In this document: positions 1 through 36,063 of the stretch, one piece after another | Position numbering within the stretch: the first letter of the stretch is position 1 | How the letters are laid out: every line of letters starts with the position of its first letter | Assembly: GCA_008933045.1 (NCBI GenBank) | Contig: WBXJ01000003.1 | Span: 1-36,063, forward strand | Reading direction: 5' to 3' | Source of the DNA: Verrucomicrobiota bacterium | GTDB taxonomy: Bacteria > Verrucomicrobiota > Verrucomicrobiia > Limisphaerales > SXQI01 | Length of the DNA: 36,063 bases | Notes under the pieces: model-generated | The model's database searches: none | Told to the model about the DNA's origin: nothing | The model's input: the letters and a program-made list of their open reading frames with translations, nothing else | Position numbers and translations under genes: made by a program

Positions 1-1121
1 CGGATTCGGATGCCAGCGTCGATCTGAAACCCCTTCGTGCCATTAGGATGGATAAGCTCGAGCGAACACGGTCGCTCCCAAGCGCGTCCGTCTTGGCCCG
101 GGTTGGCATAAATACCAGTCGACCCATCGAACAAGGAAGAAGTGGGAAGAACGAGCGAAAAACTGGGCAGAGTCTTTAGGTCATTTTTAATAGTTCCGGC
201 GTAGGTCACATTGGTTACCACCTCGGGATCCATCCCGTAGTCAACGGTGTTGCCGCCCCAAGTGGTCGGCCATCCTGCTGGAGCTTTTCCATCCGAGGCT
301 TGGCGGATCACATCATCCAAAAACAGGTAGCTGACGGTTTCTACTGCGGAAGGTTTGTAACCTGTGCGAAAGGCCGCAGCCCGTAGGACGGTCGTGCGAC
401 TAATCCGCAAGGTGTTCGAATACTGCATGCCTCCATTGACGGTTGGGAGCAAGCCGTTGGTGGTGTAGCGAATGATCGCGTTTGTGGTTTCAGTGGACAG
501 CGTCAAATCAAAGGGTTGGTCATAAAATCCGTGATCCATGCTGAGTTTTATTTTCTCCACAAACGACAGCAAACCGGCTCCGTTGGTCGCGCCAGGAGTG
601 GCCTTGGTGAAATAGAGATAATTTGTGCCTGTGTCATCAAGGCCGTAGGAAACATCTCGAAACTGCTCAGGGTATTCCGGTTCCAACACGGAGGCGATCG
701 AGGTGCCATCTGGTTGCACGAGTGCCAAATATTCACCTTCTGACTTCAGGCTAAAACTAGTGTGCAGACGAGCCGGGTTATTGGTGCGGTTCTTGCCAGA
801 AGCGAACACAACCAAGTAACCACCTCTTGGAATGCTGACCGAGGGGAATGCCCACTGGGTGAGCCGTGCTGGATCATCAGTCAGAAAATAACCACCGAGG
901 TTAGCCGAGTTGGTTGTAATGTTGAGTATCTCAATCCAATCCGAGAATTCGGAATTCTCATCCCGCAACGTCAGGCTGTTGCTCGCCATAAATTCATTGA
1001 TCACGAAAGGGGAAGGGTCTTGCGCTCGCAATTCATTCGCGTTGAGAAAACAGATCAAAAGGAGGATAAAATTGCATCCCAAACGGAAGGCTTTTTTCAG
1101 GAAGTCAGTGTAAGAACTCAT
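1..1121 (-). CDS. Secreted lamin-tail-domain / Fn3-associated / CotH-kinase-family protein, 3'-truncated by the window edge
   Basis: Absent from the ORF track because it has no stop in the window. Manual translation from ATG 1121 gives a signal-like MSSYTDFLKKAFRLGCNFILLLICFLNANELRAQ. It then shows the LTD motif VINEFMASNSLTLRDENSEFSDWIEI..NLGGYFLTDD..QWAFP, an Fn3-associated segment GFYDQPFDLTLST..IRYTTNG, and a CotH-like GIYANP..WERPCSLELIHPNG..GFQIDAGIRIR at the edge. Confidence 0.85.
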   Translation of the reverse strand, partial: MSSYTDFLKKAFRLGCNFILLLICFLNANELRAQDPSPFVINEFMASNSLTLRDENSEFSDWIEILNITTNSANLGGYFLTDDPARLTQWAFPSVSIPRGGYLVVFASGKNRTNNPARLHTSFSLKSEGEYLALVQPDGTSIASVLEPEYPEQFRDVSYGLDDTGTNYLYFTKATPGATNGAGLLSFVEKIKLSMDHGFYDQPFDLTLSTETTNAIIRYTTNGLLPTVNGGMQYSNTLRISRTTVLRAAAFRTGYKPSAVETVSYLFLDDVIRQASDGKAPAGWPTTWGGNTVDYGMDPEVVTNVTYAGTIKNDLKTLPSFSLVLPTSSLFDGSTGIYANPGQDGRAWERPCSLELIHPNGTKGFQIDAGIRI

Positions 1122-1237
1122 ATTCAGAAAGTTTTCAAGACCATGTCCCAAAAAACAGGTTTTGTAAAACTGATTGAGATGGCAATACATCACAGCATCT
1201 TCATGCGCTTTGTTTCTCACCCCCTATCAGACGATTG

Positions 1238-1370
1238 TCATTTCTCAGGCGGGATTTGATATTTGAGATCCAAGAGCAGATTACCCATGCGAGTGCGATG
1301 TGAACCGGTCACGACATCCTGGAGAGTATGGCGGTCGAGATTTGTATAGAAGGCATCCATGGCCTCGCGC
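1238..1370 (-). pseudogene. C-terminal remnant of an Rrf2/NsrR-family transcriptional regulator
   Basis: Reads REAMDAFYTNLDRHTLQDVVTG..., resembling the Rrf2 C-terminal helix (EAxxAFxxxLDxxTLxDLV). No winged-HTH N-terminus is present upstream; that DNA is the lpxK promoter region. Confidence 0.55.
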
Positions 1371-1402
1371 TTCTTATACTTACAAAATGGAACTGCTGTT
1401 CC

Positions 1403-1432
1403 TTGCCCTCGGGTGCTGATGTTTGGCACAAT
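1403..1432 (+). promoter_or_regulatory. Candidate sigma70-type promoter for lpxK
   Basis: TTGCCC-18 nt-CACAAT with an extended -10 TG, ending 9 nt before ATG 1442. Confidence 0.35.
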
Positions 1433-1441
1433 CAAGGTTGG

Positions 1442-2614
1442 ATGCGTGAATGGTGGCGGGAAATAACCGAGAATTTCGAGACGTTTATTCTCGAGGTGAT
1501 TTTCGAGCGGAGGCCTGGAAAAAGGGCTTCCATTGCTCGTGGGTTTCTTTTGGCTTTATCCAAAATTTTTGCGGTCGCGGTTAAGACGCGACGGTTTCTT
1601 TACAATTACAGAATCCTTCGAGATTCGACGCTTGGAGTGCAGGTGATTGCGATTGGCAACCTGACGGTGGGTGGGACTGGGAAAACTCCTGTGGTCGAAA
1701 AGTTCGCACGAGTGCTTCAAGACGAGGGTCGGAATGTTGCGATTCTTTCGCGTGGGTATCGGTCGAAGCCTCCGCCCTTTCGCAAACGATTGGTGGATCG
1801 ACTTCTGTTCCGACAGGATCGAACACCGCCTCGAGTTGTTTCAGATGGTAAATCGCTGTTGCTCGATTCCGACACAGCGGGAGACGAGCCGTATATGCTC
1901 GCTTCAAACCTTCAAGATGTTGTCGTTTTGGTAGATAAGGATCGTGTCAAAAGCGGACGGTATGCGATCGAGAAATTTGGTTGTGACACATTGCTTTTGG
2001 ATGATGGATTTCAGTACTGGAAACTCCGGGGGCGACGTCACGATGTGGTTCTTATCGATAGCCAACAACCTTTCGGAAACGAGTTTTTGCTCCCTCGTGG
2101 AACCCTCCGTGAACCGCCATCACACCTCGCTCGAGCCAAGACGATTTTTATCACCAAGAGCAATGGCAATACAACCGCACTTCGCCAGCGCATTGCGCAA
2201 TATAACAACACGGCCGGCATCATTGAGTGTGTGCATCAGCCGCTTTTTTTCGAGGACGTCTTCACTGGTGAACGCGAAGGGTTGGAGTTTCTTCAAGGGA
2301 AACGAGTGGCGTCGTTGAGTGGAATTGCTCAACCGGAAAGTTTCGAGGAGGGCTTAGTAAAATTAGGAGCGGAGCTTGTTTACGCCAAGCGATTCGCCGA
2401 TCACCATCGATTTACTCAGCAAGAAATTCTTAACGTGATCAACCGCGGTAAAAAGCGGCAGGCGCAGTTGATTCTCACCACCCAAAAAGATGCTGTGCGT
2501 TTTCCCAAGATTGATCGTCGTGATTTGAGAATTTTATTTATGCGTGTGGAGATCAAAATTCTGCATGGCGCCAAGGACTTTCAGGATTGTGTGCGTCAGA
2601 TTTGCTTCAAGTAA
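1442..2614 (+). CDS. lpxK: Tetraacyldisaccharide 4'-kinase
   Basis: Motifs IGNLTVGGTGKTP (P-loop), ILSRGY, GDEP, LLDDGFQ, LLPRGTLREP, FADHH and TTQKDAVR. Start moved from 1328 to ATG 1442. Confidence 0.95.
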   Translation: MREWWREITENFETFILEVIFERRPGKRASIARGFLLALSKIFAVAVKTRRFLYNYRILRDSTLGVQVIAIGNLTVGGTGKTPVVEKFARVLQDEGRNVAILSRGYRSKPPPFRKRLVDRLLFRQDRTPPRVVSDGKSLLLDSDTAGDEPYMLASNLQDVVVLVDKDRVKSGRYAIEKFGCDTLLLDDGFQYWKLRGRRHDVVLIDSQQPFGNEFLLPRGTLREPPSHLARAKTIFITKSNGNTTALRQRIAQYNNTAGIIECVHQPLFFEDVFTGEREGLEFLQGKRVASLSGIAQPESFEEGLVKLGAELVYAKRFADHHRFTQQEILNVINRGKKRQAQLILTTQKDAVRFPKIDRRDLRILFMRVEIKILHGAKDFQDCVRQICFK

Positions 2615-2622
2615 CGCGAGCC

Positions 2623-3528
2623 ATGGAAACGCCTCTTTATTGTGTGGCACGAGCTGCGGTGGGTTTGGTGGGCGTGATCCCATTGGCATGGGTAGCAAGG
2701 TTGGGGCGTTGGTGTGGGGGTGCGGCTTTTTATTTGGATCGTTCTCATCGACGGGTGGCTTTGGAAAACTTGCAACATGTCTTCGGCCAAGAAAAGACCA
2801 CTGCTGAGATTTATGAAATTGCCTTGGAGAATTTTTGTCGAATTGGGGAGAACTATTTGTCTGCGTTGCGAACGTCGCGCATGAGCAATGAGGAGGCACT
2901 TCAATACTGCGAAGTGGTGGGGTTGGAAAAGTTGATTCCCAAAGCGGGCGAACCCGTCCAAGAAAACCGCGTCATCGCCATCGGTCACTTTGGAAATTTC
3001 GAATTGTACACCTTACTAGCAGCAGAATTGAAGGGATACCAAGGGGTGGCCACTTATCGAGGGTTGGGTCAACCCTCATTGAACCGTGTTTTACAAGACA
3101 CACGCAATCGTTCGGGTTGCCTTTTTTTTGAACGCCGCACTGACGCCGCGAAGCTCAAAGCCATCTTAAATCGTCACGGCATTATTCTGGGACTATTGGC
3201 TGACCAGCACGCCGGAAGAGGAGGGCTATGGCTTCCGTTTTTAGGAAAGGAATGTTCTACCAGCGCGGCACCGGCAGTTCTCTCACTGCGATATCGGTGT
3301 CCACTATTTACGGCTGTGATTTATCGCGTCGGATTGGCACGATGGCGAGCCGAGGTAGGGGAGGAAATACCCACCCGTATCAATGGGGTGGCGCGGACGA
3401 GTTCAGAAATAACCTTGAACATGAACCAAGTGTTTGAACATGCGGTGCGCCGTGATCCTGCAAATTGGTTCTGGGTTCACAAACGGTGGAAGCCTCGTTC
3501 CCAACCATCTAAACCCTTGGAGAATTGA
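2623..3528 (+). CDS. lpxL: Lipid A late acyltransferase (LpxL/HtrB, LPLAT family)
   Basis: Motifs GHFGNFE, LLADQHAG..PFLG and C-terminal PANWFWVHKRWK. Directly follows lpxK; ATG 2623 preferred. Confidence 0.85.
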   Translation: METPLYCVARAAVGLVGVIPLAWVARLGRWCGGAAFYLDRSHRRVALENLQHVFGQEKTTAEIYEIALENFCRIGENYLSALRTSRMSNEEALQYCEVVGLEKLIPKAGEPVQENRVIAIGHFGNFELYTLLAAELKGYQGVATYRGLGQPSLNRVLQDTRNRSGCLFFERRTDAAKLKAILNRHGIILGLLADQHAGRGGLWLPFLGKECSTSAAPAVLSLRYRCPLFTAVIYRVGLARWRAEVGEEIPTRINGVARTSSEITLNMNQVFEHAVRRDPANWFWVHKRWKPRSQPSKPLEN

Positions 3529-3530
3529 TC

Positions 3531-4238
3531 ATGCTGCCAGTTGTTTTGATCACGGGTGCAGCGGGTGGTTTCGGTCGAGCGTTGACGGAGAAATTTAGTT
3601 TGAGTTCGTGGCAGGTCATTGCTGGATATCACAAGGCTCCCTTCCCAGAGCCCCTAGATTACGTGACCCAGATTCGGTTGGATGTTACCAACCGACAAGA
3701 GGTCGCGACAGTCGTGGAGCAGGTGATAAAAGAATTTGGTCGCATTGATGTTTTGATCAATAACGCTGGGATTAATCGTGATGATCTCCTGATACAAGGG
3801 GAGGAAAGCGATTGGGATCAAGTCCATGAAGTGACTTTAAGTGGAGCGTTTCTTTGTACTCAGGCTGTGCTTCCAATCATGGTGCGACAGTCCGAGGGAC
3901 ATATCGTCAATATTTCGAGTTATGCCGGCCGGTGCGGAGTTGGGGGACAGTCAGTGTACGCGGCAGCCAAGGCGGGTTTGCTGGGTTTAACGCTCGCTAT
4001 CGCACGAGAGTATGGTTCCCAAAACATTCGAGTGAACGCCGTTCTACCAGGAGTCCTCCCCACGGGCATGACTCAAAAACTTTCACAGTCGCAACGGGAG
4101 GTTTTTCGCCAACAGAATGTGCTCGGTCGATTTAATGACTTAGCGGAGGTTGCGGCGATGGTTGTCTTCCTTTGTGGAACACGCAACATTTCTGGCCAAG
4201 TCTTTCAACTCGATAGCCGGATCGCACCGTGGACATGA
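3531..4238 (+). CDS. SDR oxidoreductase, FabG-like 3-oxoacyl-ACP reductase paralog
   Basis: Motifs TGAAGGFG, DVLINNAG, NISS, YAAAK and IRVNAVLPG. Confidence 0.85.
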   Translation: MLPVVLITGAAGGFGRALTEKFSLSSWQVIAGYHKAPFPEPLDYVTQIRLDVTNRQEVATVVEQVIKEFGRIDVLINNAGINRDDLLIQGEESDWDQVHEVTLSGAFLCTQAVLPIMVRQSEGHIVNISSYAGRCGVGGQSVYAAAKAGLLGLTLAIAREYGSQNIRVNAVLPGVLPTGMTQKLSQSQREVFRQQNVLGRFNDLAEVAAMVVFLCGTRNISGQVFQLDSRIAPWT

Positions 4239-5419
4239 AACCGTTGTCACAAGAATTGTTTGCGCGTTTGGAAAAGCAACGTGCGGACCATCTGTACCGT
4301 CAATTACGCAGCGTGGACTCTGCTCAGGGTGCTCGGATCGAGATGAACAGACGGGAATTCATCAATTTTTCATCCAATGATTATTTAGGTCTGGCGAATC
4401 ATGAAGCGGTGAAGGAGGGAGCACTCAAAGCGGTTCGAGATTACGGTGCTGGCTCTGGTGCATCTCGACTCATTTGTGGTTCGCTTAAACTCCATCATCT
4501 GCTTGAGGAACAACTTGCTGCGTTTAAAGGTGTGGAAGCAGCCCTTTGTTTTTCCACGGGTTACGCGACCGCTCTTGGCACGATCCCGTGTCTGATGGCG
4601 AGTGGTGATGTCATTGTTGTCGACAAATTGGTGCATGCCTCTTTGCTGGATGGCGCACGATTGTCTGGGGCCAAGTTGCGAGTGTTTCAACACAATGATT
4701 TGGGTGAGCTAGAAACCATCTTGCAATGGGCCGATAAGACGGTGGGTTCTGAGGGAAATATTCTACTCATCACGGAGAGCGTATTCTCGATGGACGGTGA
4801 TCAAGCTCCTTTGCGTGAGCTAGTCGCGTTGAAAGAACGCTATGGCGCTTGGTTGATGGTGGATGAGGCGCATTCGGCGGGGCTATTCGGTCAACGAGGG
4901 AGCGGTTTGATCGAGGAACTAGGCTTGGTGAATCAGGTCGAAATTCAGATGGGGACGCTGGGTAAATCTTTAGGTTCAGCGGGAGGTTACATCGCAGGGA
5001 GTCGAACGCTGGTTGATTATTTGATCAATCGGGCCCGAAGTTTTATTTTCTCTACCGCACCCAATCCGGCTTCATCCGGCGCGGCGTTAGCAGCCCTTAA
5101 ACTTTTGGAGAAAGAGGGCGCAGAGCGACGCCAGGTGGTGTGGTCGTTGGCGCAAGAGTTACGCCGGATGCTGCTACCCTTGTCAAAAGAATCCCCAGCC
5201 TCGTTGATACATCCCTATCTTGTTGGCGATGAGCAACAGGCGTTGTGCTTGTCGAAAACATTTCTTGAGGCGGGCCTAATGGTGCCTGCGATTCGCTATC
5301 CCACAGTTCGGAAAGGCCAAGCACGCCTTCGCATTACAGTCACTCATGGTCATACAATCAAAGACATTGAGTGTTTGCGATCTCCACTCCAGTCCTTCTC
5401 CAAGGACCGAATCCAGTGA
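4235..5419 (+). CDS. bioF: 8-amino-7-oxononanoate synthase (PLP alpha-oxoamine synthase family)
   Basis: Motifs FSSNDYLGL, GSGASRLICG, HASLLDG, ESVFSMDGD, DEAH, GTLGK (PLP Lys), RSFIFSTA and AIRYPTV. ATGA overlap with the SDR stop. Confidence 0.88.
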   Translation: MKPLSQELFARLEKQRADHLYRQLRSVDSAQGARIEMNRREFINFSSNDYLGLANHEAVKEGALKAVRDYGAGSGASRLICGSLKLHHLLEEQLAAFKGVEAALCFSTGYATALGTIPCLMASGDVIVVDKLVHASLLDGARLSGAKLRVFQHNDLGELETILQWADKTVGSEGNILLITESVFSMDGDQAPLRELVALKERYGAWLMVDEAHSAGLFGQRGSGLIEELGLVNQVEIQMGTLGKSLGSAGGYIAGSRTLVDYLINRARSFIFSTAPNPASSGAALAALKLLEKEGAERRQVVWSLAQELRRMLLPLSKESPASLIHPYLVGDEQQALCLSKTFLEAGLMVPAIRYPTVRKGQARLRITVTHGHTIKDIECLRSPLQSFSKDRIQ

Positions 5420-5475
5420 GCGGTGAGACTCCTCGACCGACGGGGAGCTGTGTCAAAATTGGGGACGATTTGATT

Positions 5476-5503
5476 TTGACTTGAACGCATTCTCTGCTAG
5501 GCT
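5476..5503 (+). promoter_or_regulatory. Candidate sigma70-type promoter for pgk-tpiA-secG-opp
   Basis: TTGACT-16 nt-TAGGCT with an extended -10 TG, ending 18 nt upstream of the pgk ATG. Confidence 0.5.
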
Positions 5504-5521
5504 TCCCGCCTTGTTTGTTTT

Positions 5522-6778
5522 ATGGGGAAACTGATTATCAACGATGTCGATGTAAGCGGTAAGCGAGTGTTGATGCGTGTGGATTACAATGTGCCGATGG
5601 AGGAATCCAACGGTCAGATGGTGATTAACGATGCCACACGGATCAACGAAACTTTGCCCACCCTGCGGCATCTGATCGATCGTGGTGCCAGAGTTATTTT
5701 GATGGCTCATTTAGGGCGTCCTGACGGAAAACCAGAAGCCTCGATGTCGCTTCGTCCGGTCGGGATCGCGCTCAGCGAAATGCTTGGTCGTTCCGTTCAG
5801 TTTGCTGAGGACTGCATCGGGGAAGCCGTGGAAAAGCAGGTCAATTCCCTTCAGAATGGCGAAGTTTTACTCTTGGAAAATGTCCGCTTTTATCGGGAGG
5901 AGGAAGCAAACGACCTCGCATTTTCGGAGAAGCTCGCTCAACTGGGCGATGTTTATGTCAATGATGCCTTCGGGGCAGCACACCGAGCTCATGCATCAAC
6001 GGTTGGTGTCCCAGCAGTCATTGCGAAACGGGGCGGCAAATGTGCTGGCGGTTTGTTGATGGAACGCGAGCTGAAATTTCTTGGCGATGAGTTGGAGAAT
6101 CCCGCCCGTCCTTTTGTGGTCATCCTCGGAGGAGCAAAGGTATCTGACAAAATTAAGGTGATCGACCGACTGTTGGAAAAAGCCGATGTCATCTTGATTG
6201 GTGGTGCGATGGCTTACACGTTTAAACTGGCCGATGGGGTTCACGTCGGTAAATCTCTTGTCGAGCCGGATAAAACTGAAGTCGCCAAGGCCGCAGTCAG
6301 CAAAGCTCAGCAGAGGGGCGTCACGTTTTTGATCCCGACGGATAACCTCATCGCGGATCCGGTGGATACCGGTCGAAAGAATAAGAAAGGTCGGGCTATT
6401 TTTGACCTCCAGAATCCTAGGATCAATACAGCTCGGGACATTCCAGAACTATCCGAGGGCGTAGATATTGGGCCGGCAACCGCAGCCGCGTTCGCGGTTG
6501 AAATCGCTCAAGCGAAAACGATTTTGTGGAATGGTCCGATGGGTATTTTCGAGGATCCAAGGTTTGCAGAAGGCACATTCGCCGTAGCTAAGGCAGTGGT
6601 CGACGCGACCCAAAATAACGGAGCGAAAAGCATTATCGGCGGTGGCGACAGTGTCAAAGCCCTCAATGTTGCTGGGCTAGGTGGAAAAGTAACCTTCATG
6701 AGCACAGGCGGCGGGGCTAGCTTGGAATTTCTAGAAGGCAAGGAACTGCCGGGTGTAGTCGTGCTTGGCAATTCGTGA
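5522..6778 (+). CDS. pgk: Phosphoglycerate kinase
   Basis: Motifs RVDYNVP, HLGRP, LLENVRF, NDAFGAAHRAHAS, GGAKVSDKI, WNGPMG, GGGDS and STGGGASLEFLEG. Confidence 0.98.
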   Translation: MGKLIINDVDVSGKRVLMRVDYNVPMEESNGQMVINDATRINETLPTLRHLIDRGARVILMAHLGRPDGKPEASMSLRPVGIALSEMLGRSVQFAEDCIGEAVEKQVNSLQNGEVLLLENVRFYREEEANDLAFSEKLAQLGDVYVNDAFGAAHRAHASTVGVPAVIAKRGGKCAGGLLMERELKFLGDELENPARPFVVILGGAKVSDKIKVIDRLLEKADVILIGGAMAYTFKLADGVHVGKSLVEPDKTEVAKAAVSKAQQRGVTFLIPTDNLIADPVDTGRKNKKGRAIFDLQNPRINTARDIPELSEGVDIGPATAAAFAVEIAQAKTILWNGPMGIFEDPRFAEGTFAVAKAVVDATQNNGAKSIIGGGDSVKALNVAGLGGKVTFMSTGGGASLEFLEGKELPGVVVLGNS

Positions 6779-6808
6779 TCAACCTGCTAATGATTTAAGA
6801 AATTAGTC

Positions 6809-7573
6809 ATGGATAAAGAACGTAAGCTGATCATCGCGGGTAACTGGAAGATGAACAAGACCGTCGCGGAAGCGCTCGATCTTGTGACTAATTTGAAGCG
6901 TGATTTGGTGGCGGTCAAGGAAGTAGACATTGTCGTTTGCCCTCCCTTCACAGCGCTTTCCGAAGTTTCTAAAGTCGTGCTGGATTCAAACATTCGTCTG
7001 GGTGCCCAGAACATGAGCGAACACCAGAGCGGTGCTTTTACGGGTGAGATCGGAGCTGGAATGCTCAAGGAATTTTCGGTGCGCTACGTGATTCTGGGTC
7101 ACTCTGAGCGTCGCCAATTCAACGGCGAGACCGACGCGATGGTTGCCTCGAAAGCGATTGCCGCTTTGGCCGCATCGCTTAAACCGATTATTTGTGTTGG
7201 TGAACTATTGGCCGAGCGAGAAGCGGGACGAACCGAAACGGTGATCGCCACCCAACTCGAAGGCAGCCTGAAAGGTCTGACTAAAAGCCAAATGGAGGAA
7301 TCCATCATTGCTTACGAGCCGGTTTGGGCGATTGGAACGGGCAAGGTTGCCACTCCGCAGCAGGCGCAGGATGTTCATGCGTTCATCCGAAATCGCGTGG
7401 GGGCTATGTTTGATGAAGGTACGGCCCGTCGTGTCCGCATCCAGTATGGTGGCAGCGTGAAGGCTTCGAATGCACGGGAGTTAATGGGCCAAGCGGACGT
7501 GGACGGAGCCTTGGTGGGCGGGGCTTCGTTGGAGGTTCGCAGTTTTTCTGATATTGTTAAGAATTCGATTTAA
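6809..7573 (+). CDS. tpiA: Triosephosphate isomerase
   Basis: Motifs AGNWKMN, GAFTGE, GHSERR, AYEPVWAIGTG, YGGSV and LVGGASL. Confidence 0.98.
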   Translation: MDKERKLIIAGNWKMNKTVAEALDLVTNLKRDLVAVKEVDIVVCPPFTALSEVSKVVLDSNIRLGAQNMSEHQSGAFTGEIGAGMLKEFSVRYVILGHSERRQFNGETDAMVASKAIAALAASLKPIICVGELLAEREAGRTETVIATQLEGSLKGLTKSQMEESIIAYEPVWAIGTGKVATPQQAQDVHAFIRNRVGAMFDEGTARRVRIQYGGSVKASNARELMGQADVDGALVGGASLEVRSFSDIVKNSI

Positions 7574-7579
7574 GAAGAT

Positions 7580-7972
7580 ATGAATTTAATCATCGTGCTG
7601 CTCACCGCAGCGTTAATTGTCAATTGTTTGATCCTGATGCTTTTGGTTCTGATGCAGCTTCCCAAAAAAGAAGCGGGCTCAGGGTTGGCCTTTGGAGCGG
7701 GTGCTTCTGATGCCTTGTTCGGCTCTGGATCAGGCAACGTGTTGACCAAGGCAACCAAGTATATCGCGGGAATCTTTTTAGGGTTATCGCTTTTGCTGGG
7801 CATTTTGAACACGCAAGCGGCCAAGTCTCGCCGTGAGGGTGTGGGTCAATACCTTGGCAAACAGGCGACTACCGTGATCGCCCCAGCGGCGACTCCGACC
7901 AACAGTCAATTTTTGCAGATACCGTTGGCGGCAACGAATGCCCCAGCTCCAAAGAGCACCACCAACAAATAA
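7580..7972 (+). CDS. secG: Preprotein translocase subunit SecG
   Basis: Two TM segments separated by LMQ..K..G.G.AFGAG...LFG; classical position after tpiA; Ala/Thr/Pro-rich tail. Confidence 0.92.
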   Translation: MNLIIVLLTAALIVNCLILMLLVLMQLPKKEAGSGLAFGAGASDALFGSGSGNVLTKATKYIAGIFLGLSLLLGILNTQAAKSRREGVGQYLGKQATTVIAPAATPTNSQFLQIPLAATNAPAPKSTTNK

Positions 7973-7981
7973 TTTCGCCTC

Positions 7982-9631
7982 ATGCGGCCAGAGATCAGCC
8001 CCCTTGGAAATTTTCCGAGGTGGCTGTTTTTATTGGTGCTTGTTTTTCTCGCTACCGGATTTCTGACAGGTTGCTCGCGTCGGAGTGATCGAGCCGATTT
8101 GGTCATCATCAACGGCAAGGAGGTCGAATCATTGGATCCGGCGATTATCACCGGCCAGCCCGATATACGGATTGCCCTGACGTTGTTTGAAGGTCTAACC
8201 CGCTACAATGCAGTGGATGCCCAAGCGGAGCCGGGGTTGGCGGATCGATGGGAGATTTCGCCTGATTTGCGGACCTACACATTTCATCTTCGCACTAACG
8301 GAGTTTGGTCCACAGGTGAACCCATCACGGCGGAGGATGTGGTGTATTCTTGGTTGCGAGTTCTGAATCCGCTAACGGCTGCGGATTACGCAGGTAATTT
8401 TTATTACATCAAAAACGCTGAGGAATACAACACCGGCAAAATTACCAATGCTTCCGAGGTTGCTGTGAAAGCGTTGGATCGATCGACAGTGCAAGTCGAA
8501 TTGCTAAATCCGACCCCGTTTTTTCTGGAGCTATGCGCGTTCCAGACCCATGTAGTAATGCCACGCTGGATAATTGAGAAGCACGGGGATCGTTGGATTC
8601 ACGCCCGTCCACTCCCGTCCAGCGGTGCGTATGAGTTACTCGCCTGGCGTTTGGAGGACAGAGTTAGCGTTCGAAAAAATCCGCGTTATTGGGATGCAGC
8701 CAATGTCCAATTAGAGAGGGTAGATCTCATGCCGGTGAACAGTCCGGCGACGGCCTTAAATTTATTTCTCACCAAGCAGGTTGATATTATTTGGGATAAA
8801 GATGTGGTGCCAACGGAGTTAATCGATTTGCTCAAAAAGCGGCGTGATTTTCATGTCTTCGATTATCTCGGGAGCTATTTCGTGCGGTTCAACGTGACGC
8901 GAAAACCTTTCGATGATGTGCGGGTGCGGAAGGCGTTTGCGTTGGTGGTTGATAGGCAGCGGATCACCGAACGAGTGACACGCGGAGGTGAACGGCCTGC
9001 TTCGTTTTTGGTGCCGCCGGGTCTTCCGAATTACCAATCTCCAGCAGGTCTGGGTTATGACCCCGGCGAGGCCCGTCGGTTATTGAAGGAAGCAGGCTAT
9101 CCCGATGGCAAAGGGTTTCCCAGAGTGAGTTACCATTTTAACACCTCGCGTTCGCATGAAATGGTAGGGGTCGAATTGCAAGAGATGTGGCGGCGCGAAT
9201 TGGGCATTGAGGTGGAGCTGCGTTCCATGGAGTGGAAGACATATCTACGGGCGCAGTCCGAACTCGATTTCGATCTCAGCCGCAGTGCTTGGGTGGGAGA
9301 TTATAATGATCCCAACACTTTTCTGGATATGTTCATGAGCTCCAATCCCAACAATCGCACGGGGTGGAAAAATCTGGACTACGATCAATGGATGCGTAAG
9401 GCGAATGCCTCGAGTGATCCGGCAGAGAGAGCAAAATTTCTCAGCGCAGCCGAGGCGTTGCTCGTGCGTGATGATCCCCCGATCTTGCCGCTCTATATTT
9501 ATGTGGGCTTCAATTTGTTTGATCCAGATGTGATCACCGGACTTTACAACAACATCCGGGATGAACATCCGGTGCGATCGATTAAAAAGCGCGCACGCTC
9601 CACAGCGCGGGCAGGGGAGGGGAATCCCTAA
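7982..9631 (+). CDS. oppA: Peptide ABC transporter substrate-binding lipoprotein (family 5)
   Basis: Lipobox LTGC; motifs ESLDP, LFEGL, PGLADRWEISPD..YTFHLR, KPFDDVRVRKA and WVGDYNDPNTFL. Confidence 0.88.
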   Translation: MRPEISPLGNFPRWLFLLVLVFLATGFLTGCSRRSDRADLVIINGKEVESLDPAIITGQPDIRIALTLFEGLTRYNAVDAQAEPGLADRWEISPDLRTYTFHLRTNGVWSTGEPITAEDVVYSWLRVLNPLTAADYAGNFYYIKNAEEYNTGKITNASEVAVKALDRSTVQVELLNPTPFFLELCAFQTHVVMPRWIIEKHGDRWIHARPLPSSGAYELLAWRLEDRVSVRKNPRYWDAANVQLERVDLMPVNSPATALNLFLTKQVDIIWDKDVVPTELIDLLKKRRDFHVFDYLGSYFVRFNVTRKPFDDVRVRKAFALVVDRQRITERVTRGGERPASFLVPPGLPNYQSPAGLGYDPGEARRLLKEAGYPDGKGFPRVSYHFNTSRSHEMVGVELQEMWRRELGIEVELRSMEWKTYLRAQSELDFDLSRSAWVGDYNDPNTFLDMFMSSNPNNRTGWKNLDYDQWMRKANASSDPAERAKFLSAAEALLVRDDPPILPLYIYVGFNLFDPDVITGLYNNIRDEHPVRSIKKRARSTARAGEGNP

Positions 9632-10545
9632 TGTATTTTTTAAAGCGACTCCTCGTATTGCCGCCATTGTTGATATTGATCAGCCTGATCGCATTTTTGC
9701 TAGTTCGGACAGCACCGGGCGGCCCGTTCGATAAGGAACGCAAACCAGCCTCGCCCGAGATCGAACGCCGTCTGTTAGAGCGTTACCATTTAGATCAACC
9801 GCTGTGGAAACAATATTTGCTTTACCTGAAGGGGTTGAGCCAAGGGGATTTTGGACCTTCCCTCAAACAGCGAAACCACACAGTAAACGATATCATCAGT
9901 CAGGCCTTGCCGGTCTCAGCCACGTTAGGCGCAGCCGCATTTTTATTCTCGTTAGGTGTTGGAATTCCGTTGGGTTTTTACACAGCGGCGCGGCGCGGCC
10001 ATGGATTTGAGCTAGCGGGGAGTTCGCTTGCGTTGCTTTTTGTTTGCGTGCCAGCGTTGGTGGTGGGTCCTGTTTTGGTGATCGTGTTCGCGGTTCATTG
10101 GTCAATATTTCCAGTCGCCTTGTGGGGAGGGGCATGGCACATGGTGTTACCCACGATAACCCTCGGACTTTATTTCAGCGGCAAAGTAGCCCGACTCATG
10201 CGAGAGGGGATGTTAACGACGATGCACGCTGATTATATTATCGCTGCCCGTGCGAAAGGACTGAGCGAATCCGCAGTCCTCTGGAGGCACGCGTTTCGGA
10301 TTGCTGTCCTCCCTGTGGTTTCCTATTCCGGCCCACTCTTAGCAGATTTGCTGACGGGTTCCTTTGTGGTGGAGAGCTTATTCCAAATCCCGGGGATGGG
10401 AGTCTTCGTCATTAACAGTGCTCTCAACCGTGACTATCCGATGATTGTCGGATTGGTCCTAGTTTATGCGGTGCTGCTTCTCGTGTTAAACCTGCTAGTG
10501 GATGCCGCCTATACCTGGCTCGATCCTCGCGTACGTTACGATTGA
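9631..10545 (+). CDS. oppB: Peptide ABC transporter permease
   Basis: Motifs APGGPF, GDFGPS, EAA loop ARAKGLSE, GSFVVESLFQIPGMG, NRDYP and LDPRVR. Confidence 0.88.
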   Translation: MYFLKRLLVLPPLLILISLIAFLLVRTAPGGPFDKERKPASPEIERRLLERYHLDQPLWKQYLLYLKGLSQGDFGPSLKQRNHTVNDIISQALPVSATLGAAAFLFSLGVGIPLGFYTAARRGHGFELAGSSLALLFVCVPALVVGPVLVIVFAVHWSIFPVALWGGAWHMVLPTITLGLYFSGKVARLMREGMLTTMHADYIIAARAKGLSESAVLWRHAFRIAVLPVVSYSGPLLADLLTGSFVVESLFQIPGMGVFVINSALNRDYPMIVGLVLVYAVLLLVLNLLVDAAYTWLDPRVRYD

Positions 10546-11462
10546 TGGACACTCGATCTCTCACTCCAAATCAACGTGCGTGGCGACGGTTTTGTAGAAA
10601 CCCATCGGCCTTCACGAGCGCTTGCCTTTTGGCGATGTTAACATTGGGATTGTTTTTGCACCCTTGGTTTTCCAACCAGTCACCCACGACACTCACGGAC
10701 GCATTGGCACATCCCCCTTCCACGCTCCACTGGTTTGGCACGGATTTGATGGGGCGTGATCTCCTGAGTCGATTGGTTTATGGAGCGCGCATTTCCATGA
10801 TGGTTGGCTTGGTGGGTGCGGGTGTTAGTCTTTTCATTGGAGTGCTTTGGGGCGCAGTGGCTGGGTATGTCGGGGGTTACTGCGATGGGATCATGATGCG
10901 TGCAGTCGATATCCTTTATTCGTTACCGTCCGTGATCTTCGTCATCGTGATGATCACCACGTTAGAAGGGTTATTTAAAAACTGGTTGCTACAAAACTTC
11001 TCTCCCGAAGCGGCTGGTGTCGCACGTCTGTTATTCTTGTTCGCGGGGCTGGGAGCTGTCTCGTGGCTGACCATGGCACGCATCGTGCGAGGTGAAGTGC
11101 TTTCGTTGCGGACGCGCAGTTTTGTCGATGCGAGCCGTGCGATGGGTGCTTCTCACACCCATATTTTATTGACGCACATCCTACCTAATGTCGCCGGCGT
11201 GGTAATTGTGTACCTGACCCTCACCATTCCATCGGTGATTCTCTACGAATCATTCCTCAGCTATCTCGGGTTGGGAATTCAGGCTCCACAAGCCAGCTTG
11301 GGATCGCTTCTGGCTGAAGGCTCGGCCCAGATCAATTCCCTCCGCCTCTATTGGTGGATGGTCGTCTTTCCTGGACTGTTGTTAGTTGTGATGTTGCTGA
11401 CTTTAAATTTTATCGGCGACGGACTCCGTGATGCATTTGATCCTCGCAGCGAGAAAATCTGA
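10545..11462 (+). CDS. oppC: Peptide ABC transporter permease
   Basis: Motifs HWFGTDLMGRD, GARIS, ARIVRGE, HILPN, ESFLSYLGLG and GDGLRDAFDP. TGATG coupling to oppB. Confidence 0.88.
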   Translation: MDTRSLTPNQRAWRRFCRNPSAFTSACLLAMLTLGLFLHPWFSNQSPTTLTDALAHPPSTLHWFGTDLMGRDLLSRLVYGARISMMVGLVGAGVSLFIGVLWGAVAGYVGGYCDGIMMRAVDILYSLPSVIFVIVMITTLEGLFKNWLLQNFSPEAAGVARLLFLFAGLGAVSWLTMARIVRGEVLSLRTRSFVDASRAMGASHTHILLTHILPNVAGVVIVYLTLTIPSVILYESFLSYLGLGIQAPQASLGSLLAEGSAQINSLRLYWWMVVFPGLLLVVMLLTLNFIGDGLRDAFDPRSEKI

Positions 11463-11478
11463 AGCAACATCCAGCCCG

Positions 11479-12492
11479 TTACTTCACAGGATACCCGTCC
11501 CAGAGCCAAGCCAGTGCGTCTGGCAGCGTTTGACGCGTCACACGTCCGTCGGTGTGACCCGCTCCCTCCGCGAACACATACCGGTAGGAGTAACCTTTCG
11601 CTTGAAGCACCGAAGCCATTCGTTGATTCGCCATCACCCAATTATGTAACGACGCCTCGTCGAGCTTCGAGCCGTTGTCGTTCTCGCTCACTTCCAACCA
11701 GACACGCAATGGTTTCCGTTCGCTCGCAGGAATGAAATAAGCGTGATAACCCCAAGCACCTTGCGGAGACACGGGGTTCACTGGCGACTGCTGATTCACA
11801 TACGTCCCAGAGTAAGTCAGGATGCGCCGGTAAAGATCTGGCCGAAACCATCCCATCGTAAATGCAGCCGCTCCACCTGAGCTTCCTCCCATCGTCGCCC
11901 GACCTTCGGGATCGGTAGTGAACGTCAGGTTATAAGATTTGGCGATGCGGGGCAGCACCTCGCTCTCGATGAAACCCGCATACTTTTCGGAAACAGTATC
12001 GTACTCTAGCCCTCGCTCACTGCCTTGCGCGTCGCCCCCGCCCGAATTAATAAAAATAGCGATCATGATGGGCAGGCGACCATCGTGAATCATGTTATCA
12101 AGAATCTTCGGCAGCACATTGGTATAAGAGAGTCCATCCTGAGCGATGATGAACGGTGCGGGCGTCCCTGCAACATATTGCTTCGGAACATAGACGCACA
12201 CTTTGCGTTGGTACGGAACAGGAGGCGGCAGCTTCTTGGCAATCCCCGGATAGAGCACGCTATCCTTTGAATCCATTATGAACTCGTGAATCCAGCCTCT
12301 GGGAACGCCATCACGCAGGGTAAGCTCCGGAGCGTCCCCGTAGCTTGGACCAATCCGAAACTCCACATTATCCTTCGTTCGAGTCGGTGATGGGACGTTG
12401 GTCCGAACCGTATCAACACCCCACGCAGATTCTGTAATGAGGTGAGAGATCACCAAGGCAGTGATCAAAGAGACTCGAATAATTATTTTCAT
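11479..12492 (-). CDS. Secreted alpha/beta-hydrolase esterase (enterochelin esterase/Fes-like family)
   Basis: Signal peptide; motifs VYVPKQY, IIAQDG, RGLEYD, nucleophile elbow GGSSGG, and a C-terminal His (GAGH). Confidence 0.85.
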   Translation of the reverse strand: MKIIIRVSLITALVISHLITESAWGVDTVRTNVPSPTRTKDNVEFRIGPSYGDAPELTLRDGVPRGWIHEFIMDSKDSVLYPGIAKKLPPPVPYQRKVCVYVPKQYVAGTPAPFIIAQDGLSYTNVLPKILDNMIHDGRLPIMIAIFINSGGGDAQGSERGLEYDTVSEKYAGFIESEVLPRIAKSYNLTFTTDPEGRATMGGSSGGAAAFTMGWFRPDLYRRILTYSGTYVNQQSPVNPVSPQGAWGYHAYFIPASERKPLRVWLEVSENDNGSKLDEASLHNWVMANQRMASVLQAKGYSYRYVFAEGAGHTDGRVTRQTLPDALAWLWDGYPVK

Positions 12493-12507
12493 GATTGATT
12501 GGGTCTG

Positions 12508-12536
12508 AACTTAGGTTTCAACACCGCGGTGGACAA
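12508..12536 (-). promoter_or_regulatory. Candidate sigma70-type promoter for the esterase
   Basis: Minus strand TTGTCC-17 nt-TAAGTT, ending 15 nt before the ATG at 12492. Confidence 0.4.
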
Positions 12537-12592
12537 CCAATTTTTTGACGAATTAACGGAAACGGAATCACAGACAAAAATAAACGAATCAG

Positions 12593-12621
12593 TTGCCCTT
12601 AAATGCGCGTCTCATTACCTT
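12593..12621 (+). promoter_or_regulatory. Candidate sigma70-type promoter for the cytochrome gene pair
   Basis: TTGCCC-17 nt-TACCTT, ending 13 nt before ATG 12635; divergent from the esterase promoter. Confidence 0.4.
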
Positions 12622-12634
12622 CTTGAAAATCACC

Positions 12635-15439
12635 ATGACTTATTTGCTTTCTAGGTTGGGAAAACGGATCGTTAGCTTGGCTGCAGTGCTGGGTCAAGTG
12701 CTGTCCATCTCGGCCGCGCTTCCGTCCCATCCAGTCATCGGCCCATCGATCACATCACCGTTCCCTATCGAGTCGGGGGAGCCCCTTCTCGCGGGGTTGC
12801 AGTGCACAGCCTGCCACCGTGCGGAGGCCCGTAGTTTCGGGGCGCAATCCGCCGTTGGTCCTCGGCTCGGTGCCGCAGGTCTCGCGCTCACTCCACAGTT
12901 TTTGCGTGCCTACCTGCTGAGCCCCCAAAGCGAAAAACCAGGCACCACAATGCCCGACAGTTTACACTCCCTGAAAGGGCCCGACAAAGCCGCCGTTGTC
13001 GATGATCTCGTACACTACCTCATTTCAACCCAACCCCGCGCTGCGGCGGGTGCAGCTGCGGAACCATTTTTGTTGCAGCAGGGAAGACAGTTATTTCATT
13101 CCGTGGGTTGCGTAGCGTGTCATGCACCACAGGAATCGCCCTCACAACTTCAACCCAAGAATTCGGATGCCGCAAAAACTATTCCTGATTCATTAGCAAC
13201 GACATCCGTTCCTTTGGGGCCATTGGCAAAAAAATACGAATTTGGCGAGTTGCAACGTTTTCTCGTGAACCCAGTTCACTTTCGTCCATCGGGGCGCATG
13301 CCTGCTTCGAATCTGAGCAACTCCGAGGGCGCAGCGTTGGCGATGTATCTATTACGCGAACAGGCCCTGTTGCTCACGGACCCCACCAAGGCTGATCGTG
13401 TGGGCGGTCTCAGCTACGCCTACTACGAAGGCGATTTCAACAGCTCGGCCGACTTTGATCGGCTACAACCCGTCGCTCGCGGTGTGGTCAACACAATTTC
13501 GGTATCAGCGCGAAAACGGGATCAGAACTTTGGTTTCCGATATTCCGGGAAACTCCACGCTCCTGCGGATGGGAAATACACCTTCAACCTAGCCTCGGAT
13601 GATGGCTCACAACTCTCTTTGGATGGAAAATTGGTGCTGGATAATGACGGTGTCCACCCACCTGAGAATAAAAAAGTGAGTCTCGAATTGAAGGCAGGAG
13701 ATCATGATTTCTTGCTCACATTTTTTAATTCGGGTGCGGGCCACGAACTCAAATTGGAATGGTCCGGGCCTAACTTCGACCGAAGCTCCATTTCCTCCGA
13801 TGTCTTCTCCCACCAAGGGGCGTCTTTGAAACCTTTGGCGCCGGAAGTTTTCAGTGTGGACCAGGCCAAGGTGGCACGAGGTCAGTCGGCATTTTCTAAC
13901 TACGGATGCGCCGCCTGCCATCAATCTTCCGGCGTCGCTTTGACCCGAGTATCCAAAGCGTTGGTCGATGTGGATTCCACTCGGGGTTGCCTCGCAGATA
14001 AACTGGATCCGCTTGCCCCTGACTTTTCCCTCAGCGACATTCAACGCGCGGACTTGCGGCTCACGCTAAAAAACAAGGTGCTGTTAAAGTCGGCCCGATC
14101 GGCTGCCGAAGAAATCAACTTCACGCTTTCCTCCCTCAGTTGCACCGCTTGTCATAGTCGAGATGGTAAGGGTGGGCCCGTCGCCGATCGCTTGGCGTAT
14201 TTTATGACTGCGGGCGAAATTGATTTGGGAGATGAGGGTCGAATTCCTCCGCACTTAACTCGAGTGGGCGGAAAACTCAGAACCGATTGGATGCGCGAGG
14301 TGCTGATCAATCACGGCGCAGATCGCCCCTACATGGCCACGAGAATGCCCCAATTTGGCGAATCCAATGTTGGTAAACTTCCCGTTCAACTCAGCGAGGT
14401 CGATGGTTCATTCGGCACTGTCCGTCAGATTGCCTCCGACGTTCATTCTATCAAGTCAGGTCGAAAACTCGTGGGGAGCGGCGGGCTTACCTGTATTTCC
14501 TGCCATAATTTTGCCGATCATAAATCACTTGGCGTTCCTGCCATCGATCTCACAACCATGACCAAGCGATTGCGAAAAGAGTGGTTCCAAGTCTACATGT
14601 TGAACCCAGCCGCTTTACGTCCGGGCACGCGCATGCCTAGTTTCTGGCCCGAAGGCAAAGCGGCTAACTCCGAAATTCTAGATGGCAACACCGAGCAACA
14701 AATTGATGCTATCTGGGCGTATCTTTCCAAAGGGCGCGAAGCAGAAATTCCGTCCGGATTTGTTGTCGGTAAAATGGAGATCATCGCCGAAAAAGAACCC
14801 GTCATCTATCGCAACTTTATTAAGGATGCCGGATCGCGTGCCATTGGTGTGGGCTATCCAGAAAAAGCCAACCTCGCCTTTGATGCCAACGAGATTCGCT
14901 TAGCGTTGATTTGGCAGGGATCCTTCATCGATGCCTCTCGACATAGCAACGGTCGAGGTGAGGGCTACGAGCCTCCCTTAGGCGATCAAGTCATCAAGTT
15001 GCCTCAGGGTCCCACCTTCGCTGTCCTCGACAATCCATCCGCTCCTTGGCCCAGCGCCAGCGGGAAGTCTGGCGGATTCAAAATGGGAGGTTACCGTTTG
15101 GATCAGGCTCGCCGTCCCATCTTCCTTTATTCCTTCAAGGGTCTCCAAATTGAGGATCACCCCGTCGCACACACCAAAGGTTTAGATTCAGTTTTCCTTC
15201 GCACATTCAGTCTTCGCGCCGATCAACCCTTGGCTAACCTCTGGTTTCGAGCTGCGGTAGGTCAAAAAATTGAGCCTCGTGGCGACCTCTGGAGCGTTGA
15301 TGATAAAATCACATTACGTTTTTCAAGCACCAGCGGCGGCAAGCCCGTCGTGCGCAACTCAGGCAATCAGCAAGAGTTGTTGGTCCCAGTCCACTTCGAG
15401 GGTGTCCAAGCCAAGTTCGTCGAGGAGATTGTCTGGTGA
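12635..15439 (+). CDS. Exported multiheme c-type cytochrome (5 CXXCH) with a central PA14 domain
   Basis: Signal peptide; heme motifs CTACH, CVACH, CAACH, CTACH and CISCH, four of them followed by likely distal-Met motifs (PGTTMP, PSGRMP, ATRMP, PGTRMP). PA14 segment [39 protein letters not shown]-terminal domain [18 protein letters not shown]. Confidence 0.85.
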
Positions 15440-16974
15440 TCCGATCCATTAACTCTATTTTCAATTCGTTTATGATGCCCCAATACTTAAAGGTCGCGAG
15501 CCTCGCGATTGCCCTCGGTCTCTCCGCCCTCTGGGTCCGCGCCGACCTGACAACCGACGAGGCCAAGTATTATGAGATCGTCACGATTCCGATACCCAAA
15601 GAGATCACTCTGGAAGCAGGTGCCTTGCAGGTCATGCCCGACAACAAACTCGCCGTCTCAACGCGGTTGGGGAAAATCTACATGGTCGACGGCGCATTCG
15701 AGCGACCACCTACTCAGGCAAAATTTACAGAGTTCGCCCACGGCTTGCACGAGGTCCTCGGCCTAACGGTGCGCGATGGTTGGGTCTATTGCACTCAACG
15801 TGGAGAGGTAACGCGCATGAAAGATTTGAACGCCGATGGTCGCGCCGATCTTTTTGAAACAGTAGCCGACGCCTGGGGAGTCAACGGTGATTATCACGAA
15901 TATGCCTTTGGTTCCAAATTCGATAAGGACGGAAACATCTGGGTTGTCCTATGTTTGACAGGTTCATTCACCAGCGAGGATCCCTTCCGTGGTTGGTGTT
16001 TTCGAGTTGGTGCAGATGGTAAAGCCGTCCCTACTTGCAGCGGCATACGTTCCCCGGGTGGCATCGGTACCAATGCGTTGGGCGACATGTTTTATACCGA
16101 TAACCAAGGACCCTGGAATGGGGCGTGCGCCCTCAAACATCTGAAGCCCGGCCATTTCATGGGCAACCCTTCAGGTAACAAATGGTATGATTCCACCGAC
16201 GTCCTGGGAGCCCGTCCGCTGGAACCCAAAAGCGGCAGCCGGATGCACCTCGAGGCAGTAAAAATTCCTCAACTCATCCCGCCCGCCATTATTTTTCCCT
16301 ATAACAAAATGGGCCAGAGCGCCAGCGGCATCGCCTGTGATGTCTCGAAGGGGAAATTTGGCCCATTCAAGGACCAATTGTTCGTTGGAGATCAAACCCA
16401 CAGCACTGTCATGCGCGTCTCCTTGGAAAAAGTGAATGATCGTTATCAGGGTGTCGTTTTCCCCTTTCGTCAAGGGTTCGCTTCCGGCAACCTGAGTCTA
16501 GAATTTGCGCCCGATGGTTCACTGTTCGTCGGTGGAACTGATCGCGGTTGGGGTGCACGTGGGGGTAAACCTTTCGCGCTGCAACGATTGATTTGGACCG
16601 GATCAATTCCTTTCGAAATTCTTGATATGAAAGCCAAGCGGGATGGCTTTGAGCTCAGCTTTACCGAACCCGTGGATCGTGCGACAGTCGAAGCAACTGC
16701 CTCCTACACCATTCAGGCCTACACCCATATTTATCAGTCCAGCTACGGCAGCCCAGAGGTAGACGTCACCAAGCCCACGATCAAAAAAATCACCGTTTCC
16801 TCCGATGGTTTGACAGCTCGACTCTCCATCGACGGGTTAGTCGAGGGTCACGTGCACGAACTGCATTTCCCCGGCATCAAGTCTGCCAAGGGTCAGCCAT
16901 TACTCCACAACTCCGCCTACTACACCTTAAACTACATCCCCCCCAACGTGCAGGCCAGCGTCACACCACGGTGA
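15436..16974 (+). CDS. Exported beta-propeller protein of the glucose/sorbosone-dehydrogenase-like (DUF7133-type) family
   Basis: Signal peptide; motifs [33 protein letters not shown] and [17 protein letters not shown] overlap with the cytochrome stop and GAGGAG upstream; ATG 15472 or 15475 are alternative starts. Confidence 0.7.
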
Positions 16975-17830
16975 CCTGATTCTCCAACACGCCGATGCCC
17001 GATATTTTCATCCGCACGATATCGTGCTGCTGCAACGTGAAGGAATCCTCTGGCACCACTCCAGTGCCGGTGAACAGGATCACTCCGTGCGGAAAAGTTT
17101 GGCTCCGCAATAAGTAGCCCATCAATTCATCGAACGTCCGCTTGATCTGTCCGACCTTTGTCGAACCGCAGAATACCTCCTCGCCCCCGCGTTCGATGCT
17201 AACGCCAATCTCCCACTCGCGTGCCTCCTCCTCCGTCGCGCCTACAACCATCCATGGCCCCAACGCGCAGGAACGATCATAAATTTTTGCTTGCGGCAAA
17301 TAGAGCGTATTTTCTCCCTCAATATCCCGTGAGCTCATGTCATTACCAATCGTGTAGCCCCTCAATTGCCCCTGTGAATTGATAATCAACGCCAACTCCG
17401 GCTCGGGCACATTCCAACCCGCATCACGACGAATCCCCACAAAGTCATTCGGGCCGACGACCTTCTCCGGCATTGACTTAAAAAATAGCTCGGGTCTCGG
17501 TGCGTCGTAAACTCGATCATACGCGCTCGCGTTGTGATCCGATTCCTCCATCCGCGCTTTCTTACTTCGCAGGTAAGTTACTCCCGCCGCCCACACCTCC
17601 TGCCGCTCCACGGGGGGGAGCAGTGTCACATCTGCGAGGGTCAACTCAGGGTGAGACCCCTGCTGTGCCCACTCAGTGACCCTGACCAGTTCCATCTCGT
17701 CCTCCAATAATTCGGTCAACGTCCGCACACCAGCTTCCCTCAAGTCGATGACGCTCCGACCCTCCGTGACCAACCCGACACGGGATTCGGACTCTCCCGC
17801 AACTCGATAGCGGCAAAAAATAGTGCTCAT
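16961..17830 (-). CDS. Fumarylacetoacetate hydrolase family protein, 2-keto-3-deoxy-pentonate dehydratase (KdaD/XylX)-like
   Basis: Motifs [57 protein letters not shown] and TGTG. Confidence 0.8.
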
Positions 17831-17908
17831 TGAATGTTTGATTTTGTAGAGCTGGTGTATGCACCTTTCTCTCGTTTCACCAGTAAAAACTCCTCCTAAA
17901 TTTCTGCT

Positions 17909-17937
17909 TTGATTCCCTCGCCCCCTTCACGCATGGT
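17909..17937 (+). promoter_or_regulatory. Candidate promoter for rmuC, possibly giving a leaderless mRNA
   Basis: TTGATT-17 nt-CATGGT, then 7 nt to ATG 17945. Confidence 0.35.
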
Positions 17938-17944
17938 TCTCTCC

Positions 17945-19180
17945 ATGTTCTACTTTCATGATTTCTTGGTTTTTCTCACCGGTGCTGTGTTGGCTTGGGT
18001 TCTCTGCCGGTTTCGCAACCAGACGCGCCTGACTGAGTTGAGCACCATTCTTGATCACGAACGCCGTGCCCATGCCGAGAAACTCGCCACGGTCGAGGAT
18101 GCTCAGCGACGACTTTCCGACACCTTTCAAGCACTTGCCGCCCAATCACTCCGCGCAAACAACGATTCCTTTCTCCTACTAGCTCGGCAGGAGTTTGCTC
18201 AACTTCAACAATCCTCCACCTCAGAATTGAATCAACGCTCCGAAGCCATCGCTGGCCTTCTACGTCCCATGCGCGAATCCATTGATAAGGTCGATGCCAA
18301 AATTGTGGACCTCGAAAAATCACGCACCGCCGCCTTCGCCACCCTTGATACTCAACTCAAATCTCTCGTGGATGCACAAAACACCCTCCGCACCGAGACC
18401 ACCACGCTTTCCAGAGCCCTTCGCAACCCCAACACCCGTGGTCGCTGGGGTGAACTCCAGTTGCGCCGAGTGGTCGAACTGGCTGGCATGCTCAACTACT
18501 GCGATTTCTATGAGCAACGCACCGTCGCCTCAACCTTCGTCCCCGATACAAAATTGCGTCCAGACCTGACCGTCAAACTCCCGGGCGGTAAATGTATCGT
18601 GATTGATGCCAAGGCTCCGCTCGAATCTTACATCCTCGCACTCGAGGCTTCCGACGAAACCGTGCGCATCGCCCGCCTTCAGGAACACGCTGCCACCGTG
18701 CGCAGGCATCTCCTTGCGTTGGGTCGTAAATCCTATTGGGAACAGTTTGAAAACTCTCCCGAGTTCGTGGTGCTTTTTCTCCCCGGCGAAAACTTCTTCG
18801 CGGCTGCTTTGGAGTGCGACCCCTTGTTATTGGAAACAGGGATCACCGAAAAAGTGATCCTCGCAACCCCCACGACCCTCATTGCTCTACTCAAAGCCGC
18901 TGCCGCCGGTTGGCGAGTAGAGGCACTCGCCGAAAACGCCCGCGAAATCGCAAAATTAGGTCAAGACCTCGCCAAACGGATGGACGATATGAACACCCAT
19001 TGGGTCAAACTAGGCCGATCTCTTGGTGGTGCTGTGAACTCCTTCAACGATGCCCTTGGCTCCTACGATCACCGCGTTGCCCCCGCTGCCAAGCGTTTTC
19101 TCGAAATTCAACAACTTCCCGCACCCACCGAGGCAGCGACCCCCCAAGCCATCGCCATGCTCCCGAAACCAAGGGAGTAG
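17945..19180 (+). CDS. rmuC: DNA recombination protein RmuC
   Basis: N-terminal TM helix and coiled coil; motifs RGRWGELQL, LRPD, IDAKAP, K.YW, PEFVVLFLPGE and ATPTTLIALL. Confidence 0.93.
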   Translation: MFYFHDFLVFLTGAVLAWVLCRFRNQTRLTELSTILDHERRAHAEKLATVEDAQRRLSDTFQALAAQSLRANNDSFLLLARQEFAQLQQSSTSELNQRSEAIAGLLRPMRESIDKVDAKIVDLEKSRTAAFATLDTQLKSLVDAQNTLRTETTTLSRALRNPNTRGRWGELQLRRVVELAGMLNYCDFYEQRTVASTFVPDTKLRPDLTVKLPGGKCIVIDAKAPLESYILALEASDETVRIARLQEHAATVRRHLLALGRKSYWEQFENSPEFVVLFLPGENFFAAALECDPLLLETGITEKVILATPTTLIALLKAAAAGWRVEALAENAREIAKLGQDLAKRMDDMNTHWVKLGRSLGGAVNSFNDALGSYDHRVAPAAKRFLEIQQLPAPTEAATPQAIAMLPKPRE

Positions 19181-19201
19181 CCTTACGAAATCAATTCACA
19201 A

Positions 19202-19230
19202 TTGCGCCACCGGTAAGGCCGGTTTACGGT
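19202..19230 (+). promoter_or_regulatory. Candidate promoter of the FKBP gene, leaderless geometry
   Basis: TTGCGC-17 nt-TACGGT, then 6 nt to ATG 19237. Confidence 0.35.
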
Positions 19231-19236
19231 TTCTCT

Positions 19237-19305
19237 ATGTCGATGACCGATTTACAAATTGAAGTGCTTGCCAAAGGACAAGGTCCGCTCGCCGCTGCGG
19301 GCCAA
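19237..19305 (+). pseudogene. 5' fragment of an interrupted FKBP-type peptidyl-prolyl isomerase gene
   Basis: Reads MSMTDLQIEVLAKGQGPLAAAGQ, the typical FKBP first strand (L.IE.L..G.G..A..GQ). It joins in frame to 26733..26996. Confidence 0.85.
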
Positions 19306-19311
19306 TCCGTC
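19298..19311 (+). repeat. Left junction direct repeat CGGGCCAAtCCGTC
   Basis: Matches 26725..26738 (CGGGCCAAaCCGTC) at 13/14 positions; the first 8 bp are identical. Confidence 0.85.
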
Positions 19312-19717
19312 CACGAAGTTCATTCTGTTTCATCGCGGTTACCTCTGGATTGGGGAAACCGCCCCGATCATGCAGCGCGAGGGCAAGCACGTCTGGATCG
19401 ATTCGGTCTGGTTGCCAACCATCAGCTACACGATGGGCAAGCGCGCCTATGAAGAGTGGCTCGAGGTTATGCCAAGCAACCACCTGATGTGGGGCCCTGA
19501 CGCCCACCACGTCGAAGGCATCTACGGCGCGACCGAGTTCACGCGCCGTTGTCTGGCGGAGGCGCTCGCCGAGAAAGTCGAGCGGGGTGAACTCCGCGAA
19601 GTTGACGCACTCCCCATCGGCCAACAGGTGATGCGCGACAACGCGCTCGAATTATTTCCGCAGTTGAAGGATCGGCTGTGGAAACACAAAGGCAAATTGC
19701 CGCCGCCATCGAAGTGA
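19301..19717 (+). pseudogene. C-terminal fragment of an amidohydrolase_2-family (TIM-barrel) protein
   Basis: Reads ANPSTKFILFHRGYLW..HVWIDSVWLP..LMWGPD..EG..G..MRDNALELF. The N-terminal part of the barrel is missing and the fragment starts at the insertion junction. Confidence 0.75.
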
Positions 19718-19790
19718 TGTTCACACCCTTCAGGCTGGCTCAGAGTGGACGCCTGGTGGCTCATTGGCTCATCTGGGTAGAATTGAAGTT

Positions 19791-22700
19791 TTATCTGAGT
19801 TTCGTGACGCTCCCATCGAGTCGAATTCTCACTTCCAGAGCGGGAACCGGCAGTGTCGAGCGGGTTGTTTTGCCGCCCGGCCAGTGAACCTCGATTTGAT
19901 TCGCGCCGGCGGGCACGGAGATGACCTGAACGGCACTGTCCTGCGACCAATAGCCTGATCCGGCGTGAACCTCCCGCGCCGGGCCGAGTTTGGATTCATT
20001 TCCGACGCGCAAAATGGCCCCGACACCCAGGGCGTTGCCGGGCGGGCCTTCCAGCCGGACCCGCAGGCCGGGTTTTGCCAAGCGATTGTGCAGCAGCCGG
20101 GTCCGGGCCGAGTTCTGGGCCACCGCGATATCAACCCGACCATCCCCATCATAATCGCAGAGAGCGGTCCCGCGCTGCTCGCCATAGACAAGAATCCCGG
20201 ACTCCTGCCCCGGAACGGTGGTGAATCTCCCCGCGCCATCGCCGCGCAGCCACAGGCCGCGTCCCGCATCCTGGCGCGGTATTGAAAGTTCGACCCCAAA
20301 GAAATTCTGGCCCAGAAAAATGTCCTCGTTGCCGTCGCCATCCAGATCGCCCGCGTTGACCCCAAAGGCGGGGGCGAATTGGGCTTCGGCTGGAAGGGGG
20401 AGGGACTCAAAATGATCGCCGCGGTTTAGGAAAAGAGTCGTTTCCAGCATGTTCAGCCGGAGTTCCCCAAAGCTTTTCAATTTCTCCCTAAACATTTCCG
20501 CCAAACTCGATGAGCCGTACTCCTGATGCGAAGAAAACCGCTCGATCAAAAATGGGAAGGTCGCCATCATGGGTTTCCAGTCCCGCAAGGGGTAGAGTTT
20601 TTTGCTTTCAGCATCCTGGTAGGCCTCGAACAGCGCCATCGCCCCGCCGCTTTCCACAGCGGTGTAAAACAAGCGCGCTTCCCCCGCGATGGTCGCCTGA
20701 TATTTGGTGTTGCGACCCAAATTGGAGGCGAGGATATCCAGGCGCCCGTCTCCGTCGAAATCGCCGGTCGTGATCCCATTCCAGCAGCCGCGCCATTTAG
20801 AGAGCGATGGTTTCAAAGGATCTTCGCTCAATTTTCCTTTCTTGTTCCAGAAAATGTGGATGCCCCCCCAGTCTGTGGCCACCAGCAGTTCGGGAAAACC
20901 ATCCGCATCCAGATCGCTGAAAACGGCCCCGCTCGCCATACCGAGAGGGGCCAGCAGAAGGTCGCCCTCTTTGTCCGGCTGGAACCGTCCTGATTCGTTT
21001 CGGAAAAGATGGGAGTCGGCAGCTTGGGGAAACCTCCCCGGGATCACACGTCCCCCCACAAACAAATCCAGATCCCCATCCCCGTCGATGTCGGCCAGCG
21101 AAAGAGGCCCAACACTGGAGGAGCCCGATGGAAGTCCCTCGCCGGGCGTGATGCCGGCGCCGTTGATCTCAAATCGGCCGACCCCGTTCGTGACCCCTTC
21201 CTGATAGCTAGAAAGCCCGATGAACAGTGTGCTGGAACCGTTGGCGGCCGACCAACCGACGAGGCCGGTTTGGTCTCCGGGAGTGACTTGGTCTAGCGGG
21301 GCGGCTGACCAAGGCGAAAAGCCGCCCTTCCCGTCATTCAGGAAGAAGGCCGCGCGGCCCCCTTTCCCACTGCCGATCACTAAATCCTCCCAGCCATCGC
21401 CATTCAAATCCAGCCAAGCTAGGCCCGGCCCCAAGCCGCTGAGGCTTCGCGGCAGCAACGGCTCGCGCTCGAAATCATTGAAGGGCTCGTCAAAATGGGT
21501 GTGGTTCAGCAATTCGCTGGCGTCCTCAAATTGTGGGGGAGGGGAATTCCGAGAGGGTGGGGGAGTGCCAAGCGCGCCCGCCTCCGCGATTTCATAAACA
21601 CGGTTCGGGGTAGCGTTCGTGACCATGCTCGTGCTACCCCCGCGCCACACCACTCTGATTGTCATGGATTGGCTTTGCCTCGCCGCGAACATGCGCATGG
21701 CCTCATCGCTCGAAAGATAACGGCCCCCGCAGATGATCTCCTGACTTTGAGCGGGGAGAGGAGAGGCGGGTTCATTGGGTGTGACGCAAATTTTTGCGCC
21801 AATCCCGGCCGTGTTCTTTGGTTTGCCTTTTAGCCTCACCGCGACCCGGGGGAGGGTCGTGTCATTTCGGAAGAGTTCCGGCTCGCTGTTGAGGGTGGCG
21901 ACGATCACATCCATGTCCCCATCGTTGTCCAAATCGGCCAGGATCATGCCCTGCGAAACCGTTTTGCTGTCGAATCCCCAGCTTTTCCCGACTTCCTCGA
22001 AGGTCAGATCGCGCTTGTTTCGAAAAGCGCAATTTGGCGTTTCGAGTTTTGGGGTGGAGCGGCGCAGGTCGAGTTTTTCCTGCCGGGTCAGTTTCTTTTG
22101 AGCCTTGAGCGCTTCCAGTTTCTCGCCCACATCCATGTTTTGGCTGTCCGCAAAAAAGCCGTTGGAGACCAGCAGATCCTCGTATCCATCCAGATCGACA
22201 TCCAGCAGAATGGGAGTCCATGACCAGTCCGAGGACTCCAATCCCGCATAAAACGCAATCTCCGCAAAAGTGCCGTCCCCGCGCCCGAGGCCGACGGTGT
22301 TCATCAAATTTTGTGGCCTGCCGGGCAAATCCAGCTTCCCCCTGTTGATGGACGCCGTCATCCCAGCCTGAACCATTCTGTTGGCATGGTCGCGGGGCAG
22401 CATGTCCATCACGATGAAATCGTCGTGCCCATCCCGGTTGATATCCCCGAAGTCCACCCCCATGGAGAAGACGCTCGTTTTCCGAATGGCCGTTCTCGCA
22501 ATGGCCCGGAAATGCCCCTCGCCGTCGTTGATCCAGATTCGGTCCGGACTGAAAAAATCATTACAAACATAGATGTCGGGCGCCCCATCCCCATTTAGGT
22601 CGCGCATCATCACTGAGAGGCCCCAATCGTAGGGTGTTTTGCTCGGGGCTCCGTCCTCATCGCGAAATGCGCCACCCTGCCATGGCACGGCGGAAAATTT

Positions 22701-23519
22701 GCCCGTCCCATCATTCAGGAATAAGCTGTCCGGCTCGCCGTGCTCTGTTATTCCCGTGGTCGGGTTGTAGGTGAAACGCCCCACCAAATCCGGATCCGTC
22801 GTGGGCCTGCCGTCCACCATGGTTACGATAGTCCGCCCATTGGGCTCCTTGAGCATTCGAAACCGGGTGTCCGGCTCGTCGCGCAGGGTGGAGGAGCGAT
22901 AGTTCTCAACATATAAATCCAAATCCCCATCCCCATCCACATCCGCCAGGGCGAGAGAGGAGCCTCCCCTCGGGCTTTTAAGCTCCGGGCTGGCCGTCTC
23001 GAGAAAATGCCCTTTCCCATCATTCAAAAGGGTGGAAACACCTTTGCCGATACTGTTCACGATGAGATCCAGGTCGCCATCGCCATCCAGATCGGCCAGG
23101 GCGACGCCGGTCGCGCTTAACTTGGTGCAAGCCGCCCCCGACTGCGCCGTGATGTCTTGAAAGTGCCAGTTCCCCAAATTCCGGTAGAGGGCCCCGCCCC
23201 CCTCCAGCCGGGCAAAATAAAGATCGCACAGACCATCCCCGTCCACGTCGCCGGCGGCGACCCCCGACCCATTCTGATAGATGCTGTTTGTGACGGCCAG
23301 ATCCATCCGCAGAAAATTAGTGGCCACAATTCCCGTGATGCTGCCCGTCATTTTTGTAAAGCCGGTTTTTCCCTGGAGAGGAATCGGGAGGGTCGCGCTG
23401 CGAAAGCCATCGCCCTCCTGCCATTGCAAAGTCCCGGCGCCCGCCGGAGCGACACAAAACACGGACAAGAAAAACACGCCCAAAAGGCCCGAAAAACCGT
23501 GGAAAACGGATGATGGCAT
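19791..23519 (-). CDS. Secreted FG-GAP/VCBS-repeat protein with ASPIC-UnbV domains (CRTAC1 family), 1242 aa
   Basis: Signal peptide; many DxDGDGxxD Ca-binding blade repeats; SDWSW motif; ASPIC-UnbV-like segments VRLKG...N..GIGAKI..GGRYLSSD and VRLEG...N..GVGA..GSGYWSQD. Confidence 0.9.
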   Translation of the reverse strand: MPSSVFHGFSGLLGVFFLSVFCVAPAGAGTLQWQEGDGFRSATLPIPLQGKTGFTKMTGSITGIVATNFLRMDLAVTNSIYQNGSGVAAGDVDGDGLCDLYFARLEGGGALYRNLGNWHFQDITAQSGAACTKLSATGVALADLDGDGDLDLIVNSIGKGVSTLLNDGKGHFLETASPELKSPRGGSSLALADVDGDGDLDLYVENYRSSTLRDEPDTRFRMLKEPNGRTIVTMVDGRPTTDPDLVGRFTYNPTTGITEHGEPDSLFLNDGTGKFSAVPWQGGAFRDEDGAPSKTPYDWGLSVMMRDLNGDGAPDIYVCNDFFSPDRIWINDGEGHFRAIARTAIRKTSVFSMGVDFGDINRDGHDDFIVMDMLPRDHANRMVQAGMTASINRGKLDLPGRPQNLMNTVGLGRGDGTFAEIAFYAGLESSDWSWTPILLDVDLDGYEDLLVSNGFFADSQNMDVGEKLEALKAQKKLTRQEKLDLRRSTPKLETPNCAFRNKRDLTFEEVGKSWGFDSKTVSQGMILADLDNDGDMDVIVATLNSEPELFRNDTTLPRVAVRLKGKPKNTAGIGAKICVTPNEPASPLPAQSQEIICGGRYLSSDEAMRMFAARQSQSMTIRVVWRGGSTSMVTNATPNRVYEIAEAGALGTPPPSRNSPPPQFEDASELLNHTHFDEPFNDFEREPLLPRSLSGLGPGLAWLDLNGDGWEDLVIGSGKGGRAAFFLNDGKGGFSPWSAAPLDQVTPGDQTGLVGWSAANGSSTLFIGLSSYQEGVTNGVGRFEINGAGITPGEGLPSGSSSVGPLSLADIDGDGDLDLFVGGRVIPGRFPQAADSHLFRNESGRFQPDKEGDLLLAPLGMASGAVFSDLDADGFPELLVATDWGGIHIFWNKKGKLSEDPLKPSLSKWRGCWNGITTGDFDGDGRLDILASNLGRNTKYQATIAGEARLFYTAVESGGAMALFEAYQDAESKKLYPLRDWKPMMATFPFLIERFSSHQEYGSSSLAEMFREKLKSFGELRLNMLETTLFLNRGDHFESLPLPAEAQFAPAFGVNAGDLDGDGNEDIFLGQNFFGVELSIPRQDAGRGLWLRGDGAGRFTTVPGQESGILVYGEQRGTALCDYDGDGRVDIAVAQNSARTRLLHNRLAKPGLRVRLEGPPGNALGVGAILRVGNESKLGPAREVHAGSGYWSQDSAVQVISVPAGANQIEVHWPGGKTTRSTLPVPALEVRIRLDGSVTKLR

Positions 23520-23581
23520 CGGTTCCTAATCCTACAACCCAACCGGAATAACTCCATCTCTTTCTGAGACCCCCTTGTACG

Positions 23582-23611
23582 AAAAAGAGGCCGGGCCACC
23601 GGCCCGGCCTC
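23582..23611 (-). terminator. Intrinsic terminator after the 969-aa gene
   Basis: Perfect 11-bp stem GAGGCCGGGCC/GGCCCGGCCTC with a 3-nt loop, followed by TTTTT on the minus strand. Confidence 0.85.
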
Positions 23612-23635
23612 CGCGAAACATTTGCTCTCGTTGGA

Positions 23636-26545
23636 TTACTTGATCAAACGATAGAATTTGGCAGAGCCTGTGGCTGCGACGGTCGCGGTGCTCACCCCTC
23701 CGTTCACCACCACGGCGTCCGCCGCATTCTCGTAGCCACGGTCAACCGTGGCGGAGCTTTGTAGTTTGAATCCTGTGCCAGTCCAGGAAATGACGGCATT
23801 GGCTCCATCTTTCGCAATGCTCAGGATTGGAGCGGGTTCCGGAAGCCCGTAAGACCCAAACCCATGGATGTTTGAAACACTGTAATACGCCGGATTTTTG
23901 CCGCTTGTGTCCGTCATCCCGATGTAGCCAATTAAGACTTTTTCATTCAGGACGCTAGTGTGAGACCCGTCCGCCTCCCAAGTGACGCCGTCATAGGAGT
24001 AATAGAAGTTGAAGATATCTCCCGCTCTCCGGATGCGCAACCAGCGCGAGGCGTCAGGTGAGGTGTTGGGCATCTGCGCGCCCGAGGCGTCCGCAGTGAT
24101 CAGCCTTCCGAACCGGCCCTGCACACCATTGATCTTCGTGCCGGTCCCTATCGGACCGGTGTTGCCGTAACCGCCGCCTTCGTTGTCCCGCCAAATTCCA
24201 ATGGCGGTCCGTTCCTGGTTGGCCTCGGCATAGGTCGTGTACATCACGTGCTTAACTTTCGTTCCATTGGAGGTGTAATCCTCGTCCGGCAGGTAGAGCG
24301 AATTGCGCACCATCAGACCGGCGTGGCCGTAACTAGCGGTGCCGATGGACCGATCAAGGCGGTCCACCCCAACAACGACGTCGAAATCGCCGGTGACTTC
24401 CTTGTAAAGGAAGTGGCCGAAATCGCCAGCGTTCCAGAGGTTAGAGCCACCACCGATCACTTCCACTTCGATGTTGTCCCCGGAGGAAACGCCCACCGAC
24501 TGGCCCACCACGAAGGGATCGTCGCCGTCTTGCGAGCGGTTCTCTGGATCGAAGGCGCCAATATCGACTGCCTTCCAGTCGGAGGCTTTGGCCTGGACCG
24601 AGGAGTTCGCTGCGATCGTGTTGCCAGCCGCGTCTTTCACGCCGTTTACCTTGACCGTGAAGGTATCTGCGGTCAACCCGGTCACTGTCAGATGGACCGT
24701 GTTCACATTCAACCCTGATTTCACCGCTGTCACAGTGCCACCTGACACGATGAAATTGGCGGTTTGCAGGGAGGCCGCACTGGGGGCCTCAGAAAACTTC
24801 ACACCAATGGTTTTCTTGTCCAGAGTGCCGGCCGAGATCAGCGTGGGAGCGGTCGTGTCGCTGAGGTCGGTGTCCAAGAAGTTTTCGAACGTGGCTGTGC
24901 CGCCATACAGGCCGACCAGGAGGTCATCCGCCAGGTTGTTCATATAACGCTCGCTGATCAGGGACCATTGCTGGCCATTGATTCCTACGAAGGCCTGGAA
25001 GTTGTCCCCCACGCGCCGGAGCCGAATCCATTGATTGGGCAGGTTGTCGGCGACGCCACCATAGCCTCGCCCAAATTGGCCGAGCCCAGAAACATCATCC
25101 GCGATTCCGCGCAAGTTGATCTGGTCGGTCACCGAGATTCTGACCTGGATATCGTTGGGTTCGGCCCCAACCGAGGCCCTGAGGCCAACCTCTCCGGCGC
25201 TGACTGAGGTGATCTGAACCTTCTTGTCAAAATCACCCTTGATCGCGTAATAAGCAAAGTCATCGGCGATCGAGAATGAGTTCGGACCCGAGCTGATTGT
25301 GCCATTTCCCGCCCTCATCGGGAGCGTGATTCCGCTGGCCTGAGTGTTGGCGGCGATCGTGTTGCCAGCGACGTCCTTCACCCCGCTGATCTTGATCGAG
25401 TAGGGCCCAACGGCAACCCCGGTCACAGTCAAATGAACCGTCTTTTTGTCGACGGCGAGAGCGGCGGCCACAACCTGCCCTCCACCCACTAAGGTGTAAT
25501 TTTCGGCTTTGTCGGTGGTGTTCTGGTTCATCAAACCATCAAACGCGATGCTGATGCTGTCAATAAAACCGCCGGTGCGATCCACCGTTGGGCCGAAATT
25601 GTCGAGTTTGACGCCCAGATTCACCGTGGAGCTTGTCGTCGAAGAGCCCGGGATGGAGACCACAACCTTGATCTTGCTCTGGTCGTCGGCCAGACTCAAC
25701 TGTGCGATTTTGAAAGTCGCGCTGTTCGCCCCGGGCACAGCCACATTATTCACAAACCATTGGTAACTGACGTCGTCCGAATTGATTTGGGTGTTGCCGG
25801 AGAACCCGAGCGCGACCACCGTGAAAGTGGCCGGCAGGTTTTCAACCGTGTCCATGGCGACCGGTCCCACGCGGATCTCCACCGTCGGATTCGGATAGGT
25901 GAAGTTACCATAGCCGCTGTAAAGCGCTTGTCCGCCTCCATTCGCCGTCGCAAAACCGATCAGCCCGTCAGTCGGGATATCAATCGAGCCCTTCCCAAAG
26001 GACATCCAAGTGAGCCCATCCGCGCTCAGGAAAGCCGAGAATTGGTTGCCCTGCCGTTTGAGGCGCAGGTAATTGTTCGGGGGAAGGTACTTTGTGCTCG
26101 AGAGCCAATTGTTGAACGGGGGATTGGCCCAGTAGAAACCCCCATTGTCCACGGTCCTGATGTGAAAGCCATGGAGCGTGTTTCCCGGTAATTGGCCGCC
26201 ATAAGTTGTGTTGTAAGCCGTCTGACTGCTCGGATCAAGGCTCGACCGAAACATCAGTCCATTCCGGTTGCTGGGCTGGGTGATGCTTTTAATTTGGACT
26301 TTTTTGTCGAAATCGCCGCTGATGGGCTCGTAGACAAAAGTGAAATTGTCGGCTGTCCCCCAAATGTCTGATCCGCCCCCCGTGACCAGAATCTCATCGG
26401 GATTTGTGATGTCCGCTGTGCCGGTAGCATTATTATCGCCAATGTTTGCCGTGGTGAACTCCGCCTGCAGGGGCGGGCTGACTACCGCTGTCAGGATCAC
26501 AGCCGCAAGGGCTATGACAACTGATGTCAATTTCGTTTTTTTCAT
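23636..26545 (-). CDS. Large secreted modular protein: three ConA-like (DUF1349-type) domains, Ig and Big_5-like domains, C-terminal beta domain
   Basis: Signal peptide ending LQA. Three repeats of ..GDFD..V....GL..R....W/YLRL.R.G..F......G..W; an Ig domain with SYQWFVN; two repeats ending GVKD[VA]AGNTIAAN; C-terminus ISWTGTGFKLQSS...KFYRLIK. Confidence 0.8.
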   Translation of the reverse strand: MKKTKLTSVVIALAAVILTAVVSPPLQAEFTTANIGDNNATGTADITNPDEILVTGGGSDIWGTADNFTFVYEPISGDFDKKVQIKSITQPSNRNGLMFRSSLDPSSQTAYNTTYGGQLPGNTLHGFHIRTVDNGGFYWANPPFNNWLSSTKYLPPNNYLRLKRQGNQFSAFLSADGLTWMSFGKGSIDIPTDGLIGFATANGGGQALYSGYGNFTYPNPTVEIRVGPVAMDTVENLPATFTVVALGFSGNTQINSDDVSYQWFVNNVAVPGANSATFKIAQLSLADDQSKIKVVVSIPGSSTTSSTVNLGVKLDNFGPTVDRTGGFIDSISIAFDGLMNQNTTDKAENYTLVGGGQVVAAALAVDKKTVHLTVTGVAVGPYSIKISGVKDVAGNTIAANTQASGITLPMRAGNGTISSGPNSFSIADDFAYYAIKGDFDKKVQITSVSAGEVGLRASVGAEPNDIQVRISVTDQINLRGIADDVSGLGQFGRGYGGVADNLPNQWIRLRRVGDNFQAFVGINGQQWSLISERYMNNLADDLLVGLYGGTATFENFLDTDLSDTTAPTLISAGTLDKKTIGVKFSEAPSAASLQTANFIVSGGTVTAVKSGLNVNTVHLTVTGLTADTFTVKVNGVKDAAGNTIAANSSVQAKASDWKAVDIGAFDPENRSQDGDDPFVVGQSVGVSSGDNIEVEVIGGGSNLWNAGDFGHFLYKEVTGDFDVVVGVDRLDRSIGTASYGHAGLMVRNSLYLPDEDYTSNGTKVKHVMYTTYAEANQERTAIGIWRDNEGGGYGNTGPIGTGTKINGVQGRFGRLITADASGAQMPNTSPDASRWLRIRRAGDIFNFYYSYDGVTWEADGSHTSVLNEKVLIGYIGMTDTSGKNPAYYSVSNIHGFGSYGLPEPAPILSIAKDGANAVISWTGTGFKLQSSATVDRGYENAADAVVVNGGVSTATVAATGSAKFYRLIK

Positions 26546-26679
26546 ATTGTTTTCTCTGCAATCAGGCGGAGCTACAGAGCCAAGTCGATATGGCTTCTCA
26601 CACGTCTCGAGTGTGGATTATTGTCTGCAGTTCAACAGGATTGTTTCGATACACTAAGAATAAAATTACCCCGTGAAAA

Positions 26680-26697
26680 GTCACCAGTTATGGTGAC
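26680..26697. promoter_or_regulatory. Perfect inverted repeat GTCACCA-GTTA-TGGTGAC, candidate operator
   Basis: 7-4-7 palindrome ~135 bp upstream of the 969-aa gene and 27 bp from the right junction repeat. Confidence 0.35.
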
Positions 26698-26724
26698 GTA
26701 ACAAGTCAATCGGCTTCGACGAGT

Positions 26725-26738
26725 CGGGCCAAACCGTC
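26725..26738 (+). repeat. Right junction direct repeat CGGGCCAAaCCGTC
   Basis: Partner of 19298..19311, offset 7427 bp. Confidence 0.85.
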
Positions 26739-26996
26739 ACCGTCCACTACACAGGTTGGTTCACCGACGGATCCAAATTTGATTCCTCGGTGGATCGCGA
26801 TGATCCTTTTACGTTTCTTCTTGGGGCAGGGCAGGTCATTGCCGGTTGGGATCAATCCGTTGCCACTCTCCGCGTCGGTGACCACATCAAGGTCACAATT
26901 CCTCCCCACCTAGCCTACGGAGCCGCAGGGTATCCGGGTGCGATTCCTCCCAACTCGACCCTCGTTTTCGAGATTCAGCTGCTGGCCGTCGCTTAA
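26727..26996 (+). pseudogene. 3' fragment of the interrupted FKBP-type PPIase gene
   Basis: Reads GQTVTVHYTGWFTDGSKFDSSVDRDDPFTFLLGAGQVIAGWD...IPPHLAYG..G.PG.IPPNSTLVFEIQLL. There is an in-frame TGA at 26694 and no start codon between it and the FKBP sequence. Confidence 0.92.
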
Positions 26997-27240
26997 GGAG
27001 CTTTTCTCAGAGGGGTGGGGTAACCATTTTTGGGTCGAAAATTTTGTCACATTTCTGTTGCACAATTGTCGCTGGACAGCTTTACTTAAATTGTCCCTTA
27101 ACAATATGTGTTCCGATAGCAGCTTAAACCCTAGCTTGTGGCGCAGAGTCTCTGAATCTTGTGGGTGCTTGATTCGATGGGCTTCTGTGGCCTTTTTTAG
27201 GTTAAACCCAGCTGCTCAGGAATTCTTCCCAAAGACTCAT

Positions 27241-30200
27241 ATGCGAAATAATCAACCCGTTGGTTTTGGTCCACAAAGTGGATCCACTCCGACACTTCTA
27301 CCCTCCTTTGCGCGGATGTTTTCCGCGTTGAGGGCCAAGAGTGGCCGCGTTGGACGGCTTCTCACAGTCGCCTCCAGTGTCAGTCTTTTGACTGGCCTGA
27401 GCGCTCAAGCCGCCATTTACAGCAATAACTTCGACGCCGGACTCGGTGACGCAGTCGTTGCAGGTAGTGCCTATCATATGGCCACCGGCGGAATCGATAA
27501 CACCGGCTATGTAAGTGTTACGGATGCAGTGAATAGCCAACAGGGCATGTTCGTGCTTCCTGAATTTACAAATGGCGAATTGGTCAGTGGTTTCAAAGCC
27601 ACCTTTAAGGTTCAAATCGGCGGTGGAACTTCTCGTGCTGCCGACGGTATGGCGTTTGCGTTCAGTTCCTCGATCGATGAAGGTTCGACCTTCGGTGAAG
27701 AAGGTCCTGCGGGAGCCGCTCTGATTGTTTCTTTTGATACTTGGGATAACAACGGTACCGATACCGCTCCTTCAATTGACATCAAGGTCAATGGAAATGA
27801 CGATGCTAGTATTGTTGCTACCACTTGGTTAGCGGGTGAACGTGAAGGTGGTCGCACACGTCCGAGTGCCATCTTCAAAGATCCACTTGGCAAGGAAGTT
27901 AGTCTGATGACGACCGGTTGGGCTGATGTCAGCATCGAAGTGAAGGACAACGTCCTGAGCGTGTCCTACAAAGGCGTCGAGACCGTGAAGGGTGTGGTTG
28001 TCGCGTTTCCTCCTACAGCGGGTCGCTTCGCTTTCGGTGCTCGCACCGGTGGTGCTAATGCGAACCAATGGGTGGACAGCCTGCGGATTGAAACCTATCC
28101 TATCACTCCGGGTCTTGCTGGGTTTTCCTATACTCCGGATGGTCTGACATTCAAACTGAACGACATCTCCGGTCAAAAGGTTGATCCCGCCTCTGTATCT
28201 GTCAAAATGGACGGATCAGATGTAGCGATCACCACGTCAAAAGCTGGGGATTTCACCACGGGTGTGTATGCAGGCTCAACACTCTTCCCTGCTGGAAGCA
28301 GCCATAGCGCCACCGTGACCTTCAGCTATGGCACTCCTGCTAAGACAAAATCAATCACATTGCCAGGCACAATTCCCAGCTATGCGGTGTTGGATGCCGC
28401 CAATGTAATCCCTGCTTCCAAAGTGGATAAAACCAGCTCTGGGTTCACAGCGTATGTCCATCGGGCTCGTCAAGATGCCGGTTTGCCCAATGACACGGCT
28501 CGTACTGAAGCCCAATTGCGCGGGTTCCTAGTCGATCCTCAAACGGGTGCTCCCTATGAGAATTTGGCTGACGACGCGGCGGTGGGTGCCGATCAAACCT
28601 CCCTCGGTAATCGCCGGTTCACTCTTCCTGTGATCAACTTGGATCAGAACGCGGCGGATCAAGGAAACTTCCAGTCTACCTCGGATCCGAGCCGACCTGA
28701 AAGCCAGTTCCCCGGTCTTGACCCCAGTATTCCCGGTGGAGAGTTGGAGAACTTTGCGGACGAATTCATTGGCTTCTTAGAATTGCCAAAAGGCGTCATC
28801 CGCATGGGTGTCAACAGCGACGACGGTTTCTTGGTCACCAGTGGTGCTGATCCTCGTAATCCTTCGGCAACGAAATTAGGTGAGTTCCAAGGAGGCCGTG
28901 GAGCTTCCGATACGATCTTCAATGTTTACGTGCCAGTGGCGGGCATTTATGCCTTCCGTGTGATTCATGAAGAAGGCGGCGGCGGAGCCAACTGTGAATT
29001 CTTCACAATCAAGGCCGATGGAACCAAAGTCCTCGTGAATGATCCCGAGGTTGCTGGAGCCATCAAATCCTACCGCATTGCAACTCTCAGCACCACCGCA
29101 CCTGCTTACTTTGCAGGATCCATCCCAGGGAATAATTCGAATACATCCCGCCAACCCAGCTTCCGTGTTGGTTTGTCGGATTCCGGCACCAAAGTGGTCA
29201 AAAGTTCCATCAAGGTCAGCCTTGATGGTGTTGACATTACCTCTGGCGCAACGGTCACACAAGTTGCGGGCGACACGACCATCACTTACTCAACCACTGC
29301 GCTTCTTCCTTACGGATCCGCTCATGCGTTGGTTGTCACTTGGTCTGATAATGGTTCACCCGCTAAGGCGAACGTAAATACCGTTAACTTCAATGTGGGT
29401 GGCGGCGTGGTGATGAAAGTTTATCGCGACATTAATGGCGGAGGAGTCGGCGACCTGACCAATTCAGAAAAATTCATCAGCAATGCCCCAGATGAAGTTT
29501 CTGAAGTGGGAAGCATGGAACATCTAGCTCTTGGTGACAATTACGGATCCGAAATGCTCGGCTATTTCGTTCCTGACCATGATGATACCTATACCTTCTA
29601 TCTGTCCTCAGACGACGGTTCAACGCTATGGCTCTCGACCGATGAAAGCCCAGCCAACGTGGTTCGTATTGGTAATCAGGGCGGTTGGAATGGTGACCGC
29701 GAATGGGTCAGCGGTGGCGATGCTGCCGCGCGTCAATCGCCTCCGATTGCTCTGAAAAAGGGCAGCCGTTACTTCATGTATGCCTTGCAAAAAGAAGGCG
29801 GCGGCGGAGACAGTCTCTCGGTGGCATTTACCGATCTGACCACCAAAACCACGATCGTGAACGGCGACGCGGCAATCTCCAAGCAGATGCAGCCCTTCAC
29901 CGGTGCTGGTTTCTCTGCATCACCAAAATCGGCGACCGTCAGCAAGGGCCTGACTTATTCGGCAAGTGCTCGCGCCATTAGTGCTACGGCAGGTGCCATT
30001 AGCTATCAATGGATGCGCAACGGTTCCCCGATCTCCGGCGCGACCAGTCCAGACTATACCATCGCAGCAGTCGCCTTCCCTGGTGACAACGGTGCTAAAT
30101 TCACCGTGGTTGCTACAGTGGGTGCTATCACAGCAACCAGTGCGGAAGCCGTCCTGACCGTGGTTGACGACAACGCCGCTCCTGTTGTTGCCTCTGCTTA

Positions 30201-32427
30201 TGCAAGCAACCGCAGGACCGTGGTGATCAAGTTCAACGAGCCAATCGCGTCAGGTGCTGATGTCGCAGCGAACTACTCCGTCAGTGGCGGGGTGGGCGCA
30301 GCAACAGCCGCCGCCGCCTCGGGTTCGGGTGCTATCATTACTGTGGGTGCAGACCTCGTGGTCGGTAATACTTACACCCTCACGGTGAAGGGAACTAGGG
30401 ACTTCGCTGGCAACACGACAGCCGCTGCAACAGCGACCTTCACGGTCACCTTCGCCTCGGGCTTCGTGCTATACGAACGCTATGATGGTATCGGTGGCAC
30501 CGCCGTCGATGCCCTCACCGGCGACGCCAAGTATCCGAATTCACCAGACGCGACAGGTTATCTCACATCAATGAGCTTTGAGCCGAACTTGGATAATTAC
30601 GGAGTGAGAATCTCTGGATATATCACACCCGCAACCACGGGTAACTACCGGTTCTTCATTCGTTCGGATGATGCCTCTCAGATGTGGCTATCCACGGATG
30701 ACACCGAAGCTAATGCTTCCAAGATCGCCGAAGAAACAGGATGCTGCAACGGCTTCCAAGAGCCGCTCGATAAATCTCAAACATCCGAGCCACAAAACCT
30801 GCTCGCAGGAACACGTTATTACTTCCACGCTTTCATGAAAGAAGGCGGCGGCGGCGACAACGTCCAATTGGCTTGGCGCGAAGAGGCGGACACTACGCCA
30901 GCCAACAAACTCGGTAATCTGAGCGGTTCGGTGCTTGGAACCTACGTTGATCCAACAGGTCGCGGAGTGAACATCCTCACCCAGCCCCAATCAGCCTCTG
31001 TGGTTGAAGGTCGGACCGCTACTGTATCGGCACTCGCTGTCCCAGTACCTGCCAACGGCGGCTTGAGCTACCAATGGCAGTATAAGCCACCGGGCTCAGC
31101 TGGATTCGTCAACATTGATGGAGCCACGGGAGCCAGCTACACCAGCGGTCCTCTGCCTTTGGGCTTGAACGGCGCATTGGTTCGTGTCATCGCTTCCACC
31201 ATCGGTGGAATCTCCACAGCTTCTACCGAAGTTGTGTTAACGGTCACCAAGGACAGCAGCGCACCTGTGGGTCGTATCCACACAGTGAGCGGCAACGGGG
31301 GAGTTCAGATCCGGGTTGACTTCGACGAAGATGTCAATGCGGCTTCGGCCTTGGCACCCGCCAGCTATTCGTTGAGCAAAGGATCCATCTCGAGCGTCAG
31401 CCTAGTCGGTGCTCGTGGGGTCATCCTCCAGACTACGGGCCTTTCAATCGGCGATAGCTTCGTGCTCACCCTCAGAGGTGTGAAGGACTTGTTCGGTAAC
31501 TCGGTCACCGGCAGCATCAATGGCAAGGTCAGCACCTTGTCTTGGGTGGAAATCGGTGGTCGCGAGTGGAAGAACACGGCTCCTGACGTGGTTCAAATCG
31601 GCGCGAATGACTTCGACCTCTACAGCGGCGGTAACGGCTTCTGGAGTAACTATGATGAAGGCACCTTCCTCTACGAAGAAGTCACTGGCGACTTCAACCG
31701 CCAAGTCCGTGTGGAGTATCAAGATGCTTCCTCGCACTGGGCACGTTGCGGTCTGATGGTTCGCGTTGCGACTGACGAAGGCACAACCCGTGCTCAAGCG
31801 CAAGAAATCGTTGATGGGGCTCCTGGTCCAAAAGCCATGAGCCAATATCAACAACTCTTCTTGGATCCAACCACCAAGTGGGATGGTAGCGGCGCCAACA
31901 ACGGTCATGAGACCAATCGCCGCACCGAACCCGGTGCACAAACCGGCAGTTCCCAGAACAACTTTGGTGGTACGCCTCCTCCTTACCCCAACGCTTGGAT
32001 CCGGATGGAACGCAAGGGTGATGTTCTGAGCTACTACAAGGGTATCAATGGACTCGATTGGGACTTCGTAGGTAGCATCAAGATCAGCGGCCCAGACTCG
32101 TCATTCACTCCTGAAATGCCTGCGAAGGTGTTGGTTGGAATGATCTATTGCCCAGAAATCGGCAATAACGGTGCAGCGGGTCAAAAGACCTATATGTCCA
32201 AGTTCCGCTCCTACAGCGATGGCGCAAGCGCACCTCCTGCAGACCCAGCGAAACTCACCGTCAGCTCTGCTGATGGTAAGGTTAGCGTTAGTTGGACACC
32301 TACAGGCGGCACACTGCAATCAAGCTCAGCGGTTGGCGCTGGCGCAGTCTGGACCGATGTGGGCGCTGGTAACCCAGCCTCCATCACCCCGAGCAGCGCG
32401 ACGCTGTTCCTGCGTGTAAAGAATTAA
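27241..32427 (+). CDS. Very large secreted modular lectin/adhesin-like protein (~1728 aa): L-type lectin-like, three PA14-like, Ig, Big_5-like and ConA-like domains, C-terminal beta domain
   Basis: Start probably ATG 27241 (or 27316) rather than 26938; signal peptide ending SAQA. Motifs ADGMAFAF..VSFDTWDN (L-lectin-like); SDDG/SDDG/SDDA each with [EK]EGGGG (PA14-like); SYQW Ig domains; FLYEEVTGDF..GLMVR..WIRMERKG; C-terminus VSWTPTGGTLQSS...LFLRVKN. Confidence 0.82.
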   Translation: MRNNQPVGFGPQSGSTPTLLPSFARMFSALRAKSGRVGRLLTVASSVSLLTGLSAQAAIYSNNFDAGLGDAVVAGSAYHMATGGIDNTGYVSVTDAVNSQQGMFVLPEFTNGELVSGFKATFKVQIGGGTSRAADGMAFAFSSSIDEGSTFGEEGPAGAALIVSFDTWDNNGTDTAPSIDIKVNGNDDASIVATTWLAGEREGGRTRPSAIFKDPLGKEVSLMTTGWADVSIEVKDNVLSVSYKGVETVKGVVVAFPPTAGRFAFGARTGGANANQWVDSLRIETYPITPGLAGFSYTPDGLTFKLNDISGQKVDPASVSVKMDGSDVAITTSKAGDFTTGVYAGSTLFPAGSSHSATVTFSYGTPAKTKSITLPGTIPSYAVLDAANVIPASKVDKTSSGFTAYVHRARQDAGLPNDTARTEAQLRGFLVDPQTGAPYENLADDAAVGADQTSLGNRRFTLPVINLDQNAADQGNFQSTSDPSRPESQFPGLDPSIPGGELENFADEFIGFLELPKGVIRMGVNSDDGFLVTSGADPRNPSATKLGEFQGGRGASDTIFNVYVPVAGIYAFRVIHEEGGGGANCEFFTIKADGTKVLVNDPEVAGAIKSYRIATLSTTAPAYFAGSIPGNNSNTSRQPSFRVGLSDSGTKVVKSSIKVSLDGVDITSGATVTQVAGDTTITYSTTALLPYGSAHALVVTWSDNGSPAKANVNTVNFNVGGGVVMKVYRDINGGGVGDLTNSEKFISNAPDEVSEVGSMEHLALGDNYGSEMLGYFVPDHDDTYTFYLSSDDGSTLWLSTDESPANVVRIGNQGGWNGDREWVSGGDAAARQSPPIALKKGSRYFMYALQKEGGGGDSLSVAFTDLTTKTTIVNGDAAISKQMQPFTGAGFSASPKSATVSKGLTYSASARAISATAGAISYQWMRNGSPISGATSPDYTIAAVAFPGDNGAKFTVVATVGAITATSAEAVLTVVDDNAAPVVASAYASNRRTVVIKFNEPIASGADVAANYSVSGGVGAATAAAASGSGAIITVGADLVVGNTYTLTVKGTRDFAGNTTAAATATFTVTFASGFVLYERYDGIGGTAVDALTGDAKYPNSPDATGYLTSMSFEPNLDNYGVRISGYITPATTGNYRFFIRSDDASQMWLSTDDTEANASKIAEETGCCNGFQEPLDKSQTSEPQNLLAGTRYYFHAFMKEGGGGDNVQLAWREEADTTPANKLGNLSGSVLGTYVDPTGRGVNILTQPQSASVVEGRTATVSALAVPVPANGGLSYQWQYKPPGSAGFVNIDGATGASYTSGPLPLGLNGALVRVIASTIGGISTASTEVVLTVTKDSSAPVGRIHTVSGNGGVQIRVDFDEDVNAASALAPASYSLSKGSISSVSLVGARGVILQTTGLSIGDSFVLTLRGVKDLFGNSVTGSINGKVSTLSWVEIGGREWKNTAPDVVQIGANDFDLYSGGNGFWSNYDEGTFLYEEVTGDFNRQVRVEYQDASSHWARCGLMVRVATDEGTTRAQAQEIVDGAPGPKAMSQYQQLFLDPTTKWDGSGANNGHETNRRTEPGAQTGSSQNNFGGTPPPYPNAWIRMERKGDVLSYYKGINGLDWDFVGSIKISGPDSSFTPEMPAKVLVGMIYCPEIGNNGAAGQKTYMSKFRSYSDGASAPPADPAKLTVSSADGKVSVSWTPTGGTLQSSSAVGAGAVWTDVGAGNPASITPSSATLFLRVKN

Positions 32428-32429
32428 TC

Positions 32430-32461
32430 GCATCATCCCGCTCCTGAGCGGGAATGAATGC
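32430..32461 (+). other. Stem-loop immediately after the stop codon
   Basis: Core TCCCGCTC-CT-GAGCGGGA with imperfect GCATCAT/ATGAATGC extension; lies just before the terminator. Confidence 0.45.
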
Positions 32462-32469
32462 TGAATCAC

Positions 32470-32505
32470 AAGGGGTCGGACGAAAGTCCGGCCCCTTTTT
32501 TCTTT
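32470..32505 (+). terminator. Intrinsic terminator after the 1728-aa gene
   Basis: AAGGGGTCGGAC-GAAA-GTCCGGCCCCTT (GNRA loop, one G-U pair) followed by a T-rich tract. Confidence 0.88.
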
Positions 32506-32555
32506 CCCTTTTCGCTCTGTTCAAGCACAACAGGTTCATACATTTTAAACCTCTT

Positions 32556-35500
32556 ATGCGCCGCTGGCTTTGGGCACTCTTTGCGTGTCAATTTCCGTTT
32601 TTTTTCATCCAAGCTGAGCCACTATTACAACGGATTCCTTCGTCGGAATCAGGATTGGATTTCACTAATCGAATCGCTACATCGCGCCATTTCACGAATC
32701 AAGTTCTCCTCAATGGCTCAGGTGTCGCCGCAGGAGATATCGATGGAGATCAAGCCATCGATCTCGTGTTTGGGAATCTGCAAGGCCCCCCACAACTCTT
32801 TCGTAATTTGGGGCACTGGAATTTTACCAATATAACCGCCTCGGCAGGTTTAGCGGAGGCAGTGGCGGATTCCACCGGCGTCGTTCTGGCTGACGTCGAT
32901 GGTGATGGAGACTTGGATTTAGTATTTAACACCGTTGCCAAAGGCACTTATCTTTACCTCAACGACGGTCGTGGCAACTTCTCAAAACCTCTAGGCTTCA
33001 CCCCGCTCAATGGTCAGGCAGGTGGAATGTCCCTGACGCTGGGGGATATCGACGGTGATGGAGACTTGGATCTTTATGTAGCCAATTACCGCGCCGCAAC
33101 GATTCGTGATCAGCTCAATTCGAAATTTTCATTCCGCAATGTGCAAGGCAAACCTGAATTGGCTTCGATCAACGGAAAACCAATCACGGATCCCGAGTAT
33201 ACCAATCGCTTTGTCTACACTTTGACCGCCTCTGGAGGTAAGGGAAATTTCCTTCATTACGAAACAGGATTGCCGCATGCGCTATTCCTTAATGACGGGA
33301 AAGGTCATTTCAAGCACGAGTCTTGGACGGGTGGTCGGTTTAAGGACGAGCAGGGTGAGACTCTGACATCGGCTCCTTACGACTGGGGATTGTCGGCTTC
33401 GTTTCGCGATTTGAATCAGGATGGATTTCCGGATCTTTATGTGTGCAACGATTTCCAAAGCCCCGATCGCATCTGGATGAATGACGGGAGAGGAAATTTC
33501 CGAGCACTTTCTGGAGAGGCCATTCGCCACGCGCCGTATTACAGTATGGGGGCAGACTTTGGGGATTTGGATCGAGATGGAAATGACGATTTTCTCGTGC
33601 TGGACATGCTCAGTCCGAACCACACACGCCGAATGATCCAACTCTCGGACGTACGCAACGATATGGGTTCCCCAGGGTATAAAATTGATCGCCCTCAACT
33701 CCCTCAGAACGCGCTTTATCGGGGCCGCGGAGATGGAACTTTTGCCGAGGTCGCAGAGTATGCGGGGCTAGCAGCGACAGATTGGAGTTGGGCGGTGGCT
33801 TGTGTGGACCTGGACCTTGACGGTTTGGAGGATATCCTCATTACCAATGGTTTCGAGCGGGACAACATGAATATGGATGCTGTTCGGCAGATGCAGGAGG
33901 CGAAGGTCGGTCGGCAACTTTCCATCGCCGAGATTTTTGATCTTCGCCGAGTATTTCCGCGATTGAACACTCCTAATTTTGCCTACCGCAATCTTGGAGG
34001 GTTTAAATTCAAGGACATGAGTGATGAGTGGGGTTTCAACGCGGCTGCGGTGTCCCAAGGCATGTGCCTCGCTGATTTAGACGGTGATGGTGACCTCGAC
34101 GTGGTGGTCAACAACATGAACGACGGGGCCCTCCTTTACCGCAACAACGCCAAGGGAGGCCGCGTGTTGGTTCGTCTTCAAGGCAGTCTCGCCAATCGCC
34201 AAGGGGTGGGTGCCCGAATCACAGTGCATGGCGGTGCCGTCCCTGAGCAATCTCAGGAGATTCAAATCGGTGGCCGGTATTTATCGAGTGATGCTGCCGA
34301 GCGGATGTTCGCCACGGGCACGAATCAAACGGTTGAGATCGAGGTGCGTTGGCGTTCTGGGCGGCAGACATTCGCCAAAGCGGTGCGTGCTAACACCACC
34401 GTAACGATCAAGGAGACCGACAGCCAACCCGCCGAAGCGCTTAAAACTCCTCAGCGCACTCCTTTTTTCACCGAGCAGAATCCACCGGCTTGGATACCGA
34501 GTAACGAGATGTTCGATGATTTCTCTCGGCAACCGTTGATGCCTTACCGTATTGGCCATATGGGGCCCGGGGTTGCTTGGTTGGATATGGATGGCGATGG
34601 TCGAGAGGAACTCGTGGTCGCGCCACAACACAACGGGGTGACCCGAATGTTCAAGTGGGTTAATGATCAGTGGGAAGGCATCCACACCAATACGGCGATC
34701 GTCGTTCGCCCCGGAACATCCATGGTGCTTCTGCCTCAGGGGCAGCTCTGGGTCGGGGTATCAACTTGGGAGGATGGTCAACCCGCTGGGCCGGGCATCG
34801 TGATCTATCGAATCAAGCCGGATGGAACGATCGAAGTGGATGGGTCTTCGCTGCCGGCGTTAGCCGAGGGAAGCGTGGGCCCGATGGCGGCTGCTGACGT
34901 GGATGGGGACGGGGATTTGGATGTGTGGGTTGGAGGACGCGCGGTTGCTGGACGATGGCCCGAGCCGTCCTCCGGTTGGTTGTATCGTAACGAGGGTGGA
35001 AAACTGGTCCTGGATCAAGCGTTGAGTCAACCGTGGGTCAAAATCGGTTTGGTGAGTGGAGCGTTATTTGCGGATATCAACGGTGACGGAAAGCCGGATT
35101 TGGTGACCGCAATGGAATGGGGACCGGTGAGGGTTTGGCTCAACGAAGGGCAGGGTCGCTGGACTGAGGGCACGGACGCGCTTGGGTTGGCCAAGGAGCG
35201 AGGATGGTGGACTAGTGTCACGGTCGGCGATTTGGATGGAGACGGACGCTTGGACCTTGTGGTGGGGAATTGGGGTGCCAACACTTCCTATGAAGCTTGG
35301 CGAGGTGGAAAATCCCTACGTCTCTATGCCGGAGATTGGGATAATGATGGCACCACCGAGATGCTCGAATCTCATGTCGAGGCGGGGAAATGGGTGCCGA
35401 ATCGTCGCTTGGATTTTCTCTCGAAAACCTTGCCGTGGTTAAAGGAAAAATTTGCTTCCCACGCTGCATACGCCGCCGCGACTGTGGAAGAAGTGCTGGG

Positions 35501-36063
35501 AGAGGAGCTGCTCAAAAAATCAATGATTCTTGAAGCGAACGTTTTAGAAACGAGCATTTTTTGGAATCGTGGAGGCCGCTTCGAAAGGCAACCGCTCCCG
35601 ATGGAAGCTCAGGTGTCTCCCGTGTTCGGAGTCGCCATCGCGGATGTGGATGGTGACGGGCGGCAGGACGTGATCTTGGGTCAAAACTTTTTTGGTTATC
35701 AAGGCGAAACCCCACGCAATGATGCGGGTTTAAGTGTCTGGTTAAAGAATCTGGGCCAAGAAAAGTTTGAAGCGGTCTCGGCCCAAACCAGCGGGATTCG
35801 CATCTGGGGTGAAGCTCGCGGTCTGGCAACGGGAGATTTTGATGGTGATGGGCGTGTGGATCTCGCGGTGGGGTTGAACGCACCCGAGGTGAAGGTTTAT
35901 AGGAATCGGCTAGGTAAACCGGGCCTTCGCGTCAGACTCAAGGGACCTCCGAGCAATCCACTGGGAGTAGGAGCTAAATTACGCCTCATCACCGCCGGTG
36001 GACAATACGGACCGTTGCACGAGGTGCGGATGGGTGGAGGTTATTGGTCGGTGGATGCTGCCA
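32556..36063 (+). CDS. Second secreted FG-GAP/VCBS + ASPIC-UnbV (CRTAC1-family) protein, 3'-truncated by the window edge
   Basis: Absent from the ORF track because it has no stop. Manual translation gives MRRWLWALFACQFPFFFIQAEP..SGLDFTNR..NGSGVAAGDIDGD, and the same frame at the edge reads RVRLKGPPSNPLGVGAKLRL..HEVRMGGGYWSVD. Colinear with 19791..23519. Confidence 0.9.
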   Translation, partial: MRRWLWALFACQFPFFFIQAEPLLQRIPSSESGLDFTNRIATSRHFTNQVLLNGSGVAAGDIDGDQAIDLVFGNLQGPPQLFRNLGHWNFTNITASAGLAEAVADSTGVVLADVDGDGDLDLVFNTVAKGTYLYLNDGRGNFSKPLGFTPLNGQAGGMSLTLGDIDGDGDLDLYVANYRAATIRDQLNSKFSFRNVQGKPELASINGKPITDPEYTNRFVYTLTASGGKGNFLHYETGLPHALFLNDGKGHFKHESWTGGRFKDEQGETLTSAPYDWGLSASFRDLNQDGFPDLYVCNDFQSPDRIWMNDGRGNFRALSGEAIRHAPYYSMGADFGDLDRDGNDDFLVLDMLSPNHTRRMIQLSDVRNDMGSPGYKIDRPQLPQNALYRGRGDGTFAEVAEYAGLAATDWSWAVACVDLDLDGLEDILITNGFERDNMNMDAVRQMQEAKVGRQLSIAEIFDLRRVFPRLNTPNFAYRNLGGFKFKDMSDEWGFNAAAVSQGMCLADLDGDGDLDVVVNNMNDGALLYRNNAKGGRVLVRLQGSLANRQGVGARITVHGGAVPEQSQEIQIGGRYLSSDAAERMFATGTNQTVEIEVRWRSGRQTFAKAVRANTTVTIKETDSQPAEALKTPQRTPFFTEQNPPAWIPSNEMFDDFSRQPLMPYRIGHMGPGVAWLDMDGDGREELVVAPQHNGVTRMFKWVNDQWEGIHTNTAIVVRPGTSMVLLPQGQLWVGVSTWEDGQPAGPGIVIYRIKPDGTIEVDGSSLPALAEGSVGPMAAADVDGDGDLDVWVGGRAVAGRWPEPSSGWLYRNEGGKLVLDQALSQPWVKIGLVSGALFADINGDGKPDLVTAMEWGPVRVWLNEGQGRWTEGTDALGLAKERGWWTSVTVGDLDGDGRLDLVVGNWGANTSYEAWRGGKSLRLYAGDWDNDGTTEMLESHVEAGKWVPNRRLDFLSKTLPWLKEKFASHAAYAAATVEEVLGEELLKKSMILEANVLETSIFWNRGGRFERQPLPMEAQVSPVFGVAIADVDGDGRQDVILGQNFFGYQGETPRNDAGLSVWLKNLGQEKFEAVSAQTSGIRIWGEARGLATGDFDGDGRVDLAVGLNAPEVKVYRNRLGKPGLRVRLKGPPSNPLGVGAKLRLITAGGQYGPLHEVRMGGGYWSVDAA

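Follow-up and report, generated by a model that had tools for sequence, protein, structure and literature searches.

The skin element of Bacillus sigK and the nifD, fdxN and hupL elements of cyanobacteria each carry a gene for a site-specific recombinase and are excised in a regulated manner. Elements of this type resemble the 7427-bp insert described here (hereafter the islet) in that kilobases of DNA interrupt a gene, short direct repeats flank them and precise removal restores the reading frame; in the islet, however, no recombinase was found, and one copy of its repeat is simply part of the coding sequence of a foreign gene that has been truncated. Likewise, integrase-borne genomic islands share with it an atypical composition, strain-variable presence, surface or secreted cargo and terminal direct repeats, whereas the islet has neither an integrase nor a tRNA or tmRNA target, lies inside a coding sequence and has one end in a truncated gene. 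Template switching of the FoSTeS/MMBIR type, known mainly from eukaryotic genomes, also inserts sequence from a distance: the switch starts at a microhomology, and the strand comes back a few bases before the place it left, so that a short flanking duplication arises, as seen at the islet, although here the template would be foreign DNA in a bacterium. To our knowledge, illegitimate recombination is the only entry route for DNA that has neither homology nor mobility genes; it is known mostly from laboratory selections, in which its frequencies are extremely low.

The forms of illegitimate recombination compared with the islet are the homology-facilitated, double and short-patch double forms of Acinetobacter baylyi, all from naturally transformable bacteria. 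Extended microhomologies with mismatches are described as a known substrate for the illegitimate recombination of foreign DNA (bioRxiv 10.1101/2023.11.22.568220). As at the islet, foreign DNA is joined there at short or extended, mismatch-tolerant microhomologies with no dedicated recombinase, and the end points fall anywhere, genes included; the short-patch events described there span 3 to about 100 bp, as against 7.4 kb for the islet (10.1101/2023.11.22.568220). The homology-facilitated form requires that one side of the insert be anchored by a long stretch of homology. No such anchor is evident at the islet, which bears no resemblance to its flanks beyond a 14-bp repeat, although this comparison would miss an anchor that had been exchanged for near-identical sequence. 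Laboratory products usually have a different microhomology at each junction, whereas the islet has a flanking direct repeat. Finally, A. baylyi is naturally transformable, while for the host of the islet transformation is only a candidate route.

The islet lies in a 36,063-nucleotide stretch of DNA from a lake bacterium of the Verrucomicrobiota (the window, that is, the whole stretch analysed), in which the following features were recognised.

17909..19180, + strand: rmuC (Pfam RmuC, 5.7e-89; 82% amino acid identity to G003, a genome of the same genus), the conserved left neighbour of the FKBP gene
19237..19305, + strand: 5′ piece of the FKBP gene, codons 1–23 (translation; residues 1–23 of the G003 FKBP)
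19298..19311, + strand: left repeat copy, CGGGCCAATCCGTC, from 19300 also native amidohydrolase coding sequence (A-N-P-S)
19306..26732, no strand: inserted, apparently foreign segment of 7427 bp (absent from the collinear G003 locus and skipped by a contig of lake metagenome X12; boundaries slidable left by up to 8 bp)
19313..19717, + strand: 3′-terminal remnant (~134 codons out of ~462) of a gene of the Amidohydro_2 family, cut off at the left junction and lacking the 5′ ~70%
19791..23519, − strand: intact gene for an FG-GAP/ASPIC (UnbV) repeat protein of 1242 aa (FG-GAP_3, 4.1e-84; UnbV_ASPIC, 6.9e-13; signal-peptide-like N terminus)
23586..23612, − strand: terminator-like hairpin between the two islet genes (12 pairs, 10 of them G-C, then a T run; consensus scan only)
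23636..26545, − strand: intact gene for a secreted-type protein of 969 aa (Pfam DUF1349, lectin/glucanase-like, and Big_5 Ig-like domains)
26546..26724, no strand: non-coding region upstream of the 969-aa gene, forming the right end of the insert (its ORFs match no family; no other copy in the assembly)
26725..26738, + strand: right repeat copy, CGGGCCAAACCGTC, native FKBP sequence (G-Q-T-V)
26733..26996, + strand: 3′ piece of the FKBP gene, codons 24–110 and stop (Pfam FKBP_C, 7.8e-33; 94% amino acid identity to G003)

Codons 1–23 of the FKBP gene (translation MSMTDLQIEVLAKGQGPLAAAGQ) end at 19305, past which the 5′ piece continues out of register to a stop at 19450–19452. The remaining codons (translation TVTVHYTGW...LLAVA*) are set apart from it by the 7427 bp of the islet, flanked by CGGGCCAA[T/A]CCGTC. 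The 3′ piece covers positions 10–94 of the 94 of the FKBP_C profile, and the window holds no complete FKBP_C domain in one frame. As the initial annotation had noted, the islet supplies no new start for this piece: its frame opens after the TGA at 26694–26696, and the first ATG, GTG or TTG is the GTG at 26790. In G003, by comparison, the FKBP is one ORF of 108 aa with a complete FKBP_C domain (2.4e-36, positions 3–94 of 94). The N-terminal half in the window matches residues 1–23 of this protein (L021 9780–9712, 61% identity) and the C-terminal half the stretch encoded at L021 9711–9457; since these are adjacent codons of a single ORF, the two halves represent one gene, which disposes of the objection that they might belong to different paralogs. 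The small FKBP ortholog aligns end to end in all three same-genus genomes, and no decay is apparent in either half. The insertion inactivated one of four FKBP paralogs.

The islet is absent from the same position in G003, where rmuC precedes the FKBP gene directly, as in the window. Collinearity with the window extends over 10381–19176 on the left (76.0% over 8808 nt) and 26727–36063 on the right (75.3% over 9398 nt), and between the two blocks lies one uninterrupted FKBP gene, an intact ortholog next to rmuC of the kind that the initial annotation had proposed to look for. The uninterrupted allele is also found in nature: a 3787-nt contig from X12 joins 19297 to 26725, skipping 7427 bases (8 ambiguous). 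The claim that a 7427-bp segment splits the gene and that its precise removal restores the frame is thereby borne out by translation, by the intact gene of G003 and by this contig. The empty-site contig has 18 mismatches to the window in 3787 flank positions, while the islet pieces of X12 are identical to the window; both forms occur in one metagenome, and this difference points to two strains rather than one switching clone. Conversely, the two junctions of the islet are each crossed by contigs that come from three further studies (X1, 17000–20144 and 24684–29000; X2, 19247–25104 and 25506–26785; X6, 17508–25588 and 25886–27073). The islet is widespread in lakes. Compared with the window, X2 shows 19 differences in 7484 nt of islet pieces, 17 in 1944 nt of left flank and 37 in 1950 nt of right flank, and X1 shows 15 in 4607 nt of pieces entirely within the islet. 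Diversity between lakes is hence lower in the islet than in its flanks, although differing constraint may account for part of this, the right flank being a fast-evolving surface-protein gene. These population data are contigs, not raw reads, and rare excision products are invisible in them. The uninterrupted allele is most likely the ancestral state and the insertion is a young presence/absence polymorphism in natural populations; its direction, we infer, was gain and not excision.

The direct repeat reported in the initial annotation was recovered at both ends of the islet. Within the window, the motif CGGGCCAAWCCGTC is present at two places only (19298–19311 and 26725–26738), against 0.01 expected from shuffles, which excludes chance, and these are also its only two occurrences across the entire 2.73-Mb assembly. 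The copies agree at 13 of 14 bases: beyond the exact 8-mer CGGGCCAA and the single mismatch, the match runs for 5 bases more (CCGTC). At the position of the right copy G003 reads GGACAGACAGTT (G-Q-T-V). The left copy, GGCCAATCCG..CAC.AAGTTCAT, is native amidohydrolase coding sequence, seen in orthologs, four of which read GAGGCCAAyCCGnnCACnAAGTTCAT at this position, and blastn homology to the amidohydrolase gene of the genome G102 (85.0% over 421 nt) begins at window 19300. The sequence at the left junction is common to both natives, GGCCAAyCCG in the amidohydrolase orthologs and GGCCAAACCGTC at the FKBP empty site; donor GGCCAATCCGTC and target GGCCAAACCGTC match at 11 of 12 bases. Because the left copy is the amidohydrolase's own coding sequence, conserved in orthologs, the repeat reads as microhomology between donor and target and not as the footprint of a transposase. 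Indeed, CGGGCCAA stands on both sides of the insert, but in the left copy GGCCAA and what follows it already belong to the donor gene, so that this copy need not be a duplicated target.

That the islet starts inside a truncated amidohydrolase gene had escaped the initial annotation. The remnant aligns to Pfam Amidohydro_2 at profile positions 167–288 of 289 with 22.8 bits, below the cut-off of 26.4, and has 81–90% amino acid identity to orthologs of 462–468 aa, of which it covers only the last 134 residues. It carries five private, radical changes at columns invariant in eight orthologs; as the FKBP halves look undecayed, the truncation may predate the insertion, and the fragment may have had an earlier history. 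With a truncated gene at its left end, the islet has end points that are arbitrary relative to genes. A promoter scan of the islet was uninformative: it gave a single weak site, and shuffles gave more. A paralogous pair of the islet cargo adjoins the islet in opposite orientation, and the cargo families are already multi-copy in this genome and lineage.

Searches for mobility functions gave a consistent picture, in line with the initial annotation. No Pfam match to an integrase, transposase or recombinase was obtained in the three coding pieces of the islet or in 84 alternative frames of at least 50 aa. Alignment of its first 80 nt with the reverse complement of its last 80 nt scored 8, compared with a shuffle mean of 7.4 (399 of 1000 shuffles reached 8 or more), and 3 of 20 terminal bases are identical, so terminal inverted repeats are not evident. 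The window contains no tRNA or tmRNA gene, and the right end of the islet has no other copy in the genome. It follows that the islet is not a mobile element. A search of the 93%-complete assembly yielded no Ku; ComEC and DprA are present, but both are near-universal and would not single out a route of DNA entry.

The composition of the islet sets it apart from its surroundings. Its GC content is 57.7%, against 52.4% and 54.1% in the flanks, in keeping with the richer GC suspected in the initial annotation. GC3 is 0.69 for the FG-GAP/ASPIC gene, 0.70 for the 969-aa gene and 0.77 for the amidohydrolase remnant, that is, between the 98.4th and 99.9th percentile of the genome's ORFs (0.558 ± 0.047 for 1369 long ORFs), and native paralogs of the same family as the islet cargo have 0.51–0.56. 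The amidohydrolase was found in none of the three same-genus genomes, and its best match within the host's own taxonomic family reaches 75–76%, compared with 85–90% in three other families; the loci of these closest matches have 58.6–61.1% GC and GC3 of 0.70–0.82. Similarly, the FG-GAP protein of the islet shares 55% identity with proteins from other taxonomic families, as against 44% with the neighbouring paralog. The nearest homologs of the islet thus belong to other, GC-richer families of the same order. The 969-aa protein is also absent from the three same-genus genomes and has no homolog above 47% among 40 relatives; in the genome-contig collection it has a single relative (35%, in a Phycisphaerae MAG), and among metagenome contigs only one near-identical match (99.5%, 3367 nt), which ends short of both junctions. 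Viral contigs held no relative of the islet cargo. None of the four closest amidohydrolase ortholog loci has the FG-GAP/969-aa pair downstream, a larger sample of the order, with 400 genomes, contained no amidohydrolase ortholog above 90%, and a full-length amidohydrolase beside this pair, which would mark the donor, was not found in any genome or contig searched. In the assembly (93% complete) no second islet copy turned up, and neither did the 5′ part that the amidohydrolase gene has lost. Judged by composition and affinity, the insert is of foreign origin, probably from a GC-richer member of the same order.

We consider it probable that the islet is a random chromosomal piece of such a bacterium, integrated in the FKBP frame by illegitimate recombination at an extended microhomology; both the recombination mechanism and the mode of DNA entry are what we infer. 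A foreign fragment would have been taken up, with no site-specific recombinase or transposase taking part. The left crossover would lie within GGCCAA (19300–19305), and the right end would have been joined 8 bp upstream of the left crossover point, leaving CGGGCCAA on both sides. In a replicative template switch, the nascent strand would quit the FKBP gene at the microhomology, copy the whole foreign fragment and re-enter the gene a few bases before the exit site, which would create the short flanking duplication. Simple two-ended joining of a linear fragment, on the other hand, does not predict a flanking direct repeat, and this counts against the proposal; a staggered break is a further candidate for the pathway. 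A less simple alternative would be that the fragment first became circular and then entered by a Campbell-type crossover. Joining the ends of the islet in this way leaves the amidohydrolase unrestored, its frame meeting a stop ~50 nt upstream of the joint, and the joint would need to abut the edge of the microhomology exactly; the circular donor was down-weighted on both grounds. Of the entry of circular or trans-mobilised DNA at a short homology envisaged in the initial annotation, the short homology without an own recombinase stands, and the circular version is not supported. The gain would be a self-contained two-gene module for secreted proteins, the Big_5/DUF1349 protein followed by the FG-GAP/ASPIC protein.

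Other origins were weighed against this one. The islet might be what is left of a transposable or integrative element that was once larger. Such an element would have duplicated 8 bp of target, CGGGCCAA; an internal deletion from the left duplication to a GGCCAA within the amidohydrolase gene would then have removed its left part, with the transposase and the 5′ portion of that gene. The exact 8-bp repeat flanking the insert fits such a history, as 8 bases is a common size for target duplications; the two steps yield the observed sequence, and the decayed look of the amidohydrolase remnant would suit an older element. However, the deletion must end exactly at the duplicated copy, and the five further matching bases (CCGTC) must be due to chance, at about 1 in 1000. 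Moreover, the searches revealed neither a transposase or integrase nor a terminal inverted repeat or tRNA, and the right end is single-copy in the genome. We regard this origin as unlikely, and the 8-bp target duplication by a lost element proposed in the initial annotation is not supported, in view of the native amidohydrolase sequence of the left copy and the match past the 8-mer. That the islet was copied within its own genome, through template switching or a transposition-like process, is very unlikely: the cargo families are multi-copy here and a paralogous pair lies next to the islet in opposite orientation, but the 93%-complete assembly has no second copy, the closest paralog reaches only 44%, the GC3 of the islet is ~3 SD above the genome mean with native paralogs typical, and the amidohydrolase and the 969-aa protein are missing from the same-genus genomes (3 of 3).

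Restoration of the FKBP gene by precise removal, together with the presence of both forms in the X12 metagenome, could also suggest a programmed element, on which a recombinase encoded elsewhere acts at CGGGCCAAWCCGTC to toggle between cargo and intact FKBP. We hold this to be highly improbable. The site is present in the genome only at the two ends of the islet, its left copy is conserved amidohydrolase coding sequence, there is no recombinase within or beside the islet, and the X12 mismatches (18 of 3787 in the flank, none in the islet pieces) indicate two strains; furthermore, an 8- to 14-bp repeat with a spacing of 7.4 kb is a very poor substrate for spontaneous deletion. The switch between cargo and PPIase raised in the initial annotation accordingly finds no recombinase to drive it and no circle junction among the contigs, which cannot show rare forms. 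Alternatively, and quite improbably, the 13/14-bp repeat might permit rare precise loss of the insert, with lakes keeping both states through selection that varies between lakes or seasons, so that one illegitimate integration would have produced a recombinase-free toggle at the population level. An assembly chimera, in which the metagenome assembler misplaced the islet into the FKBP gene, could be suspected because the window makes up one entire contig in a MAG broken into 310 contigs, and had been named in the initial annotation as an objection. This possibility is negligible: it is refuted by the X1, X2 and X6 contigs that run across both junctions, and a 14-bp imperfect repeat is too short to fool a k-mer assembler.

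For annotation the locus carries a warning, since gene calling would take neither half of the FKBP gene and integrase-based island finders would overlook the insert. It keeps together the truncated donor gene whose sequence supplies the microhomology, an empty site that survives both in a sister species and within the natural population itself, and an insert that is widespread in lakes. With these three kinds of evidence in one place, the locus could be used as a natural marker for the frequency and spread of such events, and also for the price that cells pay for accessory surface-protein genes, in this case the loss of a redundant FKBP.

The window is contig C3 in full (36,063 bp), one of the 310 contigs that make up a fragmented metagenome-assembled genome (G000; 2.73 Mb, 93% complete, 52.1% GC), and its left part carries ordinary chromosomal genes, namely lpxK, pgk, tpiA, secG, an Opp-type transporter and rmuC. 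Immediately 3' of rmuC, positions 19237-19305 encode MSMTDLQIEVLAKGQGPLAAAGQ, the N-terminal piece of an FKBP, the frame of which runs on out of register to a stop codon at 19450-19452. The C-terminal piece (TVTVHYTGW...LLAVA*; 26733-26996), located 7427 bp beyond, gives a clear match to FKBP_C (Pfam, 7.8e-33, profile positions 10-94 of 94) and lacks a start codon: its frame opens after the TGA at 26694-26696, and the first ATG, GTG or TTG is a GTG at 26790. As the initial annotation had suggested, we looked for an intact ortholog beside rmuC in relatives. The closest species-level relative in the comparison set, G003, belongs to the same genus (its RmuC shows 82% identity) and at L021 aligns collinearly with the window to the left and to the right of the insert (left, window 10381-19176 versus L021 18611-9839, 76.0% over 8808 nt; right, 26727-36063 versus 9717-373, 75.3% over 9398 nt), and a single uninterrupted FKBP gene of 108 codons, reading A-G-Q-T-V-T-V-H-Y at the break point, lies between the two blocks. 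The N piece matches codons 1-23 of this gene (L021 9780-9712) and the C piece the codons that directly follow (9711-9457; 94% identity, five differences, all conservative). The small FKBP ortholog is matched end to end in all three same-genus genomes, versus in one piece over residues 21-108 only in G000 itself, the assembly of which encodes three other FKBP-domain paralogs (two on C14, one on C90). Both pieces thus belong to one gene and not to different FKBP paralogs, and an unoccupied site exists; the split gene reported initially is now supported more strongly than by the sequence alone.

The 7427 bp of the islet (19306-26732) are wholly accounted for by four features:

19313-19717, + strand: 3' end of an Amidohydro_2-family gene (Pfam profile positions 167-288 of 289, 22.8 bits)
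19791-23519, - strand: intact FG-GAP/ASPIC repeat protein of 1242 aa (Pfam), signal-peptide-like N terminus
23636-26545, - strand: intact DUF1349 and Big_5 protein of 969 aa (Pfam), signal-peptide-like N terminus
Right end of the islet: non-coding upstream sequence, 179 bp

The amidohydrolase score is under the curated cut-off, as expected of a fragment, and the frame of the remnant differs from that of the FKBP start. Because orthologs from other families of the same order measure 462-468 aa and only the last 134 residues are present (81-90% identity), approximately 70% of the gene is gone, the break lying at the left junction. In the remnant (19313-19714), five columns that do not vary among eight orthologs hold private radical substitutions (G12R, P15L, G21A, A22P and A66P), four of which fall no more than 22 codons from the junction; its two closest relatives have one each. 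The five changes would reflect either decay after truncation or damage already present in the donor.

The order Big_5/DUF1349 followed by FG-GAP/ASPIC recurs immediately beside FKBP, on its right and in mirror orientation (44% and 29% identity), and in further genomes of the order, for example, on G033:C49 and G028:C42; the islet cargo is thus a common module copied in its entirety. The native module (26938-36062, + strand) consists of an 1829-aa PA14/lectin/Big_5/DUF1349 protein followed by an FG-GAP/ASPIC protein, 29-44% identical to the islet cargo. The latter protein (32454-36062, + strand) shows a marginal match to the TcdB toxin middle/N-terminal region (Pfam, 25.8 bits, no stretch passing alone), which most likely reflects repeat-level similarity rather than a toxin. 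A strong predicted terminator-like hairpin (23586-23612, - strand; 12 pairs, 10 of them G-C, then a T run) separates the two islet genes, which may form separate transcription units. The 969-aa gene includes an internal 99-nt direct repeat (24605-24703 and 25346-25444, 76% identical), probably two copies of one repeated domain. Compared with the near-identical metagenome contig L051 (99.5%), this gene (window 23639-26545) displays 10 non-synonymous and 4 synonymous changes, which suggests relaxed or diversifying selection on the protein.

Both ends of the islet carry the direct repeat CGGGCCAA[T/A]CCGTC (19298-19311 and 26725-26738), with no other copy in the window, where shuffles give an expectation of 0.01, or elsewhere in the G000 assembly. 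Four amidohydrolase orthologs aligned at the left copy read GA(G/A)GC(C/G)(A/C)A(T/C)CC(G/A)nnCACnAAGTTCAT, that is, E-A-N/H-P-x-T-K-F, and the window at this position reads GCGGGCCAATCCGTCCACGAAGTTCAT; nucleotide homology to the amidohydrolase gene of G102 starts at 19300, inside the left copy (85.0% over 421 nt). Given that four orthologs match at exactly that position, GGCCAATCCG... is the donor gene's own sequence, and the T that sets the left copy apart falls at the third position of the amidohydrolase Asn codon. The right copy, GGCCAAACCGTC, is FKBP's own sequence and encodes G-Q-T-V, as do G003 and an empty-site contig from a lake metagenome. With one copy native to the amidohydrolase gene and the other to FKBP, the repeat most plausibly represents donor-target microhomology (11 of 12 positions; 13 of 14 between the two copies in the product) rather than a transposase footprint or the initially proposed 8-bp target duplication from a lost element. 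The left crossover falls within GGCCAA (19300-19305): the CG before it comes from the target, because amidohydrolase orthologs carry GA there, and the T after it from the donor.

The islet is indeed GC-richer than its flanks, as first noticed from the sequence (57.7% versus 52.4% and 54.1%), and the third-position GC (GC3) of its three coding pieces (0.692, 0.703 and 0.769) lies at the 98.4th-99.9th percentile of 1369 long G000 ORFs (0.558 +/- 0.047). Amino-acid composition is rejected as the cause on this measure; native FG-GAP-family paralogs have values of 0.51-0.56. The amidohydrolase was not found in any of the three same-genus genomes; its best matches reach 75-76% in the family of G000 and 85-90% in three other families, and the loci of the closest orthologs (58.6-61.1% GC, GC3 0.70-0.82) resemble the islet. 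The islet FG-GAP protein shares 55% identity with proteins of other families, versus at most 44% with own-genome paralogs; for the 969-aa protein, 40 related genomes yielded no relative above 47%, and the species-representative collection only one (35%). Since composition and homolog searches agree, the donor was probably a GC-richer, unsampled bacterium from within the same broad lineage. G000 contigs C8, C50, C83, C182 and C194 contain clustered long ORFs whose GC3 (0.70-0.78) is as atypical as that of the islet, and these may be additional foreign segments; at the start of C182 lies the C terminus of an FG-GAP protein 51% identical to that of the islet.

Public metagenomes contain both alleles. 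Using words sampled from 18500-27500 and counting runs with at least half of them present, we recovered the region in 19 of the 24 public runs listed, all lake or freshwater metagenomes (15 studies among the 20 runs holding it). For four runs, each from a different study, contigs were aligned to window 17000-29000. Those of X1 (17000-20144 and 24684-29000), X2 (19247-25104 and 25506-26785) and X6 (17508-25588 and 25886-27073) contain the islet and span both junctions, which dispels the suspicion of an assembly chimera. In X12, a single 3787-nt contig connects 19297 straight to 26725, with exactly 7427 bases absent, 8 bases at the joint assignable to either side, and 10 of 1820 and 8 of 1967 flank positions different from the window; the same run also yields islet pieces identical to the window (depth 2-5 versus 7.25). 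Accordingly, the insertion is real and the species has both alleles.

Among 84 additional islet stop-to-stop frames of at least 50 aa, none matched a recombinase, transposase or credible family; no tRNA or tmRNA genes were found in the window, no inverted repeats at the islet ends, and no second islet copy in the G000 assembly (93% complete). A mid-gene start, no mobility function and a joint shared by donor and target are the signature of illegitimate recombination at microhomology, in line with the original proposal of entry at a short homology without an own recombinase. Where the cited study describes products of such recombination, they are short (10.1101/2023.11.22.568220). The flanking 8-bp identity calls for one further step, for which three pathways were weighed. 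We favor a replicative template switch, whereby a nascent strand ending ...GGGCCAA would anneal to a foreign strand at the microhomology, copy the foreign fragment up to its end, and then return to its first template, re-pairing a few bases behind where it had left. A Campbell-type crossover of a circularised fragment is possible, but the circle joint would have to fall exactly at the microhomology edge, and the amidohydrolase frame stays unrestored. A transposon that duplicated 8 bp of target on insertion and later underwent an internal deletion would also yield the observed sequence, yet the extra CCGTC match would then be due to chance, and nothing else favors this path. Ku was not found in the G000 assembly (93% complete); ComEC and DprA, both near-universal, are present.

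Because three same-genus genomes have FKBP whole, its two pieces in the window are undecayed and the insert has a foreign composition, gain in this lineage is the parsimonious reading. From the decayed look of the amidohydrolase remnant, truncation of the fragment may have preceded its insertion into FKBP. Relative to the window, X2 shows 19 differences over 7484 nt of islet, 17 over 1944 nt of left flank and 37 over 1950 nt of right flank, and X1 shows 15 over 4607 nt in pieces wholly within the islet. Between lakes, the islet thus differs by 0.25-0.33% and the left flank by ~0.9%; this lower diversity fits one recent acquisition and subsequent spread, although the contrast may partly come from the fast-evolving right-flank gene. 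The 1829-aa surface-protein gene (27000-29000) differs by 2-4.6% between lake populations (X2, 37/1799 nt; X6 pieces, 20/607, 16/448 and 18/393) and shows 1-bp insertions and deletions that occur in pairs, near 28646/28654 and 28740/28744.

The suggestion that the islet acts as a switch between cargo and PPIase found no evidence of regulated or frequent excision. Repeats of 8-14 bp located 7.4 kb apart are a poor substrate for spontaneous deletion. Among the joints listed for the contigs of the four runs, none is of the circle type at the islet ends, a negative of no weight because contigs cannot reveal rare forms. X12 looks like two strains rather than one switching clone, because the flanks of its empty-site contig carry 18 differences and its islet pieces none, a weak argument given that shared flanks merge in contig data. 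We consider a reversible exchange between occupied and empty states very improbable. The FKBP islet represents a clean natural example of a known, rarely documented process, illegitimate recombination at microhomology.

What the first reader, a model, noticed from the sequence alone, without database searches (positions are those of the whole stretch)
19791..36063. Repeated two-gene module: variable multi-lectin secreted protein, terminator, conserved FG-GAP/ASPIC-UnbV partner
Seen: two back-to-back units with the same layout, 26545->23636 / terminator / 23519->19791 and 27241->32427 / terminator / 32556->edge. The first genes share domain types (ConA-like, Ig, Big_5-like, C-terminal domain) in different combinations. 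The second genes are colinear paralogs of about 1200 aa. One unit lies within the insert. Known: bacterial ASPIC-UnbV/CRTAC1 proteins have no established function, and similar large ones often sit beside SusC/SusD genes in Bacteroidota. Inference: an exchangeable surface glycan-recognition or adhesion system, with an abundant variable binding subunit and a less abundant Ca-propeller partner acting as scaffold, chaperone or enzyme. This is the best candidate here for an undescribed system.
Basis: partly seen in the sequence, partly recalled or inferred. Interest (0 to 1): 0.75.

Follow-up and report, generated by a model that had tools for sequence, protein, structure and literature searches.

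The report
Lectin-like gene, terminator, propeller gene module
Two neighbouring gene pairs each encode a variable secreted sugar-binding-type protein followed by a terminator and a large calcium-propeller protein, a pairing that recurs in related soil and water bacteria (Verrucomicrobiota) but whose function is still unknown.

Summary
Two divergent units lie at the stated coordinates. Each has a mosaic lectin-like gene (A), a strong terminator hairpin and a ~1200-aa FG-GAP/UnbV gene (B).

B is a tandem duplication of a CRTAC1-like propeller plus UnbV unit.

In 78 related Verrucomicrobiota loci, an A-type gene is the same-strand upstream neighbour of 20 of 73 evaluable B arrays. The rate among other flank genes is 24 of 375 (odds ratio 5.5, p 1e-6). 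A types track B subclades.

Three results change the reading:
- The terminator marks A-type genes in general, not the A-B junction: 28 of 44 A-type, 1 of 121 B, 15 of 391 other genes.
- Most B arrays have no A.
- A proteins share an unannotated ~65-aa C-terminal domain found in at least 18,359 protein clusters.

Best reading: a conserved, probably co-expressed secreted pair, with A abundant and exchangeable and B the conserved partner. Binding, cell location and ligand are untested. The "insert" claim is not supported. I found no published description. Interest is moderate.

The parts
19791..23519 (-). B1: 1242-aa secreted double CRTAC1-like protein. Two FG-GAP/VCBS propellers, each followed by an UnbV_ASPIC-type domain.
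   Evidence: ORF. Pfam FG-GAP_3 277.6 bits in 10 stretches and UnbV_ASPIC 48.7 bits in 2 stretches. PDB sequence hit to CRTAC1 9etn, E 6.8e-17. Model pLDDT 87.8, pTM 0.88. Foldseek top hit 9etn, E 1.1e-23, TM by target 0.72. The two halves are homologous, E 3e-13. The N-terminal hydrophobic segment is read from the sequence.
23578..23612 (-). Intrinsic-terminator-like hairpin (12-bp stem, 10 G-C pairs) plus T run, 24 nt after the A1 stop and about 60 nt before the B1 start.
   Evidence: (dG -28.9)
23636..26545 (-). A1: 969-aa secreted mosaic lectin-like protein. Signal peptide 1-28; ConA-like 30-215; Ig 220-313; Big_5-like 320-408; ConA-like 430-558; Big_5 568-655; DUF1349 ConA-like 658-898; C-terminal domain 905-969.
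   Evidence: ORF. Pfam DUF1349 51.2 bits and Big_5 36.9 bits. Model pLDDT 76 with these domain limits. Foldseek hits are neurexin LNS arrays, Ig chains and GhpA, and no enzyme core.
23639..23848 (-). C-terminal domain (CTD) of A1, last 70 residues.
   Evidence: No Pfam, NCBIfam or PDB sequence match.
26546..27240 (.). Divergent intergenic region between A1 and A2. It holds an FKBP-type frame of 99 codons without a start codon (26697..26996, +).
   Evidence: No Rfam family. No conserved upstream word among A-type genes.
27241..32427 (+). A2: about 1700-aa secreted mosaic lectin-like protein (start at 27241 or 27316). In numbering from the GTG at 26938: L-type-lectin-like 176-378; unannotated PA14-like middle part about 400-820; PA14/GLEYA 873-965; Ig about 1013-1073; Big_5 1085-1169; PA14 1207-1315; Ig, Big_5-like; DUF1349-like 1558-1717; CTD 1762-1827.
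32215..32424 (+). C-terminal domain (CTD) of A2.
32470..32505 (+). Intrinsic-terminator-like hairpin (12-bp stem, 8 G-C pairs) plus T run, 43 nt after the A2 stop and about 50 nt before the B2 start.
   Evidence: (dG -23.4)
32556..36063 (+). B2: paralogue of B1 (44% identical), cut by the window edge near its C-terminus.

Best explanation
The window holds two copies of a module that is conserved in Verrucomicrobiota (Pedosphaera/Limisphaerales-type genomes).

Gene A is a Sec-exported string of beta-sandwich domains: ConA-like/DUF1349/LamG, PA14/GLEYA and L-type-lectin-like modules, spaced by Ig/Big_5 domains. It ends in a ~65-residue C-terminal domain that is widespread in the phylum. A strong intrinsic terminator closes A. 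Such a hairpin is typical of a heavily transcribed, stable mRNA.

One to four genes of type B follow directly on the same strand. Each B is a tandem pair of CRTAC1-like calcium-loop propellers with an UnbV/TTR-type domain, and each is also Sec-exported.

I infer that B is made at a lower level, mostly by read-through from the A promoter. I also infer that A and B act together outside the cytoplasm in capturing a polymeric ligand, most likely a glycan. In this reading A is the exchangeable specificity part and B the conserved partner.

Shown: the anatomy, the recurrence, the co-inheritance, and the terminator as a hallmark of A-type genes.
Inferred: relative expression, joint action, and the ligand class.
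Unknown: what B does chemically, and whether A and B touch.
For: Layout in the window.

Enrichment. Of the 632 genome stretches that matched, 581 encode a B relative. Only the best 80 (78 loci) were kept and examined. In those, an A-type gene is the same-strand upstream neighbour of 20 of 73 evaluable B arrays (21 further arrays were not evaluable). The rate among other non-B flank genes of at least 200 aa is 24 of 375 (Fisher odds ratio 5.5, p 1.2e-6). In two more loci (L030, L041) A sits one ORF further upstream. No other family recurs near B as often; the next is a TPR protein in 7 loci.

Age and co-inheritance. The 24 upstream A proteins fall into 13 clusters. These clusters map onto B subclades. 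Window B1 and B2 lie in different starred subclades holding 4 A-linked of 10 rows and 6 of 9 rows. CTD distances and B distances correlate (Mantel r 0.27, p 0.002, 19 pairs).

Terminator. A hairpin with dG <= -19 plus a T run follows 28 of 44 A-type genes, 1 of 121 B genes and 15 of 391 other genes. The gaps from the terminator to the B start are only about 50-60 nt and hold no sigma-70-like site.

Lectin-like nature of A: Pfam and fold.

Domain fusion. 4 of the 36 relatives of A1 join an FG-GAP propeller to a DUF1349 domain in one chain.

A few glycan-related genes lie downstream of B: a PL8 lyase, a sulfatase and a CBM9 protein, 3 of 26.
Against: - 50 of 73 evaluable B arrays have an unrelated upstream neighbour (28 same strand, 22 opposite) and 3 have a divergent A-type gene. 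B therefore does not need an adjacent A.
- The terminator follows A-type genes equally when something other than B comes next (12 of 22). It may simply end an independent A transcript.
- The loci were found through B and are the closest 80 of 581 hits. The rate of B downstream of A in whole genomes is unknown, and the background in these flanks may be inflated.
- Related genomes share synteny by descent, so the p-values overstate independence. The Mantel signal is confounded by species phylogeny.
- The fused FG-GAP proteins lack the UnbV domain and are not B orthologues.
- No glycan-binding residues, expression data or localisation data were available.
- The 26 downstream neighbours are heterogeneous, and 11 have no Pfam family.
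Confidence: 0.45

Rival explanations
1. Neighbours without joint function. A-type genes are autonomous, highly expressed units closed by their own terminator. B genes are separate units from a hugely expanded secreted family. Adjacency reflects clustering of secretome genes and inherited synteny.
For: The terminator is as common after A-type genes not followed by B (12 of 22) as after those that are (16 of 22). 50 of 73 evaluable B arrays have an unrelated upstream neighbour. Both families are very large: 7542 of 8000 scored candidates match B at E <= 1e-10, and the CTD matches 18,359 clusters. The background rate of A-type genes in these flanks is already 6.4%.
Against: The upstream slot is enriched about four-fold over the flank background (27% against 6.4%). 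Among same-strand gene pairs whose second gene is unrelated, the first gene is A-type in only 5 of 213 (my tally from the categories). The link is kept across B subclades that are only about 45% identical and with 13 different A clusters. Gaps are short and on the same strand.
Confidence: 0.3
2. B is a handling or docking factor for the C-terminal domain. The CTD is a sorting or anchoring tag, and the propeller arrays hold, process or display CTD-bearing proteins at the cell envelope.
For: The CTD is the one element shared by nearly all upstream partners, including LamG-type proteins with no other similarity to A1 or A2. Of 82 single-copy hits among the top 150, 80 have it at the very C-terminus. 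Structure matches place it on Verrucomicrobiota proteins with unrelated N-terminal domains, including a nuclease, CAP, cyclophilin and a beta-helix.
Against: Many CTD proteins in the same flanks have no B beside them. The A proteins of L004 and L012 lack a CTD hit yet precede B. B has no membrane, barrel, protease or transferase domain. Some hits carry up to 32 tandem copies of the domain, so it is also an ordinary repeat module. The Atlas matches are short-domain TM scores, which are leads only.
Confidence: 0.1
3. B is an enzyme, for example one acting on a polysaccharide or another extracellular polymer, and A is its non-covalent targeting subunit.
For: Natural fusions of FG-GAP propellers with DUF1349 domains. 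Some beta-propeller proteins among the fold hits are glycoside hydrolases (GH74). A PL8 lyase or a sulfatase lies next to B in 2 of 26 downstream neighbours.
Against: The only specific structural relative is CRTAC1, which has no known catalysis. The other hits are generic multi-propeller scaffolds with TM 0.13-0.21 by query. No catalytic family matched in Pfam or NCBIfam.
Confidence: 0.1

Closest known systems
CRTAC1 (cartilage acidic protein 1; PDB 9etn) and bacterial ASPIC/UnbV proteins
   Same: FG-GAP/VCBS propeller with Dx[DN]xDG-type calcium loops, followed by an UnbV_ASPIC domain. Sequence hit E 6.8e-17. Fold hit E 1.1e-23, TM 0.72 by target.
   Different: B holds two such units in one chain packed into one body (pTM 0.88). 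It lacks the animal EGF-like tail (no such Pfam hit). It occurs in arrays of old paralogues. No function is established for the bacterial proteins in the papers I could search.
Multi-domain lectin-like adhesion proteins (neurexin LNS arrays; PA14/GLEYA adhesins)
   Same: A is a chain of ConA-like/LNS-type and PA14/GLEYA domains spaced by Ig-like domains.
   Different: There is no sequence relation beyond the domain families. A carries a phylum-specific C-terminal domain and is genetically linked to propeller genes. Its binding specificity is unknown.
C-terminal sorting domains of secreted proteins (type IX secretion CTD; PEP-CTERM)
   Same: A small C-terminal module at the very end of many otherwise unrelated secreted proteins of one phylum.
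   Different: No match to any NCBIfam or Pfam model. That NCBIfam holds the T9SS and PEP-CTERM models is recalled, not checked. The domain has no hydrophobic tail like PEP-CTERM (read from the sequences). It also occurs as internal tandem repeats.
Operons in which an abundant structural gene is followed by a terminator and low-level accessory genes (fimbrial major-subunit and S-layer loci; recalled, not tested here)
   Same: First gene, strong hairpin, then same-strand genes after a short gap without a recognisable promoter.
   Different: No homology to pilins, ushers, chaperones or S-layer exporters. Read-through has not been measured.
Cohesin-dockerin (cellulosome) assembly
   Same: Only as an analogy for the boldest reading: a small terminal module on many secreted proteins, plus repeated scaffold-like partners.
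   Different: No cohesin or dockerin family hit in A1, A2, B1 or B2. No binding is shown.

Membership tests
CRTAC1 / ASPIC-UnbV family (B1, B2) | FG-GAP/VCBS beta-propeller | tested here: met
   FG-GAP_3 at 277.6 and 283.4 bits (cut-off 26.9), in 10 and 11 stretches. The model shows two propellers.
CRTAC1 / ASPIC-UnbV family (B1, B2) | UnbV_ASPIC domain after the propeller | tested here: met
   48.7 bits (2 stretches) and 44.5 bits, cut-off 23.4.
CRTAC1 / ASPIC-UnbV family (B1, B2) | Similarity to solved CRTAC1 | tested here: met
   phmmer E 6.8e-17. Foldseek E 1.1e-23, TM 0.72 by target.
CRTAC1 / ASPIC-UnbV family (B1, B2) | Animal-type architecture: one propeller-UnbV unit plus an EGF-like tail | tested here: not met
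   Two units in tandem. No EGF family among the Pfam hits. B is a duplicated bacterial form, not an orthologue of animal CRTAC1.
DUF1349 (PF07081) ConA-like domain (A1, A2) | Pfam score above the gathering cut-off | tested here: met
   A1 scores 51.2 bits against 32.4. A2 scores only 21.2 bits, below the cut-off, but its C-terminal block is homologous to that of A1 (E 5e-23).
PA14 / GLEYA carbohydrate-binding domains (A2) | Pfam score above the gathering cut-off | tested here: met
   A2: PA14 68.2 bits against 24; GLEYA 37.2 against 26.2. A1 has none.
Legume (L-type) lectin domain (A2) | Pfam score above the gathering cut-off | tested here: inconclusive
   41.4 bits against a cut-off of 78.3, E 1.9e-10, covering 197 of 215 profile positions.
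Type IX secretion C-terminal domain / PEP-CTERM sorting signals (CTD of A) | Match to the curated models | tested here: not met
   0 NCBIfam families for A1. None of the 39 CTDs matches such a model at E <= 1. No consistent Pfam family. That the library includes these models is recalled.
SusC/SusD polysaccharide utilisation locus | SusC-like TonB-dependent transporter and SusD-like gene adjacent | tested here: not met
   No such Pfam family among the 20 window ORFs scanned, nor among the 80 different neighbour proteins scanned from other loci.
Cohesin-dockerin system | Cohesin and dockerin domains | tested here: not met
   No hit in A1, A2, B1 or B2.
Attenuated operon (abundant first gene, terminator, read-through partners) | Strong terminator after gene 1, with same-strand genes close behind | tested here: met
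Attenuated operon (abundant first gene, terminator, read-through partners) | Partial read-through giving unequal expression | not testable with these tools
   Needs transcript data.

The most novel reading that the evidence does not exclude
The ~65-residue C-terminal domain is a Verrucomicrobiota-wide display or sorting tag, present in at least 18,359 protein clusters. The arrays of double CRTAC1-like propellers are the envelope platform that receives it. This would be a docking system of a new kind, comparable in logic to cohesin-dockerin or to the type IX CTD pathway. The lectin-propeller pairs in this window would be its genetically linked core.
Probability: 0.08. Interest if true: 0.85.

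Novelty: new variant of a known kind. Interest (0 to 1): 0.5.

Why it matters
Verrucomicrobiota of the Pedosphaera/Limisphaerales type are common in soil and fresh water and encode very many large secreted proteins of unknown role. B-type double propellers number in the thousands of clusters. The C-terminal domain of A occurs in more than 18,000 clusters. Neither has an assigned function, and the C-terminal domain has no family model.

A conserved genetic link between the two gives a concrete starting point for experiments on what bacterial CRTAC1-like proteins do. That question is also open for the animal protein. If the pair proves to be a ligand-capture device with swappable specificity, it would describe a main way in which these bacteria meet polymers or surfaces.

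Tried and rejected
- Complex prediction. A1 residues 655-969 against B1 residues 30-660 gave no verdict (runs 0.00, 0.54, 0.00; mark 0.32; controls not run). It is neither support nor evidence against binding. Full-length B did not fit the 1000-residue limit, so only the N-terminal half was tried.
- Word-indexed search with the CTD alone found only the protein itself.
- Upstream regions. A search for conserved words or sigma-70 hexamers in the 200 nt upstream of 31 A-type genes found nothing. These 31 were the genes that passed my own signal-peptide score and had enough upstream DNA; the ones that failed were not counted.
- Rfam found no family in the window.
- Insertion marks around unit 1: no tRNA and no flanking repeats.
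- Third conserved partner. The best candidate is a TPR family in 7 loci. The 26 same-strand downstream neighbours are heterogeneous.
- PDB sequence searches with the CTD profile and with the unannotated middle part of A2 found nothing usable.
- Literature. Searches returned listings only. I read passages of PMC3174227, PMC3909097 and PMC12758564. These mention ASPIC/UnbV or CRTAC1-family genes only as expanded or neighbouring genes. The paper on the CRTAC1 structure was not in the library.
- A second tree (IQ-TREE quick, 460 columns) resolved fewer clades but gave the same nearest neighbours and the same count of 12 label changes.
Full report
**What is in the window**

Four large ORFs fill 19791-36063:
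- B1, 19791..23519(-), 1242 aa.
- A1, 23636..26545(-), 969 aa.
- A2, open from the GTG at 26938 to 32427(+). The second lies directly before a signal-peptide-like segment.
- B2, ATG at 32556, running off the window edge.

All four proteins begin with a short charged stretch followed by a hydrophobic one, as Sec signal peptides do (read). The two units are divergent. They are separated by about 700 nt that hold an FKBP-type frame of 99 codons without a start codon.

**The B genes**

B1 and B2 are colinear paralogues, with 520 of 1181 aligned residues identical. Pfam finds 10-11 FG-GAP_3 stretches and UnbV_ASPIC domains.

The only solved relative by sequence is CRTAC1 (9etn, E 6.8e-17). The model of B1 residues 45-1242 is confident (pLDDT 87.8, pTM 0.88). 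Its best fold match is again murine CRTAC1 (E 1.1e-23, TM 0.72 by target). All other matches are generic multi-propeller proteins with TM 0.13-0.21 by query.

The two halves of B1 are homologous to each other (E 3e-13). B is therefore a tandem duplication of the CRTAC1-like propeller-plus-UnbV unit. It lacks the EGF tail of the animal protein.

The family is very large. 7542 of 8000 scored candidates reach E <= 1e-10. The named ones are Verrucomicrobia or Limisphaerales records called VCBS or FG-GAP repeat proteins, or "enediyne biosynthesis protein E4". The Atlas neighbours agree on the phylum.

**The A genes**

A1 carries DUF1349 and Big_5. A2 carries two PA14/GLEYA domains, Big_5, a sub-threshold L-type lectin domain and a sub-threshold DUF1349 domain.

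The two share a C-terminal block of about 380 aa (29% identical, E 5e-23) and weaker Ig and ConA-like matches elsewhere.

The model of A1 (pLDDT 76) resolves seven beta domains after the signal peptide. Three are ConA-like, separated by Ig and Big_5 domains, and the last is a small terminal domain. Its fold matches are neurexin LNS arrays, Ig chains, the GhpA grappling hook and the lectin wings of a sialidase. None is a catalytic core. "Variable multi-lectin-like secreted protein" is a fair description, although no sugar binding has been tested.

**The terminators**

The two strongest hairpins in the region lie in the two A-B gaps, with dG -28.9 and -23.4 kcal/mol. From the T run to the B start codon is about 60 nt in unit 1 and about 50 nt in unit 2. 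The consensus scan finds no sigma-70-like site there.

**Recurrence elsewhere**

A profile of B found 632 matching stretches in the species-representative genome set. Of these, 581 encode a relative. The best 80 gave 78 loci, nearly all titled Verrucomicrobiota, Pedosphaera or Limisphaerales; a few bins carry other names.

I mapped ORFs in these loci. I marked B with a family profile and A with an iterated search from A1 and A2. B genes form 94 arrays: 65 single, 19 double, 7 triple and 3 quadruple.

Of the 73 arrays whose upstream side could be judged:
- 20 have an A-type gene as the same-strand neighbour.
- 3 have one divergently placed.
- 28 have another gene on the same strand.
- 22 have another gene on the opposite strand.

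Among all other non-B genes of at least 200 aa in the same flanks, 24 of 375 are A-type. This gives an odds ratio of 5.5 and p 1.2e-6. Two further loci have A one ORF further upstream (L030, behind a short FG-GAP gene, and L041).

The upstream proteins are mosaics of the domain set seen in A2: PA14, GLEYA, Ig, Big_5 and L-type lectin, or LamG types.

No other family is a comparably frequent neighbour. The best is a TPR protein in 7 loci. The 26 same-strand downstream neighbours are heterogeneous. They include one PL8 lyase, one sulfatase and one CBM9 protein, and 11 have no Pfam family.

**Age of the link**

In a tree of 97 long B proteins, the window's B1 and B2 fall in different well-supported subclades. 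A-linked members make up 4 of 10 rows in one and 6 of 9 rows in the other. The A-linked state needs 12 changes on the tree and is clustered (6 of 500 shuffles as low). A second, less resolved tree gave the same neighbours.

The 24 upstream A proteins form 13 clusters at 40% identity. These clusters follow B subclades:
- L040/L044/L048.
- The LamG type, in the B1 subclade.
- The PA14/Big_5 type, in the B2 subclade.

A1 itself is unlike the LamG partners of its B subclade, which fits exchange of the A part.

CTD distances and B distances correlate weakly (r 0.27, p 0.002, 19 pairs), but shared species history contributes to this.

Within arrays, 39 of 45 B proteins are closer to a B in another genome than to their own neighbour. 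Arrays are therefore sets of old paralogues, not recent duplicates.

**What the terminator means**

In 15 of the 16 A-to-B junctions first examined, a canonical hairpin of dG -19 to -31.5 plus a T run lies within about 50 nt of the A stop. The wider census changes the reading. Such hairpins follow:
- 28 of 44 A-type genes: 16 of 22 followed by B, and 12 of 22 followed by something else.
- 1 of 121 B genes.
- 15 of 391 other genes.

The terminator is thus a hallmark of A-type genes. This fits strong, discrete transcription or a stabilised mRNA. It is not a feature of the A-B junction as such. With same-strand B genes 50-200 nt behind it and no visible promoter, read-through at a low level is the simplest inference. 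It remains unmeasured.

**The C-terminal domain**

Both A proteins, 29 further A-type proteins and 8 other proteins in the loci end in a ~65-residue domain. Its consensus reads roughly ..I.W..G.G.LQS....G.W..V......FYR.. and it ends at the last residues. It is the only element shared by almost all upstream partners of B. The L004 and L012 proteins lack it.

A profile of it matches 18,359 cluster representatives at E <= 0.001 and 2,268 at E <= 1e-10. Among the top 150, 82 have one copy, and in 80 of these it lies within 6 residues of the end. 125 of 150 have a copy at the end. Some proteins have up to 32 tandem copies.

It matches no Pfam, NCBIfam or PDB sequence. Structure matches in the Atlas place it at the end of Verrucomicrobiota proteins with unrelated N-terminal domains: nuclease, CAP, cyclophilin, beta-helix and propellers. 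These are a lead only.

**Mechanism and confidence**

I commit to this reading. A and B form a conserved, co-inherited, probably co-transcribed secreted pair. A is abundant and exchangeable and gives ligand specificity, most likely for glycans. B is the conserved calcium-propeller partner, made at a lower level.

My confidence in this package is 0.45. It is higher, about 0.6, that the link is functional at all, and lower, about 0.25, that A and B bind each other.

Supporting side evidence is the natural fusion of FG-GAP propellers with DUF1349 domains in 4 of 36 relatives of A1. These propellers lack UnbV.

The main rival, at 0.3, is plain neighbourhood of two expanded secretome families. This is favoured by the 50 of 73 arrays whose upstream neighbour is unrelated and by the terminator census.

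**Comparison with what is known, and novelty**

B belongs to the ASPIC/UnbV-CRTAC1 family by domains, sequence and fold, as a duplicated bacterial form. A belongs to known lectin-like domain families.

The window has no SusC/SusD, cohesin, dockerin, pilus or secretion-tag family.

My six literature searches and passages of three papers gave no functional study of bacterial ASPIC/UnbV proteins, no description of this pairing and no description of the C-terminal domain. Subscription papers and the CRTAC1 structure paper were not searchable.

I rate the finding a new variant of a known kind: a secreted binding protein with linked accessory genes. A small chance remains that it is something categorically new.

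**Limits**

- The survey was anchored on B and used the closest 80 of 581 hits.
- ORF maps are my own crude calls.
- Related genomes are not independent.
- The "insert" idea and the Bacteroidota SusC/SusD remark stay unsupported and untested respectively.

Noticed in passing
window 23639-23848(-) and 32215-32424(+); 37 further ORFs in loci L001-L077: An unannotated ~65-residue C-terminal domain (..I.W..G.G.LQS....G.W..V......FYR..). It matches 18,359 cluster representatives and is almost always at the very end of the protein. No Pfam, NCBIfam or PDB sequence match. It is a possible Verrucomicrobiota sorting or display tag.
   Followed up: partly
window 26697-26996(+): An FKBP-type peptidyl-prolyl isomerase frame of 99 codons with an essentially complete core but no ATG, GTG or TTG start. 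It lies between the two divergent A genes and is probably a 5'-truncated remnant.
   Followed up: partly
window 19259-19717(+): A 152-aa ORF with a weak, sub-threshold match to the C-terminal half of Amidohydro_2 (22.8 bits against a cut-off of 26.4). It is possibly a gene fragment beside unit 1.
   Followed up: no
window 24605-24703 and 25346-25444: A 99-nt direct repeat, 76% identical, inside A1. It marks an internal duplication of the Big_5-type module.
   Followed up: no
window 12593-15439(+) and 15436-16974(+): A 948-aa protein joining PA14 with cytochrome c domains, overlapping the start of a DUF7133 gene. This is another secreted-type pair of unknown role upstream of the finding.
   Followed up: no
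window 3-1220(-): The N-terminal 406 aa of a protein with Lamin-tail and CHB_HEX_C domains, running off the window. The same domain pair occurs with CotH and a legume-lectin domain in a CTD-bearing protein of L042 (9762-14669, -).
   Followed up: no
loci L007, L010, L031, L043, L047, L051, L053, L072 and others: B genes form arrays of up to four, often with 4-nt overlaps. Members are old paralogues (39 of 45 are closer to a B of another genome than to their neighbour), with the same order kept between some genomes (L053 and L072).
   Followed up: partly
L013 7036-9552(+); L025 15867-17882(+); L047 18363-20657(+): A PL8 polysaccharide lyase, a sulfatase and a CBM9/DUF5916 protein lie directly downstream of B genes in three loci. 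This is a faint hint of a glycan context.
   Followed up: no
loci (all 78 plus the window): Canonical intrinsic terminators are rare in these genomes (15 of 391 ordinary genes) but follow 28 of 44 A-type genes. Many share a GACCGGG...CCCGGTC stem core.
   Followed up: partly
proteins P0145, P0151, P0155, P0160: Single chains joining an FG-GAP propeller, a PKD-like domain and a C-terminal DUF1349 domain. Other relatives of A1 join DUF1349 to PQQ/BamB-like propellers (P0135, P0138, P0142, P0144, P0153; precomputed Pfam labels only).
   Followed up: partly
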